DNA from: an uncultured Victivallales bacterium
GTDB taxonomy: Bacteria > Verrucomicrobiota > Lentisphaeria > Victivallales > CAZBDL01
Reading direction: 5' to 3'
DNA: 64,000 nucleotides
NCBI GenBank assembly: GCA_964490525.1
Contig: CAZBDL010000001.1
Coordinates: forward strand, 25,474 to 89,473
Shown here: positions 1 to 64,000 of the stretch, one piece after another
Numbering within the stretch: the first letter of the stretch is position 1
Layout of the letters: each line of letters opens with the position of its first letter
The notes under the pieces: model-generated
What the model was told of the DNA's origin: nothing
Seen by the model: only the letters and a program-made list of their open reading frames with translations
Database searches by the model: none
Translations under genes and position numbers: made by a program

Positions 1-345
1 GCTTGGCCGCTGGAGCGGCGACTTGCGCTTCCGGGGCACGGGAGGGGCCGCCGGAATCGCCGGGACGTCGGGCCGCCCCTCCAGCGTGCGCAGCTCGCCC
101 AGCGCCTCGCGGAACCCGATACCCTCGACCATCTCCATGAAGGAGATCGCCCCGCGCCCGTGGATGTGCTCGAATCCCGGCTTGAACGACCGGAAGAGCT
201 GCCCGTCGATGTGCACGGAAGCGTCGCCCCGACGGAACTTGTTCCTCTCGGCGCGGTCGCGTACGAAGCCGATCCGCTCCGCGAGGGAACGCACGTCGAG
301 GCTGTTCATCGACTCGACCTCGGGATCCCGTGGCTTCGTTCCCAT
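1..345 (-). CDS. Partial CDS (first 115 codons; continues past the window start). Possibly primase-like N-terminus; function uncertain.
   Basis: ATG at 345 is preceded by AGGAGGG and the frame stays open to position 1 (hand-translated MGTKPRDPEVESMNSLDVRSLAERIGF...). FRSFKPGF..HGRGAISFMEMVEGIGFREALGEL resembles the segment after the CHC2 zinc finger of DnaG/TraC primases but lacks the metal ligands. Confidence 0.45.
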   Translation of the reverse strand, partial: MGTKPRDPEVESMNSLDVRSLAERIGFVRDRAERNKFRRGDASVHIDGQLFRSFKPGFEHIHGRGAISFMEMVEGIGFREALGELRTLEGRPDVPAIPAAPPVPRKRKSPLQRPS

Positions 346-357
346 CGCCGTTCCCTC

Positions 358-627
358 CTACGCGACCAGTTCGGCACGCCGGATGTGGAAGACCGGCGGC
401 GGCGCCGAACCAGCCTCAAGATAGCTGCCCGTGACCCGGATCCGGTCCCCGAAGCGCAGGCGCTCCAGGATCGTCTCCGCCGGGTTTTTCATCGACACGA
501 GCGTATGCTGGGACAGCCGGATGCCCGGCTGCGTCTCCTTCTCCAGCATCGCCCGGGCCACCACCAGGTCGCCGCTCCGCTTCGCGCGGCCGAACGACAC
601 CATCTCGCAGGTCATCATCCTCATCAT
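358..627 (-). CDS. Hypothetical small protein (89 aa)
   Basis: Internal ATG at 627 of track ORF 358..888. It forms an ATGA overlap with the stop of the upstream gene (624-626), and a downstream TAGGAGGG junction leads into the next gene. Confidence 0.5.
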   Translation of the reverse strand: MMRMMTCEMVSFGRAKRSGDLVVARAMLEKETQPGIRLSQHTLVSMKNPAETILERLRFGDRIRVTGSYLEAGSAPPPVFHIRRAELVA

Positions 628-974
628 GGCGTCTCTCCTCCTTGTCCAATGGTTGATCCCTTCCTGTGCCCCGCGCCGTCCGACACCATCGCCAGGGCGA
701 ACTGCAGCTCGGCCATCAGCGGCTCCGAATACGGCAGGTCGGCCGCCGTCACCCCCGGGACCAGGCCCTCGGGCCCGCCCGCCTCGACCAGGAACTCCCC
801 GGCCTCCGAATCCCCCATCGCCTCCTGGCCGTGCGCCGTCAGCAGGATGCCCCCGGCGAAGGTGCCCGTGCGCTTCTCTTCGATGCACAGGGCAAGGTCG
901 CCGGCCCGGTGCAGGTCGCCGGCCCGCTTGCGGAACCTGTACACCCGGCCGGCCCGCATGGTCATTGCGCTCAT
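624..974 (-). CDS. Hypothetical protein (116 aa), C-terminal tail GQGGETP
   Basis: ATG at 974 is in frame with track ORF 624..1109 and overlaps the vWA gene stop (971-973) as ATGA. GC3-rich. Confidence 0.5.
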   Translation of the reverse strand: MSAMTMRAGRVYRFRKRAGDLHRAGDLALCIEEKRTGTFAGGILLTAHGQEAMGDSEAGEFLVEAGGPEGLVPGVTAADLPYSEPLMAELQFALAMVSDGAGHRKGSTIGQGGETP

Positions 975-2800
975 TGAAGGATTCCTCTCATTGATTCGTG
1001 GCGAAGGTCCTCGATGGCCGAACATAGCATCCCCCCCACCGTCCGCGCCACATCCACCGGGTTCAGCGTCCCCGTGAACACATGCTGGGGGAAAAGCTCC
1101 CGGGCGCACTCTCGGTATGCGGGGGCCACGTCGCCGATGATGGTCGCATAGGTCTTGATGCCATGGACCTGGCGCAGGAACTTCAGGCGCTCCTCGCAGA
1201 GGCTGACGTCATCGTCCATCAGCTCCGCATCGGTGAAGACAAAGACCAGGCGGGGGGAGTCATGATCCTCCGACATCAGGTCCTGGGCAATGCCGCAGAC
1301 GGCGTTTGAAAGGCTGGTCTCCCCGCACGGCGACGGCATGTTGCGCGGGCTCGGAAGGCGGTACAAGGCGTCGTTGAAGGCATAATGCACTTGGCCGATG
1401 CGGGACTCCGCCAGGGCCTTCTCGATGCCCGTGGCAAGATGGAACTGATTCTCCCAGTTGTCGGCGCCGGACATCGAGCTCGAAACGTCGTAGAGGAAGA
1501 TGGCCCGCATGCGGGCGTTCGGGTCGTGCAGCATCGTCCTCGTGACAAAGACCGGCGGATGCAGGTCGGCGGCGTAGAGGGGCAGCTCCGCCAGCCGCAG
1601 GTCGTCAAGGGCGCCGGAGCGGCTGAAGCGCGAATCCATCATGCGGTCCCCCGACGGACGGGGCAGAAGCCCCATCATCGTCTTCGCAATCGTCTCCCCA
1701 GCCGCGTCCATTTTCCGCCTGGAGTAGTTGTGGGCATCAATGACGGCGAGTGGAATGATGGTGAACATCACACCGCTCATGGACTCGATGCTGGTGCAGG
1801 TATGCACTTCTCCAGCTCCCCACTTGACGTGGCTGGAGAAATCGCGGGAAAGGACGCCCCCCGGCAGGGTCTTGCCCAGGAGGTTCTCCACCCGGTGGGC
1901 AACTTCCCCGGCGGTCGCGCCGGACTCTTCCTTCCCCTGCTTCCCGTCGGCCCCGGCGGCATCCAGGTCGACGTCGGCAATGTCGCCGGCCTTCGCCCCG
2001 GATTTGCCCTGCCCCTGGCCCGGGGCGGGCTTCCCGGCCGACTTCCCCTGGCCCTGTTCCTTGCCGTTGTCCTTGCCTTCGCCGGTCGAGCGCTCAATGA
2101 GCCGTTCGATGATCTCCATGGCCGTCTGGAAGCGTCCGGGCCGGCGGAAGATCCGATAGGCGAATTCCTGGAGCGTCTCGGCAACCACCGTGTCCTTCGG
2201 GGCCATCCCGTAGCGCAGGCAGCGCGCCGCCTCGTCGATCCGCCTGGCCACCGGGTTATTCCCCTGGTAGCCGTCATCGGCCTTGCCCGCCGCCGCGTAG
2301 TATTCCCGCAATAGCCATCCCTCGTCGACCAGCACGCAGCGGCGGGCCACGGCCGCCTCGACCGCCCAGTACATGGCGCCCATGATCGGATTGACGCCCT
2401 CCGCCTGGCTGCGGGTGAACGAGGCGTATTCCCGCGTCTCGTGGACCTTCGTCCACGCCAGCAACTGGCCGGCGATGACCCGGGGATCGTCATCCTTCGC
2501 GTTGATCCTCAACTTCGTCCCGTCGAAGGAGACCTGCGGCGTGTCTTCTGTGCATGAGGTGACAATCTCCACCTTCGCGCTGCGCCGGGTCCCCACGGCC
2601 AGGGGCGTGCGGGCCACCGCCGCCGCCTTGATGTAGCTGGCGGAATTGTCCTTCGGCATGAACCGGCCACGCCCCATCGCGCCGAACGCTGCGGTGAAGT
2701 GCGAGAAGGCCTCCTCCTCGGGAAGGCAGATCATGTCCTGCGTCCCCCGCTTCCGGGAGGCCAGGCCCGCCTGGTTGATGGAGTGGCGCCGGCGGCTCAT
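971..2800 (-). CDS. vWA-domain protein (CobT/VWA-type partner of the adjacent AAA+ ATPase)
   Basis: Has a MIDAS-like motif, FLYDVSSSMSG, in the C-terminal half. ATG at 2800 overlaps the stop of the AAA+ gene (ATGA). The N-terminal third of the 1038-aa track ORF 971..4087 is a shadow frame over the AAA+ gene. Confidence 0.7.
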   Translation of the reverse strand: MSRRRHSINQAGLASRKRGTQDMICLPEEEAFSHFTAAFGAMGRGRFMPKDNSASYIKAAAVARTPLAVGTRRSAKVEIVTSCTEDTPQVSFDGTKLRINAKDDDPRVIAGQLLAWTKVHETREYASFTRSQAEGVNPIMGAMYWAVEAAVARRCVLVDEGWLLREYYAAAGKADDGYQGNNPVARRIDEAARCLRYGMAPKDTVVAETLQEFAYRIFRRPGRFQTAMEIIERLIERSTGEGKDNGKEQGQGKSAGKPAPGQGQGKSGAKAGDIADVDLDAAGADGKQGKEESGATAGEVAHRVENLLGKTLPGGVLSRDFSSHVKWGAGEVHTCTSIESMSGVMFTIIPLAVIDAHNYSRRKMDAAGETIAKTMMGLLPRPSGDRMMDSRFSRSGALDDLRLAELPLYAADLHPPVFVTRTMLHDPNARMRAIFLYDVSSSMSGADNWENQFHLATGIEKALAESRIGQVHYAFNDALYRLPSPRNMPSPCGETSLSNAVCGIAQDLMSEDHDSPRLVFVFTDAELMDDDVSLCEERLKFLRQVHGIKTYATIIGDVAPAYRECARELFPQHVFTGTLNPVDVARTVGGMLCSAIEDLRHESMRGILQ

Positions 2801-3996
2801 GGCGTGACCCCCTCCTCGGCCGGTTGCGCCTGCGCGGCGGCGGCCCGCCGGCGACGGGGAGCCGGCGCGGCCTTCTCCTCCACCACGGTCCGGGGAATCG
2901 GGCCCAGCGTCGAGAGATCGCCGAACTGCGCGGCCAGGGCCGAGACCACCTTCTCGCGCGAGACGGCGGCTGTCCCGTCGCCCTCGGGGGCGTAGTAGTT
3001 GCTGACCGCATAGCGCAGCGCCGGACCGCCGCCCAGCGCCAGCGCCTCGGCCGCCACCAGCGACATGCGGATCGACCAGAAGCGGCCGGACGCCCCATGG
3101 GCGCCGAACTGCTCGGCCCGGACCGAATTCGCCACCTGCACCAGGCGCTTCGCCACGGCCTCGCCGATTCCCACTCCCCGCACGATGATCTCCGTCTCCT
3201 CGTCGATTGTCGGATAGCGGGTGTGCAGCACGAACTGGGTGCGGTCGACCAGGGCGATGTCCGCCCGGTCGCGAACGCCCGTGTACCCGCGCCCCTCGTT
3301 CATCGTCATGAACACCGCGATCCCCGTCCCGAGGCGCACGTCGCGGCCCAGCGCCTGGACGTGCGTGCGGCCGGAGAAGTCGAGCAGGGGCATGAGCGGA
3401 TTCAGCAGGCTGCTGTCCTGCACGCGGGTCACCTCGTCCAGCAGGACCACGCAGTCGCCCTTCTCCAGCGCCCGCATCAGGCTGGAGGGGTGGAACACCG
3501 TCTCGCCGTTCTCCAGCGCCCGCTCGCCGAACCACTTCTCCGTGTCGCGGATCGCCGAGCAGTCGATGCGCAGCAGGGGGAGCCCCTTCCGCGCCGCGTA
3601 CTCGTGGACGGAGATCGTCTTCCCGGTCCCGTGGTCGCCCTTGACCAGCCCGATCACCCGGCCCTTGTGGCGGCGGTACTCCTCGCAGAGCGAGAAGAAC
3701 TCCACCGTCTCCGGCGTGGGGAAGTAGTCCTTCGGGGCATCGACCTTGCCGATGAACTCGACCTCGCTGGCCCGGCGCTCGCGCGAGACCTTCACCGTGG
3801 TCGTGCTCCGGCTCACCTCCACGGCGTCGGCCTTCGCCGGCAGATCCCCCAACGACTCCATCGCCGGCGGCGGGGGGACGGAGGCATCCACCCGCGCCAG
3901 CATCTCCTGGTAGCGCACGATGAAGCCGACCGGGTTGCGCATCACCTCGTCGTAGAGCACCGGATCCGGCGCGACCGCTGGCATGGGACTGGTCAT
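2797..3996 (-). CDS. AAA+ ATPase, MoxR/CbbQ (AAA_5)-like
   Basis: Walker A GDHGTGKT and Walker B VVLLDEV. Paired with the downstream vWA gene, which is the classic MoxR-VWA arrangement. Tail AEEGVTP plus ATGA coupling. Confidence 0.75.
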   Translation of the reverse strand: MTSPMPAVAPDPVLYDEVMRNPVGFIVRYQEMLARVDASVPPPPAMESLGDLPAKADAVEVSRSTTTVKVSRERRASEVEFIGKVDAPKDYFPTPETVEFFSLCEEYRRHKGRVIGLVKGDHGTGKTISVHEYAARKGLPLLRIDCSAIRDTEKWFGERALENGETVFHPSSLMRALEKGDCVVLLDEVTRVQDSSLLNPLMPLLDFSGRTHVQALGRDVRLGTGIAVFMTMNEGRGYTGVRDRADIALVDRTQFVLHTRYPTIDEETEIIVRGVGIGEAVAKRLVQVANSVRAEQFGAHGASGRFWSIRMSLVAAEALALGGGPALRYAVSNYYAPEGDGTAAVSREKVVSALAAQFGDLSTLGPIPRTVVEEKAAPAPRRRRAAAAQAQPAEEGVTP

Positions 3997-4652
3997 GGAT
4001 GGACTCCTTCCTGGATGTTCGCCTCGATGTCGTCGTCCTGCCCGTAGCGCAGGGATCCGTAGTTGCGGGAGTAGGCCACGTTGCCACGGCCCACGACGAT
4101 GGTGTCGCTCAGGTCAATGCCCTTCTCCTTCAGGAGCGTGCGCAGCGCCTCGGAGATGGCGATGTCGTTCTCCGACGGACTCAGGTCGGCCGACTCCGAA
4201 GGATGGTTGTGGACCACGATGATCCGGGCCGCGCCGATCCCGGACGCCCATTCGGCAACCTTCCCGTGGTCGCAGCCGACCTGGGCGGGCTTACGGTCCG
4301 TCGAGCAGGTCTCGCCGATCAGCCGGTAGCCCGCGTCCAGGGCCAGCACCATGACGTGCTCATGGGGCAGGTGGGCGATGCGGCTGCCCGCGTAGTCGAC
4401 CACATCCTCCACCGAGGAAAAGTCCCGGGCCTGCGACTGGTACTCGCCGGCGAAGTAGTCCTGCACCACCTGGCGCAGGAGGCCGATGCGCCCCATGGCC
4501 GAGGGGGGAACGCCCAGGTCCGCCAGCATCGAGTCGCGGCACCCGAAGAGGCTGCGCACGTTCGGGAACCGGTCCCACAGCGACGTCGGCAAGCCGAGCA
4601 GGAGCAGCAGTTCGGGCATGGCCACCCGGTCGATGTCCAGGGCTTCGCTCAT
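3993..4652 (-). CDS. radC: RadC-like JAB/MPN domain protein
   Basis: IIVVHNHPSESADLSPSENDI matches the RadC/JAMM HNHPSG..P..S..D core. ATG at 4652 overlaps the upstream stop (ATGA). Tail IQEGVHP. Confidence 0.75.
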   Translation of the reverse strand: MSEALDIDRVAMPELLLLLGLPTSLWDRFPNVRSLFGCRDSMLADLGVPPSAMGRIGLLRQVVQDYFAGEYQSQARDFSSVEDVVDYAGSRIAHLPHEHVMVLALDAGYRLIGETCSTDRKPAQVGCDHGKVAEWASGIGAARIIVVHNHPSESADLSPSENDIAISEALRTLLKEKGIDLSDTIVVGRGNVAYSRNYGSLRYGQDDDIEANIQEGVHP

Positions 4653-5695
4653 CGCCCCACCCCCGCCGCCTCGCGCTCCTCCTCCGGGGCGGGGATCTGG
4701 CGGACCTTCGCCTCCTTGGCCGCCTGCTTCGCCTCGGCGGCCTGGCGGGCGGCCGTCTCCGCCTCGGTGCGGCCCGTGGCGATGGCGCCCAGCATCTCGT
4801 CCAGGTTGCGGGCGTCGGAGAGCGTGGCCAGTAGCGGCCAGTTCTCCTGGACCGCCATGATCCGCTGCGCACAACGGAAGAAGTCGGCGTACTTCCCGAT
4901 GTCCGAACCCGGGATTCGGTATTCCTTGATCCGGCCGTCCGCAACGTTGATCTTCAGGATCGAGGGAACCAGCAGGCGATCCACCGGACGCCCGGCGATG
5001 CCGCCCATGAAGCTGATTGCCCGCGCATAGGTCACCACCTGCGTGGCCTCCTCCTCGTACGGACGCTGCCACTTCTCCCACTTCTCCGTGTCATTCATGC
5101 ACTTGAAGTCCACCAGCGCCGCCGTGCGGCTGTCCGGGAAGTAGATGGTCAAGTCCGCCATCCCCGCGTACCCGGGGCCGGCCACCGGCTGCTCGCTCAG
5201 GCACTCGAAGCGCTCCGCCTCCATCCGTGGATAGAGCCTCTGGAGCTGCATGTTCACGCGCATGACGATGCTCATGTTCCGCGCCGCCACCTGGTCGCCC
5301 GGATCCCCGGCCACGTTCTCCCCCCGGTAGAACCGCTCCAGCATCGCGTGGATATCCTTGCCGGCCTCGGGAGCCTTCTGGTTCAGCCCCTCGCGGATCG
5401 CGCTGTAGAAATCCGACGCCTGGCGCAGCCCCTCCTCGGAATCCGTGTCGAACTTGCGGATCGCGTCCGGCGCGTTCGCGAACGCCCGGATGTACTGGCG
5501 CTCCATCCAGCGCTCCAGAGCCGGCTTGCGGATTGCCTTGCCCAGCACCTCCGTCACCGACGGCAGCAGGAAGTGCCTCTTCGCGTCCCCAAGGTGCGTC
5601 GCACGCACCCCGCCGGACCGCGTGGCCATCTCGAAGACCGGCACGACCTTCGCCGAGCCGTCGTCCCGTCGCGTCACCTCGTAGAAGTGCCCCAT
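4649..5695 (-). CDS. PD-(D/E)XK-family nuclease (RecB/YqaJ-like), tentative
   Basis: GMADLTIYF...ALVDFKC fits a D...(D/E)xK core. The start at 5695 (MGHFYEV) has a GGAGGA 7 nt upstream. The alternative ATG at 5710 is only about 10 nt from the predicted TSS. Confidence 0.5.
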   Translation of the reverse strand: MGHFYEVTRRDDGSAKVVPVFEMATRSGGVRATHLGDAKRHFLLPSVTEVLGKAIRKPALERWMERQYIRAFANAPDAIRKFDTDSEEGLRQASDFYSAIREGLNQKAPEAGKDIHAMLERFYRGENVAGDPGDQVAARNMSIVMRVNMQLQRLYPRMEAERFECLSEQPVAGPGYAGMADLTIYFPDSRTAALVDFKCMNDTEKWEKWQRPYEEEATQVVTYARAISFMGGIAGRPVDRLLVPSILKINVADGRIKEYRIPGSDIGKYADFFRCAQRIMAVQENWPLLATLSDARNLDEMLGAIATGRTEAETAARQAAEAKQAAKEAKVRQIPAPEEEREAAGVGR

Positions 5696-5726
5696 CGTCC
5701 GATCCTCCATGATTGGCTTCTGAGGC

Positions 5727-5755
5727 TATCATAACATGATTTCCGTGCGTGTCAA
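5727..5755 (-). promoter_or_regulatory. Sigma70-type promoter for the minus-strand operon (TTGACA-N17-ATGATA)
   Basis: On the minus strand, TTGACA lies at 5755-5750 and ATGATA at 5732-5727. The site is in an AT-rich divergent intergenic region. Confidence 0.6.
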
Positions 5756-5798
5756 GGCGTTTTTATAATATTTTGTAAGATTTTTTCAGATTTCAGCC

Positions 5799-5828
5799 TT
5801 GACATGTGCATGTCGCAGGGAGATATTG
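5799..5828 (+). promoter_or_regulatory. Sigma70-type promoter for the plus-strand cassette operon (TTGACA-N18-ATATTG)
   Basis: TTGACA at 5799-5804 and ATATTG at 5823-5828. Divergent from the minus-strand promoter. Confidence 0.55.
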
Positions 5829-5876
5829 CCCCCAGAACGGAACCCCCTCGGGGAAACACAGCGAAAGGACCGGGAC

Positions 5877-6509
5877 ATGCAGACGAACCGCCACCTCGCC
5901 GAGAAGGAAGACTTCGCGTACGGGCTCCGCCGCCGGGATCTCGACCGCCTGCTGGAGAAGTACAGCAAGCAGGACATCATGAATCTGCACGAGGCCTGCG
6001 TGAGCACCCTCCCGCCGGCCACCGGCAACGGGCTCGGCACCGACCCCGCCGGCGTCCTCAACACCGGCTTCATCCTCGCCCAGCTCCGCGCCGACTTCCT
6101 CCAGCTCGACCTCGTGAACTCGTACCTGCCCGTGGTCACCTACCGCCAGGTCGAGGCCTTCGCCCTCTCCAGGAGCGAGCAGCTCGTCCTCCAGCGCCTC
6201 GTCCCGAACGTCCGCCACCGCACGAAGCAATTCCAGGAGTACCTGGTCAGCCGCCGCTACACGGGAACCGGGAACACGGCCCAGCGGAACATCGTCGTCC
6301 GCGCCTTCCAGGCCTTGGCCGGCCTGGTCCATCGCCTCCTCAGTCCCCAGGCACAGGTTCGCCATCTCTTCGCGCAGATCGTCGAGAAGACCAAGGCCGC
6401 CGGCATCCCCTGGGAGACCGCCGTGGCCCGCCGCCGCACCCACTCCCTCCGCAGCCGGGAGAACCCCGGGGAGGCCATGGACGCCAACGAGGGCGGCATC
6501 CGCATCTGA
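5877..6509 (+). CDS. Hypothetical protein (210 aa)
   Basis: First ATG downstream of the promoter, in frame with track ORF 5799..6509, and GC3-rich. Tail EGGIRI. Confidence 0.55.
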   Translation: MQTNRHLAEKEDFAYGLRRRDLDRLLEKYSKQDIMNLHEACVSTLPPATGNGLGTDPAGVLNTGFILAQLRADFLQLDLVNSYLPVVTYRQVEAFALSRSEQLVLQRLVPNVRHRTKQFQEYLVSRRYTGTGNTAQRNIVVRAFQALAGLVHRLLSPQAQVRHLFAQIVEKTKAAGIPWETAVARRRTHSLRSRENPGEAMDANEGGIRI

Positions 6510-6544
6510 ACCCGCAACCCGAACGGCAACAGGAGGACAAGGCC

Positions 6545-6742
6545 ATGGCGAAGTGCAGCATGAAGACCGAGGTCTACAGCCGGGTGTGCGGCTATCACCG
6601 CCCCGTGCAGGCCTGGAACGGCGGCAAGAAGGCCGAATTCGAGGACCGGAAGGCGTATGCCCTGCCCAGCGTCCTGCCCCCGCGCCGCCGCGAGGCGGCG
6701 GAGTTTCCGGCCCAGGAAGAGGAAGTCTCCATCGCCGTGTGA
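6545..6742 (+). CDS. Small protein resembling the C-terminal glycyl-radical stub of class III RNR NrdD
   Basis: EVYSRVCGYHRPVQAWNGGKKAEFEDRK resembles the NrdD C-terminal R(V/I)CGY....WN.GK..E..DRK signature. The protein is only 65 aa and no nrdG is nearby. Confidence 0.45.
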   Translation: MAKCSMKTEVYSRVCGYHRPVQAWNGGKKAEFEDRKAYALPSVLPPRRREAAEFPAQEEEVSIAV

Positions 6743-6772
6743 CGCGGCGGCAAGCGCAAGGAGAAAGCAGCC

Positions 6773-7186
6773 ATGACGCAGCAGATGACCCTCCCCCTCT
6801 CGTTCGACCGGCCCGCCGGTCCCGCCGACTGGGCCGACCACATGGCGCGGGCCGAGACCTCCGAGCAGGCGGCGGCCATCCTGCGCACCATCGAGACCGA
6901 CCTGGCACGCATGGAACGCGAGGCCGGGCTCGGCGACATCCTGGAGCGGCATGGCATCCGCCGCTCGCTTCCCGAAGTCCTCCCCGGCGAATGGTATCGG
7001 CACATCGGCCAGGCCCCCCAGCGGCACCGTGTCCGGCTCGCCGAGGCCTACAACCTCGCCCAGGCCGCATTCCGCGAGCACGGGCTTCACCCCTATGGCA
7101 GGATCAACGAGGAGGCCGCCCGCTACGGCGCCCAGATCCAGCTTCCCCGCCAGGAGGACGAACCCGAATACGGCATCGCCGTCTAG
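6773..7186 (+). CDS. Hypothetical protein (137 aa), tail EPEYGIAV
   Basis: Complete track ORF, GC3-rich. Stop TAG followed by GAGA...ATG of the next gene. Confidence 0.55.
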   Translation: MTQQMTLPLSFDRPAGPADWADHMARAETSEQAAAILRTIETDLARMEREAGLGDILERHGIRRSLPEVLPGEWYRHIGQAPQRHRVRLAEAYNLAQAAFREHGLHPYGRINEEAARYGAQIQLPRQEDEPEYGIAV

Positions 7187-7196
7187 GAGAACCCCC

Positions 7197-7619
7197 ATGG
7201 CCAATCAACCCGACCTCTTCGCCCCGTGCTTCCCGTCCCCGGCCGAGATCCCGGACTGGCGCCGGGTCATGCTCGACGCCGGGTCCGCCGACGAGTGCAG
7301 GCATGTCATCCGCAGCTTCGAGGCCTGGCTCCACGACCTGGAGGCTGCGGCCGGGCTCGATCCCCTGTGCGGCCCCGGCGGGTCGGGATCCTGGTTCCGG
7401 GGGCTGTCCACCATCACCGCCGAGGAGTTCCGCCAGCAAATCGCCAAGGCCCCGGACTACGCCCAGGACACCCTGGCGGCGGCCGTGGCCGTCTGCCGCA
7501 GCGCGGAAAAGGCCTTCCACGACCGGCACTACCCCGCCCAAAAGGCGGGCGAGACGGCCATCCCCTCATGCGACGGGGACGGCGAGGACATCGAGGCGGA
7601 ATACGGCATCGCCGTCTAG
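7197..7619 (+). CDS. Hypothetical protein (140 aa), tail EAEYGIAV
   Basis: ATG at 7197 in frame with track ORF 6951..7619, preceded by TAGGAGA. Same tail as the preceding gene. Confidence 0.55.
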   Translation: MANQPDLFAPCFPSPAEIPDWRRVMLDAGSADECRHVIRSFEAWLHDLEAAAGLDPLCGPGGSGSWFRGLSTITAEEFRQQIAKAPDYAQDTLAAAVAVCRSAEKAFHDRHYPAQKAGETAIPSCDGDGEDIEAEYGIAV

Positions 7620-7629
7620 GAGACATGGC

Positions 7630-7953
7630 ATGAACCCCAGGCCCGCACCCCTCCATTGGATCGAGGAGGCAAGGCACATCCATGACGGATGGCACTTCGA
7701 CCGCTTCCTGGCCGCCAAGCACGAATGGCTGACCCGGCGGCTCAACGAGGCGCATGTCCATGCCCCGGGGGCCTACCCCCTGGGCATCCACATCGCCCCG
7801 GCCATGCCCCCTTCCGCCTATCGGCAGCTCCTCCACGGCGCATCCCGGGAGGACGCCAACGAACTGTCCGCCGCCTACGAGGACCTCAAGCGCCTCCACA
7901 CCCTGCGCCGGGAAATCGGGCAGGACCAGGAAGGGCAGGGGATCGCACCATGA
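7630..7953 (+). CDS. Hypothetical protein (107 aa), tail EGQGIAP
   Basis: ATG at 7630 in frame with track ORF 6553..7953. ATGA overlap with the next gene. Confidence 0.5.
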   Translation: MNPRPAPLHWIEEARHIHDGWHFDRFLAAKHEWLTRRLNEAHVHAPGAYPLGIHIAPAMPPSAYRQLLHGASREDANELSAAYEDLKRLHTLRREIGQDQEGQGIAP

Positions 7954-8363
7954 GCAACCGCATCCGCATCATCGGCGAGGAGGCGTTCCTCGAAGCCCAC
8001 GGCGCCGGCATGGCCGACCTCGGGGACCCGTCCCTCCACCGCCTTCCCGGCCTGCATGACCATCACCCCGCCAGGCTTTCCGCCATCCGGCGCCAGGCCG
8101 CCGCCGACCATGCCTGGCAGGAGCGACGCCAGGCCCTGCGCCGGGAATACGCGGAGCAGGTCGCACGCGGGGCCATCCGCCCCCCCACGCGCACGGAACG
8201 GCTGCTGGCGACCGCCCAGGGCCACCCGGACAACGCCTCCGTGCAGGCGGCCCGCCGCCTCCTCGGACGGATGGGCGTCGACTGGAACCGTGCCGGGGAC
8301 GCAAGCCCCGGCAATGCCTACATCGAGATGGCCGAACAGGAACTTCCGGGAATCTCCCCATAG
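7950..8363 (+). CDS. Hypothetical protein (137 aa), tail LPGISP
   Basis: ATG at 7950 in frame with track ORF 7689..8363. Translationally coupled. Confidence 0.5.
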   Translation: MSNRIRIIGEEAFLEAHGAGMADLGDPSLHRLPGLHDHHPARLSAIRRQAAADHAWQERRQALRREYAEQVARGAIRPPTRTERLLATAQGHPDNASVQAARRLLGRMGVDWNRAGDASPGNAYIEMAEQELPGISP

Positions 8364-8375
8364 GAGGACGGCACC

Positions 8376-10010
8376 ATGAAGATCAACGACTACGGCGAGA
8401 AGATCGGCGGGGCCCGCAAGGACCTCTGGCGCGAGGCCCTGGGACGCGGGGAGCTGGAATCCGTCGACCGGGCGGACTGGGCCCAGGCCGTCAACAAGGC
8501 CAACATCTGGCCCGCCCCCGACTGGAAGGCCCTGGTCGAGGCCGGCTCCGATCCCGTCGGCGCCTACCTGGTCAAGCTGGTCTACGACGCCATCCCGAAG
8601 ACCCCCCCCGCCAACCTCCGGGCCGAGCAGGAGGAGCGCTTCATGCGGGCCTATGTGGGCCTGGTCTCCTGCCTCCGCACCCTGATCGAGAGCCGCCTCC
8701 CCATCCTGGAGGCCGATCCGGCCATCCGCGAGATCCGCGACCTGGCCCGCAGCAAGCTGCCCCAGGACGCCTACGCCATCGCACCCGCCCGCCTGCGCAA
8801 CGCCCTCTTCTACCACCGCCGCCATGCCGCCGAGCGCCATGTCCAGGACACCGGCTGGCCCAACCAGAAGCCATGGGCCAAGGCGTTCCGCGTGGCTCCG
8901 GTCGGCGGCGAGTTCTTCGTGGTCAAGCCCGGCAACATCATCGCCGCCGGCCCGTTCCCCTCGCACGCCGAGGCCACCACGGCCGCCGACACCCTCTGGA
9001 CGCAGGCCCGCGACGCGGCCGCCAAGGAGCGCAACGGCATGGCCCGCCCTGTCGCCAAGGGCATGCCGCGCACCGGCCCCGACCGGCGCAACGGCACCAA
9101 CGTCGGCCCCGAGGACTTCGCCCGCGCCTTCGGGTTCCGCGCCGTGGAGTTCGGCAACTGGGAGAGCCAGGACGACCGCCAGGGCAACCTCAACGCCGCC
9201 TTCGACGCCTTCCATGACCTCGCCGAGGCCATCGGCATCCGCCCCGGGGACCTGAGCCTCGGCGGGACCCTGGCCATCGCCTTCGGCTCCCGGGGCCGGG
9301 GCGGCGCGGCCGCCCACTACGAGCCGGGCCGCAAGGTCATCAACCTCACCCGCGACAGCGGAGCCGGCTGCCTGGCCCACGAGTGGGCCCACGCGCTCGA
9401 CAACCACCTCGCGGTCGCCGCCGGCGGCAGCTCCGGCGCCTACGCCTCCGAGATGCGCGGCACCGGCACCGCCCTCCAGTCCATGCACGATGCCGTCCAC
9501 GCCATGGGCCGCACCTTCGAGCCGGCCGCCGACATCGAGGTCCGCCACCGCAGGAACGTGGCCGAGGTCGAGCAGGTCCGCCGGGAATCGAAAAGCCCCT
9601 GGGAGCAAAACCGCTGCTGGAAGTGGCTCGCCCGCGCCGAGGGCCAGATGATGGCCATCCGCAAAGCCGGCGGCGCCTGGACCGAGACCCGCTTCCTCGC
9701 CGCCGCCAAGTCGCGCGGGGCCTACTGGCGCAAGGGCGCCGAGATGTTCGCCCGCTCCTTCGAGGCGCATGTGGAGGACACGCTGACCTCCGCCGGCCGG
9801 TTCTCTCCCTACCTCGTCCAGGGCACCGCCCCCGGCGATGACGGGTTCCGCTCCATGTACCCGGCCGGGCGCGAGCGCAACGACATCGGCCGGGCCGTCC
9901 AGGCCGTGGTCGGCGACCTTCGCCACCGCCTCCGCAAGCTCGACATCGACCGCCCCATCGCGATTGCGCCAATCACCCAGGAACAGGAGGCCGTGTCATG
10001 GACCGTCTGA
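8376..10010 (+). CDS. Zincin-like metallopeptidase-motif protein (HExxH), of the polyvalent or conjugative-element type
   Basis: AAAHYEPGRKVINLTRDSGAGCLAHEWAHALDNHL contains HEWAH. 544 aa, with SD GGAGGA upstream. Confidence 0.5.
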   Translation: MKINDYGEKIGGARKDLWREALGRGELESVDRADWAQAVNKANIWPAPDWKALVEAGSDPVGAYLVKLVYDAIPKTPPANLRAEQEERFMRAYVGLVSCLRTLIESRLPILEADPAIREIRDLARSKLPQDAYAIAPARLRNALFYHRRHAAERHVQDTGWPNQKPWAKAFRVAPVGGEFFVVKPGNIIAAGPFPSHAEATTAADTLWTQARDAAAKERNGMARPVAKGMPRTGPDRRNGTNVGPEDFARAFGFRAVEFGNWESQDDRQGNLNAAFDAFHDLAEAIGIRPGDLSLGGTLAIAFGSRGRGGAAAHYEPGRKVINLTRDSGAGCLAHEWAHALDNHLAVAAGGSSGAYASEMRGTGTALQSMHDAVHAMGRTFEPAADIEVRHRRNVAEVEQVRRESKSPWEQNRCWKWLARAEGQMMAIRKAGGAWTETRFLAAAKSRGAYWRKGAEMFARSFEAHVEDTLTSAGRFSPYLVQGTAPGDDGFRSMYPAGRERNDIGRAVQAVVGDLRHRLRKLDIDRPIAIAPITQEQEAVSWTV

Positions 10011-10735
10011 CGATGCGCCGCTACCTCTCCGCCCCCCTGATCTGCTCCCCCGGCGGCTGGGCCGACACCCTTCCGTCCTGGATGCGCCGCCAGGCGGCCC
10101 AGGAGCGCGTCCTCGTCGCCGCCGGCCTGATGCCCGGGCACATCGTCGGCCCCACCGAGGTCCTCGTGCTGCTGCACGGGGCGGCCATGGCCGGCCCCCT
10201 CTCCCACGGCGACGCCATGGTGTTCTCCTGGGCGATGATGCGGGCGCACGAAAGCCGGTTCGGCAAGGGCTCCCCGAAGATGGCCGAGATCCAGGCCATC
10301 ATGCCCGACGCGCCGGGCGACGCCGACATCCTTGCCCCCAACGGACGGTTCTCCATGGAATACCGGCGGGTCGCCGGCGGTATACTCTCCGCCGCCACCC
10401 GGAAGAACAAAGGAAAGGAGCAGGACATGTCCCCCCAGCTCGTCTCCCTGGTCGAAGCCCTCGTCGAGGTCCGCAGCATGTGCGGCGACGAGCGCGGCTG
10501 CATCTCCCAATGGCAGGACGACACCGGCCAGCGCCTCTCCCCCGAGAACCGCTCCCTCGTCCTCGACCTGTTCGAGGCACGTTGGCGCGAGGCGCAGCGC
10601 GGCGCAGGCGTGCGCAATCCCCTCACGCCGGCGGAACGGGAGCATGCCCGCTCCATGCTGGAAGGGAAGGATATCGACCAGCAGAAGTCAAGTTGTCTAG
10701 CGGTGGACGAGGACACCCCCTCCATCGCCATGTGA
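9998..10735 (+). CDS. Hypothetical protein (245 aa), tail DTPSIAM
   Basis: Complete track ORF with AGGAGG upstream. Overlaps the previous gene by 13 nt. Confidence 0.5.
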   Translation: MDRLTMRRYLSAPLICSPGGWADTLPSWMRRQAAQERVLVAAGLMPGHIVGPTEVLVLLHGAAMAGPLSHGDAMVFSWAMMRAHESRFGKGSPKMAEIQAIMPDAPGDADILAPNGRFSMEYRRVAGGILSAATRKNKGKEQDMSPQLVSLVEALVEVRSMCGDERGCISQWQDDTGQRLSPENRSLVLDLFEARWREAQRGAGVRNPLTPAEREHARSMLEGKDIDQQKSSCLAVDEDTPSIAM

Positions 10736-10767
10736 CCCGTCAACAGGACAAAGGAAGGAAACCGGCC

Positions 10768-11244
10768 ATGATGCTCAAGTTCGACCGTGCGAAGGTGGAG
10801 GCGCTGCTGAAGGCGGAGACGGCCCGCGAACCGGGCATGATCCCGTACACCGGCAGCGGATGGGGACGCCCCGAGACGCGCGGGCACGGCCTGAACCTGG
10901 TCGGCGACCAGGGCGTATACCTGGTCTGCAACTCCCCGCGACCCGACGGGAAGTGCCCGGCGAAAAGCGGCGACATCGCCTACGCCGCCAATTGCGACCC
11001 GACAACGATGGCGTTCGAGGACTGGTACGGGGCGAAGGAACGGAGCTTCGGCAGCGACGATGGCGTCGAGTTCATCCCCGCCGACAACATCCGCGCCTGG
11101 CTCGAGAACACCCAGGCCCCCATGGCCAGGATCGACATCGGGCCGAAGCAGTTTAGCCTTTGCCCGTCGTTCAGCCGTCCATCCCATGCCGCCAAGAGGG
11201 AAATGGAGCAGGCAGCCGCGCAGGAGCCCGCCATCACCCCCTGA
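10768..11244 (+). CDS. Hypothetical protein (158 aa), tail EPAITP
   Basis: ATG at 10768 in frame with track ORF 9838..11244. SD AAGGAAGGAA upstream. Confidence 0.5.
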   Translation: MMLKFDRAKVEALLKAETAREPGMIPYTGSGWGRPETRGHGLNLVGDQGVYLVCNSPRPDGKCPAKSGDIAYAANCDPTTMAFEDWYGAKERSFGSDDGVEFIPADNIRAWLENTQAPMARIDIGPKQFSLCPSFSRPSHAAKREMEQAAAQEPAITP

Positions 11245-11314
11245 ACCCGTTGCCGTAGCGCACCATGAAGGGAACCGCTCAGCATCATGCTGGGCGACCG
11301 AAGGGAGCGATAGC

Positions 11315-11608
11315 ATGAATGCTGTGGTTGGGCAGATGGTCACGTACAAGCATCTTCACCGTGGCGGCTACGGCTACGAGACGAGTCACCCCGCCGTTGT
11401 CGTCAAGGTCCATGGAAAACGGGCAACCATCCGCGTTGCCCGTATCGACCCGGCAACCAACACGACGCGGGCCGCTGAGGCCGTTGTCACGATAGCGCGG
11501 CTTCATCCTCGCACGCAGGTTTGCGCGTTCGAGCGCGTTCTAAATGACGTGCCCAACCAGAACATGAACCGCCAGCTTTGCCTGGAGGAGGAGGGAATCG
11601 CCCCATGA
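11315..11608 (+). CDS. Hypothetical protein (97 aa), tail EEEGIAP
   Basis: ATG at 11315 in frame with track ORF 11060..11608. ATGA overlap with the next gene. Confidence 0.5.
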   Translation: MNAVVGQMVTYKHLHRGGYGYETSHPAVVVKVHGKRATIRVARIDPATNTTRAAEAVVTIARLHPRTQVCAFERVLNDVPNQNMNRQLCLEEEGIAP

Positions 11609-12048
11609 CGGCCGCCGCACACACGCTCCCACGCGCCGAGGAGATCCGCCGGCTGGCGGGCCTGGATGGCCGGGAAATCGCGGGATATGACCCGACCCGG
11701 GCCGTCCGCAGGGACAATTCTTCGTGGAGCCTGACGCTGGTGGGGGGGAAGACCCACCCCGAGCCGTTCAGGACACGCCGCGCGGCCATCGAGATGGGCA
11801 TTGAGCACAAGCGGATCAAGGAAGGCCAGTTCCGCAACCCCGAGGCGTGGTTCAGCCTGGAGTCCCTGCTGGCCAGGGACCGGCTGGCCAGGGTCGAGGA
11901 GATCCGCTCCCGCCCCGGCATGGGCGCCGCCTTCGAGAACGACCTCTTCGCCGTCGCCGAACGGGAACAGGCACGGGACCGCGAGGAATGGGCACGGGAG
12001 GCCGGGCAACGCCAGGCCGGGGAAGAGGAACAGGGAATGCGCATCTGA
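11605..12048 (+). CDS. Hypothetical protein (147 aa), tail EQGMRI
   Basis: ATG at 11605 in frame with track ORF 11578..12048. Confidence 0.5.
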   Translation: MTAAAHTLPRAEEIRRLAGLDGREIAGYDPTRAVRRDNSSWSLTLVGGKTHPEPFRTRRAAIEMGIEHKRIKEGQFRNPEAWFSLESLLARDRLARVEEIRSRPGMGAAFENDLFAVAEREQARDREEWAREAGQRQAGEEEQGMRI

Positions 12049-12062
12049 CTGCGGGGTGAACC

Positions 12063-13130
12063 ATGGACAGCAACGATTCGGGCACCGTCCACGCCGACGA
12101 ACTGGCGATCATGGTAGACCGGCACATGAGGCTGAAGTACCGCGTTCCCCTGGCCGAGATGGAGATTGCCGACACCCCGGGCTATTGGCGAGACCGGGAG
12201 CCGAAGACGCACCCCGGCCACCCGCTGCACGGATGCCTCGGATGCCAGGGGCCCTTCCGGGCCACATACACATTCCATGATCCTCCCCGCGACAAGCGGG
12301 GCCGCCTGGCAAGCACCACGCGCACCTGGAAGGCGCTGAAGGAACACCAACCGAAGGGAGAAGGAGCCATGAAGACCGCCACCATCATGCTGCGGGACCG
12401 CCCGGATTCACCGTTCGAGCCGGTCGAGGTGCCGATCCTGGGCGCCTGCGGACCGTTTGCCGTCGCCAAGACCCCCTCGTTCAAGAGCAACGTCGCCGAC
12501 GGCTTCTATTCCGTCTACCACCTGCCCACCGGGCGGGTCATCGAGGGCAGCCTGCACCTGACGGCGGCACGCGCCATGGCCCGCTTCCTCCAGGAGGCCT
12601 GCGGCAAGGCCGCCGAGTCGGCCGACCACAAGGAAGCCGGGGAGGCCATTTTCCCGAAATACCGCCAGTTCTATGTCCAGGGAGCCTGGGAGGAGGCCGG
12701 GGCCGGCCCGGAGCTGGTCGCCGAGCTGAACAAGGCCGTCCTGCGCCACCGGGACGTGGAGTTCCGCCTGATCGGGAACCCCGTCTGCGAGATCCACGCC
12801 TACGACCAGGCGGAAAGGCGCATCGCCCCGAAGAACGAGCAGGACGACATCGCAAGGCTGGAAAGGTTCGTTGCGATGAACGCCCCGGGACTTCACGAAG
12901 TCACGGTCGAGGAGTTCCATGGCCCTCGGGGCATCGGGCAACTTCAGAACGAGCAGGTCACCCTGAGCGACAAGTACCCGCACATTTCCGTCTACAGGGA
13001 CGGTGCCAGGGCCGAGCGCGGCCGGATCGTCGGGTATATTCCCGACGGCGAGGGCCTGGCGAAGAAGCGCTGCTTCCTCCCGGATTCGCGCCATACGAAC
13101 AACATTGAAGAAAAAGGGATCACACCATGA
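12063..13130 (+). CDS. Hypothetical protein (355 aa), possibly a fusion of two cassettes
   Basis: Complete ORF. It contains an internal SD-like GGAGAAGGAGCC followed by an in-frame ATGA at 12369. Tail EEKGITP. Confidence 0.5.
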   Translation: MDSNDSGTVHADELAIMVDRHMRLKYRVPLAEMEIADTPGYWRDREPKTHPGHPLHGCLGCQGPFRATYTFHDPPRDKRGRLASTTRTWKALKEHQPKGEGAMKTATIMLRDRPDSPFEPVEVPILGACGPFAVAKTPSFKSNVADGFYSVYHLPTGRVIEGSLHLTAARAMARFLQEACGKAAESADHKEAGEAIFPKYRQFYVQGAWEEAGAGPELVAELNKAVLRHRDVEFRLIGNPVCEIHAYDQAERRIAPKNEQDDIARLERFVAMNAPGLHEVTVEEFHGPRGIGQLQNEQVTLSDKYPHISVYRDGARAERGRIVGYIPDGEGLAKKRCFLPDSRHTNNIEEKGITP

Positions 13131-13696
13131 AGACCAAGATTCACCAGGCCATCCTGAAGGACTATGGTACTCCCTACGATCTGGCCATCGCCGGCAAGCA
13201 GACCGGAGACACCCTCGCCGACTGGATCCATCGGACAGTCGAGGACGCGCACGAGGACGGGGAGAAGTATCCCCGCGTGTCCTGCGACGATTTGCTGTCC
13301 GCCGGCGCCGCCGAGCTTTCCAGCGTCGCATACGCATTGATCGAAGCCTCCCCGCGCGACCTGGCCGGCAAACCAAGCTGGAAGCCAGGCAGAAACAGCC
13401 TGCTCAAGGATGCGCCAAAGGGCCTGCTCTCCCTCCTGGACAAAGTGGCCAAGACCTATGGGGTCGAGGTTGAACTGTCCGCCGTGGAAGGGCCGGGCCG
13501 TTGCGGCGACCTCCTGGCCGATTTTCTCGTCGCTGAGTTGCATGACGTATGCAGGGAGGCCCAGGACACGGAGGAGGCGCTGGAATGCGCCATTGAGGCC
13601 ATCGAAAAGGCCGTCCACACAATCGACGGCGCCGCAATGGCAGCCAAAGCGGCTGACATTCAGGAGCAGCCTCAAGAAGAGGGTATCGCTCCATGA
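13127..13696 (+). CDS. Hypothetical acidic protein (189 aa), tail QEEGIAP
   Basis: Complete ORF with ATGA coupling at both ends. Confidence 0.5.
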   Translation: MKTKIHQAILKDYGTPYDLAIAGKQTGDTLADWIHRTVEDAHEDGEKYPRVSCDDLLSAGAAELSSVAYALIEASPRDLAGKPSWKPGRNSLLKDAPKGLLSLLDKVAKTYGVEVELSAVEGPGRCGDLLADFLVAELHDVCREAQDTEEALECAIEAIEKAVHTIDGAAMAAKAADIQEQPQEEGIAP

Positions 13697-14508
13697 ATGA
13701 TCGCCGCAACCCCTTCGCATTCGCGCTTGCGCTTGATACCGTAAGCCCGGGCAAAGGCCGGTTCTGGCTCCTGGTCGACAAAGGAGGCAACCCCGTGGAT
13801 TGTGCGCATCAGGCGCGGCCCGGCCTGCCGCTCTACGGCCTGGATGGCATCATGGGGAAGGTCCCGGGATGCACATGGACCATGGCCAGCCGGGTGCGGA
13901 TCCTCGGCCTTTCGGTTCTCGCCGAGGAGGCCGGCAGGATCGACCGGGAATACCTGTGCGCAATCCGCCGGCTCGATTGGGAGGAAGGGCAACGCCTGGT
14001 CGCCGAGGCCGCCGTGCGGGCCGGGTTCGGCCCGCATGCGAGGTTCCATGGGACGGATAGCAAGTTCACCGTCTTCACCCCCGGCGACGACGGCATCTGC
14101 TTCGTGGACTCCGTGGCGGTTGCCAAGGACTACGGGGATACGGTCATGGCCTGCTACCTGCGCATGCGGAAGCCCCACCGCATGACATACCGCAAATGGC
14201 TCATGAGCCACGATCCATCCTTCGAGGCATTGCAGGCGGCCGGCAAGGACGGCATCATCGTCTCCGGATTCCAGCAGGGCGAAGACAGGATCCATGATGC
14301 GAACTCAAACATGTTCGTCGTCTTCTCCCCGGAGCAGGTGCGGTCGGCCGCCCTCCTGGTCCGCGACGACGCCGGCAACATCGTCCTGCCATCGCGCCGG
14401 TTCGCCCCCGGCCCCGACATCCGGGGCGCCGTAGAGGAGACGAAGGCGCGGTGCGCCCAGGACCGGGAAACCCCCCGCGTGGAGGAGGAGGCTGGCATCT
14501 CCCCGTAG
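13693..14508 (+). CDS. Hypothetical protein (271 aa), weakly ADP-ribosyltransferase-like (polyvalent-protein ART type)
   Basis: RFHGTDSKFTVF ... FVDSVAVAKDYG ... KDGIIVSG...NMFVVFSPEQVRS resembles the HGT / A..Y / DGI...vvf.p.qi.s layout of ART-PolyVal domains. A catalytic Glu is not evident. Tail EEAGISP. Confidence 0.35.
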   Translation: MNDRRNPFAFALALDTVSPGKGRFWLLVDKGGNPVDCAHQARPGLPLYGLDGIMGKVPGCTWTMASRVRILGLSVLAEEAGRIDREYLCAIRRLDWEEGQRLVAEAAVRAGFGPHARFHGTDSKFTVFTPGDDGICFVDSVAVAKDYGDTVMACYLRMRKPHRMTYRKWLMSHDPSFEALQAAGKDGIIVSGFQQGEDRIHDANSNMFVVFSPEQVRSAALLVRDDAGNIVLPSRRFAPGPDIRGAVEETKARCAQDRETPRVEEEAGISP

Positions 14509-14530
14509 ACCGCCAGAAGTCTAGCGGTCT
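14507..14530. terminator. Hairpin AGACCGC-N10-GCGGTCT spanning the rep1 stop codon, inside a 63-nt block duplicated at 16513-16575
   Basis: 7-bp perfect stem. It lies between convergent gene ends (plus gene stop at 14506-08, rep1 stop at 14521-23). No U-tract. Confidence 0.4.
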
Positions 14531-16023
14531 GCCTTCCTTGGCCGACCGCGCCGCCGTGGGGGCTCTGACGGGGGTGAGCCAGTCAGCAGATATCGCGTGG
14601 CGACGAGGCCATACAGGCTGCGATCCTGGCGCAGCAATTCACGCACCTCGGAGGCCGGCGTGTCTGGATCGGGGGCGGGAATGCCGTCGTCATGGAACCA
14701 AACCAGGATTTGGCGCAGATTCTCGTCCGTCATATTGGCGCAGATGGATTCCATCAACTTGAGGGCTCCGTCCTCCTCCACCGGGGTAGCCGTCACCTCG
14801 ACGGGCGGGGCGACTTGCTCCCCCTGATTCAGGTGATCCTTTGCCCAGTACCGCCGCCAGGCAAACGGATCATTCTGCGCCTGCTCCCGGCCAAACTCCC
14901 CAAGCTGAACGAGCCACGTCTTGTATGCCTCCTCCATCGGCCTGCCGGGCTCGGCAAGCTCCGCCAGGGCCGCGATCTTCGACTCCATGGCGGCCCGCGC
15001 CGTTTCCCCGTCCCGTTCGGCCGCCCGGGCGGCAGCCTCCCCTTGGCGCATCTTCCGGCTCGCGACAAGCTCGCTGACCCTGGCGATGATTCGGTCGCGG
15101 AGAACGGCACCCTTCAACCCGTCGCGAAGGGCGTCATCGACAATCTTGCCGGCTTCGGCCATGGACACCAGCGAAAGCCAGTAGGTCCAGACGCGGCTGT
15201 CGGCAACCCCGGCACAGCGAACCTTGGCCGTGAGGACCTCGAAGGCCAGTTCCTCCTCCGTGGGATTGAGGTCGATCCCGGGCAGGTCGGGCTGGGCGGC
15301 GTCCCCTGCGGCCTCGCGCAAGGCGTTTGGCCGCCAGGAGAACTGGATTCGCCCCTTGGAGCCGCGCCCCTCCACCTCAACCGCAATCTTGACGTCAAGG
15401 ATGGAGGATATCTTTGAGATCGAAGGGGTGACGACCTTGATCATCATTTGGCCAAATGGGGAGAGGGAGGGCTCCAGGCGCATCTTGGCGGCAAGCTCGG
15501 CGCCTTCGATGGTGCAAATCCCAACAGAGTCCCATTGTGCCAGGATCATGTAGAGAGAGATGGGACGCATGCCGCGAAGCCGCTTGATGTTTGCAAGGTG
15601 AACCAGGATGAACCTGGCCTTGGCCTTGTCAAGAAGCCGAATGGAGATTTCAGAAAGGACGGCCGTGAACTCGCCGGTTCCCGGCTTGATCTCGATGTCC
15701 TGGAACAAGTCCGAAACGATGCTGTCGCCGGTTTTCGGGTCAGCGGGACCCTCGCAGTAGACGGTCCCCTTCTTGATGGCCACCGCATGGTCGCGCAGGG
15801 TCCGGTAGATTTCGTCCCGGCTTCCGCCCACGACCTGGTGAATGTCCGAAACGCGGCAGACGACCCGGTTGTCCAGGCGTGCGCCTTGCTGGTACATGCA
15901 GACAACGAAGAGCACCAGGCGCTGTTGGGTCTCGCTCAACGCGAGGACGCTGCCGAGCATGTCGTGTCCCAGCCTGGTGACAGAGTGCTGTGTTCCACCG
16001 CTTTTCGCCTTGCGCTTCCCCAT
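14521..16023 (-). CDS. Plasmid replication initiator (iteron-type Rep), paralog 1
   Basis: The N-terminal LALSETQQRLVLFVVC pattern is typical of winged-helix Rep_3-like initiators. Its own iteron set lies immediately upstream. C-terminal AT-hook-like PPRRRGRPRKADR. SD GAGGAGGAGG. Confidence 0.6.
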   Translation of the reverse strand: MGKRKAKSGGTQHSVTRLGHDMLGSVLALSETQQRLVLFVVCMYQQGARLDNRVVCRVSDIHQVVGGSRDEIYRTLRDHAVAIKKGTVYCEGPADPKTGDSIVSDLFQDIEIKPGTGEFTAVLSEISIRLLDKAKARFILVHLANIKRLRGMRPISLYMILAQWDSVGICTIEGAELAAKMRLEPSLSPFGQMMIKVVTPSISKISSILDVKIAVEVEGRGSKGRIQFSWRPNALREAAGDAAQPDLPGIDLNPTEEELAFEVLTAKVRCAGVADSRVWTYWLSLVSMAEAGKIVDDALRDGLKGAVLRDRIIARVSELVASRKMRQGEAAARAAERDGETARAAMESKIAALAELAEPGRPMEEAYKTWLVQLGEFGREQAQNDPFAWRRYWAKDHLNQGEQVAPPVEVTATPVEEDGALKLMESICANMTDENLRQILVWFHDDGIPAPDPDTPASEVRELLRQDRSLYGLVATRYLLTGSPPSEPPRRRGRPRKADR

Positions 16024-16046
16024 GGCCTCCTCCTCACCGCTGAAAA

Positions 16047-16070
16047 CGTGAATTTTCCACAGCAGAACGG
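16047..16070. promoter_or_regulatory. Inverted copy of the rep1 iteron between the rep1 promoter and start codon (putative autorepression operator)
   Basis: The reverse complement, CCGTTCTGCTGTGGAAAATTCACG, shares 21 identical nt with the iteron at 16270. Confidence 0.55.
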
Positions 16071-16080
16071 CTCTGAATCA

Positions 16081-16109
16081 CGATATAATACACGTTATGT
16101 CGTTGTCAA
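16081..16109 (-). promoter_or_regulatory. rep1 promoter (TTGACA-N17-ATATCG)
   Basis: On the minus strand, TTGACA lies at 16109-16104 and ATATCG at 16086-16081. Confidence 0.5.
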
Positions 16110-16167
16110 GTGGTCAAATTCAAATAATATCGAGACTCAGGCGGCCTTTTGTCGTGTTTATCCTGTG

Positions 16168-16313
16168 AAGAACTGTGGAAAGTTCGCGATTTGACCGGAT
16201 TAGTGCCGTTGAGATGCCGGGGCAACTGTGGAAAGTTCGCGGTTCTGCTGTGGAAATGTCGTGAAATCGCTGTGGAAAATTCACGGTTCTGCTGTGGAAA
16301 TGTCGCGATTATG
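16168..16313. repeat. Iteron array 1: five direct repeats with core CTGTGGAAA(N)TTCGCG/TCACGG
   Basis: CTGTGG cores start at 16173, 16226, 16248, 16270 and 16292; the last four are spaced exactly 22 bp apart. An AT-rich ATATAAAGAATAAAG block follows. Confidence 0.75.
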
Positions 16314-16516
16314 CCTAATAAGTGCTTATCCATCAATGATTTGCAAAGGCCTAAAGATATAAAGAATAAAGATGTATCTGACGATAGTGTTCGCTTCGCT
16401 CACAGTTGCGCGCGCGCGCAAGGGCGGGGGGACACCCCCCGCAGAGATGGATGGCCCCCCGGAATGCGGGGAGGAAAGGCAGCTCCCTCATCGGGAGCCG
16501 CCTGACGGCAATCCGT

Positions 16517-16540
16517 AGACCGCCAGAAGTCTAGCGGTCT
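16517..16540. terminator. Second copy of the AGACCGC-N10-GCGGTCT hairpin, spanning the rep2 stop
   Basis: Part of the 63-nt block 16513-16575, which matches 14503-14565 with 2 mismatches. Confidence 0.4.
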
Positions 16541-18057
16541 GCCTTCCTTGGCCGGCCACGCCGCCGTGGGGGCTCCGCCAGGTGATCCACCTCGATGTAG
16601 TCCCGGCCCTTCACCATCGGCTCGGATGGACCGTCCTCCGGGTCGCCCATGATCATCAGGCTCATCATCAGGGTTCGGCTGGTGTCATGCCCCTTGGCAT
16701 CCAGCTCCGCGACGCGGGCGCGGACCTGCGCCGCGCTGGATCCCACCGGCAGCCCCAGCAACTGGTTTCGCGCCGCAAGCCGCTCCAGCCTCTCGTCGGG
16801 CACGTCCGCAAGGGTGGGCCCCGGGGGCGGCGGAACCGGCTCCGCCGTGACGTCCACGGCCTCGCCGATCCGCCCGGAGCGCAGGGCGTCCTCCGCCCAG
16901 TAGCGGGTCCATTTCCCCGGCTCCTTCACCGCCATTTCCTGAGCGAACTCCCCCTGTCCCTCGATCCAGGCCAGGTACTCGGCGCGGTGCGGCCCGTCGT
17001 CTGCGGCCAGCGCCGCCAGGGACTCCACCTGGCCACGGTCCGGGCGCCCGGGGCCGGACGGGGCGGTGCCGCGGACTTCCGCCTCGCGACGGTTTGCGAC
17101 CAGGAGGGCATCGCTCACCTGGGCAACGATCCGATCCCGGAGGGCATGGTTCTTGAGCCCATCGCCAAGTGCCTTGTTGACTATTGTTGCTGTCTCTGTT
17201 GCCGACAACTGCCGCAGCCAATATCCATAGATTCGGTTGTCGCGTACTCCGGCAGCACGAACACGAGCGGTCAGAACCTCTAGCATAAGGTCGTCTTCAG
17301 ATATTTGAATCTTCATTCCTGGAAGTTCTGGTTGCCCGTCATCAGCAGCATCGCGAAGAGCATATGGTGGCCAGGAGAATATAACGCGGCCCTTGGTGCC
17401 GCGACCATGAACCTCAACCTTTACCTCGACGCCGAGGATGCTGGATATCTTCGAGATCGACGGATGAATGACCTGAAGCATGATGTGGCTCAATGCACGA
17501 TGGCTGCCAATGCGCAATGACTCGTACATTTCCGTAGATGAAACATCCCATGATCCAATGGCATCCCATTGGGCAAGAAGCAGGTAGAGGCTAACAGTCC
17601 ACCCCCCGTGCAGACGGCGGAGATTGGCTAGGTGAACCATGATGTACCGCGTCTTGAGTTCGGTCAACTTCTCGATGGTCTTTGCGGAAAGATAAACTGA
17701 AAACTCCCCGGTGGATGAGTCTATCTCGATATCATGGAAAAAACTTGTCACAAGCGTCTTGCCGTTTTCCGCATCAACCGGCTCGTCGCAATATATGGTT
17801 TTTGATTTCAGCGCGATGGCGTTGTCCCGCAGGGTTCTGTATATGACGTCCTTGTTCCCCCCAACAATACGGTGTATGTCGGGAACCTTGCACACCACTC
17901 TTGCGGATTTTTCAGGATCCTGTTGGTGGCGGCAAAAGACATAGAGAGCAAGACGTTGTTGCGTCTCACTCAACTCTATGAACCCAGACACCATGTCGTG
18001 GCCGATCTTCGTTGCACGCATCAGCCCAACGCCATCTCCCTTTGACCGTCGTCCCAT
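16531..18057 (-). CDS. Plasmid replication initiator (iteron-type Rep), paralog 2
   Basis: Collinear with rep1 along its whole length (roughly half the residues identical by eye), with the same C-terminal EPPRRRGRPRKADR. It has its own distinct iteron set upstream. Confidence 0.6.
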   Translation of the reverse strand: MGRRSKGDGVGLMRATKIGHDMVSGFIELSETQQRLALYVFCRHQQDPEKSARVVCKVPDIHRIVGGNKDVIYRTLRDNAIALKSKTIYCDEPVDAENGKTLVTSFFHDIEIDSSTGEFSVYLSAKTIEKLTELKTRYIMVHLANLRRLHGGWTVSLYLLLAQWDAIGSWDVSSTEMYESLRIGSHRALSHIMLQVIHPSISKISSILGVEVKVEVHGRGTKGRVIFSWPPYALRDAADDGQPELPGMKIQISEDDLMLEVLTARVRAAGVRDNRIYGYWLRQLSATETATIVNKALGDGLKNHALRDRIVAQVSDALLVANRREAEVRGTAPSGPGRPDRGQVESLAALAADDGPHRAEYLAWIEGQGEFAQEMAVKEPGKWTRYWAEDALRSGRIGEAVDVTAEPVPPPPGPTLADVPDERLERLAARNQLLGLPVGSSAAQVRARVAELDAKGHDTSRTLMMSLMIMGDPEDGPSEPMVKGRDYIEVDHLAEPPRRRGRPRKADR

Positions 18058-18070
18058 GGTTCACCCCGCG

Positions 18071-18089
18071 ATTGTTCCAAAATGTCTGT
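18071..18089. promoter_or_regulatory. Partial inverted copy of the rep2 iteron in the rep2 leader
   Basis: ATTGTTCCAAAATGTCTGT compared with the reverse complement of the iteron, ATTGCACCAAAAAGTCTGT. Confidence 0.4.
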
Positions 18090-18111
18090 CAATTCCTGAG
18101 AAATTGTTGTA

Positions 18112-18140
18112 TATATACACAAAAACATCAATCATGTCAA
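18112..18140 (-). promoter_or_regulatory. rep2 promoter (TTGACA-N17-TATATA)
   Basis: On the minus strand, TTGACA lies at 18140-18135 and TATATA at 18117-18112. Confidence 0.55.
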
Positions 18141-18229
18141 GGTTTCACATGCAAAAATGTTCATCTGCATCAAATTAGGTCGTTATTTTTAGTGTAAAGG
18201 ATATTTTTTTACAAATATTATCCGGAACA

Positions 18230-18392
18230 ACAGACTTTTTGGTGCAATTCATGTGCGCTTGCGGATATTTCGCCGCCCCGAGGGCATTATTTTCGATGCT
18301 CATCACAGACATTCCGGTGCAATTCTACAGACTTTTTGGTGCAATTTTACAGACTTTTTGGTGCAATTTTACAGACTTTTTGGTGCAATTCG
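18230..18392. repeat. Iteron array 2: direct repeats ACAGACTTTTTGGTGCAATT(TT)
   Basis: Copies start at 18230, 18305 (variant), 18327, 18349 and 18371; the last four have a 22-bp period. AT-rich TATATAAAGAATAAAAG follows. Confidence 0.8.
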
Positions 18393-18747
18393 TGCTTATA
18401 AGTCCTTGCATGATAATTACTTATGCTTTCCTAAATATATAAAGAATAAAAGGCATCTAAAGATGGGTTCGCTTCGCTCACGTCGCGCATGCGCGCGAGG
18501 CTGGCAGGCCATGGGAAATACGGGGGAGGGGAGAAATTCCCGGAGGCAGCCTTCGACCGGACCGGGATTGGCTGGCTGGAAGGGGAGGGCATCGCCCTTT
18601 GTCCTGGACCCCTTCCCAGATGGCCGGAAACGCACCGTCCAGGGCCATTTGCGGGGAAATCCGCCCAGGAGGCCGGACAAGGGGGGCAGATGCGGCGGAG
18701 CGTGGCGCATGGGGCATGGTTCTCCGTGACGAAAATATTTATACCAC

Positions 18748-18776
18748 TTGACACAACAATAAGCAAGACGATATTT
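18748..18776 (+). promoter_or_regulatory. cas operon promoter (TTGACA-N17-ATATTT)
   Basis: TTGACA at 18748-18753 and ATATTT at 18771-18776. SD GGAGGAGG lies before the cas5 ATG. Confidence 0.6.
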
Positions 18777-18804
18777 ACGCAACTCAAAACGGAGGAGGCG
18801 AGCG

Positions 18805-19407
18805 ATGGATCATGTCCTTGAGGCATGGGGCCCGTATGGCTGCTTCACCCGGCCCGACTTCGGGACGGAGCGGGTCAGCTACCCGGTGATCACCCCCTCG
18901 GCGGCCCGGGCGCTCTTCGAGGCGGTGTACTGGAAGCCGCAGATGGCCTGGCAGGTGACGCGGATCGAGGTCCTGCGGATGGGGCGAACGATGCCCCTGC
19001 GCACGAACGAGGTGAAGGCTCGGGCCGGCGCCAACCCGATCTTCGTGTCGGAGCACCGGATCCAGCGGCACAGCCTGATCCTGGCGGACATCGCCTACCG
19101 GCTGCATGCGGAGATCGTGTTCCTGGGCGGCGAGGCCCCCGGGCCGAAGCACACGGAGATGTTCCGCCGGCGCCTGGAGCGGGGCCAGGTCCACCACCGG
19201 CCCTATTTCGGGTGCCGCGAGTTCGCCTGCGAAGTGGGCCCGCCAACGGACAGGGAGCCGGAGCGAATCAGCCTTGACCTCGGCACGATGCTCCTCGACC
19301 GCGACTGGGAAGGGCTGGGCGACCCGCCCCGGTTCTTCCATGCCAGGATCGCGGACGGGACCATCATGGTTCCGGCGCGGCCGCTGCGCCAGGCAGGTGC
19401 CGCATGA
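18805..19407 (+). CDS. cas5c: Cas5c (Cas5d), type I-C pre-crRNA endoribonuclease and Cascade subunit
   Basis: LEAWGPYGCFTRPDFGTERVSYPVITPSAARALFEAVYWKP matches the hallmark Cas5d N-terminus. First gene of the cas5-cas8c-cas7 order. Confidence 0.9.
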   Translation: MDHVLEAWGPYGCFTRPDFGTERVSYPVITPSAARALFEAVYWKPQMAWQVTRIEVLRMGRTMPLRTNEVKARAGANPIFVSEHRIQRHSLILADIAYRLHAEIVFLGGEAPGPKHTEMFRRRLERGQVHHRPYFGCREFACEVGPPTDREPERISLDLGTMLLDRDWEGLGDPPRFFHARIADGTIMVPARPLRQAGAA

Positions 19408-20975
19408 TCGCCGCGCTGGCCAGGCTGCAGGAACGGCTGGTGGACGGGGGAGAGGCCCTGCCCGCCGGGTGGGAGAGGAGGAAGCTCACGGCCCTGGTGT
19501 GCGTGAACGAGGCCGGGCTTGGCATCGGCCTGCGCTTCCGCGAGGAGGATTTTCCCGTCCCCGTCCGTCCCCAGCGGGCGAACTCCATCGCTCCCGGGCT
19601 GGCCTGGGACACTCCGGAGTACGCCCTGGGCATCCCCCGGAAGTCGAGCCCGGAACGCACCGCCGAGATGCACCGGCTCTTCCGGCTGCGCCTCGACGCG
19701 CTGGACTGCGACGACCCCGGCCTGGAGGCCGTGCGCCGATTCCTCGCCAGGGAAGGGGACCGGCTGCTGTCCGGCATCGACCAGGTGGCCGCCCAGCCGG
19801 GCGCGACCCTCGGGTTCATCCTGCTCGACGACGAGGAGCCGGTCCACCTGCGGCCGGCCGTGCGGGCGGCGATCCAGGACGAACTGGACAGGGCGGCCGA
19901 TCCCGGCGAGGACGCCGAGGAGGGGCAATGCTCCATAACGGGGCGCGACGGGGCCATCGCCCGGCTCCACCCGAAGATCCGCTTCCCCGGCGGGCGGGCC
20001 AGCGGCACCAGCCTCGTCAGCTTCAACGCCCCCTCCCTTGAGCACTTCGGCAGGGAGCAGGGAGGAAACGCGGCCGTCGGGGAGGGCACGGCGGCCGATG
20101 CCGCCGCCGCGCTCAATGCCCTGCTGGCGCCGGACTCCCTGCGGAGGCTCATGGTCGAGGGACTGGCCGTCCTGGCCTGGACCGAGGGGCCGTCGCCGGC
20201 CGAGGGGCGCGTCATCCCGATGCTGGAGGGATCCGGCGACATCGCGGAGGAGGACCTGGAATCTTCGGATGCCGTCCACCTGGCGGTGCTGGCGCCTCGT
20301 GACGGGCGCCTCTCGGTCCAGCTCTGGGAGACCCTCCCCATGGGGACGCTGGCCGCCAGGATCGCCGAATGGCGGCGGCGGACGCGGCTGCCGGCCGACG
20401 CCGAGCCCCCGCCCCATTGGGCCGTGCTCCGTTCAATCCAGCGGGGAGGGGGCCAGGTGCCCCACGGGATCGCCACCGCGTACCTTCGGGCCATGGTCCT
20501 CGGGCTGCCGCTGCCGCCGTCCCTGGTGCGCCCGGCGCAGGAGGCCGTGCTCGCCGCGCTCGCGGCGCGGCGCCCCGTGCCGCCGGCCATCGCCATCGTC
20601 AACCATTCGGCCATGGAGGGCCGCGAACCCATGAACGAGGACATCCTCCTGCCGGCCGGGCAACAGTCGGAGGCCTACCGCCTCGGCCGGTTCTTCGCCG
20701 TCGTCTCCTGCGCCTGCCGCAAGGCCGGGCTCGACCGGAACGCCCCCCAGGCCGCCATGCGCCCCAGGGCCATGGCGGAAAGGGCCATGGCCAAGTACAA
20801 CGGCTACAGCATGGGCAAGGGGCTCCGCGTGCATTACGACAAGATCATCGACGACATCCTCGCGGGCGTCTCCGATCCGGTCCCGGAAACCCTCGGCCCC
20901 GTCCAGCGGGGAGAGTTCATCCTCGGATTCCACCACCAACGCAAGGCCATCTTCACCAAGGGAAAGGGCAACTGA
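19404..20975 (+). CDS. cas8c: Cas8c (Csd1), type I-C large subunit
   Basis: 523-aa ORF between cas5c and cas7c, with an ATGA overlap with cas5c. Position and size fit Csd1. The sequence was not independently recognised motif by motif. Confidence 0.75.
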   Translation: MIAALARLQERLVDGGEALPAGWERRKLTALVCVNEAGLGIGLRFREEDFPVPVRPQRANSIAPGLAWDTPEYALGIPRKSSPERTAEMHRLFRLRLDALDCDDPGLEAVRRFLAREGDRLLSGIDQVAAQPGATLGFILLDDEEPVHLRPAVRAAIQDELDRAADPGEDAEEGQCSITGRDGAIARLHPKIRFPGGRASGTSLVSFNAPSLEHFGREQGGNAAVGEGTAADAAAALNALLAPDSLRRLMVEGLAVLAWTEGPSPAEGRVIPMLEGSGDIAEEDLESSDAVHLAVLAPRDGRLSVQLWETLPMGTLAARIAEWRRRTRLPADAEPPPHWAVLRSIQRGGGQVPHGIATAYLRAMVLGLPLPPSLVRPAQEAVLAALAARRPVPPAIAIVNHSAMEGREPMNEDILLPAGQQSEAYRLGRFFAVVSCACRKAGLDRNAPQAAMRPRAMAERAMAKYNGYSMGKGLRVHYDKIIDDILAGVSDPVPETLGPVQRGEFILGFHHQRKAIFTKGKGN

Positions 20976-20976
20976 C

Positions 20977-22071
20977 ATGCAGCAGCAGGAAACCATCGGC
21001 CGGCACGACCTCGTGCTCCTCTTCGACGTCAGGAACGGCAACCCCAACGGCGACCCGGACGCGGGCGGCATCCCGCGAGTGAACCCGCTCAACGGGCACG
21101 GCATCGTCACCGACGTGTGCATCAAGCGCAAGATCCGCAACTTCGTCCAGCTCGACAAGGGGTTCGAGCCGCCGTACGACATCTACGTCCGGGAGAAGAG
21201 CGTCCTCGGCGCCGCCCACTTCAAGATCTGCGAGGAGCTGGGGATCGACGCCGGCGCGTCGGCGGTCCGCGAGATCGCCCCGGAGATCGCCGAGGCCATC
21301 GGCATGACCGAGTTGCCCGAGGGCGTCGAGGTCATTGAGGACGGCGACGCGCGGCGGCTGGTCGTGGCGTCCACCGCCGACGTGGCCGCCGTGAAGCGGT
21401 ACGTCAAGGAATCCGGGCTCGACAAGGCGGCCGCCAGGGCCGTGGCAGACACCCTCAAGGAGGCGCGGCCCCGCAAGCTCTCACGCGACGAGTCCGAGCG
21501 CGGATGCGAGGCCATGTGCCGGCGCTACTTCGACATCCGCGCCTTCGGCGCCGTCCTCTCCCTCAAGTCCGCCCCCAACTACGGGCAGGTGCGCGGCCCC
21601 GTCCAGGTCACCTTCGCCGAGAGCCTGGACCCCATCACCCCCGTCGAGACGACCGTCACGCGCTGCGCCGTGACCACCGAGGCCGAGTCCGCCGACCAGG
21701 GAGGGGAGAACCGCACCATGGGCCGGCGCACCATCGTCCCCTACGCCCTCTACCGTGCCCATGTCTTCGTCTCCGGCCCGTTCGCCGCGCGTACCGGGTT
21801 CGGCCAGGCGGACCTCGACCTGGTGCTCCGGGCCCTCGCCGGCATGTTCGAGCACGACCATGCCGCCGCACGCGGCGAGATGAACGTACGGGCCCTGTGC
21901 GGCTTCCGGCACGCCTCCCCCATGGGCAACGCCCCGTCGGGCACGCTCCTGGAGCGAATCAAGGCCACCAGGGCGCAGGACCGCCCCTGCCCCGCGTCGT
22001 TTGCCGACTACCGGATCGAGACGGACACCGGCAACCTCCCCGAGGGCGTCGAGTTCATCCGCGTCGTCTAG
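20977..22071 (+). CDS. cas7c: Cas7c (Csd2), type I-C backbone subunit
   Basis: LLFDVRNGNPNGDPDAGGIPRVNPLNGHGIVTDVCIKRKIRNFV is the characteristic Csd2 N-terminal signature. Confidence 0.9.
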   Translation: MQQQETIGRHDLVLLFDVRNGNPNGDPDAGGIPRVNPLNGHGIVTDVCIKRKIRNFVQLDKGFEPPYDIYVREKSVLGAAHFKICEELGIDAGASAVREIAPEIAEAIGMTELPEGVEVIEDGDARRLVVASTADVAAVKRYVKESGLDKAAARAVADTLKEARPRKLSRDESERGCEAMCRRYFDIRAFGAVLSLKSAPNYGQVRGPVQVTFAESLDPITPVETTVTRCAVTTEAESADQGGENRTMGRRTIVPYALYRAHVFVSGPFAARTGFGQADLDLVLRALAGMFEHDHAAARGEMNVRALCGFRHASPMGNAPSGTLLERIKATRAQDRPCPASFADYRIETDTGNLPEGVEFIRVV

Positions 22072-22253
22072 CCGCGCGAACCCCAAGCTGACACCACGCC
22101 ACGCACAACGGTTCGCGGAACCCGCAACCCGCTCCACCATCAACACATGCAGCTTCCCGGGGCGACCCGGGAGCCATGCCGGCGGGGCGGCCGGGGCGGG
22201 TTCGCGCGAACGGTTCCTTGACAACTTGGCGCACAATGACTTGCGCATTGACC
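22072..22253 (+). promoter_or_regulatory. CRISPR leader with GGTTC/GAACC palindromes and a -35-like TTGACA
   Basis: GGTTCGCGGAACC at 22110-22122. The 12-nt palindrome GTTCGCGCGAAC at 22200-22211. GGTTCC at 22212-22217 abuts TTGACA at 22218-22223. No convincing -10 was found. Confidence 0.45.
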
Positions 22254-23859
22254 CCTTCGCCTCGCACGCGAGGCGCGGATTGAAACAACACATAAGCGGC
22301 GGTGATGGCGTCCTCGAAACCTTCGCCTCGCACGCGAGGCGCGGATTGAAACGGCCTGGACAAAAAAATCCTCATCGGGCATCTCCTTCGCCTCGCACGC
22401 GAGGCGCGGATTGAAACCGTTGCGGCGGACGCGGGGGACGCGCTGCGAGCCTTCGCCTCGCACGCGAGGCGCGGATTGAAACGCGGATTACGCGGCGTGT
22501 ATATTTGGGCGAAAGGCCTTCGCCTCGCACGCGAGGCGCGGATTGAAACCGGGTGATCTCGGTGCGGCCAATGGGAAACAGACCTTCGCCTCGCACGCGA
22601 GGCGCGGATTGAAACCTCGTGCCTTGACCCGAGGCTTGTATCAATTGAGTCCTTCGCCTCGCACGCGAGGCGCGGATTGAAACGAGTCGGGCACGTCCTC
22701 GAGGTAGCCGTTCACCGCCTTCGCCTCGCACGCGAGGCGCGGATTGAAACCGGGCGGTTGATATCCATACTGCGAACTACGCCACCTTCGCCTCGCACGC
22801 GAGGCGCGGATTGAAACCGGCTCCGCATGATCAGGGCATACAGCCCGCTCCCTTCGCCTCGCACGCGAGGCGCGGATTGAAACCTGCCGTTGCTGGCGAT
22901 CCTCGACGGGCATTCCTTCGCCTCGCACGCGAGGCGCGGATTGAAACCCGTCCAGCCCGTGGCGGACGACGTGGCCGAACTCCTTCGCCTCGCACGCGAG
23001 GCGCGGATTGAAACATGAGGGTCTTAGAGCTGATGCTGCTGGGGTACCCTTCGCCTCGCACGCGAGGCGCGGATTGAAACTTGCGCGCGCGCGGCCTCAA
23101 AAACGAGCAACGACCTTCGCCTCGCACGCGAGGCGCGGATTGAAACTCGGCGAGGCCGAGGATCGCCCCCTGGGCGGCGCCTTCGCCTCGCACGCGAGGC
23201 GCGGATTGAAACCCCGGCATGCCAGGCAGCTCCGGCTGGTCGAGCCTTCGCCTCGCACGCGAGGCGCGGATTGAAACCATGTCCTACGGACATAGCGTGG
23301 CAGGGGCGAGCCTTCGCCTCGCACGCGAGGCGCGGATTGAAACTGTGTGCACGGGAAATGTATGCAGCAACGCTTCCCTTCGCCTCGCACGCGAGGCGCG
23401 GATTGAAACACCGTCGGGCAGATGGCGGACTACCTGGGGATCGCCTTCGCCTCGCACGCGAGGCGCGGATTGAAACTCTCAATCACCATCGCCTGGGGGG
23501 GAGGACATTCCTTCGCCTCGCACGCGAGGCGCGGATTGAAACCCAGCAGGGGTACCTGCCGAGACATGCCGGGCACCTTCGCCTCGCACGCGGGGCGCGG
23601 ATTGAAACAATTTTTCCGTGGATGACGCCCAGGCGAAAGCCCCTTCGCCTCGCACGCGAGGCGCGGATTGAAACCCTAATTGTCTGCCAGCTCCCAGTCG
23701 AGGATCCTTCGCCTCGTACGCGAGGCGCGGATTGAAACGACGATTGACCGTGGATTCCTGTGGATGGCTTCTTCGCCGCATAATGAGGCGTGGATTGAAA
23801 TCATTGCCAAGCTGAGTGATATGTTCATATTCGCCCGATACCCGGGCGCGGATTGAAAC
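22254..23859 (+). CRISPR. Type I-C CRISPR array: 25 repeats (23 conserved plus 2 degenerate at the distal end) and 24 spacers
   Basis: The repeat is (C)CTTCGCCTCGCACGCGAGGCGCGGATTGAAAC, 32-33 nt, with a 7-bp stem CGCCTCG/CGAGGCG and the I-C-typical ATTGAAAC 3' end. The period is 64-68 bp. Point variants occur at 23577 and 23707. The degenerate repeats are at 23771-23801 and 23829-23859. Confidence 0.97.
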
Positions 23860-24184
23860 ATTGTAGCGTCCAATGGCAGGAAAAATCCCAATCCCCGCCC
23901 TGGCGGGGAGGGGAACCATTTCTGGCTGGAAGGGGAAATATCGGGAATCCTGTCCCCGGGTGGCCGGGGACGCGCTTTCCGGGCCCCCGGCAGGGGAATC
24001 CGGCCCAGAGGAAGGGGCGACATCGCCGCGAAGGTGCGTCAAAATGGCCCACGACTGCCTTGGCGTGGCAGTTAAAAATTCCACCTGGCAATCTCCGGGC
24101 TGATTCAACCCCAGCAGGAAGCTGGACGGCCGTCCATGGCACCGCCGCAGGCGGCTAGAATGGACTGGCCGGATTGTCCCGTTT

Positions 24185-24630
24185 GTTCCATGTGTCCGCG
24201 TGTTCCTGGTTCGCTCCCCGTTCCAGGGCCGGGCACAGGGCGCCGGCCTCCGCATGTTCCAGGTGTGCCGCCCCCCGTTCCATGGTTCCCTGGTTCCTCC
24301 CCTGGTTCCCTAGTTCGCCACGCAACCCAACCCTGGCCGGTGTCCCGGCGTCCGGGGTGATGTTCCCTTGTCGTTCCCGGGGTGACCGATGGGCGTTCCC
24401 GTTCCTTGGTTCAGTCCCCTGTTCCCCGGTTCCCTGAACTCGGGCGCGTTGCGGCCGGGGTGGCCGGCGCAGCCGGGCAATGTTCCCTGGTTCCCCCCGG
24501 TTCCCTGTTGTTCCTGCCGGTTCCCCGGCTCTGCCCGGGCCGCCGGCGCGGGATGGCGCCTGGCCCTGGGGGGGGCGCCCCACGGCCTAAATGACACAAG
24601 ATCCAACCATGTTCCGGGTGTGGATGTTCC
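24185..24630 (+). repeat. Non-coding block with about 21 same-strand copies of GTTCC (mostly (G/T)GTTCC(C/T))
   Basis: Examples are at 24277, 24285, 24292 and 24304, and at 24482, 24490, 24499, 24509 and 24519, with 7-12 bp spacing. All are on the plus strand. The only overlapping ORFs are low-complexity shadows. Confidence 0.7.
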
Positions 24631-24717
24631 CGGGTTGCCCGCCGGCGGAGGCCTTGCGGGGGGGCTTTTTAGCCGACATGGCAATGGGGCTAAAATGTTA
24701 GATAATCCTATAAAAAC

Positions 24718-24746
24718 TTGACAACGAGATTCAGGCGGCCGATGGT
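24718..24746 (+). promoter_or_regulatory. Candidate promoter (TTGACA-N17-GATGGT) with an AT-rich upstream element
   Basis: TTGACA at 24718-24723, preceded by TAAAATGTTAGATAATCCTATAAAAAC. The -10 is weak. Confidence 0.4.
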
Positions 24747-24784
24747 ATGGGCGAACCAAGGCACCCAGCACCGGGAGGACCGCG

Positions 24785-25168
24785 ATGAAGGCGCTGCTGA
24801 TCGACGCGACGGGACGGCGGATCCGGGAGGTGCAGACGGACGGCACCCTGCAGGACTGGTATGCGAAGCTGGACTGCCGGACGGTGGAGATGCGCGACCT
24901 GGACGAGGCGGGTCGCAACGTCCTGGTCTTCGACGAGGAGGGGCTCTTCACGAAGCGCGACGGGTTCACGGTGCGGGGGCAGTTCTTCGCCGGCAGCGGC
25001 CTGGTGATCGGCTACGACCGGCGGCGGGACCGGGCGGCCGACCCGACCGCAGCGCCGGAGGAGCTGGGGATCCTCTTTGGCGACCTGAGCGACAGCCAGG
25101 CCGAGACGATCCTGGAGGAGGGCATCAAGGTCTTCGCCTGGGACGACCAGGGCGGAGTGGCAATGTAG
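24785..25168 (+). CDS. Hypothetical protein (127 aa), tail DDQGGVAM
   Basis: Complete ORF with SD GGGAGGA upstream. Confidence 0.55.
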   Translation: MKALLIDATGRRIREVQTDGTLQDWYAKLDCRTVEMRDLDEAGRNVLVFDEEGLFTKRDGFTVRGQFFAGSGLVIGYDRRRDRAADPTAAPEELGILFGDLSDSQAETILEEGIKVFAWDDQGGVAM

Positions 25169-25193
25169 GTCCATGAACGGAAGGAGCGGAGCC

Positions 25194-25655
25194 ATGGGCA
25201 AGTACTGGGTCACGAACGTCCTCGAGGAGGGGAGCGCCGGCCAGGCGGGGCAATGCAAGATCCAACTGCACCGCCGGGAAATGAGGAACGGAGAGGCGTT
25301 CTCGGTCCTGGCCGGGCGCGGCACCGGGATGGTGGTCGCCGAATGCCGCGAAGGGGGGCGCCGCATGGTCAGCCTGGACGGCATCACCTATGCCAGCAAG
25401 CGGGAGATGGAGCTGTTCCGGGCGCACGCCCAGGAGCAGGGGGCGGGAGCGTTCGGGCTCCTGTGCCACATGGTCCAGGAGGCGCCGTGCCCGGAGCTGC
25501 CCATAGGCGTCGGGCAGTACAGGGAGGGGGCAGGGAAGGTGCGCTGTTCCGTGACCGACGCGCTCCAGCATGCCTGTTCCAGCGATCCCCGGCGGGAGCT
25601 GCCCATGGTCCATGTGGGCGAGAACCAGGAAGACCAGGGCGGAGTGACGATGTAG
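25194..25655 (+). CDS. Hypothetical protein (153 aa), tail EDQGGVTM
   Basis: ATG at 25194 has an AGGAG 9 nt upstream. The alternative ATG at 25173 lacks an SD. Confidence 0.5.
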   Translation: MGKYWVTNVLEEGSAGQAGQCKIQLHRREMRNGEAFSVLAGRGTGMVVAECREGGRRMVSLDGITYASKREMELFRAHAQEQGAGAFGLLCHMVQEAPCPELPIGVGQYREGAGKVRCSVTDALQHACSSDPRRELPMVHVGENQEDQGGVTM

Positions 25656-25663
25656 GGGGACGT

Positions 25664-25897
25664 ATGACGCTGCACGAGCGCAAGGAAAGGTGGGAACAAG
25701 AACTGGCCCGGATGTCCTTTGCCGGCCATCGCTGGGGCGAGTCACGGCGTTTTGCCGGACGAAGCGCGGGGATCAGGATCGAGCGCCGCGCCTGGCTCAT
25801 ATCGCACATAGCCGATGCCGAGATGAAGTTGAAGGCGAACAATGAGGTCACGGGCACGGTTGACCAGGAAGACCAGAACCAGGGGATTTCCCCGTAG
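25664..25897 (+). CDS. Hypothetical protein (77 aa), tail NQGISP
   Basis: ATG at 25664 in frame with track ORF 25253..25897. Confidence 0.45.
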   Translation: MTLHERKERWEQELARMSFAGHRWGESRRFAGRSAGIRIERRAWLISHIADAEMKLKANNEVTGTVDQEDQNQGISP

Positions 25898-25912
25898 GCA
25901 GGAGGACGGCAA

Positions 25913-26854
25913 ATGACTTCGGCCGAATACGAGCGGGCCATGGCGGAGGCGCAGGGCGACGCGGACACGATGCTCGGCGCGGCGTCCATGCGGATCCGGT
26001 CCCTGGAGCGGGAGCTTGCCGCAGGCCGGCCCCTGACGGAGGACCTGCGCGGGAAGTTCCGCCACCTGGCCATTGCGATGTCCCCGGAGAACCTCTCGCG
26101 GGACGGCGAGCTGTCCCCGGCGAGGGCCCGGGCGGCGCATGCCAGGCTGTCGCGCGAGTGGGGGGAGCTGGAGGCCCTGGCGGGCCGCAAGGTGACCCAG
26201 GACGAGATACTGGACGATTCGCCCATCGCCGAATGGGCCGGGCCGGTGGCCGCCCGGATCGCGGACTTCGCCGCCGACCTGGACCACGAGGACCGGGACA
26301 TGCTGCGGCGGGCCCTTGTCCGGGCGTTCCGCAGCGACCCGGAGGCATTGCGCCCCCTGATCGGCACAGGCGTCATTGAGGAGTCGTACTTCGATGGCCC
26401 GAAGGAAGGCGTGATCCGGCGCCAGGCGCAGGCGTGCGCAGGGGAGGGGATCTCCCCCGAGGCCGCGCCAGGACATACCCCCGCCCCCTGGTTCATCCAG
26501 GTGACGCGGGCCGGCGAGGACACGTTCCACCACCACGTCATGGCCCATGCGGCCGACGACGGCCGGCACGTCGAGGTCTGCCGCGTGTTCCCCATCAGCG
26601 ACGATGGCCAGCCGGGGGCGGAGTCCGCCCGCAACGCAACCCTGATCGCATGTGCCCCGGGACTCCTGGAGGCGTTGCGGAAGGCGGTCTCGGCAGAGGT
26701 GGTTAGGCTGGAAGGCGCCAACCTGAGCACGGAGCGCAGCCCCTGGGTGCGAATCGCCCGCAGCGCCATTGCCGAGGCCAGCGGGGAATCGGGGCCCTGG
26801 CGGCAGCCGCGGATCGCCAGGGACGACGAGCCCGAGGCGACGATGAGGCCGTAG
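25913..26854 (+). CDS. Hypothetical protein (313 aa) carrying an HTPxPW...LIAxAPxLLxxL module
   Basis: Complete ORF with SD AGGAGGA. Its C-terminal module is paralogous to 27267..27713. Confidence 0.55.
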   Translation: MTSAEYERAMAEAQGDADTMLGAASMRIRSLERELAAGRPLTEDLRGKFRHLAIAMSPENLSRDGELSPARARAAHARLSREWGELEALAGRKVTQDEILDDSPIAEWAGPVAARIADFAADLDHEDRDMLRRALVRAFRSDPEALRPLIGTGVIEESYFDGPKEGVIRRQAQACAGEGISPEAAPGHTPAPWFIQVTRAGEDTFHHHVMAHAADDGRHVEVCRVFPISDDGQPGAESARNATLIACAPGLLEALRKAVSAEVVRLEGANLSTERSPWVRIARSAIAEASGESGPWRQPRIARDDEPEATMRP

Positions 26855-26875
26855 CGCCGGAGCGGAGACCAGGCC

Positions 26876-27175
26876 ATGCGCTACCGATTGAACGACGGAA
26901 GAATCGTGCCGGCGGCCAAGGATTGCGACTGCTGCACGCACGCCGGCCCGCATTGGATCCACATGGACGATGCCTGGCGGGCACGGAACCGGCAACTCCT
27001 CCAATCCGGCACCAGCCTCGGAATCATGGGGCACGCCCAGGAAGAGCAGGCCCGCCTTCGGGCCAAGCTGTACGAGATGACGAGCCGGGGGATTGCCGAG
27101 ATCATCCGCGACGAGCCTCGGCAGGAGCGGCAGGTGGTGGGGGAAGAGGAATCCGACGAAGGCATGAAGGTGTAG
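26876..27175 (+). CDS. Hypothetical protein (99 aa)
   Basis: Complete ORF. Contains Cys/His-rich CDCCTHAGPHWIH. Confidence 0.45.
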   Translation: MRYRLNDGRIVPAAKDCDCCTHAGPHWIHMDDAWRARNRQLLQSGTSLGIMGHAQEEQARLRAKLYEMTSRGIAEIIRDEPRQERQVVGEEESDEGMKV

Positions 27176-27266
27176 ATTACCGGACGCGAAAGGATGGTCC
27201 CATTCCCGCCTCCGAGGAGCCGTCCATCACCCCCTGAATCCTCCCGCAACCAACCGGAGCCCGCCC

Positions 27267-27713
27267 ATGAGCAGCAACAAGCCCCTTCCCCACACCCCTG
27301 GCCCGTGGGTCGCCCCCAGTGCCGGCATCTGGACCAAGGACGGCGAGTGCATGATTGCCGCCATGGGGGGCCGCGATTGCGTGGCCAGCCGACGCAGGTA
27401 CGCCCGGGAGCACATGGGCGACACCGAGGAGCGCAATGCCGCCGAGATGGCCCTCTGCCGGGGCGATGCCCAGCTCATCGCCGCAGCTCCGGACATGCTG
27501 CAGTCCCTGACGAAGATCGTGGAGCAGGCGCAGAAGGCCATCGAGCGCAACCAGGGGCGCACAGCCGATGGCAACCTGGACGCGCTGGGTTCCCTGGCCG
27601 CCGTCAAGGGCCTTGCCCTGGATGCCATCCAGAAAGCCTCCGGGGGGATGGTCGGCCAGGGCCTGGCGAACGACCACGGGCATTGCGAGGACGAGCCATC
27701 CATCGCTCCGTGA
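27267..27713 (+). CDS. Hypothetical protein (148 aa), HTPGPW...LIAAAPDMLQSL module, tail EPSIAP
   Basis: Complete ORF; last gene of this plus-strand block. Confidence 0.5.
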   Translation: MSSNKPLPHTPGPWVAPSAGIWTKDGECMIAAMGGRDCVASRRRYAREHMGDTEERNAAEMALCRGDAQLIAAAPDMLQSLTKIVEQAQKAIERNQGRTADGNLDALGSLAAVKGLALDAIQKASGGMVGQGLANDHGHCEDEPSIAP

Positions 27714-27724
27714 GGCACCTCCGG

Positions 27725-28492
27725 CTACCCCCCGCAGATTCCGCAGGCACGGCCCTCGTCCGGGCCGCAGCGGCGCCCCGACTGCCCCTTGCCGAAGTGG
27801 CGGCAGCCTGAGTTGTGACGGATGCCCGAGGAGGTGTTCAGCCAATGCGTACCCGTTCCCACGCCGGCGCTCCCGGAGTCCTTGCCGGGAGGATCCGCCC
27901 CCCGGGATCCAGCCCCCCGGCGGTATTCCCATGGCGGGATACGGTCGGGACGCGACCAGAGCCCCAGGCCGGCGGCACGGGCCTCCGCCTCCGCCCCCGC
28001 CAACGCCTCGTCGTCGGAGTAGGCCAGGTAGTGCCAGGCCAGCCCGGCCTTGACCAGGGAAAGGTTCAGGTTCTCCCCGTCCGGGCAGAGCACCGTGGCC
28101 ACCGTGCGGCCGTACCGGTCCACCGCCTCCGGATGCACCGCCACCACCTTCCCGAAGACCCGGGCCGAGGCATGCTCCTTGGCCACCTGGCCGAAGTCCT
28201 GTCCCTTCTCCGGGCAGTCGATCCCCGCCAGGCGGATGCGCACCTGCACCCCCCCGTCGCGCAGCACCGTCAGGGTGTCCCCGTCGCTCACCCCCACGAC
28301 CTTCCCGGCGAAGGGCTCCATGGCGCGGAGCGCCGGCGCGGCAAGGGCCAGGAGCAGCAACGGCATGGCAAGGACAATGCCCTGCTGGAGGAAGAATTGG
28401 AGGCATCGGCCTGGGGGCTTCAGGCGGGTTCCCTTCAGGGCCTTCAGCCCACCCTCCGGCGGCCTGCCGTGATGCCTGTCCAGATGCCCCAT
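27725..28492 (-). CDS. Secreted staphylococcal-nuclease (SNase/thermonuclease)-like endonuclease
   Basis: GKVVGVSDGDTLTVL...VRIRLAGIDCPEKGQDFG...DRYGRTVA...LVKAGLAW is the SNase fold signature. It has a hydrophobic signal-like segment, LAMPLLLLALAAPALRA. ATG at 28492 has a GGAGGAGGAGG 6 nt upstream. Confidence 0.8.
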   Translation of the reverse strand: MGHLDRHHGRPPEGGLKALKGTRLKPPGRCLQFFLQQGIVLAMPLLLLALAAPALRAMEPFAGKVVGVSDGDTLTVLRDGGVQVRIRLAGIDCPEKGQDFGQVAKEHASARVFGKVVAVHPEAVDRYGRTVATVLCPDGENLNLSLVKAGLAWHYLAYSDDEALAGAEAEARAAGLGLWSRPDRIPPWEYRRGAGSRGADPPGKDSGSAGVGTGTHWLNTSSGIRHNSGCRHFGKGQSGRRCGPDEGRACGICGG

Positions 28493-28533
28493 GTCAACCT
28501 CCTCCTCCATGCGATGAACCTCCCCGTCCTGCA

Positions 28534-29301
28534 TCATGCCTCGATGACCGCGTATGCCGTGGATGACCCCCCGATGCTCCCCGGGTTGACGCACCGGCAG
28601 CCCTCCACCGTCGCCCCCGCATGCCGCAGGTGCGTGTGCCCATGCACCGCCCAGTCGAAGCGGGCCTCCGAGAGCAGTCCGGCGCATCCAGAGAAGGCGC
28701 TGAACGGGCCCGGCGGAAGCCGGTTCAGGTCCCGGTGCGGCAGCGTGTGCGTCAGCAGGATCGTGGCCCGCATCCCCGGCCGCAGATGCTCATGGATCGC
28801 GTCCACGCAACGGGCATGCTCCACCGCCGGGTCGAACCCCCGGATCGCATGGTCCGGCCAGCTCCCGCCGGCGAAGTCCAGCAGCCGTTGCCCCGGCACC
28901 GCCGCCAGGCTCCCGTCGTACCAGAGCGCGTTGCCCACCAGCAGCAGCCCGGGAACCGGCTCATGGCTCCCTACCACGTCCAGGCAATGCACATCCCAGC
29001 GCCCCGGGTCGTACAGCCGCCGGTGCTCCGCCACCGTCTCCGCTACGCTCCGCCCGAAGCACTCGTGGTTGCCCAGGACGAAGACCACCGGAACCCCCGG
29101 GAACCACTCCGCGAGGATCTCGTGCGGGTTGCGCCACGGCAGGGGCTCGGCGTCGAGCAACGGGCTCTCGAAGATGTCACCGGCCAGCAGCACCAGGCCC
29201 ACCCGTCCGGCCCGCCGGCGCACCCCCGCGAGACGGTGGGACAGGAGCCTAGGCTCCCCCGCCGGGTGGCTGTGCAGGTCGGCCAGGCAAAGGATGCGCA
29301 C
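28534..29301 (-). CDS. Calcineurin-like metallophosphoesterase
   Basis: ILCLADLH, LAGDIF, VLGNHE and GHTH motifs. GTG start at 29301 with GGGAGGG upstream. Confidence 0.75.
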   Translation of the reverse strand: MRILCLADLHSHPAGEPRLLSHRLAGVRRRAGRVGLVLLAGDIFESPLLDAEPLPWRNPHEILAEWFPGVPVVFVLGNHECFGRSVAETVAEHRRLYDPGRWDVHCLDVVGSHEPVPGLLLVGNALWYDGSLAAVPGQRLLDFAGGSWPDHAIRGFDPAVEHARCVDAIHEHLRPGMRATILLTHTLPHRDLNRLPPGPFSAFSGCAGLLSEARFDWAVHGHTHLRHAGATVEGCRCVNPGSIGGSSTAYAVIEA

Positions 29302-29316
29302 CGGGGCTCCCTCCCG

Positions 29317-29571
29317 TCACTTCTCCGGGTGCTCCTGGAGCCAGCGGCGCAGGCGCAGCGGATGGACATCCAGCCCCGCCTTCTTCAGCCCTTTCAGGAC
29401 GTACTGCTCGCCGCTTTCCGCAAGCGCCTTGCGGATCCATTCCGCGCCCTCGTTCAGGCACCGCTCCGTCCGTGCCTCCAGGGTATCCGGATCGCTCGTC
29501 GGCAGGGCCCCCAACCGGGCACCGAAACGCTTCGGGTTCGGGAGCTTCACCGCCTTCTTCCGCTTCGTCAT
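29317..29571 (-). CDS. Hypothetical basic small protein (84 aa)
   Basis: ATG at 29571 with GGAGG upstream, in frame with track ORF 29317..29691. First gene after the minus-strand promoter. Confidence 0.5.
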   Translation of the reverse strand: MTKRKKAVKLPNPKRFGARLGALPTSDPDTLEARTERCLNEGAEWIRKALAESGEQYVLKGLKKAGLDVHPLRLRRWLQEHPEK

Positions 29572-29649
29572 CGCCGGGCCTCCTTCGGATAACCATGGCG
29601 GCCGCGCCGCGACCCTCGCAGCGCCCCTGAGCCGTCCATGGACGGCAGG

Positions 29650-29678
29650 AAGATACCGTCCCGTGGTCGGCGTGTCAA
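29650..29678 (-). promoter_or_regulatory. Promoter of the minus-strand nuclease operon (TTGACA-N17-TATCTT)
   Basis: On the minus strand, TTGACA lies at 29678-29673 and TATCTT at 29655-29650. Confidence 0.55.
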
Positions 29679-29801
29679 GAGGACCCCACATCTACATGGA
29701 TGTTGACCCCGGGTTTGGCATACCATGGCTACATCGGGCCTCCAACCACACGCAGACTTGCATACAACTCTACCAATCGTATATCTAACAGGATTATGAT
29801 C

Positions 29802-29835
29802 TGTAGGCACGGGAAATGTATGCAGCAACGCTTGA
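29802..29835 (+). other. Protospacer-like self-match to CRISPR spacer 17 (23344-23377)
   Basis: 30 of 34 positions are identical, with an uninterrupted 27-nt run (29807-29833). Mismatches fall at spacer positions 4, 5, 33 and 34. The 5' flank at 29799-29801 is ATC. The match is in the same orientation as the crRNA sense strand. Confidence 0.9.
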
Positions 29836-29860
29836 CATACACGATTCATATGCCATATTT
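29832..29860 (+). promoter_or_regulatory. Promoter of the RHH-relaxase operon (TTGACA-N17-ATATTT)
   Basis: TTGACA at 29832-29837 and ATATTT at 29855-29860. Same architecture and same -10 hexamer as the cas promoter. Confidence 0.6.
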
Positions 29861-29895
29861 GTAGCAAAGTACACAACAGCAGCAGGAGAATGACC

Positions 29896-30123
29896 ATGGC
29901 AGGCAAGCCCGAGGCATCGGTATCCGTCCGTGTTGACGCGATCGTGTACGCTGAAATGAGGGGAATCGCCGCAGAGGAAGGAATCTCAATCACGGATCTG
30001 GTTTCCGCGTGCTTCAAGGCATATGTTCGGGAACGCATGGCCGCAAATGCCGGCGTTGTCCGGATCGAAGAACGCCTGGTCGCCATCGAGCAAAAGCTCA
30101 ACCTCTTCCTTGAGGTCGAATGA
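29896..30123 (+). CDS. Ribbon-helix-helix (CopG/MobC-like) relaxase accessory protein
   Basis: VSVRVDAIVYAEMRGIAAEEGISITDLVSACFKAYV fits a beta-alpha-alpha RHH. ATGA overlap with the relaxase gene. ATG at 29896 has AGGAGA 7 nt upstream (alternative start 29890). Confidence 0.6.
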   Translation: MAGKPEASVSVRVDAIVYAEMRGIAAEEGISITDLVSACFKAYVRERMAANAGVVRIEERLVAIEQKLNLFLEVE

Positions 30124-31166
30124 TGCCGAACGTGATCATCAAGATCACCAGCAGAATCCCCCCGCAGAAGATCGGGGAGGCGCTGGGCTACGCCGACGAG
30201 ATGCACAAGGAGAAGATCCATGAGGAAGTCAAGGTTGGCCTGGGCGGATACCTGTCGCTCTGCTGCCATGGCTCGCCCTTGGCGACGCTGGTGAAGCGCT
30301 CGGCCGGAACCAAGAGCATCCGCATGGTCTTTTCGTTCTCGGAAGAGTATGTCAATCGACTTGAGGACAGGATGATGCATGTCAACCGTGTCCTGGAGCA
30401 TGTCGTCCATGGCACAATGGCCGAGTTCAGCAAGCACCTCTTCGGAGCAACGCATGAGATCGGCTACGCCTTCGGGCGCCACGACGGCACGGACAACAAG
30501 CACTTCCACCTAGTCGTCTGCCCCAGGTCATGGTCGAACAGGTCGGTGTTCGTTGTGGGCGACATCAATATCCCAGGAGAGAAAGTACCTGCCAAGGGGA
30601 TGACGCCACGGTGGAAGATTATGACTGGCGCCGCCAACCGCATCTCCGATGAGATCGTCTCGGCGGAGCCCGGGACCAAGGCCGGCTTCCTGTCGATGGA
30701 GATGCTGATCGAACGGCTCTTGCAGCTCGTCAACACCGGAGCCATTGAGCATGCAGAGGTTCAGGATCTGATCCATGCCCTGCAGCTTGAGATCAGGAAT
30801 GAACGCCTCGGGATCAAGAGGCCGATCAAGGTGGTTCGGCTCCAGCGCAAGGTCGGGAAGTTCCTGGCGGAGCGGGGCCTCCTGGTCCGCAGCAAGCCTC
30901 GTCGGAAACCTGCGGTGAACTCATGGAGAGATGTCGGCAACCCCTTCTATATCGACGACGTCAACCCGATGGCGGCCGTATCCTCGGGAAACTCTGGAGG
31001 GGGTCAAGGCATTGCCTGGCCGGGACTGAAGCGGCCGGCGCAGGAGATCGGGCAACAGCAGGTCGCCAGGCCCGCCCCGGCGCAACGGGTCGAGCCGCCG
31101 GCGCGAACCATCGCCCCGCCGGCCATCGACCATGGACACCACGAGGACGGCGGCATGAGGCCGTAG
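30120..31166 (+). CDS. Conjugative relaxase / mobilisation nuclease (MobA/VirD2 family)
   Basis: The N-terminal VIIKITSRI...ALGYADE layout and the histidine triad HDGTDNKHFHLVV (HxDx..HxH) are typical of MOBP/MOBQ relaxases. Confidence 0.75.
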   Translation: MMPNVIIKITSRIPPQKIGEALGYADEMHKEKIHEEVKVGLGGYLSLCCHGSPLATLVKRSAGTKSIRMVFSFSEEYVNRLEDRMMHVNRVLEHVVHGTMAEFSKHLFGATHEIGYAFGRHDGTDNKHFHLVVCPRSWSNRSVFVVGDINIPGEKVPAKGMTPRWKIMTGAANRISDEIVSAEPGTKAGFLSMEMLIERLLQLVNTGAIEHAEVQDLIHALQLEIRNERLGIKRPIKVVRLQRKVGKFLAERGLLVRSKPRRKPAVNSWRDVGNPFYIDDVNPMAAVSSGNSGGGQGIAWPGLKRPAQEIGQQQVARPAPAQRVEPPARTIAPPAIDHGHHEDGGMRP

Positions 31167-31179
31167 GGAGGGACGGGGC

Positions 31180-31800
31180 ATGGAGCATTGGGCACGATGC
31201 GACGGGATCGGGTATCTCTGGGGCAACCCAACCCGACGCTGGAACAGCGCGAACATCGCCATGGGGTTCGGGCATGACCTGCCCATCCGGGCGATCATCG
31301 GGCAATCGGCCGTCGTCGCCTACGGCAACATGCTCGTTCCCGGGTCATGCTGGCATGTCCAGGGCGACATCTACTTCAGGAAGGTTCCGGCATCCATCCG
31401 GGACCGCATATCCCTGAGCGCCGGGATACTGGTCTCCGGCATGAAGCGCGTCGAGTTTCCCCCGCCTGACCGGGACGATCCCATGCTGCGGCTCAACATC
31501 ACGGCCCAGGGAGAGGCGAGGGAAGCCGATGGCGGGGAATTCATGCTGCTTGTCGCCAGCGTCGTCCTCAAGTTCCAGAACCGGTTCTTCCTGCGCGTGA
31601 CGGCCGGCAACGATCCGGCTCTCCCGCCCGGAACACCGGCGATGGCATCGGGAAGGCTGGCCCTTCCCTTGATCAACGGCATTGTCCAGCCAACCGTCGA
31701 GAACGCATGGTGGGCTGTCCCGCAGATACGACAAACGGAAGGGCAAAACACAGAGGAGGACGGGCATGGATGCCAGGGCCCTGTTCAAGCAATGGCTTGA
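31180..31800 (+). CDS. Hypothetical protein (206 aa)
   Basis: Complete ORF with SD GGGAGGGA. Strongly GC3-biased. Overlaps the next gene by 35 nt. Confidence 0.5.
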   Translation: MEHWARCDGIGYLWGNPTRRWNSANIAMGFGHDLPIRAIIGQSAVVAYGNMLVPGSCWHVQGDIYFRKVPASIRDRISLSAGILVSGMKRVEFPPPDRDDPMLRLNITAQGEAREADGGEFMLLVASVVLKFQNRFFLRVTAGNDPALPPGTPAMASGRLALPLINGIVQPTVENAWWAVPQIRQTEGQNTEEDGHGCQGPVQAMA

Positions 31801-32602
31801 CCGCAACCGTGAGAAGGCAACCGGAGCCATCAAGGTGTTCGGCGACGAAGGGGTTTTTCTCGATGTGATCCACCAGCGGTTGACCGGCACGATGCCCGGG
31901 AACGTGGCGCTGCAAATCCTGGAGCAGCCACCCAGCGCCGACAACGACAAGAGGATACTGGACTACATCAACCACGCCATCCAGACGGAGAAGTCCCGGC
32001 GGCCGGTGCCGCCGGCGGAAGCCGAGGACTATGAAGACGACGGGGCGGTTCCCCTCCCTGGCGAGGTCAGGGAAAGGACGCCGCACTATGTCGACCCCAG
32101 GGTCCTCTCCCGCCGCCCGGCCGGCGAGCCCCCTCCCGAAGAGGAGGAGGAGATGGTGAACGAATGGGCCGGCGGCGGCGAGCTGCCGCTTGACGATGGC
32201 CCGGGGCACCGGCTCACGCGCGGCGCACGGGCGCCGGAGACGAGCGTCAGCGCCTTCCTGGATGAACTTTACAAGGCGGATGACCGTCCCTTGACCAGCC
32301 AGGGAGGCCTATTCCTGCCCATCGCCAGCCAGCCGATCATGGTCCACACCAATGGCGGACGCAACCGGTTCGTGTTCCGACGCAAGGACATCGTTGCCGC
32401 GTTTTGCGTGACCAAGCAACCAGGGGAAAAGCCCCCGACCGACGAGGTGGAAGGGTCTGGCATGGTGCTGACTGGCGGTGTGCGATTGGTGTCGCCCGGC
32501 CCCGAACTGTTCGACTTCGTGGCCGAGGCGCTGGAGGCGCGTAAGGTTCTTTGGCCAATCGTCGACGACGACGAGGAGGAGGGGGAGGGAACCAAGAAAT
32601 GA
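31766..32602 (+). CDS. Hypothetical acidic protein (278 aa)
   Basis: ATG at 31766 with GAGGAGGA upstream, in frame with track ORF 31682..32602. Confidence 0.5.
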   Translation: MDARALFKQWLDRNREKATGAIKVFGDEGVFLDVIHQRLTGTMPGNVALQILEQPPSADNDKRILDYINHAIQTEKSRRPVPPAEAEDYEDDGAVPLPGEVRERTPHYVDPRVLSRRPAGEPPPEEEEEMVNEWAGGGELPLDDGPGHRLTRGARAPETSVSAFLDELYKADDRPLTSQGGLFLPIASQPIMVHTNGGRNRFVFRRKDIVAAFCVTKQPGEKPPTDEVEGSGMVLTGGVRLVSPGPELFDFVAEALEARKVLWPIVDDDEEEGEGTKK

Positions 32603-33489
32603 ACAAGGTCATCGAATGCCTCTACGGCATGAGCAATGGCAATGCCGACAGGATGCGCATCCTCCAGGACGCCTGGGCCAGGCTTGAGCCGTTCGCCGAC
32701 CCCGCCCGCCTGCGGGACATCCTGCGCCAGTTCGGAGGCGGCGCCGTGGACGAGGCCGGATGCCGCGAGGCCGAGGCCGCCCTGGCCAGGCCGACGGCGG
32801 TTGCGCATCAGGCCATGGTCCTGTGCGCCTGCCTTGCGCTGGCGCACATGCACCGGAACTCGCAGGCCGGACTGTCGGCTGCCGACGCCGTGCTGGTCGC
32901 CTCGGATCCGGGGCCGACATTCTCGCGCATCCCGACCGGGCGCCTGGGCGAGGCCGTCAACTACCTGGCGCTGGTCGGCGGACAGGAGCCCGAGGAGGAG
33001 GACGAGGGCGACTGGAAGAGCGACCTGCTCCTGAAGATCAGCAGCATGACCGCCATCGTGCAGCGCATTCCCGGCACCCTGGAACGGCTCCAGGCGGGGA
33101 TCCGCGAGGCGCTGGGCATGCCGACCGAGGACGGGAAGGGGCAGGAAGGCGTCCTGCCGGCCAAGGGCCCCGCCGCCGAGGACATTGCCCGGGAGGTCGC
33201 CAAGGAGGTCGCCAAGGCCGTCGCCCCGCTGGGCAAGCCCGACCTGGAGCCCGTCATGGAGTCCCTTGCCGGCCTCAAGGATTCGGTGGAGCGCCTGGCC
33301 AACCAAGCGGCGAAGCCCTGCTACCTACCCATGACCGCCACCGACACGGCGATGCTGGCGACGGCCATGGTCGCGGCCGCCGCCCTCGCCTGCGGGGCCA
33401 CCGGCGGGAACTTCTACGGACTCGCCGTACCGCTGATCCCGCTGGCCCTCCTGGGCTACCTTTGGGCGGCAAAGCGGTGGCGACGGTAG
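32599..33489 (+). CDS. Hypothetical protein with a C-terminal membrane anchor (296 aa)
   Basis: ATG at 32599 (ATGA overlap). The C-terminus has hydrophobic segments MLATAMVAAAALACG and LAVPLIPLALLGYLW. Confidence 0.5.
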   Translation: MNKVIECLYGMSNGNADRMRILQDAWARLEPFADPARLRDILRQFGGGAVDEAGCREAEAALARPTAVAHQAMVLCACLALAHMHRNSQAGLSAADAVLVASDPGPTFSRIPTGRLGEAVNYLALVGGQEPEEEDEGDWKSDLLLKISSMTAIVQRIPGTLERLQAGIREALGMPTEDGKGQEGVLPAKGPAAEDIAREVAKEVAKAVAPLGKPDLEPVMESLAGLKDSVERLANQAAKPCYLPMTATDTAMLATAMVAAAALACGATGGNFYGLAVPLIPLALLGYLWAAKRWRR

Positions 33490-33501
33490 ACGGAGACGCC
33501 C

Positions 33502-35697
33502 ATGACCCCGTTCTTCGCGCTCAACGACATCCTGGCCATCGCCGCCGCCATGGCGCTGGTCCTTGGCCTGTCGGGGCCGCCGTCGCTCGGCTGGATCGGC
33601 GTGCTCGCCCCGGGCCTGCTCCTGCCCATCCTGCGCGAGCGCGGGGTCAAGGTGCCGCCGGCGGGATTCGTGGCCACGGCCGCGGTCGCGGCGCTCGGAT
33701 GCCTCGGCTTCCTGGCGCCGGACATTCCCTGGCTGCCGCATCCCGCCGCCGCCGTCGCCTCGCCGGCGTTCATCCTCTGGTGCCTGGCCATGGCCGCCGC
33801 CCTGGCCGGGAGCCAATGGCCCGTGGAGTGCCGGAAGACCATCCTCTGCGAGTATGCCGGCGTGGCGCTGCTGACCTGGGCCTACCGGACGAACGGGGCC
33901 TTCCTCCCGCGCGACGGCGAGCAGCTCCTCAGCGGCGCCTATGCGTTCCCCGTGGGGGGCGGACTGGCCCTGATCGTCCTGGCCCAGCTCTTCCATGAGC
34001 CCGACACAGGCAAGGGCAAGGGGACCCTGCGCGGCAAGGCCGGCGACCATAAGCCGGTGGTGTCCCTTGGCGGCATCGACTGGGGCATCCGCGACTTCGT
34101 GCGCGGCTGGCTCATCACCGGCGTGACCGGCTCCGGCAAGACCGTGGCCGCCATCAAGACCATGATGATCCAGATCTTCCGCAACCGGCCCGACTGGGGC
34201 GGCTGCGTGGTCGACGAGAAGGGATCGTTCCACGAGATCGTCCGCGAGATCGCCGTGGGCCAGGGCAAGGCCGACAAGATCGTGGTCCTGCAGGTGCGCC
34301 CCGAAGGCGCCCCCGCCCAATGGCGGCCAAAGAACCGGTACAACATCCTCTCCTACCCGGGGCTTCCCGCCCCCACCTACGCCAAGCTCATCGCGGACAC
34401 CGCCGCCGCCGTCACCGGCAAGGGGGAGGAGAAGGCGTTCTTCAAGACCCAGGCGCTCGCCCAGATGTCGGCCGGCATCGCCCTCCTGGAGCTTGTCGCG
34501 AAGATGGAGAACGTCCCCCGCGAGTCCTGCGTCCGGCTCGACCGCCTCTACGAGACCATCTCGTCCCCCGTCGAGGCCCGGCGGGCCGTCGAGCGCGTCT
34601 CCCACGCCATCCATGCCCGCTACGGCGACCAGGTGGAGCGCCTGTTCAACTACCTCCCGGCCCCCGTCCGGGCGACGGTCTCCCAGCAGGTCGACGCCGC
34701 CTACACGAACATCCAGGAGGCGAACGAGAAGCGAGGCCGGCAGATGGCCGTCTTCGACCCCAACGTCCGGGCCGGCTCCCGGACCAGCGGGCAGCCCCTC
34801 TTCCACCCCCTCCTGGTCGAGGCCGTGGTCAACGAGTCCAACCAGCCCACCGCCCCGCCGTTCATGCGCCGCATGCTGCCCCTGTCCGACCTTGAGCTGC
34901 TCACCCAGTACCACAAGGTGGCCAGCCACTTCAACGACAAGTTCCTCTCGCAGCCGCCCGACCAGCTCGGCGGCGTGACATCCACCATCGACAACTACCT
35001 GCGGTTCTTCCAGGCCCCCGCCATCGCCGAGACGTTCTGCACCGACCGCAACACCGTCGACTTCTGCGACATCGACAAGGGCACGATCTTCGTCATCTCC
35101 ATGCCCCAGACCTACGCCGTCGAGCGGCAGTACCTGAACACGATCTTCAAGCTGCTCTTCTACACCCACGCCCTGCGCCGGTTCGACCAGCCGCCGGACG
35201 TCCGCGCCGGTAACAACCTGCTCATCTTCTGGGCCGACGAGGCCCAGGGCGTCGTCACCGCCTCCGACGGCGGCATGGAGGACTACTCCGTGGTCGACAA
35301 GACCCGGGAGGCCATGGCCACCGTCGTCTTCGCCACCCAGTCCAGCACCTCGTTCCTCCCCAAGCTCAACGACAAGAAGACCGAGGTGCTCATGCTCAAC
35401 CTGGCGAACCGCGTCTTCTTCGGCTGCGCCGACGAGCGCGGCGCCGAGCTTGCCGCCAAGACCATCGGCAAGACGCGGCAGAAGTACCAGGACGGGATTT
35501 CCCATGGCCGGGGCGGCAGCGCCGTCCAGTACAAGTTCCAGGACGAATACATCTTCAAGCCCCACGAACTGCGGGCGCTGAACAAGTTCGAGGCCATCGT
35601 CAACCATTGCGAGAAGGGCGCCATCCGCACCTACATCCCCCCCGTCGAGGCCGACGGTTCCACGTCCCCGTGGTTCCGCAAGGGGCGGACGTTGTGA
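33502..35697 (+). CDS. Type IV coupling protein (TraG/VirD4/TraD family)
   Basis: N-terminal TM segments, Walker A GVTGSGKT and Walker B-like LLIFWADEAQ. 731 aa. Located downstream of the relaxase. Confidence 0.8.
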   Translation: MTPFFALNDILAIAAAMALVLGLSGPPSLGWIGVLAPGLLLPILRERGVKVPPAGFVATAAVAALGCLGFLAPDIPWLPHPAAAVASPAFILWCLAMAAALAGSQWPVECRKTILCEYAGVALLTWAYRTNGAFLPRDGEQLLSGAYAFPVGGGLALIVLAQLFHEPDTGKGKGTLRGKAGDHKPVVSLGGIDWGIRDFVRGWLITGVTGSGKTVAAIKTMMIQIFRNRPDWGGCVVDEKGSFHEIVREIAVGQGKADKIVVLQVRPEGAPAQWRPKNRYNILSYPGLPAPTYAKLIADTAAAVTGKGEEKAFFKTQALAQMSAGIALLELVAKMENVPRESCVRLDRLYETISSPVEARRAVERVSHAIHARYGDQVERLFNYLPAPVRATVSQQVDAAYTNIQEANEKRGRQMAVFDPNVRAGSRTSGQPLFHPLLVEAVVNESNQPTAPPFMRRMLPLSDLELLTQYHKVASHFNDKFLSQPPDQLGGVTSTIDNYLRFFQAPAIAETFCTDRNTVDFCDIDKGTIFVISMPQTYAVERQYLNTIFKLLFYTHALRRFDQPPDVRAGNNLLIFWADEAQGVVTASDGGMEDYSVVDKTREAMATVVFATQSSTSFLPKLNDKKTEVLMLNLANRVFFGCADERGAELAAKTIGKTRQKYQDGISHGRGGSAVQYKFQDEYIFKPHELRALNKFEAIVNHCEKGAIRTYIPPVEADGSTSPWFRKGRTL

Positions 35698-35712
35698 TTT
35701 TTATATGATTAC

Positions 35713-35741
35713 TTGACAAATTACGCACAACCGATATATTG
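35713..35741 (+). promoter_or_regulatory. Promoter (TTGACA-N17-ATATTG)
   Basis: TTGACA at 35713-35718 and ATATTG at 35736-35741. Confidence 0.6.
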
Positions 35742-35768
35742 GACTTGGAGGCATCGGAGGACAGCATC

Positions 35769-36290
35769 ATGGCGCTCATCGAATACCGCATCGGCGAGGT
35801 CGCCGAACGCCTCGGGCTCTCGATCCCGACCGTGCGCAACTACTGCCTTGAGGGGAAGCTCAAGTTCACCATGACCCCGGGCGGGCACATGCGCATCTCC
35901 CAGGAGGCCCTGGCCGACTTCCTCAAGGGGGACATCAACCGGCAAGGCCCCCTCGACAACCGCACGGTCCGGGGGCTCTCCGGGCCCGCCCGCCGCCAGG
36001 CGATCACCCCGCGCGTCCTGCCCCTGGCCGCCGCCGCCACCTACATCGGCGTGCATCCGAACACCCTCCGCGCCATCTGCCACGACGGGAAGATCCCCTG
36101 CTTCATCACCCCGGGCGGCCACTACCGGATCACCATCAAGGCCCTCGACGAGTACATCGAGCAGCGGCGCATGGCGGCCAAGGCCTACATCCAGGACCAT
36201 GCCCAGGCCGCCGAGGAGCGGGGAGGGCACTCCCGGGTCGCCGAGGACACCGCCGGCTACGGCGGCGAGGGCGAGGGCATGAAGCCCTGA
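35769..36290 (+). CDS. DNA-binding protein with two tandem excisionase/MerR-type HTH domains
   Basis: Two copies of the pattern: IGEVAERLGLSIPTVRNYCLEGKLKFTMTPGGHMRI and AAATYIGVHPNTLRAICHDGKIPCFITPGGHYRI. Confidence 0.7.
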   Translation: MALIEYRIGEVAERLGLSIPTVRNYCLEGKLKFTMTPGGHMRISQEALADFLKGDINRQGPLDNRTVRGLSGPARRQAITPRVLPLAAAATYIGVHPNTLRAICHDGKIPCFITPGGHYRITIKALDEYIEQRRMAAKAYIQDHAQAAEERGGHSRVAEDTAGYGGEGEGMKP

Positions 36291-36302
36291 TCCCCGGGCG
36301 AC

Positions 36303-36336
36303 ACCGCTTGACAACGTGATGTCAAGCGGTATATTG
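36303..36336 (+). promoter_or_regulatory. parA promoter (TTGACA-N17-ATATTG) embedded in an 11-bp perfect inverted repeat
   Basis: The repeat is ACCGCTTGACA (36303-13), spacer ACGTGA, TGTCAAGCGGT (36320-30). The -35 is at 36308-13 and the -10 at 36331-36. Confidence 0.65.
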
Positions 36337-36361
36337 ACCCAAAAGGAGGGATGCCCGGGCC

Positions 36362-37150
36362 ATGCGCATCATCGCCGTGATCCAGGAGAAGGGCGGCGTC
36401 GCCAAGACGACCAGCGCGTTCAACCTCGGCGCCGAGTTCGCCCTGGCCGGCCGCCGCGTCCTCATGGCCGACTGCGACACGCAGGCGGGCCTGACCTCCA
36501 TGTGCATCGACGAGAAGTCCCAGGCGGGGCCGTTCCTGGAGGAGGCGCTCATGCGCCCCGGACCGCCCCAGCCCATCGCCCCCGCCGCCATCCGCGACAG
36601 GCTCCACCTCCTGCCATGCACCCACGACGGCATGAAGCGGGCGGTGGACCACCTGCTGCTCGCCAAGGTGGGCCGCGAACTGCGCCTCCGGCAGCTCCTC
36701 CAGCACTACCGGCACGACTATGACCTCTGCCTGCTCGACTGCCCGTCAGGCCTCGACCTCATGCCCCTGAGCGCCCTCATCGCCGCCGACCAGGCCATCG
36801 TGCCCGTCGGCGTGGGCAAGGCCGAGATCCTCTGCGTCCGGACCCTCGCCGACGCCGTGCGGGAAGTGGACGCGGTGCGCGACGGCTACGGCCAGGGGCC
36901 GGTCGGGTTCGGTCCGCTCTTCCTGACCATGACCCGCCCCGGCACCGTCGTCGCCAGGACCACGCGGGCCTACGCCGAACGCCTGTTCCCGGGCCGCCTC
37001 CTGGCGACCGAGGTGCGCCACTACCTGGCGGTCAAGTCCGCCTCGGCCGCCTGCCGCACCATCGCCGAGCACAGCCCCGGATGCCCCGCCGCCGAGGACT
37101 ACCGCATGATCGCAAGGGAGATCGGGAAATGGAAGGCAAAGCCGCTGTAG
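36362..37150 (+). CDS. parA: ParA/Soj-family partition ATPase
   Basis: Deviant Walker A, IAVIQEKGGVAKTTSAFNLG, and MADCDTQ. Confidence 0.85.
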   Translation: MRIIAVIQEKGGVAKTTSAFNLGAEFALAGRRVLMADCDTQAGLTSMCIDEKSQAGPFLEEALMRPGPPQPIAPAAIRDRLHLLPCTHDGMKRAVDHLLLAKVGRELRLRQLLQHYRHDYDLCLLDCPSGLDLMPLSALIAADQAIVPVGVGKAEILCVRTLADAVREVDAVRDGYGQGPVGFGPLFLTMTRPGTVVARTTRAYAERLFPGRLLATEVRHYLAVKSASAACRTIAEHSPGCPAAEDYRMIAREIGKWKAKPL

Positions 37151-37243
37151 ACGGGGGCGGGGGATGGACTTTCCCCCCATCGCGCCTGGCCATCCGCCTG
37201 GCGCTTGCACGGATACCCTGGAAAATCAGGAAGGAACGAAGCC

Positions 37244-37615
37244 ATGGCAAGAAGGACCGAAGACTGGGGACTGCCGACGGCGGACGCAACCGCGGCAACG
37301 AGGGCACGCCCCAGGCGTAGGCTCATCGAGGGCGGAAGGATCACCACCAAGAACGTGGGGATCCACTTCCGCATCGACACCTATGCCGGCCTCAAGAAGT
37401 TCCTCTCCGAGGTCGGCGTCGCCCTGGAGGGCAAGGTCGACTCGCGCAGCATCCAGCCGGGGCCATTCCTCTCCGCCATCCTGGAGAAGGTCGTCCACGA
37501 GACCATCCCGGAGGCATCGGCCGGCGCCAGGGGCCAGGCCCGCAAGCGCATGGTGGACCTGTTCCTCGCCGTCAAGGAGGGACGGTTCCGCATCGACTGG
37601 GAGGACAGGGGATGA
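37244..37615 (+). CDS. Hypothetical protein in the position of a partition adaptor (ParB/ParG analogue?)
   Basis: ATG at 37244 with GGAAGGAA upstream, directly downstream of parA. No recognisable motif. Confidence 0.35.
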   Translation: MARRTEDWGLPTADATAATRARPRRRLIEGGRITTKNVGIHFRIDTYAGLKKFLSEVGVALEGKVDSRSIQPGPFLSAILEKVVHETIPEASAGARGQARKRMVDLFLAVKEGRFRIDWEDRG

Positions 37616-38358
37616 TCACCGCCGCCGACCAATGGATCAAGCTGACCGGCATTGGCTTGCTGGCCGACGAACCCCAGTTCAACCAGGACCTCGGAGCCCG
37701 GGTTCAGGTCGACTTCGGCCTGGGCGTGCTCTTTGCCGCCTGCATCAAGAACCAGGACCTGCCGAACATCAAGAGCCGACTGCATGCGGGAAGCGCCTGG
37801 CACCTCCAGGGAGAATGCTACCTCAACAGCGTCCGCGCCGGCCACAACAGGACCGTTGTCCATCCCATCATCTGGACCGATTCGTTCGCTGCGTACCGGT
37901 CAGACGGGAAAACGCCCTTCCGGCACGCCGAACTGAACCTCTTCGGCGTCGTCGAGGAACGGATCAACGCAATCGGGGGCACGACCGTGCTCGCCGTGGT
38001 GGTGGAGAACCTGCGCAAGCAGGGCAACTACCACAACCGCTACGAAGTCGAGGTCCGCGTCCCGGAGGGCCTGCCGGTCCCCGAGACGGGCCACTCCATC
38101 CTGGCCTTCGGGCGGCTCGACTTCGTGGCCGTCGAGGGCGGCGGCGCAATCCCCGTGATCCATGCCCACATGGTCCATGACGCCGGGGTCGCCGTGCCAC
38201 AGGAGGCGGCGTCCGCCGCCGCCCGGGCGCCTGAACCAGCCCCCCCAGCCCCGGCTGCGGCAGAGGCGCCACAGGCCCCCCCTGCCCAGGAGGAGCCTCC
38301 TCCCCCGGAGAAGCCGAAGCAGCGCATCAACCGCATCAGTCTCCTGATGAGGAATTGA
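37612..38358 (+). CDS. Hypothetical protein (248 aa) with a Pro/Ala-rich C-terminus
   Basis: Complete ORF with ATGA coupling. Confidence 0.5.
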   Translation: MITAADQWIKLTGIGLLADEPQFNQDLGARVQVDFGLGVLFAACIKNQDLPNIKSRLHAGSAWHLQGECYLNSVRAGHNRTVVHPIIWTDSFAAYRSDGKTPFRHAELNLFGVVEERINAIGGTTVLAVVVENLRKQGNYHNRYEVEVRVPEGLPVPETGHSILAFGRLDFVAVEGGGAIPVIHAHMVHDAGVAVPQEAASAAARAPEPAPPAPAAAEAPQAPPAQEEPPPPEKPKQRINRISLLMRN

Positions 38359-38388
38359 CCTAAACAACCAAGGGAAAGGGACACGACA

Positions 38389-38622
38389 ATGGCAGCCCTG
38401 ATGACCATCATCAACCAGATCCTCGGGATCATGATCATCTGCGCGATCCCCTGGTGCCTGATCACCGTCTGGTCCGGCGTCCGCCAGATCCGCGAGGGCA
38501 ACGCCGACGGCTACAACTCCCTGAAGGGCGCCGCCTGGATCGCCATCGGGATCATCATCGTCGGGGCGCTCTACGGCATGATCAACGGGTTCCAGGGCAA
38601 CATCGCACCGACCTTCCAGTAG
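38389..38622 (+). CDS. VirB2/TrbC-like pilin candidate
   Basis: 77 aa with two hydrophobic helices (ILGIMIICAIPWCLITVW and AAWIAIGIIIVGALYGMI). Immediately upstream of the virB3/4 fusion. Confidence 0.55.
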   Translation: MAALMTIINQILGIMIICAIPWCLITVWSGVRQIREGNADGYNSLKGAAWIAIGIIIVGALYGMINGFQGNIAPTFQ

Positions 38623-38651
38623 GCGGCCGGATCAACTCACGGGAGGGGCGC

Positions 38652-41642
38652 ATGGCCGACCTCATCCACATCACCGCCCCGACCGAGGGGGATAGGGACA
38701 AGGGACTGGCCTTCGGGCTCAAGGGGGACCAGTTCGTCATCCCGGTCATCGGGTTCACCTTCGGCCTGCTGCTCTTCGTCCTGACCATGGGGCGGATGCA
38801 CCTGGCCGGGAGCCTGCTCATCGGCCTTGCCCCCCTCGCCGCCTCGGTCGCCTACGTCCTGGCGTTCCTGCACAACCGCCCGCCGCACTTCCAGGCCGAC
38901 GCCTTCGACGCCCTCACCGAGGGCGTGGCCATGGAGATCTCCGGGTTCCAGCGGCCGCCCCCCGCCTACCGTCCCCCGATGGCGAAGACCAGCCGGTTCA
39001 CCGACGCCTGGTTCACCGACCGGCTGATGATCTTCAACGAGCTGGACGGGCGCGGCTACGCCGCCAAGGGATTCCTGGTCATTCCCCCGGCCATCGGCTC
39101 GCTCTCCACCGACGCGCTCAACGACACCTACCAGCGCCTCTCCGGCTTCCTCGCCAACGTCAAGCCCCCGGTCCGCATCCAGTTCCAATGGGCCATCACC
39201 TCGGACTACGAGCGGGAGATCGCCGCCTACGAGGCCGAGACCGAACGCCTGGCCGACCGCAACGAATGGGCCACCCTGGCCCGCCGCCAGCGGGCCTCCC
39301 GGCTCCGCGCCTCGATGGCCGCCGGCGACCTTCGGCGCGAGATCCTGCGCCTCTACGTCTCGGTCCCCCTCACCAGCGAGGCCGAGTCCGCCCTCGACGA
39401 CATCGACGCCTACCTGGCGGAGTACGGCCAGCTCCTTGCCGGGCTCTTCGCCGCCTACCAGTCCACCGTCCAGCCCATGACCGGCGAGGAGTGCTTCCGC
39501 CATTGCCTGGAGATCCTCAACCCCGGCATGTCCTCGGCCGCCCGCCAGGCCGCCGTGTTCCGTCCGGAGGATTCCCTCCTGGAGCAATGCCTGGCCGGCG
39601 ACATCGCCATCCGCCCCGACCACTTTGTCTTCGGCGGCATGCACCATGCCTGCATCGCCCTGCGCAACGCCCCGCAAAGCCTCTACCCGGGCATGATCAC
39701 CCGCATCCTCAACGCCAACGTCAGGGGCTTCTCCGTGGCGGTCAACATCCGCCCCCTCGACGCCCAGAAGGAGCGGGCCAAGGCCGAGGACCAGGTCCAG
39801 CGCCTCGAAGGCGACATGAACGCCAACCAGAAGGCGTTCCACTCCCTCAAGGTCTCCCGCGACCGCAAGATCGAGCGCATCGAGGCCCTCACCCGGGGGC
39901 AGATCAACCCCTTCGAGGTCGAGTACGTCTTCCGCGTCTGCGCCCCCACCGCCGGCGAGCTGGCCGCCAAGTGCCGGCAGATCCAGGACATCATCACCCT
40001 CACCAACGGCTCCGCCGCCTGGGTCTTCTCCGGCCGGTCCGGCCGCAACCTGCTCTTCCAGACCCTGCCCGGCTGGATGTTCGGCAAGTACGACCGCTAC
40101 TTCTTCCCCTCCGACGACCGCACCATCGCCGCCTTCCTGCCCTTCTCCGCCACCTACACCGGCCTCCTCGACGGGGCCGAGGCCCTCTACGACGGCGGCA
40201 ACGGCGCCGTGGTCGGCGTCCGCACCTTCGTCGGCGGCACCCCCCAGCACGCCGTCCTGCTCGGCACCACCGGCTGCGGCAAGTCCGCCCTCATGATCGA
40301 CCTGCTCACCCAGACCGCACCCCTCTACGACTTCACCTGCATCCTGGAGGAGGGCCTCTCCTACGCCCTCTACAGCCTCACCCAGGACTCCCGCCCCCTG
40401 GTCATCCACCCGGACAGCAACATCACCATCAACTACCTGGACGTCTCCGGCCTGCCCCTCACCGCCAGCCACATCTCCTTCTGCTCCGCCCTGCTCATGC
40501 AGATGGTCGGGTTCTCCGGCGACCGCGACCGCGACCAGCTCCGCATGGCCATGCTCGCCCGCTACGTCCAGATGCTCTACGACGAGATCCAGCAGTCCTA
40601 CGCCCGCATCCACCCCGAGGACATGGCCGAGGTCGCCCGCGAATGCGCCGCCACCGAGGCGATCATGACCCACCTCGACGAGTGGGCCGAAAGCTACCTC
40701 GACCTGCGCCGCGCCCTCGCCGAGGGTCGCGACCGCGAATGCTCCCTCGCCGCCGCCGTCACCGAGGAGCAGGTCTCCGACTGGCTCACCGACCCCGCCC
40801 GCCTCCAGCGCGTCCAGCAGGCCGTGTTCTGCCGCATGTCGCCCAGGGACATGAGCGACCATTCCAGCCTCATCGAGATGATCCGCGCCATGCGCCTGCC
40901 CGACCACTCCCGCGAGGACATCGCCCGCATCACCTCCGCCCTGGAGATCTGGTCGCGCACCGGCGCCTACGGCACCCTCTTCGACGGCGACTCCAACTTC
41001 TCCCTCCAGGGCCGGCATGTCCACATCGAACTCGGGGCCATTCCCGAATCCGCCGGCGCCCTCAAGCAGATCACCGGCTTCCTCGTCTCCGCCAAGGTCC
41101 GCGACCACATCCTCAAGATGCCCCGCGCCCTCCACAAGCGCTACGTCTTCGAGGAGGCCGCACGCCTCCTCGCCGTCGAGGGCGGCGAGAAGGTCATGGC
41201 CGAGTGCTACGCCCAGATGCGCAAGTTCAACACCTGGGTCTGCTCCATCAACCAGAACTTCGCCCTCTTCAAGGACTCCCCCATCCGCTCCGTCATCATG
41301 TCCAACTCCAAGCAGTACTTCCTCATGCGCCAGAACGACCGCGAGGACGTCAACAGCCTCGGCTCCGACATCGACCTGCCCGAGACCAGCAAGGGCGCCA
41401 TCCTCACCTTCCCCATGCCCGAGACCCTGCCCCCGGGCCGCAAGTACTCCTCGTTCCTCTACCACGACAAGAACACCGGCATCGGCGGCGCCGCCCACAA
41501 CATCTCCTCCCCCGAGATGCTCTTCGTGGCCTCCACCTCCGCCGAGCGCTTCGACGCCGCCCGCCAGGCCGCCCACGACGGCGCCGCGCGCGGCGAGTCC
41601 ATCGTCCAGACAATCGCACGCGAGGCCACCGCGCCAAGGTAG
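38652..41642 (+). CDS. VirB3-VirB4 fusion ATPase (TrbD/E-like)
   Basis: An N-terminal double-TM VirB3-like segment is followed by a VirB4-type ATPase with Walker A LLGTTGCGKS. 996 aa from the ATG at 38652 (SD GGGAGGGG). Confidence 0.85.
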   Translation: MADLIHITAPTEGDRDKGLAFGLKGDQFVIPVIGFTFGLLLFVLTMGRMHLAGSLLIGLAPLAASVAYVLAFLHNRPPHFQADAFDALTEGVAMEISGFQRPPPAYRPPMAKTSRFTDAWFTDRLMIFNELDGRGYAAKGFLVIPPAIGSLSTDALNDTYQRLSGFLANVKPPVRIQFQWAITSDYEREIAAYEAETERLADRNEWATLARRQRASRLRASMAAGDLRREILRLYVSVPLTSEAESALDDIDAYLAEYGQLLAGLFAAYQSTVQPMTGEECFRHCLEILNPGMSSAARQAAVFRPEDSLLEQCLAGDIAIRPDHFVFGGMHHACIALRNAPQSLYPGMITRILNANVRGFSVAVNIRPLDAQKERAKAEDQVQRLEGDMNANQKAFHSLKVSRDRKIERIEALTRGQINPFEVEYVFRVCAPTAGELAAKCRQIQDIITLTNGSAAWVFSGRSGRNLLFQTLPGWMFGKYDRYFFPSDDRTIAAFLPFSATYTGLLDGAEALYDGGNGAVVGVRTFVGGTPQHAVLLGTTGCGKSALMIDLLTQTAPLYDFTCILEEGLSYALYSLTQDSRPLVIHPDSNITINYLDVSGLPLTASHISFCSALLMQMVGFSGDRDRDQLRMAMLARYVQMLYDEIQQSYARIHPEDMAEVARECAATEAIMTHLDEWAESYLDLRRALAEGRDRECSLAAAVTEEQVSDWLTDPARLQRVQQAVFCRMSPRDMSDHSSLIEMIRAMRLPDHSREDIARITSALEIWSRTGAYGTLFDGDSNFSLQGRHVHIELGAIPESAGALKQITGFLVSAKVRDHILKMPRALHKRYVFEEAARLLAVEGGEKVMAECYAQMRKFNTWVCSINQNFALFKDSPIRSVIMSNSKQYFLMRQNDREDVNSLGSDIDLPETSKGAILTFPMPETLPPGRKYSSFLYHDKNTGIGGAAHNISSPEMLFVASTSAERFDAARQAAHDGAARGESIVQTIAREATAPR

Positions 41643-41677
41643 GGGGAAAGATTCCGGAAAATAGCCCTGCGGGGCGC

Positions 41678-41706
41678 TGGACAGGCATAGTGGGAAAATG
41701 TATAAT
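41678..41706 (+). promoter_or_regulatory. Promoter (TGGACA-N17-TATAAT)
   Basis: TGGACA at 41678-41683 and consensus TATAAT at 41701-41706. Confidence 0.55.
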
Positions 41707-41742
41707 TATCTAACAAAATACGCAGAAATGGAGGTAAGGCAC

Positions 41743-44268
41743 ATGACCCGCTCCAGCATCCTCCCGGCCGTCCTCCTGGCCCTCCTTCCCGCCGCCGCCC
41801 AGGCCCTGACCATCTCCACCTCCCCGAACATCCTCTTCAACGAGGTGGGAACCTCGTTCTCCCTGGCCGAGGGAAAGGCCTACGCCTGGCGCGAAGGATC
41901 CCGGTATGTATGGGGAGAGTACCGCAACAATGCCTTCAGCTACAAGCAGAGCTGGCCCAACTGGACCGGCAGCGAGGACAAGAACAACGACTACATCGGC
42001 ATCAACCCCACGGGCAACGGAACCATCGACCCGTTCAACTACAAGCCGATCCGCGACGGCATGGAGAACGATGATAGCTTCGCACTCGGCATCTCCGGCT
42101 TCACCGACCACCGGCCGCTGGGCGCGGACACCGAGGTCGGCGCCGGACTGGCCGACCTGTATGTGTTCCACCTCGGCTCCGACATCAGCGGCGAATATGA
42201 GGTTCATGTCGACGGGCCCGGCGTCGAGTCCAGGACCTACACCGACAACCCGGCCGGCGCCGAGGTCTCCAACCTCTTCAGGGGATATCTCCCCTCCTGC
42301 CCCCCGTCCTACGCCATCGACGACATCATGACCGACGGGAACAACGTCCCCGAAAGCATCAACGCCGCCATCGTCGACGGCCGCTACCTCGCCTTCTCCC
42401 TCCTGCCGTCATGGCAGGACTCCGACCAGGCGTTCGCCGCCTTCAGCATCACCGCCACCAACGGCTACGGATCCTCCTCTGCCATCCTCACCGTCCGCCT
42501 CTACCCCTATGCGTTCAACGCCTCCATCGAGGTGGACGGAGAGCCCGACCCGGCCATCGGCGGATGGCTCCAGCTCAACGTGACCAGCGGCAGCATGACC
42601 GATATCCTGGACGGCGACGGCGAGCGGAGGTGCATTGCCGGAGCCCCGGGACAGCAGGTGTTCTTCGAGGCCGCCTGCGACGGCTACGCCTACGAGTTCA
42701 AGGGATGGAAGGTCCGGGGATCCGAATACCCCGGCCTCGGCGGCATCACCGTCTTCAACAAGACCTGGGAGGAGCTGCTGGAGATGGGCGGAATGCCCCC
42801 CGACGGCAGGGAGGGGCCGGACATCGCCGCCGTCTTCACCGCCGCCAACAAGTCCACCCTTACCGTGCGCGTCAATGGCGAGGGCAACGCCACGCCGCGC
42901 CGCGCCACGCTCGCCGTGGGCGGGTCCACCGAGGTGATCGTCACCGAATGGTGCGCCCCGTTCCAGGGATTCGAGGACATCCAGGGAAGGACCACCCAGG
43001 AACTGCTCAACACCCAGCCCATCGGGCTCGGCGGCCTGGCCAACGAGACCAACCGCTACACCTACCGGGTCACGATGCACGAGAACAACTCCATCGTCCG
43101 GGCGACCTTCGCGTCGCCGGACGATCCCTGGCCGGACGACGACGACGACGATGATGGCGGCGGGGGCGGCGGCGGCGGCACCGTCTGGCCCGACGACGAC
43201 GACGACGATGACGACTACGAGCCGCCCCCGCCCCCGCCCGGGCAGGTCTACCTGATCATCGGCACCCGGGGCGACGGCCGGGCCACCCCGAACCAGGTCA
43301 ACGTCGCCCCGCGCACACCCGTTCAGGTGACCTTCCAGGAGCTTGGCGCCTCCTTCAAGGGGCCGGTCATCCAGACCGGCGAGGCCACCATGGAGGCCGT
43401 CTCCCAAGGCGGCAGCGACTACGCCGCCCAGTATGTCTACAACATCGCCCCGATCACGAACACAACCATCGTGGCCCCGTTCCTGCGCGAGGAATACCCC
43501 CCCACGGTCACCGCCTACGACGTGCGCCTGAGCAAGCGGGGGTCGGGGTCCGCCGCCCCGCAGGCGTTCCGCCTGCCCCCGGGCAGGAGCACCCTGATCA
43601 CCCTCTCCGAGATCAACTCCACCCTGATCGGCGTGGAGGTCGTCTCCGGCCGTGCCGACCTCGCCCTGCTCGACACCACGGGAGCCAGCCTCTCGCGCGT
43701 CCACCGCTACGGCGTGGGCGGCGTGGGCATGCCCACCGAGATCCTGGCCACCTTCCAGGACGCCGGCGGGCCTCCTCCCGGCACCAAGTACAAGCTGACC
43801 ATCAAGAAGGCAGGAAGGGGATCCACCACCCCCTCGTCCGTCCAGGTCGAGTCCTGGCAGCGGGTCACCGTGGTCTGCCAGGAGTCCGGCGGGGTGTTCA
43901 AGAAGCTGGAACTGGTCGATGGCGTCGCCCAGCTCGGCGCCCCCACCACCTCCGGCACCACCATGGGCGCCAGGACCTATTCCTACCCCGTCTCCAGCGT
44001 CCAAAAGGCCACCACCCTGCTCGCCACCTTCGAGGGCGGCGGGGATGACGACGACGACGATGGCGGCGACGATGACGACGATGACGACGGCGGAGGCGGA
44101 GGGGGCGGCGGAAAGGGGGATGACGACGACGACGAGGTCAACCCGCTCGTGCCGGCGGCCGGCGCCGCCGGACTCCTCCTCCTCAAGCAGAAGCAGAACC
44201 TCTACCGCCCCCATTGGTCCACCGAGCGCCCCGACACCCCCTGGGACGCCAGGAAGCGGGGGGAATAG
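41743..44268 (+). CDS. Large secreted repeat protein (841 aa), InlB-B-repeat/adhesin-like, with poly-Asp/poly-Gly linkers
   Basis: Signal peptide MTRSSILPAVLLALLPAAAQA. Repeated modules of about 80 aa (e.g. TLTVRVNGEGNATPR, YKLTIKKAGRGSTTPS) and a GYAYEFKGWKV motif. D7-8/G7-8 tracts. Confidence 0.65.
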   Translation: MTRSSILPAVLLALLPAAAQALTISTSPNILFNEVGTSFSLAEGKAYAWREGSRYVWGEYRNNAFSYKQSWPNWTGSEDKNNDYIGINPTGNGTIDPFNYKPIRDGMENDDSFALGISGFTDHRPLGADTEVGAGLADLYVFHLGSDISGEYEVHVDGPGVESRTYTDNPAGAEVSNLFRGYLPSCPPSYAIDDIMTDGNNVPESINAAIVDGRYLAFSLLPSWQDSDQAFAAFSITATNGYGSSSAILTVRLYPYAFNASIEVDGEPDPAIGGWLQLNVTSGSMTDILDGDGERRCIAGAPGQQVFFEAACDGYAYEFKGWKVRGSEYPGLGGITVFNKTWEELLEMGGMPPDGREGPDIAAVFTAANKSTLTVRVNGEGNATPRRATLAVGGSTEVIVTEWCAPFQGFEDIQGRTTQELLNTQPIGLGGLANETNRYTYRVTMHENNSIVRATFASPDDPWPDDDDDDDGGGGGGGGTVWPDDDDDDDDYEPPPPPPGQVYLIIGTRGDGRATPNQVNVAPRTPVQVTFQELGASFKGPVIQTGEATMEAVSQGGSDYAAQYVYNIAPITNTTIVAPFLREEYPPTVTAYDVRLSKRGSGSAAPQAFRLPPGRSTLITLSEINSTLIGVEVVSGRADLALLDTTGASLSRVHRYGVGGVGMPTEILATFQDAGGPPPGTKYKLTIKKAGRGSTTPSSVQVESWQRVTVVCQESGGVFKKLELVDGVAQLGAPTTSGTTMGARTYSYPVSSVQKATTLLATFEGGGDDDDDDGGDDDDDDDGGGGGGGGKGDDDDDEVNPLVPAAGAAGLLLLKQKQNLYRPHWSTERPDTPWDARKRGE

Positions 44269-44271
44269 CCC

Positions 44272-46467
44272 ATGAAGAAAGCCTGCGCCATCCTCGCATC
44301 GCTCGTCGCCGCAACGGCCCTTGCCGTGGATCCCCTCGACTACCCCGACGAGGACATCGTGTTCGAGGTCGTCAAGGTCAGGCACAGCTTCCAATGGTGG
44401 GGATTCAACCGATGGAACTGGTCGACCGGCATGAACACGTTCGCGGGAACCGCCCTCCCCGACAACGCCGTCGCCAAGGCCGCCCTCTGGGTGAACCTCA
44501 TCGAGGCGGACCCGGATCCCGCCAGGAACATCACCTACACGCACGCCGACGGGACGGAGACCGTCGCCGACCTCGCGACAAACCGCATGTTCCTGGAGAA
44601 GTACTGCATCGGCCCGATCTCATGGCCGCCCCTGGACACGGGCATCGACTGGCGCACAATGGCCAGGATCACCTGGCGCTACGAGAACTCAAGGCTCCAC
44701 TACCAGATGTCGTCGACGCAGGGGGGAATGGGGGAAAACAGCTCCGGCTCCTTCCTCATCGCCGGCCTTGGATACTACGGCACCGATGTCGTCGTCCGGG
44801 TGGACAAGTACAACGTCAAGCGGCCCGTCGTCCTCTCCACCGTCAGGGACTGCTACAACGGGCGCAACTACGGATTCCAGGTCGCCGACTTCTTCAGCGG
44901 GCCATACCGCGAATACGCCACGACCATGATCCAGGGCCACCCCCAGGTGACCCACAGCAACGGGTTCTTCTCCATCCCCCTCGCCTCCAGCCCCGTGCTG
45001 ACCACCGGGCAGGCCATCTACCGCGTCGTCTGCAGCAACGGATACGGCTCGGTCACCACCAACATCGCCTTCAACCTCTACCCCACCGGCATCATCGTCG
45101 AGAGCGGCACCGGCGGCAACACCGACCCGTCGCCCGGCAACTACGGGGCGGAGCCCGGAACGCCGTTCCCGATCACCGCCTACCCGCTGACCGGATACCG
45201 GTTCGCCCATTGGCAGGTGGAGAAGCAGGACATCTCCGGCCTCTGGCAGCTCCTGCCGGCCACCCACGCCGATAACCCGCATACTTTCACCTATGAGTCG
45301 GAGATGCAGCGCGTCACCCCCATCTTCGAGGTCGAACCCGAGATCACCCATTGGCCGCTGACCCTCGACTTCAACCAGTCCATGGGCGCCCTGACCGTCG
45401 GGGCCAACACCTACGACAGCCCCGGGACCATCCAGGTCCCGGTCGGGGCCAACACCGTGGCCCTCCGGGCCAACCCCGCGTTCGCCCACCGGTTCCTCCT
45501 CTGGACCGCCACCGTCGGCGCGGCCGAGCCGGTCACCGCCACCGCCAACCCCTGGCAGCTCACCGTGACCTCGGCATCGACCCTGCGGGCCGACTTCGAG
45601 CCGGTCGACGAGTTCATGCTCTCCTGGGACATCGGCAGCTCCGGGCATGTGCGCATCGACGGGGTGGACAGGACCGAGGATGGCGAGGCCGGATACGCCC
45701 CCGGGGCCATGGTCACCGTCCAGGCCGTGCCCGCCCCGGGATACGCCTTCCTGGCCTGGACGGGCGACATTCCCGGGGACGACAAGGAGAACGCCGCCGT
45801 CCTGCTGGAGATGGACCGCGACCGGGCCATCTCTCCCCGGTTCTACCAGGACGGGGAGCCCCCGCCCTCCTCGCACACCCTGACCTACATGCTCGAGCTC
45901 GATGCCAAGGGGTACATCACCGTGGACGGGTCGAAGAAGACGAAGTCCGGGTCGACGGCCTTCGCCGCCGGCGCATCGGCGGCCGTCAGGGCCACCGCCC
46001 TTGCCGGATACAGGTTCTCGTCCTGGTCCGGCGACATCAACGAGATCTACAGGGACCTGCCCAACCTCACCCTCTCGATGAACGCCGACCGGGCCATCCG
46101 CCCGAACTTCGTGGCCGACGACGACGGGGATGACGACGGGGACGGAAACGGCGGCGGCGGCGGCATCATCATCATCCCGCCCGACGGCGGCCGGACCTCC
46201 ACCGGCAGCGCCACCACGACCGAGGCCTCCAGTTCGTCCTCCGCCCCCTTCTTCTCCGGCGGCAGCCTCCACAACGGCCCGCCAAGCTCAAGCTCAGGCT
46301 CCGGGTCCGGCGACGCCGACAACCTCAACGACCCGCGCTACCTGACCAAGTACCGCGAGTTCCGGGACGGCGGCGGGGATGTCTACTACTCCAACCAGGC
46401 AACAGAGCAGTCGCGCCCCGTCTACGAGGGGCTTGGCAACCTCATCAAATCCATCGGAGGGAAATGA
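44272..46467 (+). CDS. Large secreted InlB-B-repeat (Listeria-Bacteroides repeat) protein (731 aa)
   Basis: Signal peptide MKKACAILASLVAATALA. Repeated GYxFxxWxG signatures (LTGYRFAHWQV, APGYAFLAWTGDI, LAGYRFSSWSGDI). Confidence 0.65.
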   Translation: MKKACAILASLVAATALAVDPLDYPDEDIVFEVVKVRHSFQWWGFNRWNWSTGMNTFAGTALPDNAVAKAALWVNLIEADPDPARNITYTHADGTETVADLATNRMFLEKYCIGPISWPPLDTGIDWRTMARITWRYENSRLHYQMSSTQGGMGENSSGSFLIAGLGYYGTDVVVRVDKYNVKRPVVLSTVRDCYNGRNYGFQVADFFSGPYREYATTMIQGHPQVTHSNGFFSIPLASSPVLTTGQAIYRVVCSNGYGSVTTNIAFNLYPTGIIVESGTGGNTDPSPGNYGAEPGTPFPITAYPLTGYRFAHWQVEKQDISGLWQLLPATHADNPHTFTYESEMQRVTPIFEVEPEITHWPLTLDFNQSMGALTVGANTYDSPGTIQVPVGANTVALRANPAFAHRFLLWTATVGAAEPVTATANPWQLTVTSASTLRADFEPVDEFMLSWDIGSSGHVRIDGVDRTEDGEAGYAPGAMVTVQAVPAPGYAFLAWTGDIPGDDKENAAVLLEMDRDRAISPRFYQDGEPPPSSHTLTYMLELDAKGYITVDGSKKTKSGSTAFAAGASAAVRATALAGYRFSSWSGDINEIYRDLPNLTLSMNADRAIRPNFVADDDGDDDGDGNGGGGGIIIIPPDGGRTSTGSATTTEASSSSSAPFFSGGSLHNGPPSSSSGSGSGDADNLNDPRYLTKYREFRDGGGDVYYSNQATEQSRPVYEGLGNLIKSIGGK

Positions 46468-46940
46468 CCATGAACCGCATCGCCGCCGCCATCCTGGCCG
46501 TCCCCGTCGCCGCCTCCCTGCTCCTGGGATCCGGCTGCGCATCCACCAAGGGAGGCGGGGGATTCGAGCCCAGCGCCCTCCTGCCCATCGCCACCGCCGT
46601 CGGCACCGGCGCCCTCGGCTACAAGATCGCCGAGGACGAGGACGACGACAAGCGCATGCTCATCACCGCCGGCAGCGCCGCCGGCGGCTACATCGTGGCG
46701 GAACTGCTGCGCGGCAAGTTCCGCAACGACCTGGTGAACGAGTTCAACGCCGGCTACTCCCTCGGCATCTCCAACGCCGCCAAGCAGAACTACTGGATCA
46801 TGCAGAACCGCCAGGCCGAGGACGAGGCCTGGGGCAAGGACGACCCCCGCTACCGCTACTACACCTTCCCCGGCGCCGAGTACGATCCCTCCGGCGCCAA
46901 GCTCGTGGACCATGACGTCATCGTCAGGAGCGTCGAATGA
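46464..46940 (+). CDS. Putative lipoprotein (158 aa)
   Basis: N-terminus AAILAVPVAASLLLGSGCAST (lipobox-like). ATGA coupling. Confidence 0.5.
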   Translation: MTMNRIAAAILAVPVAASLLLGSGCASTKGGGGFEPSALLPIATAVGTGALGYKIAEDEDDDKRMLITAGSAAGGYIVAELLRGKFRNDLVNEFNAGYSLGISNAAKQNYWIMQNRQAEDEAWGKDDPRYRYYTFPGAEYDPSGAKLVDHDVIVRSVE

Positions 46941-47470
46941 CCCCCCGCACGACAGCCCTCGCCGCCGCCGTGATCCTCCTCGCCGCCGCCCCTGCGGCGT
47001 CAGGCGGCGGCGGGGCTGTCACCTTCATTCCCGCCGCGAAGAAGGACAAGGGCCACTTCATCGGGGCATCCGTGTTCCGGCCGGGAATGGACCAGGGGGC
47101 GCAAGGGGCCATGCCCCAGGCAGCCCCCGAATACCAGCCGTCGGAGATTCCCCCCTCGAACGTGGCGGCCGAGCCGCCTCCCCGCATCCGCGCCACCAGC
47201 ATCGGCGACGTGCGGGCCCGGCGCGACCCCCCCGTCGGCAGGCAGGCCGGAACCATCGTCCTGGAGCCGGTCAAGATGGCCGGGGACGGGGGATTCGCCC
47301 CTCCCGCCCCCCTGGCCCCGCCGGACGGGGAAGAATGCCCCCAGGAGGCGCCGGAAGGCGCGGACGACAGCCAGGAGGCTGGCGGGCCGCACAGGCCCGC
47401 CAATCCCCTCGCCAGGCTCGCCATCACCGCAGAATCCGTCAGGAACCAACAGGAGGAGACGCAGCCATGA
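46937..47470 (+). CDS. Secreted proline-rich protein (177 aa)
   Basis: Signal-like AAAVILLAAAPAASG. ATGA coupling at both ends. Confidence 0.5.
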   Translation: MTPRTTALAAAVILLAAAPAASGGGGAVTFIPAAKKDKGHFIGASVFRPGMDQGAQGAMPQAAPEYQPSEIPPSNVAAEPPPRIRATSIGDVRARRDPPVGRQAGTIVLEPVKMAGDGGFAPPAPLAPPDGEECPQEAPEGADDSQEAGGPHRPANPLARLAITAESVRNQQEETQP

Positions 47471-48537
47471 GGACCATCGCCACCGCCATCATCGCGTCCG
47501 TGGCCATCGCCGGCGCGGCCCGCTCCCAGGATCCCCTCGCCAACCTGCGCCAGGCGGCCGCCGAGGCCTCCGCGCAAGCCCCCCTCGGGGACATCATCGT
47601 CACCCCGCCCCCCTTCGGCTACCCCGTCTACGACCAGGCCGTGGAGGGACGCATCATCCAGACCATGAAGCTCCTGGAGGGCTGGCGCGACCGCCACATC
47701 GAGAACGACGAGAAGGTAATCACCGAACTCGGCCGCCTCAACCAGACCGCCACCGAGGCCAAGGAGATCGGCCAGAAGACCCTCGACGTGATCGGCGATC
47801 CCGCCGCCTACCAGGTCAGGACCCCGCCCGGCAGCCAGGTCATGAACTACGAGACCAGCTTCGACGAACTGGAGAAGGCGGCCAAGGCGAACATGAAGGA
47901 CCTGCCGGCGGATTCCGCCATCGACAAGGACACCTACCGGAACATCACCGTCTCCGGCCTCACCGTCGAGCAGGCCAAGTCCGTCGTCGCCACCTCGTCC
48001 GCCCTGCGCCGGGCCAACGAGTCCAAGATCGCCGAGATCCTCAACCGCGTCTCCACCGCCCAGACCTTCGCCGACCTCCAGAAGGCCCAGGCCGAGCTTC
48101 AGGCCATGACCACCGCCCAGCAGATGCTTGCCGCCGACGAGCAGGGCGCCATGAACGTCATCATCCTGGCCCAGGCCGCCGCCGAACGCCAGCAGGAGAA
48201 GGAGTACATCGAGGAGCAGATCCGCCTCGAAAAGGAGGACAAGGCCGTCCTCAAAGGCTACCAGGAGCGGGCCAAGAAGACCAGAGGGAAGATCATGGAT
48301 TCCATCAAGGGGAAAAACGACCCCATCATGGACATCAACCCAGATGACCTGAGCTACACTAAGGCCGGGGAGTTGAATAGGGAAAGTGTCAATGAGTCCA
48401 TGAAGAAGACCATGGGCCAATTCGTGGACGAGGAGGACGAATATTACCTCATCTCCGAATCCTGGAGCGAGGAGCGCAAGGAGAAGGCCATCAAGATGTG
48501 CGAGGAGAAGGGCATCAAGTACAAGATGGTGCCGTAG
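47467..48537 (+). CDS. Secreted coiled-coil protein in a VirB5/TrbJ-like position
   Basis: Signal peptide MRTIATAIIASVAIAGAARS followed by long helical Q/E/K-rich segments. Directly upstream of the VirB6-like gene. Assignment is positional only. Confidence 0.35.
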   Translation: MRTIATAIIASVAIAGAARSQDPLANLRQAAAEASAQAPLGDIIVTPPPFGYPVYDQAVEGRIIQTMKLLEGWRDRHIENDEKVITELGRLNQTATEAKEIGQKTLDVIGDPAAYQVRTPPGSQVMNYETSFDELEKAAKANMKDLPADSAIDKDTYRNITVSGLTVEQAKSVVATSSALRRANESKIAEILNRVSTAQTFADLQKAQAELQAMTTAQQMLAADEQGAMNVIILAQAAAERQQEKEYIEEQIRLEKEDKAVLKGYQERAKKTRGKIMDSIKGKNDPIMDINPDDLSYTKAGELNRESVNESMKKTMGQFVDEEDEYYLISESWSEERKEKAIKMCEEKGIKYKMVP

Positions 48538-48547
48538 GAGCGAATAA

Positions 48548-50020
48548 ATGGATGTATCTTTAGCATTGAAACTTGGGAACACCGTCTTCCTGCCCATCTC
48601 CGTGATCTTCGTGTTCTGGGGATGGATGCAGCAGATGGAGGAGGTGTCGCAGGACCTGCTCAAGGGCCTGCGCTACCTGGCCCTGTGCGGCTCCGTGATC
48701 GTCGCCATCATGCTGTATCCGAAGGTCATGACGAGTTCCGTTCAGGTCGCCAAGAAGATCGCCTCGGAATCCTACCAGGACCAGATGGCCATCTTCGACA
48801 ACGACCGCGACTTCGGAGCCGACTGCGAGAAGAAGTCCTGGTGGGATCCGACCTTCCTGGCCGACGTCGCCATCGAGTTCATGCGTGGATTTATGCTCGG
48901 CGTCATCGGCGTCCTCGCCTGGATAGGAACCTTCATCCTAAACCAGATCATCAATATCCTGGTCATGATCATGATCGCGGTGGCCCCGCTCTTCCTCTCG
49001 TTCCTGTGCGTGAAGCAGACGCAGGGGGCGGGCTCGACGTTCGTGACCTGCTCCATCGGGGTGATGATCATGCCGGTGGCCAAATGCCTCATCGACATGG
49101 TCTTCATCTCCATGACCGGGACCATGGCCACGGCGCTGTTCGGCCAGTCGATCATGTCCGCCGGCCTCTCGTCCCTGTTCATCGGCGCCTCGAGCGGCGT
49201 GACCTTCTCCCTGTTGCCCTTCCTTGGCGTCCTGCTCGGGTTCATGCTGGTCTTCACCCTCGCCCTCTACATCGTCGCCCCCTTCGCCTTCCTGCGCTTC
49301 ATCTCCAGCGGGTCGGTCAGCGGCCTGCTCCAGTCCGTGGTGGCCGGCAGCGCCGGCGTGGGCATGGTCGCCGCCAACGCCGAGAACGAGTTCGCGCGGG
49401 GCATGCGCGACAGTTCCCGGCACGCCGCCGGGAAGAAGGCCGAGGCGGCCCAGCAGTCCGCCCAGTACACGCAGCAGGAGAACGCGGCCAGCTACCTGCG
49501 CCACCAGGCCGGGCTGTCCGCCGACACCGTGCAGGCGGTCTCCAAGGGTGGGGCACTCCAGCCCACCGTGGCCTTAGCCGCCGCGTACCCGTCCATGGGC
49601 AGCATGATGCAGGGGCAGCATCAGCCCCTGGCAACGGCGGTGCAGCAGCCGATCATGTCCGATACCAACGACCCAGGTCGGGGCGGGCACCGTCATTCGC
49701 AACCGGCATCGCCGCCGATCATGTCCGTGACTCCAGGCAAGGGCCTTGACGGTCACCGCCGTCCCCTGCCATCGGCACGGCCCCACGCCTCCTCCATGGA
49801 CGCCTCCCCCCCCGCCAACGCGCCGCTCATGACCACCGCGCCGTCCGTCCCCCAGCCCGTCCGGGGCGGCAAGGCGTCCGGGGCCCAACCCGCGCCCCTT
49901 GCCGGGGAAGCGGCCGGATCCGCCGCCGTGGAGCGCCCCGCCAACCTCACCGAGGCCGGCGACGCGCCGGTCCTCCCCCCCTCCCGCGACATGACCACCG
50001 CTAGAACGCTTGACAACTAG
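48548..50020 (+). CDS. VirB6/TrbL-like polytopic membrane protein
   Basis: At least 6 hydrophobic segments in the first ~270 aa and a long hydrophilic Pro/Ala-rich tail. Position in the locus fits. Confidence 0.55.
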   Translation: MDVSLALKLGNTVFLPISVIFVFWGWMQQMEEVSQDLLKGLRYLALCGSVIVAIMLYPKVMTSSVQVAKKIASESYQDQMAIFDNDRDFGADCEKKSWWDPTFLADVAIEFMRGFMLGVIGVLAWIGTFILNQIINILVMIMIAVAPLFLSFLCVKQTQGAGSTFVTCSIGVMIMPVAKCLIDMVFISMTGTMATALFGQSIMSAGLSSLFIGASSGVTFSLLPFLGVLLGFMLVFTLALYIVAPFAFLRFISSGSVSGLLQSVVAGSAGVGMVAANAENEFARGMRDSSRHAAGKKAEAAQQSAQYTQQENAASYLRHQAGLSADTVQAVSKGGALQPTVALAAAYPSMGSMMQGQHQPLATAVQQPIMSDTNDPGRGGHRHSQPASPPIMSVTPGKGLDGHRRPLPSARPHASSMDASPPANAPLMTTAPSVPQPVRGGKASGAQPAPLAGEAAGSAAVERPANLTEAGDAPVLPPSRDMTTARTLDN

Positions 50021-50038
50021 ACATCTGCCGGTATATTG
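50010..50038 (+). promoter_or_regulatory. Internal promoter (TTGACA-N17-ATATTG)
   Basis: TTGACA at 50010-50015 and ATATTG at 50033-50038, overlapping the 3' end of the VirB6-like gene. Confidence 0.55.
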
Positions 50039-50062
50039 CCCCAACGACCAGGAGACAGCCCC

Positions 50063-50665
50063 ATGGCCCATCCGGCCCTCGCCACCTTCCAGAACAACCG
50101 GTTCGCGGCGAAGTTCTGGTTCGCCGCCTTCGCCGTCGCCGTCGCGCTCCTGGCCGCCCAGGCCGTGTTCCTGGCCGGCATCCTCACCCAGCCCCAGCGG
50201 GTGGTCATCATGGACCCCGCCAAGACCTTCCATGTCTCGGCCCTGCGCAACCCGTCCGACGACAAGGAGGTCAAGCAGTACCTCCTCTGGCTGGCCGCCA
50301 TGTCCCTCTACAACCGGTCCCCGGAGGGGTTCGACTCGCCTGAGATCCTCCAGCAGGTCTACCTCGGCAAGGCCTACGACAGGGCCAAGGAGGACTTCCG
50401 CCGCAACCGCGACGCCTACTCCCGCCAGGGCGTCCACCAGAAGGCGTCCGTGGCCGAGTACGCCATCCTCCAGGAGGACAAGGAGAAGTTCACCGCCGTG
50501 GTCACCGTGAGCCTGCTCAAGACCATGGCCTACGGCGGCAAGGAGATCGCCCGCACCGACCTGATCCAGGTCAGCTACGTCTGCTACCGCAACCCCGACA
50601 TGACCCAGAACGGGCGCCTGCCCTACGCCGTCGTCGACTACGAGGAAAGGATGGTCCAGCAATGA
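50063..50665 (+). CDS. VirB8-like protein
   Basis: A single N-terminal TM (FWFAAFAVAVALLAAQAVFLAGIL) plus a periplasmic domain of about 150 aa. Lies between the VirB6-like and VirB9-like genes. Confidence 0.5.
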   Translation: MAHPALATFQNNRFAAKFWFAAFAVAVALLAAQAVFLAGILTQPQRVVIMDPAKTFHVSALRNPSDDKEVKQYLLWLAAMSLYNRSPEGFDSPEILQQVYLGKAYDRAKEDFRRNRDAYSRQGVHQKASVAEYAILQEDKEKFTAVVTVSLLKTMAYGGKEIARTDLIQVSYVCYRNPDMTQNGRLPYAVVDYEERMVQQ

Positions 50666-51669
50666 CCCCGAGAATCGCCCTGGCGCTCCTCCTGGCCCTG
50701 GCGGGCCTTTCCGCCGCCCCCGGCGCCCACGCCGCCAACGCCCCGCTCGGGCGCATCCGGCGCATTCCCGTGGACGAGTCCGTGGTCCACCGGATCAACC
50801 TCCACGAGCGCTTCGTGACCACCATCTCCTTCCCCTCCCGCGACGGCATCGAGGCCATCCACGGCAGCAACATCACCCGCGCCCGGGACGAGGCCGGGTT
50901 CTTCGTCGAGTACGTCCCGAACACCTACTTCCTCTCCCTCCGCGCCCTCCAGCCGGGGGCCGAGGGATCCCTCAACATCGTCTACAAGAAGAAGACGCTG
51001 GTCATCCGCCTCGGCACCGTGCCCGAGGTCAAGGACGCCGACCTGAGCGTGTTCTTCGAGGACGACGGCTCGACCGCCGGCGCCGGCGCCGGCCGGCGCC
51101 GGCCCAGGGCCACCCCCACCACCATCGTCTCGCTCATGGACAAGGCCCGCATGTGGAAGCTCTACGAGAAGAACTACCCGCAGGCCATCCTCGACAGCAC
51201 CCGCCGCGAGCCCAACCAGGTCTGCTCCTACGACCAGGTGGACATCATCGTGGCCGAGGTCGTCAGGTTCGACGCCCACGACACCCTGGTCTTCAAGCTC
51301 CTCCTCCGCAACAAGACCGACCGCATGCTCACCTACGACGCAAGGTCGTTCGCCGTGCGCATCGGCACCACCCTCCTCCATGCCAGCGTGGCCAACGCCA
51401 GCGGCGTCATCCCGCCGGCCGCCACCGACATCGCCTACGCCGCCTTCACCGGCGGCCCCGAAGGCAGGAACAACTTCTCGGTCGACAACGAGTTCAAGTT
51501 CATGATCACCCTGACCGAGCCCGAGGGGGCCGAGGCCCGCATCCTCGGCGAGCGCATCGACGACATGGCCCGGCTGCTCTCGCCAGACATGTCCGCCGAG
51601 GACCTCCAGCGCGTCGAGGCCGAATACAAGGCCGTGAAGGAACTGTACGAGGCGGGGGTGAAGCCATGA
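50662..51669 (+). CDS. VirB9/TrbG-like secreted protein
   Basis: Signal peptide MTPRIALALLLALAGLSAAPGAHA. Lies between the VirB8-like and VirB10-like genes. ATGA coupling. Confidence 0.5.
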   Translation: MTPRIALALLLALAGLSAAPGAHAANAPLGRIRRIPVDESVVHRINLHERFVTTISFPSRDGIEAIHGSNITRARDEAGFFVEYVPNTYFLSLRALQPGAEGSLNIVYKKKTLVIRLGTVPEVKDADLSVFFEDDGSTAGAGAGRRRPRATPTTIVSLMDKARMWKLYEKNYPQAILDSTRREPNQVCSYDQVDIIVAEVVRFDAHDTLVFKLLLRNKTDRMLTYDARSFAVRIGTTLLHASVANASGVIPPAATDIAYAAFTGGPEGRNNFSVDNEFKFMITLTEPEGAEARILGERIDDMARLLSPDMSAEDLQRVEAEYKAVKELYEAGVKP

Positions 51670-52151
51670 GGCCACGGGCAACCATCCTGGCGCTTTCCCT
51701 GGCCCTGGCCGCGTCCGCCGCCATGGGCCAGGATCCCGCCGCCGATGCCCTCGCCCGGTTCGAGGAGCGCTTCGACCTGGTGCGCCGCGCCATCGTCGAG
51801 CGCGTCCGCGACGACCAGGCGGAGGCCACGGCGGCCGACCTGCGCAACCGCCTCGCCGAGGCCAACCGCCTCGCCGAGGCGGAACGGGAGGGCGCCGAGA
51901 CGGCCCTGGCCGAGGCCGAGGCGGCGCTCGCCGAGCGCGACGCCGCCATGGAGGAGATCGCCCGCCTCGCCCAGGAGAACGCCGAGCTGCGGACCCAGGC
52001 CAAGCGGCTCCAGGAGTCGCTGCACAACGCCGAGGACGACAACCGGGACCTTTCCGACGCCCTTTCCGAGGCCTCCGCCTTGCTCTTCGGCAAGCCGGCG
52101 CCCCTGCGGGCCGAGGGCATCGACATCGCCGACCGGAGGGACAGGCCATGA
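51666..52151 (+). CDS. Secreted coiled-coil protein (161 aa)
   Basis: ATG at 51666 in frame with track ORF 51153..52151. Signal peptide ILALSLALAASAAMG and an Ala/Glu-rich helix. Confidence 0.5.
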   Translation: MRPRATILALSLALAASAAMGQDPAADALARFEERFDLVRRAIVERVRDDQAEATAADLRNRLAEANRLAEAEREGAETALAEAEAALAERDAAMEEIARLAQENAELRTQAKRLQESLHNAEDDNRDLSDALSEASALLFGKPAPLRAEGIDIADRRDRP

Positions 52152-52672
52152 CGCAGCCACGGATGGAGCGCCTGTGGACGGCCGACAGCACCGGCGTGCC
52201 GGAGATGCCGGCGTTCTGGTCCTGCCACATCCGCGTGGACGGGGGCAATGGCGCCCCCAGGGACCTGATCCTCATGGCCGACAGGTGCGGGGACGGACGG
52301 CCAAGCCTCACCAACGCCTTCGACCGGTGCCTGGGCATCGTCCTCGGCAATGCCGCATGCCAGGCGCGGGAGGAGGGACGAAGCGGACTGGATCCCGGGA
52401 TCCGCATCGTCTACCGCGACAGCATGGGAAGGTGGGACCAGGCCGTGCCGGACGGCAGGACCTGCCGGTTCGCCCCCCTGGCGGTCGCCGGCGACCCCGA
52501 GGCCGAGGACGCCCAGCGCATCGCCGGAAGCCTCTTCGGGGCCATGGAGGACCCGTTCAGGAACCCCGGCGCCGACGACCCCTGCCACGGGTGGGCCGCC
52601 AGGCTGTGCGCGATCGCCGACCGCGCCCTGGCGCACCGCCAGGACCTCCATGAGGAGGGCATCACGCCATGA
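52148..52672 (+). CDS. Hypothetical protein (174 aa), tail HEEGITP
   Basis: Complete ORF with ATGA coupling at both ends. Confidence 0.5.
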
Positions 52673-53733
52673 CCGGACGCGATGTCCTCGCCTGGGCCAA
52701 CCGCCCCGTCAACAAGGGCCTGATCATCACCCTCGCGGTGGTGGGCATCGTCCTGCTGCTCAAGCAGACCGGCGGGCTGGACAGGATGCTCGGCCGCAAG
52801 CCCGCCTCCGCCAGGGCCTCGGCCGGGGCCGCGTCGGGGGCCACCGACGCCACCGGGTTCAACCTGACCACCACCCGGTCCAGCACCGACTTCGGCCGCG
52901 TCTCCGCCGTGCGCGACGTGCCCGCTCCCCCGCCCGCACCGCAGCCGCGCCCCGCCGCGCCCACGCCGGCCCCGCCGCCAACCCGGCAAGAGCCGCAGAG
53001 GCCGCAGCCCCCGCCCGTGCTCAACCTCTTCACCCGGCCGGCGCAGTCGGGCCAGTCCATCGACCTGGCGAAGCGCTACGCCCCCTTCGGGCGCCTGGTC
53101 GAGTGCCAGCTCGTCATGACCATCGACTCCGCCTACGCCGACACCCCCATCATCGGCATGGTCACCAAGGACCTCTGGCATAACGGCGAGCTGGTCATCC
53201 CCGCCGGCGCCGAGGTCCACGGCCGCGCCATCAACAAGCCCGTCCGCGACCGCATCATGGCCCAGCAGAACTGGGTCGTGGTCTGGCGCACCCGCTCCGA
53301 CGACAACGGCAAGGAACTGAGGCTCACCGGCCTGGCCCTCACCAAGGAGGCCCTCCTCGGCGAGCAGTCCTGGCACCTCCACGACGGCTCCGCCGGCATC
53401 CGGGGCGAGGTCATCAAGAGCGACGAGTGGACCGAGCTGATGGCCTACGCCGCCCAGTTCCTCGCCACCTTCGCCGAGAACCTCAACCGGGAGGAGGTCA
53501 TCATCACCGACTGGGGGCAGACCACCATCAAGCCGGGCGGCACCAAGGCCGCCCTCAACGAGGGCATCGCCGCCGCCACCCGCGAATACGCCAACAAGCT
53601 CCTCGACGAGGTCAAGAACCAGGGCTACTTCGTCCGCTGCCCCGGCGGCACCGAATTCTACCTCTACGTCACCGACGTCGTCAACATGAACGAGGCTTCC
53701 GTCGCCGGAACCCGCGTCAACCAGTCGCGCTAG
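52669..53733 (+). CDS. VirB10/TrbI-like protein
   Basis: N-terminal TM (LIITLAVVGIVLLL), a proline-rich linker (PAPPPAPQPRPAAPTPAPPP) and a C-terminal domain, RLVECQLVMTIDS...PIIGMVT...ELVIPAGAEVHGR, matching the TrbI pattern. Confidence 0.75.
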   Translation: MTGRDVLAWANRPVNKGLIITLAVVGIVLLLKQTGGLDRMLGRKPASARASAGAASGATDATGFNLTTTRSSTDFGRVSAVRDVPAPPPAPQPRPAAPTPAPPPTRQEPQRPQPPPVLNLFTRPAQSGQSIDLAKRYAPFGRLVECQLVMTIDSAYADTPIIGMVTKDLWHNGELVIPAGAEVHGRAINKPVRDRIMAQQNWVVVWRTRSDDNGKELRLTGLALTKEALLGEQSWHLHDGSAGIRGEVIKSDEWTELMAYAAQFLATFAENLNREEVIITDWGQTTIKPGGTKAALNEGIAAATREYANKLLDEVKNQGYFVRCPGGTEFYLYVTDVVNMNEASVAGTRVNQSR

Positions 53734-53742
53734 GAGATCCCC

Positions 53743-54462
53743 ATGAAGCACCTGCCCGCCCTCTCCCTCGCCGCCGCCCTCTCCCTCGCCGCCGGCTGCT
53801 CCACCAAGGATCCCGTCCGCGCCGGACGCGAGCCCGAGACCCTGGTGGTCGCCCCCATCCAGGTCCCCGGCATGGACCTGCCCGAGGACGACGTGCGCCG
53901 CATCCGCTCCGGCGAGGCCGTCCGCCCCTACTACGTCGGCCGCTACATCGACCCGCACGACCGCAAGGTCATGTACGAGCACAACGTCCTCTACCGCGTC
54001 GAGCACGAGCCCAACTGGAACCGCGCCCCCAGGACCGTCGACTCCCTCCCCTCCGGACAGCAGCTCAAGCGCATCCCCGACATGCAGACGCAGGCCCTCA
54101 TCACCGAGTTCAAGCAGGACATGAAGACCCTTGAGCAGGCCACCGAGGTCCTCTCCGACAGCGCCCGGCGCACCGACCAGGCCAAGAAGGACCTCGCCGA
54201 CGCCGCCCGCGAGATGCGCGAGGCCCGCAAGGCCATCGAGGCGCAGACGGGACAGCTCCAGGCCGTCGCCGCCAGCCAGCAGTCCGCCGGCAAGTCCCAG
54301 GACGCGCTCCGGGCACGCCTGGCCGAGATCGAGGCGCAGATCGCCGATATGCGCCGCAAGGCCGAGGAAGGCGGCAAGTCCGGCGCCGCCGCCGAGCCCG
54401 CCGCCCCCGCCGAGTTCTCCCAGCCGTCGCTCTGGGACAGGATCCAGTTCTGGAGGAAGTAG
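53743..54462 (+). CDS. Lipoprotein with a coiled-coil C-terminus (239 aa)
   Basis: Lipobox LSLAAGCS. Coiled-coil-like QATEVLSDSARRTDQAKKDLADAAREMREARKAIEAQ. Confidence 0.55.
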   Translation: MKHLPALSLAAALSLAAGCSTKDPVRAGREPETLVVAPIQVPGMDLPEDDVRRIRSGEAVRPYYVGRYIDPHDRKVMYEHNVLYRVEHEPNWNRAPRTVDSLPSGQQLKRIPDMQTQALITEFKQDMKTLEQATEVLSDSARRTDQAKKDLADAAREMREARKAIEAQTGQLQAVAASQQSAGKSQDALRARLAEIEAQIADMRRKAEEGGKSGAAAEPAAPAEFSQPSLWDRIQFWRK

Positions 54463-54464
54463 CC

Positions 54465-55367
54465 GTGCCAGCCGACACCGGACACCTGAGGGCCATGGAG
54501 GGATTCCTCCGGGAGAACATCATCGGCCAGGACGACGCCCTGGCCATGATCTGCCGCGTCGTCGTCCGCTGCGAACTGGGCCTCACCTCCCCCGACCTGC
54601 CCAAGGCCTCCTTCGTCCTCTTCGGCCCCACCGGCGTCGGCAAGACCGAATCCTGCCTGCTCCTCGCCGAGCACCTCTACGGCGACCGCCAGGCCCTCCT
54701 GCGCTTCGACATGAGCGAATTCATGCTCATGGAGGCCGCCCCCGTGTTCCTCGACCGCATGCAGTTCCTCTCCACCCCCCGCGAGGCCACCGGCGGCATC
54801 CTGCTCTTCGACGAGATGGAGAAGGCCCACCCGCGCATCCTCGACTTCTTCCTCCAGATCCTCTCCGCCGCCAGGCTCACCTACGCCGACCACACCGTCG
54901 GGCGCCTCCACAACTTCTACATCGTCTTCACCTCCAACCTCGGCTCCGAGATCCTCGCCGAGCTGCGCTCCTCCCGCCTCCCCTACACCGTCCTGGAGAA
55001 GGCCGTCCTCTCCCGCGCCGCCGCCGAGCTGCGCCCCGAGTTCTTCGGCCGAATCCAGAACAAGATCGTCTACCGCCGGCTCGACCCCGCCAGCCAGCGC
55101 CGCATCGCCGCCCTCCTCCTCGGGCGGGAGACCGAGCGCTGGGGCGTCGGCCACGACGCGGCCGCGCTAGAGCTCATGGTCCGCCGGGGCACCGACCCGC
55201 GCTATGGCGCCCGCCCCATGCGCAACACCGTCGAAAGCCATGTCCGCGACGCCCTCGCCGTCCGGATCATGCAGGGCGGGGATCCCGCCGGCGCCGTCCT
55301 CACCGGCGACGAGCAGCGCCTCTACGCACCCACCCCAGCACAGGAGCCCCCCGATGCCGCCGAATGA
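54465..55367 (+). CDS. Stand-alone ClpA/ClpB D2-like AAA+ ATPase (300 aa)
   Basis: IIGQDDALAMI...KASFVLFGPTGVGKTESCLLLAEHLYG...LLRFDMSEFM matches the Clp/Hsp100 second nucleotide-binding domain. A sensor-2-like GARPMRN is present. GTG start preceded by GGAGGAAGTAGCC. Confidence 0.75.
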   Translation: MPADTGHLRAMEGFLRENIIGQDDALAMICRVVVRCELGLTSPDLPKASFVLFGPTGVGKTESCLLLAEHLYGDRQALLRFDMSEFMLMEAAPVFLDRMQFLSTPREATGGILLFDEMEKAHPRILDFFLQILSAARLTYADHTVGRLHNFYIVFTSNLGSEILAELRSSRLPYTVLEKAVLSRAAAELRPEFFGRIQNKIVYRRLDPASQRRIAALLLGRETERWGVGHDAAALELMVRRGTDPRYGARPMRNTVESHVRDALAVRIMQGGDPAGAVLTGDEQRLYAPTPAQEPPDAAE

Positions 55368-55668
55368 ATGCCTCGTCTCCTACCCGTGGCTCTCCGCCGA
55401 GGACGCCGACGGCAACATGGTCCTCGCCAACCTCGCCGAGATCCGCGCCGTCAGCCGCGACGCCGCCAGGGGGCAGACCGTCGTCCATGCCGCCGGCCTG
55501 CCCTGGCCATGCCGCCTGCCCGATCCCGACGGACAGGTCGCCAGGGCCATCCGCGAGGCCCTCGTCGACGCCGCAACCAAGCCGTTCGACCTCGGCGGAA
55601 TGTCCATCCACGCCGAGCGCCGGGACGTGCCCCCGGGAACCTTCGACCAGTTCGAGGAGACTGAATGA
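55354..55668 (+). CDS. Hypothetical protein (104 aa)
   Basis: ATG at 55354 in frame with track ORF 55204..55668. Overlaps the 3' end of the ATPase gene. Confidence 0.45.
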   Translation: MPPNECLVSYPWLSAEDADGNMVLANLAEIRAVSRDAARGQTVVHAAGLPWPCRLPDPDGQVARAIREALVDAATKPFDLGGMSIHAERRDVPPGTFDQFEETE

Positions 55669-56333
55669 TGAAGGCAGCGCCATTCATTGCAACGGCCATG
55701 ATCGTAATCGGCTCTCTCCATGGCGCCGACATCACCACCCTGGACGGAACCACATATACCAACATACGGTATGTCCAGGTGAGGCCAGACTACATTCGGA
55801 TTGAGCATGACGACGGAAAGGCGCTGATCAAGAGCGACAACCTGTCTCCCCGCACTATTGTCACGGCCACCGGAACCGAATACACCGACGCCAAGCTCAT
55901 CGGACTGGCCCCGGATTCCATAGAGATATCCTTCAGCGGGGGGATCAAGAGGCTGAAACTTGAAGCCCTTCCCCCCGACCTCCAGGAGGAGTTCGGTTAT
56001 GACCCCGGCAAAGTGAAGGAGCACTCCAAGGAACAGGCGGCAAGGCAGTTGGAGTGGGAAAGGAAGGCAAACGAGAGGAGGAAGGAGGAAGAGGAAGTCA
56101 ATGCTACGGCAGCTGCACGAGCACAAAATAGTATTGAAATTGCGAACACCGAAAGAACTAAGGTGCTTGTGAAGTTGTCCCCTGTTCGGGTTGTGCGCAA
56201 TGGTTGCATCATGCGAGGAACATATCTCCAAAAGATGAAAGAGGCCTCGCATTTACCCAAATATGTACCATTCAAGGAATATATATTTCTTGCGGGGCAT
56301 ATGGGGGGGCGAATACTCGGGGGCAGCGTATGA
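55665..56333 (+). CDS. Secreted hypothetical protein (222 aa), lower GC
   Basis: Signal-like MMKAAPFIATAMIVIGSLHG. ATGA coupling. Visibly AT-richer than its neighbours. Confidence 0.5.
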   Translation: MMKAAPFIATAMIVIGSLHGADITTLDGTTYTNIRYVQVRPDYIRIEHDDGKALIKSDNLSPRTIVTATGTEYTDAKLIGLAPDSIEISFSGGIKRLKLEALPPDLQEEFGYDPGKVKEHSKEQAARQLEWERKANERRKEEEEVNATAAARAQNSIEIANTERTKVLVKLSPVRVVRNGCIMRGTYLQKMKEASHLPKYVPFKEYIFLAGHMGGRILGGSV

Positions 56334-56490
56334 CAGTGGTAGATCCGAAGGATTCACGACGGGCTATACAATGGTGTATTACAAGAGGTATGGGAAGACC
56401 CCACAAGCAGCCCTCGGCACCGGAAACAAATAATCCGCAGAAACTGTGAATGTCATCATAAGCATGGATGGCACCAAGGGAGAAGGGATC

Positions 56491-56904
56491 ATGCAAATTG
56501 CGAAGATTATGCCGAGTAATGGTGTCAGCGCTGAATACTGGAACCTGCTAGGCGTTGTCGGGAGCGAGAGATTCACCCGTGGGCATCGGCGGGACCGGCA
56601 AGGGGATGTCATCGAGGTGGATATTAAGCCCGAGGCGGTGATTGAATTCTTCCAGAACCAAGAGTTTTTCTCGCGCGATGATGCAAGCGGGGGACGTCGC
56701 TTGTGCAAGTCGCTGCGCGTCCCCGTATCGTGCCTCGCTTTTGCGGAGCACACAGAAGACCATGCCATGAACCACCGCATCCGCACATCCGCCGACGATC
56801 CCGAGTCGATCCTGACCACGGAGCATCCCGCATCCAGCCATGGGCCGGAAGGCCCCAGGCTCCCGGCGCGGGAGATGGATTGCGGGGAGGGCATCGCCCC
56901 ATGA
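56491..56904 (+). CDS. Hypothetical protein (137 aa), tail GEGIAP
   Basis: ATG at 56491 is preceded by AGGGAGAAGGG. Alternative starts at 56446 and 56464. Confidence 0.45.
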   Translation: MQIAKIMPSNGVSAEYWNLLGVVGSERFTRGHRRDRQGDVIEVDIKPEAVIEFFQNQEFFSRDDASGGRRLCKSLRVPVSCLAFAEHTEDHAMNHRIRTSADDPESILTTEHPASSHGPEGPRLPAREMDCGEGIAP

Positions 56905-57281
56905 ACATGGCAAGCGCCAGGGCAGTAGCACGGCACGGAGCATGCCTCCTGGCCATCCTCCTGCTTTCCCTGGCCATCGGCGGGTTCACGTTGGGATTCA
57001 CCGAGGTCAGGCTTGGAAGCAAGGAGCGCCCGGATGCCCCGCTGGCCAGCCGGATCGCCGCAAGGACCATCGCCGGCGGCGCCATGGGCGTCTTCTCGGT
57101 CTTCTCCCTCGGGCGCATCCCCACCGGCAACGGATCCCGGACCAGCGCCTGGCCCTATGCCGGGCCCGTCCTTGCCATCGGCCTCATCGCCTATGCGCTG
57201 CTCTCGATGGCGCATTCACCATGTCCGGAGGCCAAGTGCGGACCGGAACCCCGGGACGAACCGATGGAGCCCTGCCCATGA
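56901..57281 (+). CDS. Small membrane protein (126 aa)
   Basis: ATG at 56901 (ATGA overlap). Three hydrophobic segments. Confidence 0.5.
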   Translation: MNMASARAVARHGACLLAILLLSLAIGGFTLGFTEVRLGSKERPDAPLASRIAARTIAGGAMGVFSVFSLGRIPTGNGSRTSAWPYAGPVLAIGLIAYALLSMAHSPCPEAKCGPEPRDEPMEPCP

Positions 57282-57565
57282 CCCGGAACAACTCCTACCG
57301 CAGCGTCGAGTACGCCGGCCGGTCCTGGTGCCACCAGCAGGCCCAGGGCCTGCTCAACGCCGCCGGCGCACGGGGCCAGGTCAAGACCGAGTGCATCCAT
57401 GGAGCCTGGTTCGCCACCATCCATGACCACCAGGACCGGAAAAGCGGCCTCGGCCACGGCAAGACCCTCTTCGAGGCCATGTGCAACGCCATCGAGCGGG
57501 CCACCCCCGTGACGGTGCCGCCACCGGCCCCGGTTGAGGAGCAGGAACAGGGGATTGCCCCGTGA
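57278..57565 (+). CDS. Hypothetical protein (95 aa), tail EQEQGIAP
   Basis: ATG at 57278 (ATGA overlap), in frame with track ORF 56840..57565. Confidence 0.5.
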   Translation: MTRNNSYRSVEYAGRSWCHQQAQGLLNAAGARGQVKTECIHGAWFATIHDHQDRKSGLGHGKTLFEAMCNAIERATPVTVPPPAPVEEQEQGIAP

Positions 57566-57596
57566 AGACCGCTGGACATCTAGCAATGGTGCAGGC

Positions 57597-58046
57597 ATGA
57601 AGGAGCAACAGGCCATGGCGTGGAACCCAAGCCCTAAGGTAGCCGATTGCCGGGACATTGCCCGGAAGTGGGGAGACAAGCACCAGGTCATCGTGCTGGC
57701 CATTGACCGCGCATCCGGTACGCTTGAAATGGCGACCTATGGCCATACGCGGCAGACATGCGCCGATGCCTCCCGGCTGGGCAATGCGGCGTGGAAGGCC
57801 GTCATGGACAACTACGAGGACGAGGTGCTGCCGGGCGCCAAGCTGAAGCCGGCGCCGGTGGAGAATGACGGCGAGAACCCGACTCGGCCGCCGGCGGATG
57901 GCCTGACGATCTTTGTTCCCGTCGAGGCCGCGACCGGACGCACCAGCAGGCTGACCACGCCGACATTCTTCGAGGACGAGACACGCCGCCGCCGGCTTTC
58001 GCCGGGGTGGGAATGGCACGAATTCATGTTGTCGGCAAGGGAATAG
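57597..58046 (+). CDS. Hypothetical protein (149 aa)
   Basis: ATG at 57597 in frame with track ORF 57534..58046. Confidence 0.45.
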   Translation: MKEQQAMAWNPSPKVADCRDIARKWGDKHQVIVLAIDRASGTLEMATYGHTRQTCADASRLGNAAWKAVMDNYEDEVLPGAKLKPAPVENDGENPTRPPADGLTIFVPVEAATGRTSRLTTPTFFEDETRRRRLSPGWEWHEFMLSARE

Positions 58047-58055
58047 GCGGAAATC

Positions 58056-58655
58056 ATGGCAGACGCAGGAACCACTATCGACAACGCGCCCGGCGGGCTT
58101 TGCCACCGCTGCGAGGAACGCGCCCTGTTCCTTGAGGGAGCTGCGGGCGGCCGCCCACGGGCCGAGTGCGGGCAGCCGGCGGTCTCCAAGCATGCCTGCT
58201 ACTGCTACCGGCCGGTCCGGCCGATTCTGCTCGTGCCCGTCGAGGGGGACGACCGCCCTGTCGAGGCCGGGATAATCCAATGCGCCAGGACGCGCCGCGC
58301 GGGCCTGATGCGGGGCGAGATACTGAGCACCTGGCAGGAAGGCGGCCTCGCCATGTGGTGGAAGGCCGATCCGTACAGGAGCAAGGATGCCCACCTGCCC
58401 ACGAAGCAGCGGATCGACTTCGAGGACGGGACATCGCGCTGGATCACCCAGGGGGACGTGGACAGGACCGGGACGCTCGCCGACGGCTGCGTCATCGTGG
58501 AGGAGCGCGATGCCGGGAGCGGCGACGAATGGAAGATCGTCGCAGCGGCCGGAAGCAGGGAGGAGACCATGGAAAGCGTCGCCGAGATGTACGCGAAGGA
58601 AGGCGACGGCGGACACGAGAAGGATACCAGAACCGGAAAGGTGACAACCCCATGA
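58056..58655 (+). CDS. Hypothetical protein (199 aa), tail GKVTTP
   Basis: Complete ORF. ATGA overlap with the next gene. Confidence 0.5.
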   Translation: MADAGTTIDNAPGGLCHRCEERALFLEGAAGGRPRAECGQPAVSKHACYCYRPVRPILLVPVEGDDRPVEAGIIQCARTRRAGLMRGEILSTWQEGGLAMWWKADPYRSKDAHLPTKQRIDFEDGTSRWITQGDVDRTGTLADGCVIVEERDAGSGDEWKIVAAAGSREETMESVAEMYAKEGDGGHEKDTRTGKVTTP

Positions 58656-59104
58656 AGACCCCGCTTTGCATCGTCGTCGCGGCCGCCGCCATCGCGGCGC
58701 TCGTCGGCTGCCAGTCCCCGCCCACCAAGGTCGTCACCCTCCACGAGGTCCTGCGACAGCCGCCCTCCGGGATCGTCCCCCAGGTCAACCCCAACCCCAT
58801 CTTCGGGTCGCAGCACATCCGCCGCGCCGAGGCCGTCATCGCCCCCACCGGAAACGGCCTGGAGATGCTCTGCGAAACCGACAGGGTCGGAGCCGAGGCC
58901 TGGTTCCAGGCCAGCCGCGCATTCTGCAACCGCCCCGTCGCCGTCCTCCTCGACGGCCAATTCCTCCATGTCGTCGTCCTCCAGGCCGCCGCCAGGGACG
59001 ACATCCGCACCTTCACCATCCCGGGCCCCTTCGTCTGGGACGACGCCAAGCACATCGCCAAGGAGTCCGAGGACAACTACCGGAAGCTCAACAGGGAGAA
59101 GTAG
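58652..59104 (+). CDS. Lipoprotein (150 aa)
   Basis: ATG at 58652. Lipobox AAIAALVGCQS. Confidence 0.55.
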   Translation: MKTPLCIVVAAAAIAALVGCQSPPTKVVTLHEVLRQPPSGIVPQVNPNPIFGSQHIRRAEAVIAPTGNGLEMLCETDRVGAEAWFQASRAFCNRPVAVLLDGQFLHVVVLQAAARDDIRTFTIPGPFVWDDAKHIAKESEDNYRKLNREK

Positions 59105-59106
59105 CC

Positions 59107-59469
59107 GTGGGCAGGAAAGCCAAGCAGGAGCGCATGGATCCCGAGATCATGGACCTGATCTATCCGCCCGAGGATAGGCTCCCCTTCCCGACACGCCCCC
59201 TGGAGACCCAGGACGGTATGGTCGAGGAGTACATCATCCCCGACGAGAAGAGGCTGGAGGTGCTGGAGTCCATGTGCATCTTCGAGCCGCCCAAGCTCGA
59301 TGACGAGATCCTTGACATAAACGAGGGGAAGACCTTTATTGCCCGGGAGTTCCTCGTGGTCCGCGAGAACAACCAGAACCTCCTGGTCAGCCCATTCTAC
59401 CCGACCAGCGGAGGAACGGTGATGGATTGGTCATATGACGGACCGGATGACGAGGAGGAAGATGGCTAG
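59107..59469 (+). CDS. Hypothetical acidic protein (120 aa)
   Basis: GTG start in the context GGGAGAAGTAGCCGTG, the same AAGTAGCCGTG context as the Clp-like gene. Alternative ATG at 59134. Confidence 0.4.
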   Translation: MGRKAKQERMDPEIMDLIYPPEDRLPFPTRPLETQDGMVEEYIIPDEKRLEVLESMCIFEPPKLDDEILDINEGKTFIAREFLVVRENNQNLLVSPFYPTSGGTVMDWSYDGPDDEEEDG

Positions 59470-59748
59470 GCCATGGCCCACGTTCGACACATCCAAAGGA
59501 ACGAGAATCCCGCAGGATATTCCATACAGGATGCTGTGTACAAGACACGTCATGACATCCACCGCGATACCACCATACCTCCCTTGACCAAGTTGCGACT
59601 GTTGGCCAGGCTGGACGGGGTTCCGCCGGAAAACGTCTTTCCACGCCAAATATCGGAGAAGGAAGGGACGAAGCCACCATCAAGGTCTTGACTTCATCCT
59701 CTTCCGCGCTACCTTCAACACATAATGACGTTAGCCACGAGATAAACC

Positions 59749-61329
59749 ATGCGCTCCGAACAAGAGTTGATCGCGATGTCCCTTGCCTTGATAGGGGGGC
59801 AGGTTGGGTTGTCAGTCGCTGAGCGAATACTGGCAAGTTCAGTTGTTGGTATAACTCCCAATGCGCGTGACGTTAATTCCTTTCGCAGTCGGATTATTTC
59901 AGGAAATGATCCTCTTGGCGAAGCGTTTACAATGATTCGGTCGGCTCAAAAGCGTCGTGTTACTGGCGCTGTCCTTACGCCGCATCAAATCGTTAATTCA
60001 ATAGTAAAATGGCTATTAGGCCAAGGGACACCGGCTCGTATCATAGATCCAGGTGCCGGGTCGGGGCGATTCATCTTGGCGGCAGGTAAGGCGTTTCCTA
60101 ATGCTCAACTCGTGGCGGTCGAAAAGGATCCACTGGTGGCGTTGATGGTACGCGCCAACCTACATGTGTGTGGATGGATGAAGCGGTCAACTATTGTCGT
60201 AAATGACTATCGCCAGGTAAAATTACCGCGTTGCAACGGGATGACTGCTTTCATCGGCAATCCACCCTATGTGCGCCACCATGACATCGGCGAGAAATGG
60301 AAAGCCTGGTACTCGGCTAAATTTACCCAATATGGCATCAAGGCCAGCGAGTTGGCGGGTTTACATCTGCACTTTTTCCTACAAACTCGCATGTTAGCCC
60401 AGCATGGAGATATTGGCGCATTCATTACCTCAGCCGAATGGATGGATGTCAATTATGGGTATGCCCTACGCATGCTTTTGATTAAAGAACTCGGGGGAAT
60501 TGCGTTGCATGTATTGGAACCAACCGTCGCCGCCTTTCCTGGTACAGCCACTACGGCGGCAATTACATGTTTCCATGTTGGCGAAGCAGTTCGCCCGATT
60601 CGTGTACGTTCGGTCGCAAAGTTGAATAGACTGAACGGATTAACCAATGGCGTTGATGTTACACGGGAGCGCTTGCAGGCCGAACCACGTTGGTCAATCA
60701 TTGTGCGCCCCGCTGCGGTTGCCAGCGGGGGGGAGATTGAGTTGGGAGAACTTTTTCGGGTGCATCGAGGTCAGGTTACCGGTGCAAACGATATCTGGAT
60801 TGTTGGCGAGCACGCCAAGAGGCTTCCTGAACGCATAAAAATACCCTCTGTCACTAAGGCAAAGGATTTGATTCAGGCAGGTGCAGCCCTTAACTCAGAT
60901 CAGGTCTTGCGCCGCGTCATCGACTTGCCTCCTGATTTGGATGAATTCACTGGGGAAGAGCAGAAGAACATTGAAGCATTCCTTGTTTGGGCTAGAGCAC
61001 AAGGGGTTGACAAGGGCTATGTTGCCCAACATCGCAAAGCATGGTGGTCGGTTGGCCTCAAGTCCCCAGCGCCTATCCTTTGCACTTATATGGCACGTCG
61101 GCCGCCACAATTCACCTTAAATGCCTGTAGTGCGAGGCACATCAATGTGGCGCATGGACTCTACCCCCATGGTAATCTTCCAGATGTCCTTATGTCCCGC
61201 CTTGTAGCATGGCTGAACGAGAACATCAAAATAGGAAGCGGCAGAACTTATGCAGGCGGTCTGACGAAGTTCGAGCCAAGGGAGATTGAGCGCCTACGCA
61301 TACCAAGCCCTGCAACCCTTACCGCATGA
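59749..61329 (+). CDS. N6-adenine DNA methyltransferase (gamma-class, Eco57I/TaqI-like)
   Basis: SAM-binding motif I IIDPGAGSGRFILAAG and catalytic motif IV FIGNPPYVRHH. Lower-GC region. Confidence 0.85.
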   Translation: MRSEQELIAMSLALIGGQVGLSVAERILASSVVGITPNARDVNSFRSRIISGNDPLGEAFTMIRSAQKRRVTGAVLTPHQIVNSIVKWLLGQGTPARIIDPGAGSGRFILAAGKAFPNAQLVAVEKDPLVALMVRANLHVCGWMKRSTIVVNDYRQVKLPRCNGMTAFIGNPPYVRHHDIGEKWKAWYSAKFTQYGIKASELAGLHLHFFLQTRMLAQHGDIGAFITSAEWMDVNYGYALRMLLIKELGGIALHVLEPTVAAFPGTATTAAITCFHVGEAVRPIRVRSVAKLNRLNGLTNGVDVTRERLQAEPRWSIIVRPAAVASGGEIELGELFRVHRGQVTGANDIWIVGEHAKRLPERIKIPSVTKAKDLIQAGAALNSDQVLRRVIDLPPDLDEFTGEEQKNIEAFLVWARAQGVDKGYVAQHRKAWWSVGLKSPAPILCTYMARRPPQFTLNACSARHINVAHGLYPHGNLPDVLMSRLVAWLNENIKIGSGRTYAGGLTKFEPREIERLRIPSPATLTA

Positions 61330-62252
61330 CCACTTCACCTACACAATGGACCGACGAAGAGTTCTTTGCGAATGTCGCTGTTGCCGTCGCTCGGTTCAGG
61401 GACGAACGCTTAGCGGTGTCGGATTCATGGTCGGAGAATTATAGGTCGGCGCGGGGGAAATTTGACCTATTGTTCCAGAAATTGAGCGATTTAAACCCAG
61501 AGGTCATTACCAACCACAACCTGGCAGAAGTCTACGGCAATGGACTGGGCGAAGCCTTACGGTATTTGGCAGGCCCCCCCATCTCGGATGACGACCTACA
61601 AGTGTTAGCCGATGTGGATTCGATGGCACCTAGTGTCCTAATGGAAAACCCTGCTTCGCTTCGGATGGTGTTTGATGTCATTGCGCGTGTAATTGACCCC
61701 CACCGTTTCCCATGGATTGTAAACGGATCTATGCCGACTACGCAGCAGAAGGAAGCAGCCCTCCTGGCTTCATCTGTGTTGTTGGCAGCACAGCGCGTTG
61801 CAACGGAACGGCGAATGGATGTCAAGGCAAGACAGGAACAAGAGGTAAAAGACTACCTAAACACTATTGGTTATCAGGAAGTCCAGCCTGTTGAAATCAA
61901 CACAATTATGAACGGCCCCCGGGGCGGGGAGTTTTGTGCAGAATGCAAGCTGGGAGACAGGAAGGCCGATGTGGTCTTGCGACTAAACGACAGCCGACTC
62001 ATGGCAATCGAATGCAAGGTGTCAAACAGTGCCACCAACAGCGTAAAACGTCTCAATAATGATGCCGCCGCAAAAGCTAGACATTGGTTGCAAATATTCG
62101 GGACGATGCAGGTTGTACCGTCCGCTATGCTTGCTGGCGTTTTCAAGGTGATAAACCTAAAACAAGCACAGAGCCAGGGGCTTGCAATATTCTGGTCTCA
62201 TGATCTTACAAAACTTGGGGAGTTCATTGAGTCAACGAATGGACACGGATAA
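61326..62252 (+). CDS. Putative type II restriction endonuclease (PD-(D/E)XK), partner of the methyltransferase
   Basis: ATGA overlap with the MTase gene. ADVVLRLNDSRLMAIECKVS fits D...ExK. Same low-GC composition. Confidence 0.6.
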   Translation: MTTSPTQWTDEEFFANVAVAVARFRDERLAVSDSWSENYRSARGKFDLLFQKLSDLNPEVITNHNLAEVYGNGLGEALRYLAGPPISDDDLQVLADVDSMAPSVLMENPASLRMVFDVIARVIDPHRFPWIVNGSMPTTQQKEAALLASSVLLAAQRVATERRMDVKARQEQEVKDYLNTIGYQEVQPVEINTIMNGPRGGEFCAECKLGDRKADVVLRLNDSRLMAIECKVSNSATNSVKRLNNDAAAKARHWLQIFGTMQVVPSAMLAGVFKVINLKQAQSQGLAIFWSHDLTKLGEFIESTNGHG

Positions 62253-62374
62253 ATCACCTTATTCCCACTTAGGAACGTTCTCCAGTTGCAATATCCGGCT
62301 GGAATGGGAGATATCGGGTGGGTGAGTTAAGCATAGCAATATGTTAGCTAACAAGGAGAAGGGAGAAGGACAAT

Positions 62375-62926
62375 ATGAAATTGGGCCGCGCGTTTATAGT
62401 CTGGATGGCGCTATCATGTACTGCCCTCGCGCAGACTCGTAGTGTGGATGGCACCGCCACGGGTATGTACTACAATGATGTCAGTAAGCAATGGTCTGAC
62501 AAGCCGGTTTCGATCTATGTTGACGATGTGGAAAAAGTTTACATTCGCGGCGGCGACTCTCTACCCAAGGCCGTGGGCTATTTCCCTGGCGCACGCCTGA
62601 AGGAAGTCATCGGTTTGCTTGAGAAGAGCCTTGACTGGTCCAAGAAAGCGAGAGAGAACAAACTAGAGACCACAAAGCCACTTGGCTCGTTTGTGACTGG
62701 TACTGGGCACCAGCGGCAGGGGATAGAGTTGGTTTTCTTCGCCGCTGACAAAGGGAACCAGACGGATGTGATTCTGAAAGTCCAAGACTTCGACAACATG
62801 TTCATGAATATCAGCCTCTACTTGAATCCCGAGCAAGTGTCAGAGTTCATAGCTCTGCTCAAGAAAGTTCCAGAAACCTACCGCGAACTGAAGGCACAGA
62901 AGGCAAAATCCGACATCCTGAATTAA
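62375..62926 (+). CDS. Secreted hypothetical protein (183 aa), low GC
   Basis: Signal peptide MKLGRAFIVWMALSCTALAQ. SD AAGGAGAAGGGAGAAGG upstream. Confidence 0.55.
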   Translation: MKLGRAFIVWMALSCTALAQTRSVDGTATGMYYNDVSKQWSDKPVSIYVDDVEKVYIRGGDSLPKAVGYFPGARLKEVIGLLEKSLDWSKKARENKLETTKPLGSFVTGTGHQRQGIELVFFAADKGNQTDVILKVQDFDNMFMNISLYLNPEQVSEFIALLKKVPETYRELKAQKAKSDILN

Positions 62927-62978
62927 GGAGGCCAATTAACGTCTTCTGCGGACGGATGACCACCACTGTAGCCGTGGC

Positions 62979-63063
62979 GTTCGCCTCCCCCCGAGGCGTG
63001 GATTGAAACATCGCCCAGGCCCGCTCGACCCGCGTTTCGCCCCCATGGGGCGCGGATTGAAAC
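62979..63063 (+). CRISPR. Orphan mini-array: two degenerate I-C-like repeats flanking one short spacer-like segment of about 25 nt
   Basis: Repeat A, GTTCGCCTCCCCCCGAGGCGTGGATTGAAAC, at 62979-63009. Repeat B, TTTCGCCCCCATGGGGCGCGGATTGAAAC, at 63035-63063. Both keep a 6-bp stem and the GGATTGAAAC end. Same orientation as the main array. Confidence 0.75.
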
Positions 63064-63088
63064 ACCAGATCCGAGATGAACGTGGGCA

Positions 63089-63108
63089 CCCCTCCCCTGC
63101 GGGAGGGG
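63089..63108. terminator. Perfect 8-bp GC hairpin between convergent genes (CCCCTCCC-CTGC-GGGAGGGG)
   Basis: Seen directly. No U-tract on either strand. 26 nt downstream of the mini-array. Confidence 0.4.
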
Positions 63109-63120
63109 CGCCCGCCGGGG

Positions 63121-63927
63121 CTATTCCCGGCCGACGGCCTCCAGGAACTCCTCCCCGTCTGGGGTGAGGTTCAGGGCGGCGTCGCGCACGTCCTTGCCGG
63201 CGTCCAGGCAGAAGCACTTGTGGCCTGGCCCGGTGAGGTAGCCGCGCTTGTGCAGCTCGTGGAACTCGTTCAGGCGCTCCAGGGGCACGTTGAGCCAGGA
63301 GCAGAGGCGGTCCACATCGCGCAACGCCCGGACCTCCCAGGTGTCGGGAACGTCCCTCTCCCGTGTCCCGTCCAGCTCGATCACCGTCGGCCGCCGGGTT
63401 GCCGTTCCCGGGAACAGCTCCCAGGCGCTGCACCAACGGTCGCCGCCGGCGCGTTCCCTGGCCGCCCGGGAGCGGATCCCTCGCGCCGTAGTGAGGAAGG
63501 GGCCCTCCCAGGTGCCGCGCTCGCCCTCGCCCGAGAGCAGGAACCAATGCCTCCGGGGCGTGCCGCCCTTGGCGCCGTTCGCCCGGCTGGCGGCCCGCTT
63601 CGCCGGTGTCCGGGCCTTTCCTCCGACCTGCCCGCCCTTGCGGCCGAGGATCGCGGCGGGCGACTCCTCCTCGCGGACGAAGACGACGTCGCTGCCGACG
63701 CCCTGGCAGTACACTTGGTCGCCAAGGCGAAGGACCGTATGTGCGGCATCGGCCGAGACCAACGTTCCACCCCAGGACTCCTCGTCATTCAGGTCAATCC
63801 CTGCGGCGGCCGCTCCCTCGTCGGTCCAGGATTCGCGGTTGACCTCGAAGTCGTCCTTGCGGATCGTCCACCAGTCGAACGTGGCCGCGAAGACCACCCG
63901 ATACGCCTTGATCTGCTGCCCCTTCAT
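63121..63927 (-). CDS. Hypothetical protein (268 aa)
   Basis: Complete track ORF, GC3-rich. ATGA overlap with the upstream partial gene. Confidence 0.55.
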   Translation of the reverse strand: MKGQQIKAYRVVFAATFDWWTIRKDDFEVNRESWTDEGAAAAGIDLNDEESWGGTLVSADAAHTVLRLGDQVYCQGVGSDVVFVREEESPAAILGRKGGQVGGKARTPAKRAASRANGAKGGTPRRHWFLLSGEGERGTWEGPFLTTARGIRSRAARERAGGDRWCSAWELFPGTATRRPTVIELDGTRERDVPDTWEVRALRDVDRLCSWLNVPLERLNEFHELHKRGYLTGPGHKCFCLDAGKDVRDAALNLTPDGEEFLEAVGRE

Positions 63928-64000
63928 CCCCTGCCCTCCTCGGTTGCGGTTATGTTGTTTTCAGTCGGCTCATTGATCCACTCCTCCCACTCCTTGCGGG
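63924..64000 (-). CDS. Partial CDS (C-terminal 25 codons; starts beyond the window end), tail TEEGRG
   Basis: Hand translation gives ...RKEWEEWINEPTENNITATEEGRG, then stop. The frame is open to the window edge. The stop overlaps the next ATG as ATGA. Confidence 0.45.
   Translation of the reverse strand, partial: RKEWEEWINEPTENNITATEEGRG

Follow-up and report, generated by a model that had tools for sequence, protein, structure and literature searches.

The window analysed here, a 64,000-nucleotide stretch of DNA from an uncultured Victivallales bacterium, is a conjugative plasmid of ~67% GC with two Rep3 genes and with genes for a type IV coupling protein (T4CP; VirD4/TraG-like, 33502-35697), a VirB4/TraC-like ATPase (38652-41642) and a TrbI/VirB10-like protein (52669-53733); a search of plasmid and phage databases found no close relative of it. 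Coordinates are on the forward strand unless noted. The transfer operon also encodes a stand-alone ClpB/ClpC-NBD2-like AAA+ ATPase of 300 aa (54465-55367), with intact Walker A and B motifs and without conservation of the canonical GYVG pore loop. The 348 aa product of 30120-31166 is a putative MOBP/MOBQ-like relaxase, an assignment based on motifs (invariant Y24, SFS at 72-74 and H121-D-x-T-D-N-K-H-F-H130) and on sub-threshold matches: its sole Pfam match, PF03432, has E values of 0.056 and 0.08 and 14 bits (cut-off 24.6), and hhalign gave Prob 93.8%. Its single-sequence AF2 model failed, with a pLDDT of 39.

About 40% of the called window proteins (27 of 71) end in a common tail that fits the loose C-terminal rule [D/E/Q]3-5-[G/S]-[I/M/V]-[A/T/S/R/K]-[P/V/I/M]-COOH; judging by how often internal sequence fits this rule, 0.52 would be expected. 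Three to five acidic or Gln residues (-9 to -5) are followed by Gly/Ser at -4 and Ile/Met/Val at -3; the residue at -2 is small or basic, and the last one (-1), with its free carboxylate, is Pro/Val/Ile/Met (Pro in 17 of 27). When C-termini were scored with a position-specific scoring matrix (PSSM) trained only on tails from the related loci L002, L003 and L006, 27 of the 71 in the window exceeded the 99.5th percentile of the scores of 17,366 internal 8-mers (0.36 expected), and the scores are bimodal (7.1-19.8 versus 2.1 or less). A six-frame scan for tail plus stop found 28 units in the window, namely the 27 gene ends and one orphan ending at 27237, and no off-frame unit.

The tails are given here as their last eight residues with the stop codon, followed by coordinates and PSSM score. 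On the reverse strand, PAEEGVTP-TGA (ATGA overlap; 2797-2823, 9.3) ends an AAA_5 (MoxR-like) ATPase (2797-3960) whose L002 orthologue ends VAEGIAP. On the forward strand ANEGGIRI-TGA (6483-6509, 10.0) ends gene 5877-6509, and EEEVSIAV-TGA (6716-6742, 15.0) ends a 65-aa protein (6545-6742) that matches the glycyl-radical C-terminal end of NrdD. EPEYGIAV-TAG (7160-7186, 14.8), with the Shine-Dalgarno (SD) of the next gene 3' of its stop, is followed by EAEYGIAV-TAG (7593-7619, 12.7), QEGQGIAP-TGA (ATGA overlap; 7927-7953, 15.4), QELPGISP-TAG (8337-8363, 13.9), the variant QEAVSWTV-TGA (9984-10010, 8.1) on the LPD1/HExxH protein (8376-10010), EDTPSIAM-TGA (10709-10735, 11.2) and, on the DUF3085 protein (10768-11244), AQEPAITP-TGA (Pro = CCC, no overlap; 11218-11244, 11.6). 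LEEEGIAP-TGA (ATGA overlap; 11582-11608, 13.8) is an exact match to the DNA consensus of a prior sequence-only reading. Then come EEEQGMRI-TGA (12022-12048, 17.1), IEEKGITP-TGA (ATGA overlap; 13104-13130, 13.5), PQEEGIAP-TGA of gene 13127-13696 (ATGA overlap; 13670-13696, 15.9) and EEEAGISP-TAG of the ART-PolyVal protein 13693-14508 (14482-14508, 17.4), at an operon end that faces a convergent rep gene. DDQGGVAM-TAG (25142-25168, 9.4), on a DUF3846-like protein, precedes EDQGGVTM-TAG (25629-25655, 10.7), DQNQGISP-TAG (25871-25897, 16.2), EPEATMRP-TAG (26828-26854, 8.3), ESDEGMKV-TAG (27149-27175, 11.6) and EDEPSIAP-TGA (27687-27713, 16.8), which ends an operon before a convergent gene and recurs as the same peptide, with synonymously different codons, in L002 and L006. 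The putative relaxase ends HEDGGMRP-TAG (31140-31166), and GEGEGMKP-TGA (36264-36290, 8.5) ends an HTH_17/MerR-like protein adjoining parA. The remainder are the borderline LYEAGVKP-TGA within the transfer operon (ATGA overlap; 51643-51669, 7.1), LHEEGITP-TGA on the gene immediately 5' of trbI (ATGA overlap; 52646-52672, 8.7), DCGEGIAP-TGA (ATGA overlap; 56878-56904, 9.6) and the top-scoring EQEQGIAP-TGA (Pro = CCG, no overlap; 57539-57565, 19.8).

Every tail tabulated in the sequence-only reading is present at its stop, but two of its entries do not belong to the family: EEGRG (63924, reverse strand) is a plain in-frame SD plus ATGA, and GGETP (624, reverse strand) scores 2.1. QEGVHP (3993, reverse strand), on RadC, is a weak variant (1.6). 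When the tails are trimmed from the 27 proteins and this RadC, BLASTP sorts the 28 into 27 families. Disorder-promoting residues are commoner in the 26 residues that precede the tails than in the gene bodies (0.71 versus 0.60). The AF2 model of the LPD1 protein has a pLDDT of 90.3 overall; its fold stops at about residue 521, and its final 8 residues score under 50. Behind folded domains that are otherwise unrelated, a flexible extension carries the tail, a short linear motif located at the very C-terminus.

Is it the peptide or the underlying DNA that is maintained? The sequence-only reading described more than 20 junctions as one DNA unit (SD, fixed spacer ATCGCCCC, ATGA), which is true of only a third, and took the simplest explanation to be a translational-coupling cassette boundary; on that view the peptide would be incidental. 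In that direction point the eight junctions where GAGGAGG, read as E-E-G, lies 8-9 nt 5' of the overlapping ATG, the compatibility of a CCA-TGA overlap with a terminal Pro, and the enrichment of GGNATCRCCCCATGA (9 matches with two or fewer mismatches versus 2.3 expected). Coupling as the cause is contradicted by the stop contexts, however: 8 tails have the ATGA overlap, 10 end in TAG and 9 in non-overlapping TGA, so that 19 of 27 lack a start-codon overlap, and several TAG tails have the next SD 3' of the stop (e.g., ...GGCATCGCCGTC TAG GAGAACCCCCATG). Conversely, 14 of the 22 ATGA junctions in the window are tail-less although they have an in-frame SD (IGGK, RSVE, ETQP and EEGRG are examples). 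The tail also persists, as had been noticed, where no same-strand gene follows (14508 and 27713) and at 57565, 31 nt from the next start. ATGA coupling with an in-frame SD accounts neither for the peptide motif nor for TAG- or TAA-ended and operon-end tails; these overlap and stop counts already largely refute the coupling-boundary explanation, which we regard as highly improbable, and coupling is secondary.

Comparison with relatives leads to the same answer. Tails are kept in three related metagenomic plasmids, where substitutions are class-conservative and synonymous drift is normal, and relatives retain the tail despite other codons and TAA stops (the window tails use TGA or TAG). Across 32 orthologue pairs, identity is 73% in tail residues and 68% in gene bodies, tail substitutions stay within class (I/V/M/L, A/T/S/R/G and P/V/I/M), and synonymous codon change among identical residues is 23% in tails versus 28% in bodies. 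Selection on the tail acts at the protein level and not on the DNA. The spacer conservation beyond what an SD requires, pointed out in the earlier reading, is due to amino-acid selection plus strong codon bias; the DNA consensus is a by-product, as at 67% GC Gly-Ile-Ala-Pro is almost invariably written GGN-ATC-GCC-CCN. Terminal Pro codons in the window tails are CCA, CCG and CCC; in ATGA-overlap tails Pro is forced to CCA and the Glu-Glu-Gly codons (GAGGAGGG) also serve as the SD of the next gene.

The tail-coding DNA might instead have been kept as a microhomology site at which gene cassettes are shuffled among plasmids. Gene 13127-13696, which the window shares with L003, is absent in L002, and both ends of this indel lie inside a 15-nt GG(G/T)ATC(A/G)C(N)CCATGA repeat at the tail/ATGA. 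A deletion has left a second window gene with little more than start codon and tail: L006 has this gene intact (3143-3826, tail SEDPTITP), whereas the window retains its RBS, its start codon mutated from ATG to ATT and its last ~10 codons, which end in the orphan SEEPSITP-TGA (27211-27237). Although the orphan is present as had been reported, it is a deletion remnant and not an independent element. Two such events are what any short gene-end repeat is expected to give. DNA conservation is no higher than the protein demands, most tails differ from each other at several nucleotides, and the restriction to amino-acid classes is left unexplained, so we consider it very unlikely that shuffling is what maintains the tail; the one clear example, the gene-sized indel, supports it as a by-product.

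The carriers are stand-alone polyvalent-protein-type modules (LPD1, ART-PolyVal, RadC, DUF3085, DUF3846 and AAA_5) and the putative relaxase. The tail is absent from Rep, Cas5/8/7, ParA, T4CP, VirB4, TrbI and most of the 38.4-50.6 kb block, and nearly all secretion-machinery proteins lack it. Homologues in other elements have no tail, or a different one common to their own element: among the best 150 DUF3085 homologues most end at the domain boundary, one has a clearly tail-like end (GIRI) and one arguably so (QMTP), and LPD1 homologues have other tail classes that differ from element to element. Untagged genes on the replicon and untagged homologues elsewhere exclude a host-wide use of the tail, though only indirectly. 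Iyer et al. (2017, PMC5512222) predict that polyvalent proteins are delivered with DNA, and they cite the conjugative transfer of ArdC and TraC1.

Of the roles offered previously, the evidence favours a shared acidic C-terminal signal, with type IV secretion its more likely use. On balance we lean towards reading the tail as a tag for translocation by, or recruitment to, the plasmid's type IV secretion system. We infer that a component of this system would bind the tail and recruit tagged proteins for export to the recipient alongside the DNA, the cargo being the putative relaxase and about 25 accessory, anti-defence-type proteins; candidate readers are the T4CP and the ClpB-D2-like ATPase, and the latter could additionally unfold cargo (transfer requires that substrates be unfolded; PMC5826034). 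Export fits because a relaxase is the canonical type IV secretion substrate and the putative relaxase is tagged. It is weakened by the tails on donor-type proteins, namely the HTH/MerR-like protein near parA and two transfer-operon genes, and by known type IV secretion signals being looser and of other placement or charge.

Tags recognised by AAA+ proteases are classically C-terminal and hydrophobic at the end, where the carboxylate is free (ssrA ...LAA). Read by host ClpXP, ClpAP, Lon or Tsp or by the plasmid's ATPase with its intact Walker motifs, the tail could keep proteins short-lived in the donor or after establishment, without export; leading-region and anti-defence proteins are required just transiently. 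We think this unlikely. A Pro at -1 after an acidic run, as in 17 of the 27, is unlike known C-degrons, tagging of the relaxase suits export better, and the plasmid ATPase lies in the transfer operon, lacks a conserved GYVG loop and does not track tail chemistry, since its homologue on an Opitutaceae plasmid (TAV5) accompanies a basic shared tail. Similarly doubtful is that the tail docks its carriers to a shared hub other than the channel, one that assembles or regulates the accessory proteins as a group; the zincin-like LPD1/HExxH protein, a carboxylate-clamp protein of PDZ- or TPR-like type and a host protein mimicked by the tail are candidates. A hydrophobic-x-hydrophobic-COOH end after acidic residues recalls PDZ class II ligands, EEVD/TPR motifs and the SSB acidic C-terminal tip, the LPD1 gene with its invariant HExxH sits mid tagged cluster, and a metallopeptidase is the hub domain of polyvalent proteins (PMC5512222). 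Against this, a Pfam scan of ~60 window proteins detected no PDZ or TPR domain, a fold search with the LPD1 protein gave no significant match, that protein itself has a variant tail, and a peptidase explains neither the strict C-terminal placement nor the relaxase tail.

If the tail is an export tag, its nearest likenesses are as follows. Dot/Icm signals (Legionella/Coxiella) are likewise unstructured, acidic and C-terminal with hydrophobics near the end, are common to many unrelated substrates and are read by the coupling complex; their E-block lies at about -10 to -17, and DotM reportedly binds the acidic Glu-rich C-terminal signals of effectors. Legionella DotM has a role in effector recruitment to the type IVB system (PMC5802825). 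The tag here is much shorter and far more stereotyped (Gly -4, Ile -3, Pro/Val -1, acidic -5 to -9), its carriers are conjugation accessory proteins and a putative relaxase rather than eukaryote-directed effectors, and no DotM or IcmSW homologue was detected. Many maintenance and anti-SOS proteins are co-transferred by the conjugative type IV secretion of the F plasmid pED208, with signals that are heterogeneous (some C-terminal; positive, hydrophobic or internal) and have no common sequence (PMC8406263, PMC11288057), whereas the window plasmid has a single explicit consensus. The polyvalent proteins share the repertoire found here (LPD1, LPD5, ART-PolyVal, RadC, HExxH peptidase) and the predicted role of early effectors delivered with DNA, but their modules are fused in a giant polypeptide, needing a single delivery event and a peptidase (PMC5512222), whereas here the modules are encoded one per gene, each with a tail.

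In Agrobacterium VirB/D4, a C-terminal Arg-rich signal is common to the VirD2 relaxase, VirE2, VirE3 and VirF (Vergunst 2005, as cited in PMC8406263), and here, too, one short C-terminal signal is found on the putative relaxase and on accessory proteins for which export is predicted. In the window plasmid the last 12 residues carry the opposite charge (net -2.3), the core is G-I-A-P, and the tag is on about 40% of the genes versus a handful there. The TAV5 plasmid has a distant relative of the secretion system (its VirB4 is 28.7% identical to that of the window), and 15 of its 79 proteins end in 'LP-x7-15-Arg/Lys-rich', a motif defined post hoc. Judged from these sequences, it may use the same principle with another tag chemistry, as the LP...Arg-rich tails resemble, and closely parallel, the positively charged VirB/D4 signal (cited in PMC8406263 and PMC11288057). 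In the Oleiharenicola locus L010, 6 of 27 proteins, the LPD1 protein included, have the LP...Arg/Lys-rich tail, and its DUF3085 protein, outside the 6 scored, has a Pro-rich, Lys-rich end (…APKKPARGK).

The last 10 codons, stop codon and downstream context were listed for every gene in the window, and all the tails tabulated in the sequence-only reading are present in this listing; two of its entries fall outside the tail class, EEGRG (stop at 63924), which is a plain in-frame Shine-Dalgarno sequence (SD) plus ATGA (the overlap of a stop codon with the next start), and GGETP (624). The pattern common to the others is one of peptide sequence: an acidic/Gln run, then G/S, I/M/V, A/T/S/R/K and P/V/I/M, followed by the stop. 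A loose rule for this tail finds it on 27 of 71 window proteins, while the identical rule applied to internal positions predicts 0.52. To guard against circularity, a position-specific scoring matrix was built from the tails of three related loci (below) alone and then applied to the window; again 27 of 71 C-termini lie above the 99.5th percentile of 17,366 internal 8-mers (0.36 expected), with a clean gap in C-terminal scores between 7.1 and 2.1. The residues at position −1 of the 27 window tails are P (17), V (5), M (3) and I (2), those at −2 are A (11), T (6), R (4), S (3) and K (3), those at −3 are I (17), M (5), V (4) and W (1), and those at −4 are G (21), S (4), A (1) and T (1); position −6 is E in 16. 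The acidic run occupies −5 to −9, and the mean net charge over the last 12 residues of tailed proteins is −2.3. A six-frame scan places all tail-plus-stop units at the ends of called genes with one orphan exception, and none in a wrong frame. Trimmed of their tails, 28 proteins (the 27 plus a weak RadC variant, loose rule) fall into 27 BLASTP families, and we therefore reject the idea that the tail is a shared C-terminal domain of paralogues. A PEP-CTERM/sortase-type sorting signal was rejected because there is no transmembrane segment, and a host-wide habit is argued against only indirectly, by 44 genes of this replicon that have no tail and by homologues elsewhere that also lack it.

Codon-usage gene calls give 72 genes in the window, whose GC content is ~67%. 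Its Pfam matches include two Rep3 initiators, a VirD4/TraG-type coupling protein (T4CP, 33502-35697), a VirB4/TraC-like ATPase, a TrbI/VirB10 protein, a ParA neighbour and an HTH protein, a type I-C Cas5d-Cas8c-Cas7 set and a restriction-modification pair in a low-GC island (59749-62252); the Rep3, T4CP, VirB4 and TrbI genes, among others, identify the window as a conjugative plasmid. Megablast of two window segments against plasmid and phage collections found no relative by DNA, tblastn of one tailed protein against plasmids gave no match, and a T4CP query against a collection of genome contigs found no relative. The closest database VirB4 (28.7% identity) is on an Opitutaceae (Verrucomicrobiota) plasmid, and the closest T4CPs are in metagenomes and one metagenome-assembled Victivallales genome; the host probably belongs to the PVC superphylum (Planctomycetes-Verrucomicrobia-Chlamydiae) or lies close to it. 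Three related plasmid fragments, L002, L003 and L006, come from a single JGI metagenome. Synteny with the window is seen in L002 and L003, with protein identities mostly 50-85%, and L006 shares 69% T4CP and 84% VirB4 identity with it. Tails are kept on 19 of 29 genes in L002, 16 of 19 in L003 and 7 of 22 in L006, where TAA stops and the variants IAI, MTP, MSV, LSV and IGV also occur.

Is the tail a property of the protein or of the DNA? It had been described from sequence alone as a DNA-level gene-end module, in which an SD read in frame, a fixed spacer and ATGA form a translational-coupling boundary. The DNA consensus proposed there is indeed enriched (9 matches versus 2.3 expected), but it covers only a third of the tails. 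If coupling were the cause, the tails should show the stop/start overlap with an SD at the right spacing, but only 8 of 27 tail stops lie at an ATGA overlap, the remainder being 10 TAG and 9 non-overlapping TGA stops. Moreover, the ten TAG-terminated tails either have the next gene's SD beyond their stop or have no gene following, and 14 of 22 ATGA junctions with an in-frame SD have no tail, so that translational coupling is effectively excluded as the cause. The terminal proline of the tails is encoded by CCA, CCG or CCC. Across 32 orthologue pairs, identity is 73% over the last seven residues and 68% over the gene bodies, and at identical residues a different codon is used at 23% of tail positions versus 28% of body positions; because of these synonymous changes we conclude that the DNA is under no constraint beyond that of the protein, which also explains the spacer conservation noted earlier. 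The "fixed spacer" is Ile-Ala-Pro seen through strong codon bias. Tails do occur at operon ends as claimed (stops 14508 and 27713), which is expected of a peptide motif; no terminator was detected after the stop at 14508.

The same codon comparison speaks against the idea that tail DNA is maintained as a recombination site or regulatory repeat, which would entail conservation beyond the protein's need. In favor of recombination is one gene-sized indel: the window and L003 have the 189-aa gene at 13127-13696, L002 lacks it, and both ends of the indel are inside the 15-nt tail/ATGA repeat GG(G/T)ATC(A/G)C(N)CCATGA (window 13095-13716 versus L002 10745-10800). The tail repeat thus occasionally serves as microhomology, and the earlier microhomology proposal survives as a side effect of the tail rather than as its role. 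The orphan EEPSITP-stop unit at 27214-27237 is also present as reported, but it is a deletion remnant. Its counterpart in L006 is an intact 227-aa gene ending in SEDPTITP, and here the window keeps the end of the preceding gene, the ribosome binding site, a start codon that has become ATT and the final ~10 codons, with the downstream intergenic sequence conserved.

The proteins that carry tails include LPD1 (8376-10010, Pfam 3e-16), ART-PolyVal (2e-9), DUF3085 (2e-16) and DUF3846-like (5e-6) proteins, RadC (2e-20, the weak tail variant), an AAA_5 ATPase, a 65-aa glycyl-radical "spare part" (6545-6742, 3e-10) and many small proteins with no assigned family. The carriers thus include the polyvalent-protein domain set (LPD1, ART-PolyVal, RadC, etc.) on a conjugative element; Iyer et al. 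predicted that such LPD, ART-PolyVal and RadC domains arrive with DNA, and ArdC and TraC1 are cited as passed on in conjugation (PMC5512222). Both Reps, Cas5/8/7, ParA, the T4CP, VirB4, TrbI, a Clp-like ATPase and essentially all of the 38.4-50.6 kb region have no tail. The secretion machinery is thus mostly without tails, but two transfer-operon genes are tagged (51669 and 52672). NCBIfam gave no match for the uncharacterised proteins around the T4CP. Similarity of the 65-aa protein to the anaerobic ribonucleotide reductase NrdD is limited to the C-terminal glycyl-radical segment, and the protein resembles "spare part" proteins such as GrcA/YfiD; L002 and L003 have conserved it, with tails SIAV, SIAI and SVAI.

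The most telling carrier is, in our opinion, the product of gene 30120-31166, four genes upstream of the T4CP, since the relaxase is the one protein that every conjugative system must export and this probable relaxase, assigned from motifs, hhalign and a sub-threshold Pfam match, ends in HEDGGMRP (orthologues end in GGGMRP in L002 and DAGITP in L006). Among 3 orthologues there is no variation at Y24 or at H121-D122-T124-D125-N126-H128-H130, and the protein also has an SFS motif and GRHDxTDNKHFHLVVCP; we take the parallel between these three motifs and those of RP4 TraI as a lead. Its only Pfam match, in two orthologues, is PF03432 (MobA/VirD2 relaxase) at sub-threshold E-values of 0.056 and 0.08 (14.1 bits versus a cut-off of 24.6). 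Its best tblastn match in plasmids is an annotated relaxase, with which hhalign aligns it at 93.8% probability (E 1.8e-7) over 46 columns that span the metal-binding motif. A PDB profile search gave no match, and the single-sequence AF2 model (pLDDT 39) is unusable. On these motifs and alignments it is a putative MOBP/MOBQ-like relaxase.

The tail behaves as an add-on. Most of the 150 best DUF3085 homologues (1.8 billion representatives searched) end a few residues past the domain; among these 150 one end is clearly tail-like (…QRGIRI) and one arguably so (…KQMTP), and the window protein has a ~27-residue extension bearing the tail. The LPD1 model (75-sequence alignment, pLDDT 90.3) has a fold that ends near residue 521, and its last eight residues are below 50. 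Placement on an unstructured extension, within the last ~10-30 residues of unrelated proteins, is a generic feature of C-terminal type IV signals, and one that the tail shares. The LPD1 protein itself has an H335-E336-x-x-H339 (HExxH) motif that is invariant across 75 homologues, and its confidently modelled fold looks novel, since Foldseek retrieved no significant PDB match (anthrax lethal factor only weakly); the protein is probably a polyvalent-protein type of zincin-like peptidase.

Other elements appear to have their own tags. LPD1 homologues (P0013-P0132) fall into C-terminal classes such as ...[D/E]xSR, DYDYDYV/EYDY, GQLxLF and VEL...APxP, with MPPLP-x10-13-Arg-rich in the Opitutaceae, and the genes neighbouring them share the C-terminal class of their own element. 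The Opitutaceae-type tail is (M)PPLP/LP, then 7-15 residues and an Arg/Lys-rich end (for example ...LPTAQKTQRSGRSRP and ...MPPLPTAAGNAATRTQRR). With motifs that were defined post hoc, LP...basic ends are found on 15 of 79 proteins of the Opitutaceae TAV5 plasmid (L004/L005, CP007054.1; 1.4 expected) and on 6 of 27 at the Oleiharenicola sp. Vm1 locus (L010, CP180536.1), its LPD1 protein included, and a polar run plus Arg is found at the ends of 9-10 of 15 genes at another locus, L011. The DUF3085 protein of L010, outside the 6 scored, has a Pro-rich, Lys-rich end (…APKKPARGK). The TAV5 plasmid has the window's kind of secretion system (VirB4, T4CP, TrbI and Clp-like ATPase). These sequence comparisons suggest that element-specific C-terminal tags are widespread.

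What could the tail do? What is established is a conserved, modular, flexible motif on a probable relaxase and cargo-type proteins, with the machinery mostly lacking it and with tags that differ by lineage, and the best-supported interpretation is that it acts as an address tag for the plasmid's own type IV secretion system. A receptor, for which the T4CP and the Clp-like AAA+ ATPase at 54465-55367 are candidates, would bind the tail, and the tagged proteins would then be exported. The earlier suggestion of a shared acidic C-terminal signal for co-transfer is borne out as to the conserved modular motif, and export itself we infer. Against an address tag are the tails on an HTH protein and on the two transfer-operon genes, and a relaxase call that is below curated thresholds. 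A less likely rival is a degron or unfoldase tag that acts without export; the plasmid does encode a ClpB/ClpC-D2-like AAA+ protein (54465-55367), and the tail differs from the non-polar (L/A)AA-COOH of ssrA-like/ClpX endings in its Pro at −1 and its acidic run. The tail might alternatively dock its carriers on another hub, for example the HExxH/LPD1 protein. It does not fit a PDZ class II ligand (hydrophobic-x-hydrophobic-COOH), as V/I/M is at −1 in only 10 of 27 tails and Pro in 17 of 27, and no PDZ domain was found in the window proteins scanned with Pfam.

Among known type IV signals, the Dot/Icm E-block, rich in Glu, lies about 10-17 residues before the C-terminus and is used with the DotM/IcmSW coupling complex, in which DotM binds Glu-rich signals. 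The tail differs from it in position, with its acidic run at −5 to −9, and Pfam and NCBIfam scans found no family match to DotM or IcmS/W among window proteins. It differs from the Arg-rich VirB/D4 signal, in which the last ~20 residues have a net positive charge or an Arg motif, in its net negative charge, whereas the Opitutaceae relatives do fit that signal, the TAV5 tag being likewise basic. From its sequence features, the tail would thus work like known C-terminal type IV signals while belonging to neither the E-block nor the Arg-rich class. As precedents, acidic Dot/Icm signals and an effector-recruiting role of DotM are mentioned in PMC5802825, one signal common to Agrobacterium VirD2, VirE2 and VirF is cited in PMC8406263, and at least 16 plasmid proteins are transferred by pED208 (PMC8406263, PMC11288057).

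The putative unfoldase at 54465-55367 is a stand-alone 300-aa ClpB/ClpC-NBD2-like AAA+ ATPase in the transfer operon, two genes after trbI (PDB match E 4e-42, NCBIfam ClpB 1e-52), with intact Walker motifs and AAPVFL in place of the GYVG pore loop. Its homologue on the TAV5 plasmid (L004 1049-2101, 33% identity) lies a few kb from the TrbI homologue. A need for type IV secretion substrates to be unfolded is noted in PMC5826034, and this ATPase could supply it. Tentatively, and with somewhat less than an even chance of being right in full, we propose a more general scheme in which lineage-specific C-terminal "zip codes" load large protein cargo into the mating channel across several conjugative lineages. 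Here ~40% of genes (the putative relaxase and ~25 stand-alone anti-defence/establishment modules) would be tagged with the consensus (D/E)3-5-G-I-A-P-COOH, to be read by a PVC-type type IV system with a dedicated ClpB-D2-like unfoldase, and splitting genes and tagging them would be an alternative to the fused polyvalent protein.

An explicit ~9-residue tag on ~40% of a replicon's genes appears to be undescribed in the literature searched, as do parallel tags in other lineages and a Clp-like ATPase in these transfer systems. The tag would bear on which proteins accompany conjugative DNA and on how coupling proteins select them; the type IV signals known so far are loosely defined (positive charge, Glu-rich, internal domains) and predict poorly. 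A crisp ~9-residue consensus on 27 unrelated proteins of one replicon, together with equally stereotyped other tags in other element families, provides a directly testable handle. If the general scheme is true, exported "conjutomes" would be predictable straight from sequence, those of uncultivated plasmids included. The finding may also account for the division of "polyvalent" effectors into separate genes in some elements, and it makes the Clp-like ATPase a candidate for unfolding the substrates of a PVC-superphylum secretion system.

Several other regions of the replicon deserve mention. Overall identity between the tandem Rep3 genes (14521-16023 and 16531-18057, minus strand) is only ~30%, yet they have the same last 10 residues (RRGRPRKADR) and the same 15-nt 3' flank (ACTTCTGGCGGTCTA), which suggests that the 3' end was recently exchanged or duplicated. 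The island at 59749-62252 (52% GC versus 67% overall), likely a recent acquisition, encodes an Eco57I/N6-type methyltransferase and a XamI-family restriction endonuclease. The minimal type I-C CRISPR-Cas locus (18805-23768) consists of cas5d, cas8c/csd1 and cas7 and then an array of 23 repeats of CCTTCGCCTCGCACGCGAGGCGCGGATTGAAAC (22254-23738); the window shows no cas3, cas1, cas2 or cas4. At 27 of 27 nt, spacer 17 (23344-23376) is identical to 29807-29833 of the plasmid itself, with mismatches only in its first 5 nt, and this target is intergenic, just upstream of the putative relaxase operon; the match could mean that a Cascade lacking a nuclease regulates the plasmid that encodes it, or it could be left over from the targeting of a rival plasmid. 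Between the array and the next tagged gene cluster, at 24240-24530, are degenerate, GGTTCCC-rich short direct repeats of 27-29 nt, in 3 copies each.

Follow-up and report, generated by a model that had tools for sequence, protein, structure and literature searches.

The window (the whole 64-kb stretch of DNA analysed here) carries a compact type I-C CRISPR-Cas module on a conjugative plasmid. The module occupies positions 18689..23908 (plus strand, like the other features below unless noted) and consists only of a promoter, the effector genes cas5c-cas8c-cas7c, a leader, and a CRISPR array. Its plasmid context is marked by genes for a type IV secretion system (T4SS) coupling protein, a VirB4/TraC-like protein, TrbI, and ParA. 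The upstream neighbour is a replication element spanning 16531..18394, with a Rep3-family initiator gene (16531-18057, minus strand; PF01051, E 1.6e-12) and its five 22-bp iterons (18230-18394, minus strand; repeat family D4); the first-pass annotation had placed an effector-only I-C module beside the plasmid origin, and this description was correct. The plasmid backbone had no match in PLSDB (megablast), and the closest Rep and VirB4-like proteins, from Allochromatium and Opitutaceae, were 25–29% identical.

Sibling plasmids with about 80% nucleotide identity lack the module, which makes segment 18689-23908 a clean insertion of 5.2 kb. In sibling L004, positions 3856-4223 correspond to window positions 18332-18688 and positions 4216-5808 to 23909-25524 (blastn and junction alignment). 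Homology to sibling L005 likewise ends at 18676 (blastn). The borders of the insert hug a complete functional unit, and no gene is cut through; the comparison thus strengthened the earlier view of the module as a discrete one, with nothing else inside. Transposon-like cassette ends were considered and rejected, as neither terminal inverted repeats nor a target-site duplication was found when both borders were checked.

The cas operon begins with a sigma-70-like promoter (TTGACA-16-GATATT, 18748..18775; 10 of 12 consensus matches), followed downstream by the ribosome-binding site GGAGGAGG. The start of cas8c is coupled to cas5c by an ATGA overlap (19404-19407), and cas8c is coupled to cas7c by a 1-nt gap (20975/20977). 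From 18000 to 24800 no terminator-like site was found, and transcription of the cas genes may therefore continue through the array. As far as can be judged from sequence, a single promoter serves cas5c, cas8c (with the internal cas11c frame described below), and cas7c, and probably the array as well.

The identities of Cas5c, Cas8c/Csd1, and Cas7c/Csd2 were given by NCBIfam, Pfam, and PADLOC. The cas5c gene (18805..19407) encodes the pre-crRNA endoribonuclease subunit of 200 aa (TIGR01876, 112.6 bits with a cut-off of 85; PF09704), which matched the N. lactamica Cas5 chain 8G9T_N with E 8e-40. Its residues Y42 and K115-H116 align with the positions of the Cas5d Y/K/H triad, and the protein is predicted to be a pre-crRNA endonuclease replacing Cas6. 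The backbone subunit Cas7c/Csd2 (20977..22071, 364 aa; TIGR02589, 303.8 bits with a cut-off of 182.25) is 50–54% identical to many Cas7c proteins of about 365 aa from canonical loci, and its two nearest relatives belong to full cas3-5-8-7-4-1-2 loci. A segment of about 80 extra residues in Cas7c was considered as a new domain and rejected, because canonical Cas7c proteins of a large clade have it too.

The large subunit Cas8c/Csd1 (19404..20975, 523 aa) matched the whole PF09709 model with E 1.4e-65 but scored 222 bits with TIGR01863, barely over the cut-off of 218.65, and is the shortest among about 150 relatives. Its AlphaFold model had a pLDDT of 88.7. Foldseek aligned this model to the N. 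lactamica chain 8G9T_K with a TM-score of 0.82 (E 1.6e-30), and the significant matches were I-C Cas8 chains only. Inside cas8c lies a predicted cas11c frame of 114 aa (20631..20975), the ATG of which is Cas8c M410; a GGAGGG motif ends 10 nt upstream of this ATG, the start site is homologous to a conserved V/M of relatives, and the predicted product matched D. vulgaris Cas11c (7KHA_K) with E 1.5e-7.

Several positions of Cas8c bear on the recruitment of Cas3. In the N. lactamica alignment and in an alignment of 147 sequences, most of the recruit loop (N. lactamica A276-P297) is kept, including its hydrophobic residues, so Cas3 may still dock. A loss of this loop, suggested by a 53-aa deletion in the D. 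vulgaris alignment, was rejected; in both of the other alignments the deletion falls just past the loop. About 20 residues are absent from the wedge domain, the docking site of the Cas3 HD domain, and a conserved wedge Gln is replaced by Arg. The PAM-loop motif is ANS, compared with the commoner TSG/SGS. Many near-invariant residues of Cas8c/Cas11c are changed or deleted, e.g., a 100%-conserved Pro is K464, Glu 435 is Ser (E435S), and a 12-aa deletion removes a 92%-conserved His. The divergence of Cas8c (28–32% vs. 31–35% in canonical I-C pairs at the same Cas7c distance) is proportionate to that of Cas7c and therefore bears no signature of a functional shift. Unusually fast evolution of Cas8c was rejected on this calibration with canonical loci.

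The window is part of an 89,703-bp source contig and leaves about 25.7 kb of the element outside; nuclease and adaptation genes were searched for in its 64 kb. Logan contigs L001, L002, and L009 (SRR5011273) carry the same proteins and extend the window by 1.3 kb to the left (L002) and not at all to the right. In tblastn searches of the 64 kb with a canonical I-C set, the best E value for Cas3, Cas1, Cas2, and Cas4 was 0.28. Pfam and PADLOC detected no Cas3, Cas1, Cas2, Cas4, DinG, or Tns protein among 129 ORFs of the window, and PADLOC and NCBIfam detected none of these families among its 76 unannotated ORFs. The absence of cas3, cas1, cas2, and cas4 claimed in the first-pass annotation thus held within the 64 kb. 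No cas4-cas1-cas2 follows cas7c, and the array lies directly 3' of this gene. In other plasmid-borne I-C loci that we inspected, cas3 abuts cas5c in seven of seven cases, so the present locus, without it, departs from what is usual on plasmids.

A leader of 182 nt (22072..22253) separates the cas7c stop from the first repeat of the array (22254..23859), in which a repeat scan found 23 intact and two decayed repeats with 24 spacers, as in the earlier description of a 24-spacer array with near-identical repeats. The 32-nt repeat CTTCGCCTCGCACGCGAGGCGCGGATTGAAAC is present in 23 copies with at most one mismatch, 21 of them exact, where the number expected by chance is 0. The decayed repeats (23769-23800 and 23828-23859) are at the leader-distal end, as expected with array growth at the leader side. 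When folded, the repeat gives a 7-bp hairpin and, 3' of it, an 11-nt tail, CGGAUUGAAAC, which corresponds to the I-C 5' handle; its 3' end, ATTGAAAC, is identical to that of the arrays of L003, L007, and L008. At least 22 of the spacers are unique. Neither the exact 32-mer nor the stem and handle pattern with a free loop had a match in 185,579 species-representative genomes, in JGI metagenomes, or in IMG/VR, and the suggestion that the spacers were acquired in trans from a host I-C system found no support in these collections.

No target was found for the 24 spacers (concatenated) in PLSDB and INPHARED at E values up to 1, for all spacers in the sibling loci, for spacers 1, 2, and 4 in IMG/VR, or for the spacer-17 core in IMG/VR and JGI metagenomes. 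Spacer 17 (23344..23377) is the sole spacer with an identifiable near-target; the remaining 23 of the 24 have none in PLSDB, INPHARED, or sibling loci, and an ungapped scan gave for them only sub-significant GC-rich matches. Spacer 17 matches the plasmid itself at 29802..29835 in 30 of 34 positions (blastn-short E 9.5e-11), within a putative oriT/relaxosome-promoter region. The mismatches are at spacer positions 4, 5, 33, and 34, so that two fall in the seed, and the 5' flank of this single site is ATC vs. TTC.

The near-protospacer is 8 nt away from a putative MOBP-type nick-core-like motif, ATCCTG(T) (29788..29794, minus strand; motif defined in PMC3772185), which is kept in three of four sibling plasmids. 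It also overlaps the -35 hexamer of a promoter (TTGACA-16-TG-CATATT, 29832..29859) of an operon that encodes a small RHH-like protein (29890-30123; RHH_4, E 0.01, below threshold), a putative relaxase of 348 aa (30120-31166; PF03432, E 0.056, below threshold), and, further on, the T4SS coupling protein (33502-35697). The motif HDGTDNKHFH of the putative relaxase resembles the relaxase HxDx(5)HxH motif. The oriT-RHH segment is hypervariable among siblings that are otherwise about 80–95% identical.

In a search of 15 billion proteins, the contig of the source assembly included, Cas8c was at most 34% and Cas7c at most 54% identical to any relative. By these comparisons, the three Cas proteins appear as a deep, singleton I-C lineage. 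No closer relative of Cas5c, Cas8c, or Cas7c was found, and therefore no cognate sister system is evident that could lend Cas3.

The explanation that we tentatively favour, as possible rather than probable, is that an intact minimal I-C Cascade with its array arrived as the 5.2-kb cassette without Cas3 and adaptation genes and acts as an RNA-guided binder against rival plasmids. The locus has the motifs predicted to serve crRNA processing and Cascade assembly. Cas5c would cut the transcript into crRNAs with the 11-nt 5' handle ending in AUUGAAAC, and Cascade would then form R-loops on matching DNA. The bound complex, having no Cas3 partner, would act by occlusion in a CRISPRi-like manner on rival plasmids that are close relatives, blocking their promoters, relaxosome assembly, or replication. 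Differences in the seed and in the PAM-side flank of its own copy would spare the resident plasmid. The spacers may have come with the cassette or from an adaptation complex acting in trans. This preferred explanation is weakened by the fact that the lone spacer match is imperfect and to self. A related proposal, which we consider doubtful, makes the nuclease-free Cascade a programmable exclusion device directed at the oriT/relaxosome promoter of near-identical rivals, with spacers obtained through non-cognate adaptation in trans. Occlusion by R-loops would stop the transfer or establishment of rivals, in convergence with type IV-A3, and such targeting would help to account for the hypervariability of the oriT-RHH segment among siblings.

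The first-pass annotation had proposed a Cascade that binds but cannot degrade. This is not established, because Cas8c keeps the recruit loop (in N. lactamica the contact site of the Cas3 HD domain) and the search for cas3 covered 64 kb of the 89.7-kb contig. According to the alternative, Cascade is the targeting half of a split system and Cas3, along with Cas1-Cas2-Cas4, is supplied by the remaining 25.7 kb of the element or by the host chromosome, so that targets are degraded as in canonical I-C. By nature, I-C Cas3 is recruited in trans to the full R-loop (bioRxiv 10.1101/2023.08.05.552134), and the recruit-loop segment is kept here with its hydrophobic residues; ~20 residues of the wedge where the HD domain docks are nevertheless gone, and the wedge Gln is Arg. 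The 21 identical repeats and at least 22 unique spacers suggest possible acquisition fairly recently, and adaptation genes are commonly missing from plasmid systems and thought to be borrowed (PMC9071438). However, the repeat stem and handle occur in no array of the 185,579 genomes or JGI metagenomes, and with no Cas7c above 54% and no Cas8c above 34% in the protein collections, a cognate sister is not visible. The cassette also came without cas3, whereas the seven other plasmid I-C loci all keep it in the operon. In favour of a split system, the seed and flank mismatches at the self near-target are the trace expected from escaping a damaging effector. Taken together, we regard such a division of labour as somewhat unlikely.

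It is unlikely, too, that the locus is an inert leftover, i.e., a piece of a formerly complete I-C locus, carried onto the plasmid, in which CRISPR function is no longer selected. The same gene content was read as a degeneration end point in the B. cereus group (PMC7242445), the protein is a singleton lacking close relatives, and the near-invariant residues changed or deleted in Cas8c/Cas11c (K464, the 12-aa deletion, E435S) fit such a history, as does the lack of external spacer targets in PLSDB and INPHARED. At 70% GC, long open frames are a weak sign of selection. On the other hand, each of the three genes aligns with references over its full length in a single frame, and the catalytic and assembly motifs are intact; the check for lesions thus bore out the earlier claim of intact cas genes with a consensus promoter, from the full frames and coupled starts to TTGACA-N16-GATATT. 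Translational coupling remains, as do the promoter and the ribosome-binding site, and the cassette borders enclose the whole functional unit with its genes uncut. The locus does not look decayed, given the Cas5c Y-K-H triad, the Cas11c start, the confident Cas8c model (pLDDT 88.7), and the identity of 21 of the 23 repeats.

Finally, self-regulation, in which crRNA 17 directs Cascade to the plasmid's own oriT/promoter and modulates either nicking or the expression level of the relaxosome/transfer operon, is highly improbable: the sole identifiable spacer match does lie over the -35 hexamer of its own relaxosome promoter/oriT-like region and self-binding is tolerable for a nuclease-free complex, but the site is single, mismatches at seed positions 4 and 5 with an ATC flank are the least binding-compatible configuration under type I seed/PAM rules, and the pattern is opposite to that of CreA/CreR-type crRNA-like regulators, in which PAM and seed are kept and the distal part is lost.

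If the system is Cas3-independent, plasmid-plasmid conflict would have a second route to RNA-guided silencing besides type IV, one that evolved independently and was built on the most compact type I Cascade, already an engineered CRISPRi/editing tool. If Cas3 and Cas1-Cas2-Cas4 are borrowed from the host, the locus would be part of a type I system split between plasmid and chromosome; if inert, a further record of the erosion of I-C loci on mobile elements. It is unusually testable, with three genes, one array, a defined 5.2-kb cassette, module-free siblings, and a near-target of spacer 17 in a recognisable putative oriT/promoter region.

With canonical I-C systems (D. vulgaris and N. lactamica; PDB 8DEJ, 8G9T/8G9U), the locus shares the cas5-cas8-cas7 order without Cas6, the Cas5c triad, the internal Cas11c frame, the hairpin and the 11-nt handle ending in ATTGAAAC, and the Cas8c fold (TM-score 0.82). 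In contrast to them, it has neither upstream cas3 nor downstream cas4-cas1-cas2, and its Cas8c has 523 aa instead of 556–634, having lost residues in three places: the basic 'vice' at the N-terminus, the wedge domain past the recruit loop, and the Cas11-like domain. The gene content is that of 'I-C d4', which in 24 strains of the B. cereus group has cas5, cas8, and cas7 only (PMC7242445) and which we know from this published description. The d4 loci are near kin of intact I-C loci of the same group, have reduced spacer diversity, and were read as degeneration products, whereas the present locus forms a deep singleton lineage and sits as a discrete cassette on a conjugative plasmid, its 24 spacers separated by uniform repeats. 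A recent origin from an intact I-C locus within its own clade is not indicated, as the collections contain no Cas7c above 54% and no Cas8c above 34% identity. Other I-C-derived modules on mobile or unusual loci likewise lack Cas3 and Cas1/Cas2; unlike these, the present one has neither a substitute helicase nor a fusion of Cas8 with Cas5, its subunits being separate and of ordinary architecture. With d4 and other Cas3-less I-C variants already published, the novelty attributed to the locus at first was overstated: the gene layout has been reported elsewhere. CRISPR-associated transposons (I-F3, I-B, I-D, V-K) also place a type I Cascade without Cas3 and adaptation genes on a mobile element; in contrast to them, TnsA/B/C, TniQ, and transposon ends are absent here, and no homing spacer is evident. 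Type IV-A3 resembles the locus in its carriage by conjugative plasmids and in its lack of an adaptation module and a nuclease, and has been proposed to act in inter-plasmid conflict through crRNA-guided silencing with spacers obtained in trans (bioRxiv 10.1101/2023.06.23.546257). Type IV, however, carries Csf proteins, Cas6, and the DinG helicase, while only I-C models were matched here by PADLOC, Pfam, and NCBIfam. The likeness to IV-A3 is one of possible mode of action and not of family membership.

The cas operon comprised three consecutive plus-strand genes. Cas5c (18805-19407, 200 aa) matched TIGR01876 with 112.6 bits (cut-off 85) and PF09704; Cas8c/Csd1 (19404-20975, 523 aa) matched the full PF09709 model (E 1.4e-65) and TIGR01863 with 222 bits, barely above the cut-off of 218.65; Cas7c/Csd2 (20977-22071, 364 aa) matched TIGR02589 with 303.8 bits (cut-off 182.25) and PF05107. 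PADLOC was in accord with these NCBIfam and Pfam assignments. The starts were coupled, by an ATGA overlap at 19404-19407 between cas5c and cas8c and by a 1-nt gap (20975/20977) between cas8c and cas7c. The operon was preceded by a promoter, TTGACA-16-GATATT (18748-18775), accompanied by the ribosome-binding site GGAGGAGG. A leader of 182 nt stood ahead of the array, in which the repeat CTTCGCCTCGCACGCGAGGCGCGGATTGAAAC occurred in 23 copies with no more than one mismatch (21 of them exact; none expected by chance). Two decayed repeat copies at the leader-distal end brought the array to 24 spacers, each 27-36 nt long. Folded, the repeat gives a 7-bp hairpin and, after it, an 11-nt tail, CGGAUUGAAAC; this is the I-C layout, and the 3' end was identical to that of the arrays of three canonical loci. 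Since no terminator-like site was found within 18000-24800, the array may be transcribed from the same promoter as the cas genes. The first-pass annotation had described three I-C cas genes with coupled starts and a promoter, together with a long array of 23 near-identical repeats, and both descriptions held.

Cas3 and the adaptation proteins, also reported missing from the 64 kb by that annotation, were not recovered by tblastn, Pfam, PADLOC or NCBIfam searches. With Cas3, Cas4, Cas1c and Cas2 of the canonical plasmid-borne I-C locus of Deinococcus aetherius as tblastn queries, the best E value in the window was 0.28; the same run recovered Cas5c, Cas8c and Cas7c. When 129 ORFs were compared with family models, the I-C effector supplied the sole Cas models among the best 25 of 31 Pfam and the best 25 of 51 PADLOC families, the others belonging to a type II restriction-modification pair and plasmid functions. 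No Cas3, Cas1, Cas2, Cas4, DinG, HNH or Tns protein was detected in 76 weakly annotated ORFs (PADLOC, E ≤0.01; NCBIfam). A search of the complete replicon and host with Cas HMMs had been proposed; it was run on the window, and the Cas search as a whole covered the window and 1.3 kb of a Logan contig, out of the 89,703 bp of the NCBI contig from which the proteins are recorded. That 1.3 kb, the only readable part of the approximately 25.7 kb beyond the window, likewise contained no Cas protein coding sequence.

Our preferred reading, held tentatively, is that a Cas3-less I-C Cascade module arrived as a cassette, acts by binding, and is aimed at least in part at closely related plasmids. It is rather less probable that Cas3 and the adaptation proteins are supplied from elsewhere. 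The uniform array would suit such a supply, as would the preserved recruit loop of Cas8c (N. lactamica A276-P297), in which the hydrophobic residues are present, and the Cas search covered just the window and 1.3 kb beside it. However, neither the JGI metagenomes nor 185,579 species genomes contained an array with this repeat, and no closer effector relatives were found. Cas5c, Cas8c and Cas7c each formed a single-member cluster. The best Cas8c relative (E 1.8e-42) shared 30-38% identity over the matched stretches, after 1.84 billion representatives had been searched exhaustively with HMMER and 5.8 billion clusters by word index; the best Cas7c relative shared 54% identity. Both Cas7c relatives whose contexts were fetched lay in full cas3-cas5-cas8-cas7-cas4-cas1-cas2 loci. 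In PLSDB, 48 plasmids had a Cas7c match, and cas3 adjoined cas5c in all seven plasmid I-C loci inspected. Five of these (D. aetherius, Z. mobilis, Acidisoma, S. californicus and D. wulumuqiensis) also had cas4-cas1-cas2; adaptation genes were not listed for T. thermophilus HB27 pTT27 and B. laterosporus pAZOBL1, an absence that is less certain, as the PLSDB gene tables are incomplete.

The effector proteins retained the architecture of the type. Cas5c aligned with N. lactamica Cas5 (E 8e-40), with the triad residues preserved as Y42 and K115-H116, and Cas8c aligned end to end with the D. vulgaris and N. lactamica proteins. The AlphaFold model of Cas8c was of high confidence (pLDDT 88.7, pTM 0.85), and its structural matches were exclusively I-C Cas8 chains (8DFS_I, E 1.6e-30; 8G9T_K, TM 0.82). 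An internal ATG at 20631 in cas8c, with GGAGGG upstream, occupies the same place as the Cas11c start of relatives, and the predicted 114-aa product aligned with Cas11c 7KHA_K. Cas8c was also the shortest in comparison with 146 relatives, and many near-invariant positions were changed. The wedge Gln (75% conserved; D. vulgaris Q212) is replaced by Arg, the PAM-loop motif is ANS vs. TSG/SGS in relatives, and the basic "vice" at the N terminus is shortened by 7 residues. Past the recruit loop, the wedge domain, to which the Cas3 HD domain docks in N. lactamica, lacks about 20 residues. In the Cas11-like domain, 12 residues are deleted and a 100%-conserved Pro is absent. Identities to three canonical loci were 47-53% for Cas7c, 28-32% for Cas8c and 46-48% for Cas5c, vs. 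about 52%, 31-35% and 51-55%, respectively, between canonical loci at equal Cas7c distance. Runaway evolution of Cas8c was ruled out, the divergence being proportionate to that of canonical I-C pairs. It is the entire module that branches deeply within I-C.

The substitutions at conserved Cas8c and Cas11c positions could also mark an inert remnant, as which the same gene content was published in the B. cereus group. We consider this unlikely, slightly more so than a supply of Cas3 from elsewhere: the motifs are intact, the starts coupled, the fold confident and the cassette tidy.

The window represents a conjugative plasmid, with two Rep3 initiators and iterons, ParA, a T4SS coupling protein, a TraC/VirB4-like ATPase and TrbI. 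A search of 5.8 billion clusters gave four relatives of its putative relaxase, all on contigs that represent sibling plasmids. L004 (JGI 3300044603) is syntenic with the window at about 80% nucleotide identity, L005 (Logan SRR27760788) reaches 94.6% in part, and L006 is more distant than either. In L004, the counterpart of 18332-18688 runs straight into that of 23909-25524, and homology to L005 stops at 18676; therefore, 18689-23908 is present solely in this plasmid. This segment contains the promoter, the three cas genes, the leader and the array, and extends beyond them by about 60 nt at the left end and 45 nt at the right end. Neither terminal inverted repeats nor a target duplication was found at its borders. 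The left junction is spanned with 100% identity by an independent Logan assembly (L001). The comparison with siblings is the strongest argument that effector and array were probably acquired as one unit and are not a window-edge artefact. The GC-rich flanks (18500-18690 and 23900-24030) carry related short units, GGCTGGCTGGAAGGGGA and GGGGAAAT/GGGAATCC, also repeated in L004 (4080-4360). Because these units recur in the sibling, the cassette sits between repeated backbone units, and recombination between them could lead to its gain or loss.

The two Rep3-family initiators are in tandem (14521-16023 and 16531-18057), each with its own distinct 22-bp iterons: CTGTGGAAA... at 16173-16308 with an inverted copy at 16044-16062 for the former, and five copies of ACAGACTTTTTGGTGCAATT at 18230-18394 for the latter. 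L004 has a single Rep, the C-terminal part resembling Rep2 (77% nt) and the N-terminal part Rep1 (65% nt). The non-coding repeat block 3' of the array (24285-24631) contains GTTCCC 12 times on one strand within 350 bp (background frequency, about 0.9 per kb) and is possibly a protein-binding array, e.g., a centromere-like or operator site; it belongs to the backbone and not to the cassette, since L004 keeps it at 71.6% identity. The type II restriction-modification pair lies in a low-GC island (59749-62252, GC 52-60%) and consists of a methyltransferase (PADLOC E 1.9e-252) with an endonuclease of the XamI family. Positions 61187-63451 are matched at 100% identity by a contig from JGI metagenome 3300029893. 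The transfer region (33502-55367) is very remote from catalogued plasmids: its VirB4/TraC-like ATPase (1062 aa) shares at best 28.7% identity with an Opitutaceae TAV5 plasmid protein, and large ORFs of 856, 541 and 490 aa have no Pfam family match. A 731-aa ORF (44272-46467) contains InlB B-repeat (Flg_new_2) domains. The polyvalent-protein-type domains LPD1, LPD5 and ART-PolyVal, RadC and an AAA_5 ATPase (1-14508), as well as the SNase-domain protein (27725-28687) and metallophosphoesterase (28534-29301) adjoining an oriT-like region, are conserved in siblings and are therefore backbone functions not linked to CRISPR.

Spacer searches against plasmid and phage databases, as the first-pass annotation had advised, gave no targets in PLSDB and INPHARED at E ≤1; none were found in sibling loci, nor in IMG/VR and JGI metagenomes for the patterns tried. 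The one clear match was internal. Spacer 17 (23344-23377) shared 30 of 34 positions with plus-strand sequence 29802-29835 (E 9.5e-11), with mismatches at spacer positions 4, 5, 33 and 34 and ATC as the 5' flank of the target. This near-protospacer is part of a 320-bp intergenic region between divergent genes and overlaps the -35 element of a promoter, TTGACA-16-TG-CATATT, which feeds a small RHH-like gene, a gene for a 348-aa protein and, further on, that for the coupling protein. The 348-aa protein has a weak Pfam Relaxase match (E 0.056) and the motif HDGTDNKHFH, which we take to resemble the relaxase motif HxDx(5)HxH. On the minus strand, ATCCTG(T) occurs 8 nt from the near-protospacer and is kept in three of the four siblings. 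The MOBP nick core is ATCCTG; on the nicked strand, the repeat bound by the relaxase and accessory protein is usually found directly 5' of this core (PMC3772185). The spacer-17 site falls at that place, and we infer that the region is a putative oriT. By blastn, 29680-30061 (the oriT-like region and most of the RHH gene) aligned with none of three siblings, while its flanks were 80-95% identical; it has the look of a swapped or fast-evolving specificity segment. Because the siblings do not align there, the 30/34 match indicates that the spacer donor had the same oriT allele, which implies that the donor would have been the resident plasmid or a very close competitor. Under type I rules, seed mismatches and a non-TTC flank tend to spare a target. 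With its flank and with seed positions 4 and 5 mismatched, the resident copy would thus be spared, and the same features make self-regulation of the transfer operon by spacer 17 highly improbable. Ungapped matches to the plasmid were also seen for spacers 14 (51940-51973, 25/34), 11 (9895-9929, 24/35) and 10 (27102-27133, 22/32); six such matches reached at least 68% identity, vs. 1.5 on average when the spacers were shuffled. These three were not accepted as plasmid targets, since the spacers are GC-rich and the matches perhaps compositional.

The effector-only I-C gene layout is already known and not new. "Variant I-C d4", with cas5, cas8 and cas7 only, was described in 24 B. cereus-group strains (PMC7242445), and huge phages carry an I-C variant without Cas1/Cas2 in which a helicase replaces Cas3 (PMC7162821). 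Adaptation genes accompany 36% of plasmid systems vs. 88% of chromosomal ones (PMC9071438), and Type IV-A3 is a worked example of a plasmid-borne, nuclease-free, trans-adapting CRISPR system in plasmid conflict (bioRxiv 10.1101/2023.06.23.546257). Particular to the present module are its deep singleton lineage, the cassette insertion on a conjugative plasmid, the long uniform array and a spacer directed toward the putative oriT region of its own plasmid family.

Follow-up and report, generated by a model that had tools for sequence, protein, structure and literature searches.

A single-polarity array of GTTCC motifs upstream of a DUF3846 operon is a probable protein-binding array of a conjugative plasmid

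The window, by which we mean the whole 64-kb stretch of DNA that was analysed, belongs to a conjugative plasmid whose lineage has hardly been sampled; the source replicon is 89.7 kb long. It encodes two Rep3 initiators on the minus strand (14521-16023 and 16585-17994), each with its own 22-bp iterons (16226-16308 and 18230-18394, respectively), and cas5d-csd1-cas7 followed by a CRISPR array of 23 repeats (18805-22071). The GTTCC motifs studied here occupy positions 24176..24638 on the plus strand, and the first gene after them belongs to the DUF3846 family (24785..25168, plus strand) and opens an operon. The transfer operon includes the genes for a T4CP (33502-35697), for a tandem HTH_17 protein with two excisionase/BldC-like wHTH units (35739..36290, plus strand), for a small Walker-type ParA of 262 aa without an N-terminal HTH (36362..37150, plus strand) and for a 123-aa ParA partner (37244..37615, plus strand), with homologues of VirB4/TraC, TrbL and TrbI encoded downstream of the latter. 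The parA gene is located within this operon, between the T4CP and VirB4 genes and 11.7 kb away from the motif array. Besides the iterons and the CRISPR array, the GTTCC block is the only non-coding repeat array in the 64-kb window.

Between positions 24185 and 24630, the plus strand has 21 copies of GTTCC and the minus strand none. Based on the rate in the rest of the window, 0.67 copies per strand would be expected in these 446 bp (Poisson p = 2.3e-24), and the runner-up interval of the same length, on either strand, holds 5 copies. These counts bear out the sequence-only reading, which had described a block saturated with the motif on one strand. If one mismatch is allowed, 32 plus-strand sites face 3 minus-strand sites in the region 24150-24660, with 8.4 expected per strand. 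The array as a whole contains 21 exact and ~11 one-mismatch copies (GTCCC, GTTCG, GTGCC, GTTCA, GTTGC), which are arranged on the plus strand in five runs (~24176-24224, 24256-24317, 24342-24433, 24482-24524 and 24600-24638). Each run consists of 4-7 sites, and the runs are separated by GC-rich spacers of 30-80 bp. Neighbouring sites follow each other irregularly, with a mode of 8 bp, a cluster at 7-12 bp and many distances of 9-11 bp; 9 of the 20 spacings between adjacent exact sites are 8-12 bp long (p = 0.011 versus random placement). The close spacing reported earlier was thereby upheld, except that some of the example coordinates lay one base early and included the preceding G or T. Short tandem stretches with a period of 8-10 are present within the block. 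The 5-bp core is invariant across the 21 copies and its flanks are variable, giving an extended consensus of (T/G)GTTCC(C/T); ATGTTCC is the first site in most runs, and GGTTCCC is repeated within them.

The GTTCC block is non-coding and lacks an RNA signature. Codon-position GC content and a comparison with the related contig L001, described below, confirm the initial statement that no credible ORF covers it. The ORFs overlapping the block have a GC3 of 0.57-0.75 and an equally high GC2, compared to a GC3 of 0.88-0.95 and a GC2 of 0.42-0.48 for the neighbouring genes. Relative to L001, the translations of these ORFs are less conserved than the DNA, and the lengths of the gaps in the alignment are not divisible by three. 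An Rfam search returned the degenerate CRISPR repeats only and no match for the block. Folding of the two strands gave z scores of +0.73 and +0.87 against dinucleotide shuffles, that is, slightly worse than shuffled sequence. A scan for terminators found none, and the T-run at 24670 is missing from L001. A search for a CsrA homologue encoded in the window was likewise negative.

The array is known from three plasmids only, namely the window and the contigs L001 and L004, which both come from the same metagenome sample. The proteins of these three plasmids are only 40-70% identical. L001 was identified through the single homologue of the DUF3846 protein among 5.8 billion proteins (73% identity). 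It carries Rep3, iterons, a conserved non-coding stretch, a GTTCC block and the DUF3846 gene within 1.5 kb, and has no CRISPR-Cas. Its block (9430-9870) comprises 16 exact sites plus 15 with one mismatch, and all of them share one orientation with respect to the operon. Thus, the motif cluster is kept in a related plasmid, as the sequence-only reading had proposed to check, but with a turnover of the individual sites: only 9-10 of the 21 GTTCC sites of the window have a conserved position in L001. In the alignment of the window with L001, identity is 71% for the core columns and 54% for the remainder of the block. The higher conservation of the core relative to its flanks, together with the site turnover, indicates selection on the motif and on the number of its copies rather than on their position.

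The comparison with L001 also clarifies the relationship between the block and the nearby CRISPR array. The block does lie close to the CRISPR array, ~325 bp past the last degenerate repeat, as had been pointed out, but this proximity is incidental. The cas genes and the CRISPR array form a clean 5.2-kb insertion, with positions 18688 and 23909 of the window both mapping to ~9148 of L001. Because this insertion is absent from L001, which has the block, the adjacency is accidental. Two further observations on the surroundings of the block were only partly upheld. Of the inverted copies noted upstream, GGGGAACC at 23910 is a true one, but GGGAATCC (23944) and GGGGAATCC (23993) represent a different conserved motif. 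The palindromes of the CRISPR leader, thought to share the half-site of the block, are built from GTTCG and not from GTTCC (perfect in GTTCGCGCGAAC, imperfect in GGTTCGCGGAACC), although one GGTTCC does abut the -35 box of the leader.

In L004, whose T4CP is 69% identical to that of the window and whose synteny is full, the available sequence shows 420 bp upstream of the first DUF3846 gene, so that its array meets the edge of the locus. An unbiased k-mer test on this stretch returned TGTAC, with 6 copies on the plus and 0 on the minus strand (0.26 expected, p = 3.5e-7). At the cut edge of the locus, sites follow each other at distances of 9 or 18 bp, and three of these sites are TGTAC. Judged from the sequence, the L004 core is a one-base change of that in the window, from GTTCC to GTACC (TGTACC), at the same position upstream of the same operon. 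The occurrence of different cores in two plasmids from one sample is better explained by a reader specific to each plasmid than by a host factor common to both. A conserved 23-mer, CCTAAATGACACAAGATCCAACC, is located in the right part of the array of the window (24586..24608, plus strand); its 14-mer core is found inverted in L004 as GGTTGGATCCTGTG (238-251 of that locus).

The block is bordered by conserved sequence. The non-coding flank at 23909..24184, for which no strand was assigned, is 79-86% identical to L001 and contains three motifs of the GGGAATCC type. A conserved 45-nt hairpin (~24128-24172; z = -1.6 when folded as DNA) immediately precedes the first GTTCC. On the other side, an AT-rich tract and a promoter-like site (24670..24750, plus strand), presumably the promoter of the DUF3846 operon, follow the array. 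This site combines a perfect -35 box (TTGACA, 24718-24723) with a weak -10-like element (ATGGTAT). The ACTTGACAA box is kept in the window and in L001, and L004 retains TTGACA (TTTGACAT). In all three plasmids the array is directly upstream of this promoter-like site, and the first gene after it is of the DUF3846 family, with two paralogues in L004. Even the sites closest to the -35 box are 50-100 bp upstream of it, which makes repression by simple steric hindrance not an obvious mechanism. We did not find a Frpo-like hairpin in the DUF3846 promoter region (DNA fold z = -0.05 in the window and +0.74 in L001). The structure model of the DUF3846 protein is of low confidence (pLDDT 35).

A putative oriT nick site, AATCCTG^T (the caret marks the nick), was located at 29788..29795 on the minus strand, with an inverted repeat on its 5' side, upstream of a 75-aa gene (29896-30123) and a relaxase-like 348-aa gene. 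In each of the three plasmids, the intergenic region preceding the 75-aa gene contains the pattern (A/T)ATCC(T/A)G^T on the minus strand, compared to 0.08 sites expected per region. The 348-aa gene, which is upstream of the T4CP gene, encodes a conserved HDxTDNKHFH block, and 3 of the 5 members of its family match the Pfam Relaxase model (PF03432; best E-value 1.4e-4), the copy in the window remaining below threshold with 0.056. By analogy with MOBP systems, we take nic to be at ~29.79 kb and the minus strand to be the one transferred. On the same analogy, the leading region would include both the DUF3846 operon and the array, and the latter would be 5.2-5.6 kb away from nic. Leading-region genes have been reported to use the T-strand as template (PMC11541004), and the orientation of the DUF3846 operon matches this.

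Two of the proteins encoded on the plasmid are candidate binders of the array. The tandem wHTH protein matches HTH_17 in two stretches (2e-24) and TIGR01764 twice above the cut-off (1e-20); its match to the BldC model (2e-9) is below the cut-off, with 37 bits versus 77. It is also present in L004 and may bind the array. The second candidate, the ParA partner, gave no matches in HMM searches, and an exhaustive HMMER search of 1.8 billion representatives returned two true members of its family plus one spurious match. Its AF2 model, which is of low confidence (pLDDT 44), has a beta-alpha-alpha order compatible with an RHH fold. When we scanned the wHTH and parA promoters for operator copies of GTTCC, none was found; the parA promoter has an unrelated perfect palindrome, ACCGCTTGACA-N6-TGTCAAGCGGT. 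The three candidate binders are 28-42% identical between the window and L004. With all candidates diverging so strongly, co-variation with the motif cannot tell them apart.

Taken together, the invariant core, the single polarity, the 8-10 bp register, the site turnover, the variant core and the fixed position point to an array for a multimeric protein that binds duplex DNA. We therefore consider it probable that the block is a plasmid-specific protein-binding array. Of the readings offered initially, that of a cis-acting protein-binding array, as opposed to a gene or an RNA, is the best supported, by the core conservation, the turnover, the polarity, the L004 variant and the lack of RNA structure or an Rfam match on either strand. 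We infer the binding itself, the identity of the binder (tandem wHTH protein or ParA partner) and the biological role. The array would serve as a duplex-DNA docking site for a sequence-specific protein of the plasmid's own, each protomer or domain reading one (T/G)GTTCC core. Head-to-tail neighbours, ~8-10 bp apart, would fill runs of 4-7 sites, and the five runs would build up an extended, polar nucleoprotein complex of ~450 bp. This complex would lie right in front of the promoter-like site that precedes the DUF3846 'establishment' operon, in what would be the leading half of the plasmid. Most likely it would act like a centromere in positioning or partition, probably driven by the plasmid ParA, and control of the adjacent operon would probably be exerted as well, as with R388 stbDRs/StbA and the omega sites of pSM19035. 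We propose this combined centromere-like or positioning and regulatory function tentatively.

Docking arrays of short direct repeats on plasmid backbones are a well-known kind of element; what is new here is the sequence, the size, the strict polarity, the position and the plasmid family. To our knowledge, nearly all of the short-repeat arrays studied so far are from Proteobacteria and Firmicutes. Among the known systems closest to the array are the stbDRs of the IncW plasmid R388. These short, co-oriented direct repeats are located around or upstream of the promoter of the operon that comes first on the leading side, act in cis for stability and transfer control, and belong to a backbone that also encodes a ParA-like ATPase (PMC3098194). 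StbA acts on 2 x 5 direct repeats around the stbABC promoter, adjacent to oriT, and these are needed in cis for both functions (PMC3098194). The stbDRs are regular 9-bp repeats with an 11-bp period beside oriT, whereas the array described here has 21-32 sites with a 5-bp core and an irregular spacing of 7-12 bp, 5.2 kb from the putative nick. Moreover, no StbA homologue was recognised, and the first gene after the array is that for DUF3846.

Centromeres of type Ib are usually found next to the par genes or to the promoters of these genes. Judged by sequence, the array has the short repeated boxes typical of this class (21 exact and 11 degenerate copies in runs of 4-7). It shares with parH/ParG of TP228 and parS/omega of pSM19035 the very short, degenerate boxes with a register of 7-8 bp, their location in front of promoters and the small ParA (PMC3130281, PMC9499535). 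In those two systems small dimers read the boxes cooperatively, runs of four or more contiguous sites matter, and the small ParA is the motor (PMC3130281, PMC9499535); omega requires at least four contiguous 7-bp repeats to activate ParA (PMC9499535). The parH and omega arrays differ in that they span ~50-100 bp, with the heptads of pSM19035 in both orientations (PMC9499535), compared to ~450 bp, a strictly single orientation and a high GC content here. In addition, the array is far from parA, and the RHH fold of the partner is only a candidate assignment.

The earlier suggestion of a centromere for ParA is thus plausible, but the array is not beside a par operon, parA is part of the transfer operon 11.7 kb away, and the parA promoter has a different palindrome and no GTTCC. 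In favour of a centromere, no other non-coding repeat array is present in the 64 kb of the 89.7-kb replicon covered here, apart from the iterons and the CRISPR array. The location of parA inside the T4SS operon and a faint VirC1 match of its L004 homologue indicate that this ParA may serve transfer rather than partition. An incompatibility determinant, also suggested initially, is compatible with the data, since the motif differs between L001 and L004 from the same sample; a determinant of incompatibility or specificity would be expected to show just such a one-base core switch between co-occurring plasmids. Plasmids build their centromeres, copy-control sites and transfer switches from arrays of short direct repeats. 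If its binder is found, the array described here would provide a compact model for the divergence of segregation or regulatory specificity, for the specificity of a 5-bp core achieved through multimerisation, and for the control of an establishment operon in a non-model conjugative plasmid.

The main rival to a centromere-like array is a purely regulatory or architectural one without any role in partition. The tandem wHTH protein would polymerise on the GTTCC repeats into a head-to-tail filament and bend or wrap the DNA upstream of the weak DUF3846 promoter and thereby switch the establishment operon, and perhaps transfer, on or off. The plasmid does combine co-oriented repeats, with a modal spacing of 8 bp and many spacings of 9-11 bp, with a gene for a wHTH protein of the excisionase class, and this tandem HTH_17 protein is conserved in the backbone. 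BldC binds head-to-tail to ~9-bp direct repeats in variable numbers, as is the case for BldC/Xis-type proteins including lambda Xis (PMC5859096), and such a filament would suit the 8-10 bp spacing and the position of the array, which in each of the three plasmids lies just upstream of a promoter-like site whose -35 box is perfect and whose -10 box is poor. But the protein falls short of the cut-off of the BldC model (see above), and BldC operators consist of 2-4 sites, each with an AT-rich core (AATT) followed 4 bp downstream by a C-G pair (PMC5859096), unlike the GC-rich (T/G)GTTCC array. The 20-30 sites in 450 bp are far above what the known operators of this class need, and the wHTH gene's own promoter is free of the motif. 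We regard this explanation as unlikely, while giving it real weight.

Clearly less probable is that the array acts as a polar signal on the transferred single strand and not as a duplex protein site. The minus strand, as the putative T-strand, has 21 copies of 5'-GGAAC-3' immediately beyond the establishment operon and its promoter on the 3' side; these copies could be sites for priming or for the loading of a plasmid factor, and the array would represent a new kind of leading-region cis element. The establishment operon would then be the first to become double-stranded and expressed, which would be a functional alternative to the Frpo-type ssDNA promoters that this plasmid does not have. The absolute polarity of the sites is in line with this idea. 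So are the conserved hairpin adjoining the array, the putative nick and polarity, which put the block in the leading region, past the promoter as seen from oriT, and the need of the operon for duplex DNA, given that it lacks a Frpo-like promoter. However, none of the genes of the window was recognised as coding for a primase or an ssDNA-binding protein, proteins that bind duplex DNA use direct repeats just as naturally, and a host primase would not explain why the motif differs between plasmids of the same sample. Furthermore, the assignment of oriT and the transfer polarity are themselves inferred.

The remaining explanations are very improbable. The block could belong to oriT as an array for an accessory protein of the relaxosome, comparable to TraK at the RP4 oriT or to VirC1/VirC2 at overdrive. 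StbA and TraK are precedents for this, the block is within the transfer backbone of a conjugative plasmid, and the L004 ParA homologue has the faint VirC1 match mentioned above. But the nick-like site with its inverted repeat is 5.2 kb away, and in each of the three plasmids it directly precedes the 75-aa gene and the relaxase-like gene, and there is no conserved nick-like site at the block itself.

We attach equally little credence to a function in replication control, with the motifs as additional, iteron-like Rep3-binding sites for titration or handcuffing or as part of a second origin. The iterons of Rep3-family plasmids are likewise direct repeats located in the intergenic region close to rep, the L001 block shares a 1.5-kb intergenic region with the Rep3 gene and its iterons, and an AT-rich tract adjoins the block. 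The true iterons, however, are 22-bp repeats without GTTCC which are found beside each rep gene and change together with Rep, in contrast to the GTTCC array: between the window and L001, Rep has only 40% identity and the iterons are different, while the flanking genes are ~50-90% identical and the GTTCC core is unchanged. In the window, moreover, the 5.2-kb cas/CRISPR insertion separates the block from the iterons, and the array has been retained. Since the array was kept although Rep and the iterons were swapped, it is not part of the Rep/iteron module, and handcuffing through Rep, one of the roles considered at the outset, is unlikely.

A neutral, decaying minisatellite that arose by slippage of an 8-10-bp unit and has no function is just as improbable. 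It would account for the short tandem stretches of period 8-10 and for the turnover of site positions between relatives. It would not account for a 5-bp core that is invariant in 21 copies with varying flanks and better conserved than the rest of the block (71% versus 54%), nor for the same location in three plasmids whose proteins have diverged to 40-70% identity, nor for the core of L004 having changed coherently by a single base.

Least probable of all is a non-coding RNA, either a minus-strand sponge of the CsrA/Rsm type with 21 GGAAC motifs or a plus-strand RNA with GUUCC repeats: the ~20 GGA-containing motifs in ~450 nt on the minus strand do resemble CsrB/RsmZ-type RNAs in number (21 here, a count like that of CsrB), and a promoter-like match on this strand is directed into the block, but the locus differs from these RNAs by the lack of a promoter-terminator unit, of structure, of a CsrA gene in the window and of an Rfam match, both strands fold worse than shuffled sequence, and the change from GTTCC to GTACC in L004 (GGTACA on the minus strand) removes the GGA, which argues against a sponge.

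The plasmid family that carries the array has almost no relatives in the databases. DNA searches of plasmid and phage collections gave no match to the window, a tblastn search with DUF3846 found nothing, and a search with the Rep3 protein returned only the query. Single-sequence scans of genomes and metagenomes with the T4CP were also negative, as were scans of viral contigs, and an alignment-based T4CP scan of genomes came back empty. The corresponding alignment-based scan of metagenomes yielded 34 loci that had only the T4CP in common with the window, some of them also VirB4. These distant loci contained neither an array nor genes for the candidate binders, the best 5-mer cluster being 8 copies scattered in coding sequence. 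The nearest T4CPs on plasmids are ~32-34% identical and come from Opitutaceae and Termitidicoccus, and one more remote T4CP homologue was found in a Victivallales MAG.

Directly 5' of the first GTTCC of the GTTCC array, the non-coding cluster of co-oriented sites upstream of the DUF3846 operon, lies a conserved, imperfect 45-nt hairpin (window 24128-24172; CGGCCGTCCAT...ATGGACTGGCCG enclosing CCGCC-GCA-GGCGG). Its surroundings are the best-conserved stretch of the whole intergenic region, with 85.5% identity to L001, a related plasmid contig that carries the GTTCC block without CRISPR-Cas. Between the window and L001, one stem pair of the hairpin is altered on both sides and its pairing is kept. 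Possible roles for this hairpin are single-strand initiation or binding of a protein. A conserved 14-mer, CACAAGATCCAACC (window 24595-24608), is also common to both plasmids. In L004, a third related plasmid with a one-base variant core at the array position, the 14-mer is inverted (238-251, as GGTTGGATCCTGTG) and found across the G-rich GGGGGGGCGCC element, on its other side. Between the iterons (22-bp repeats beside the Rep3 genes) and the GTTCC array there are repeated units of ∼110 bp (window 23909-24015; L001 9076-9250) with the motifs CTGGCTGGAAGGGGAAAT and GGGAATCC; three copies of the GGGAATCC type are present in each of these two plasmids.

The insertion point of the CRISPR-Cas module falls inside this repeat region. 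Relative to L001, the module (window 18690-23905) is a clean insertion of 5.2 kb, located between the iterons and the GTTCC block. It comprises only cas5d, csd1 (cas8c), cas7 and an array of 23 repeats, and neither cas3 nor cas1, cas2 or cas4 was recognised within the window. The CRISPR leader (window 22105-22230) contains the perfect palindrome GTTCGCGCGAAC and the imperfect palindrome GGTTCGCGGAACC. Its -35 box, TTGACAAC, is directly abutted by GGTTCC and is the promoter box used plasmid-wide. The leader may be linked to the presumed reader of the GTTCC array, the protein that would bind its sites.

Spacer 17 (window 23344-23376) matches the plasmid's own sequence at 29802-29834 with 30 of 33 positions identical, 27 of them contiguous (E = 6e-10); spacer positions 4, 5 and 33 do not match. 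The target falls precisely in the interval that separates the putative oriT nick from the -35 box of the relaxase operon, and its 5' flank is ATC. The canonical I-C PAM is TTC. When the remaining spacers were compared with the window, L001 and L004, no match besides that of spacer 17 was found. The match of spacer 17 suggests that the Cascade of the plasmid is directed at the oriT or the relaxase promoter within the plasmid's own family, in competition with relatives or for self-regulation.

The putative oriT region (window 29692-31166; L001 14435-15975; L004 6671-8233) carries on the minus strand a nick-like site, (A/T)ATCC(T/A)G|T, which is common to all three plasmids and is preceded by an inverted repeat in the window. 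Downstream are encoded a 75-aa protein with weak PrgO/HicB-like matches and a divergent relaxase-like protein of 348 aa with an HDxTDNKHFH motif. Against Pfam Relaxase, the window copy of the latter stayed below threshold and the copy of a relative scored 1.4e-4.

In the promoter of parA, the small ParA gene between the T4CP and VirB4 genes, the -35 box is overlapped by a perfect palindrome whose arms are 11 bp long (ACCGCTTGACA-N6-TGTCAAGCGGT; window 36303-36330). The corresponding position in L004 (12830-12860) carries three TATAG boxes with a spacing of 8 bp. The palindrome and the TATAG boxes are probably par operators, unrelated to GTTCC.

Two intact Rep3-family initiator genes are arranged in tandem in the window, the first at 14521-16023 (-) and the second at 16585-17994 (-). 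Since each has its own 22-bp iterons (16226-16308 and 18230-18394, respectively), the plasmid may carry two replicons. The second Rep and its iterons are similar to their L001 counterparts (54% identity), and identity to the L001 Rep drops to 40-45% for the first Rep.

Elsewhere in the window, a restriction-modification module (59749-62252) encodes an Eco57I-like N6-adenine methylase and a XamI-family endonuclease. Its GC content is low (52%), and the module is probably a recent acquisition.
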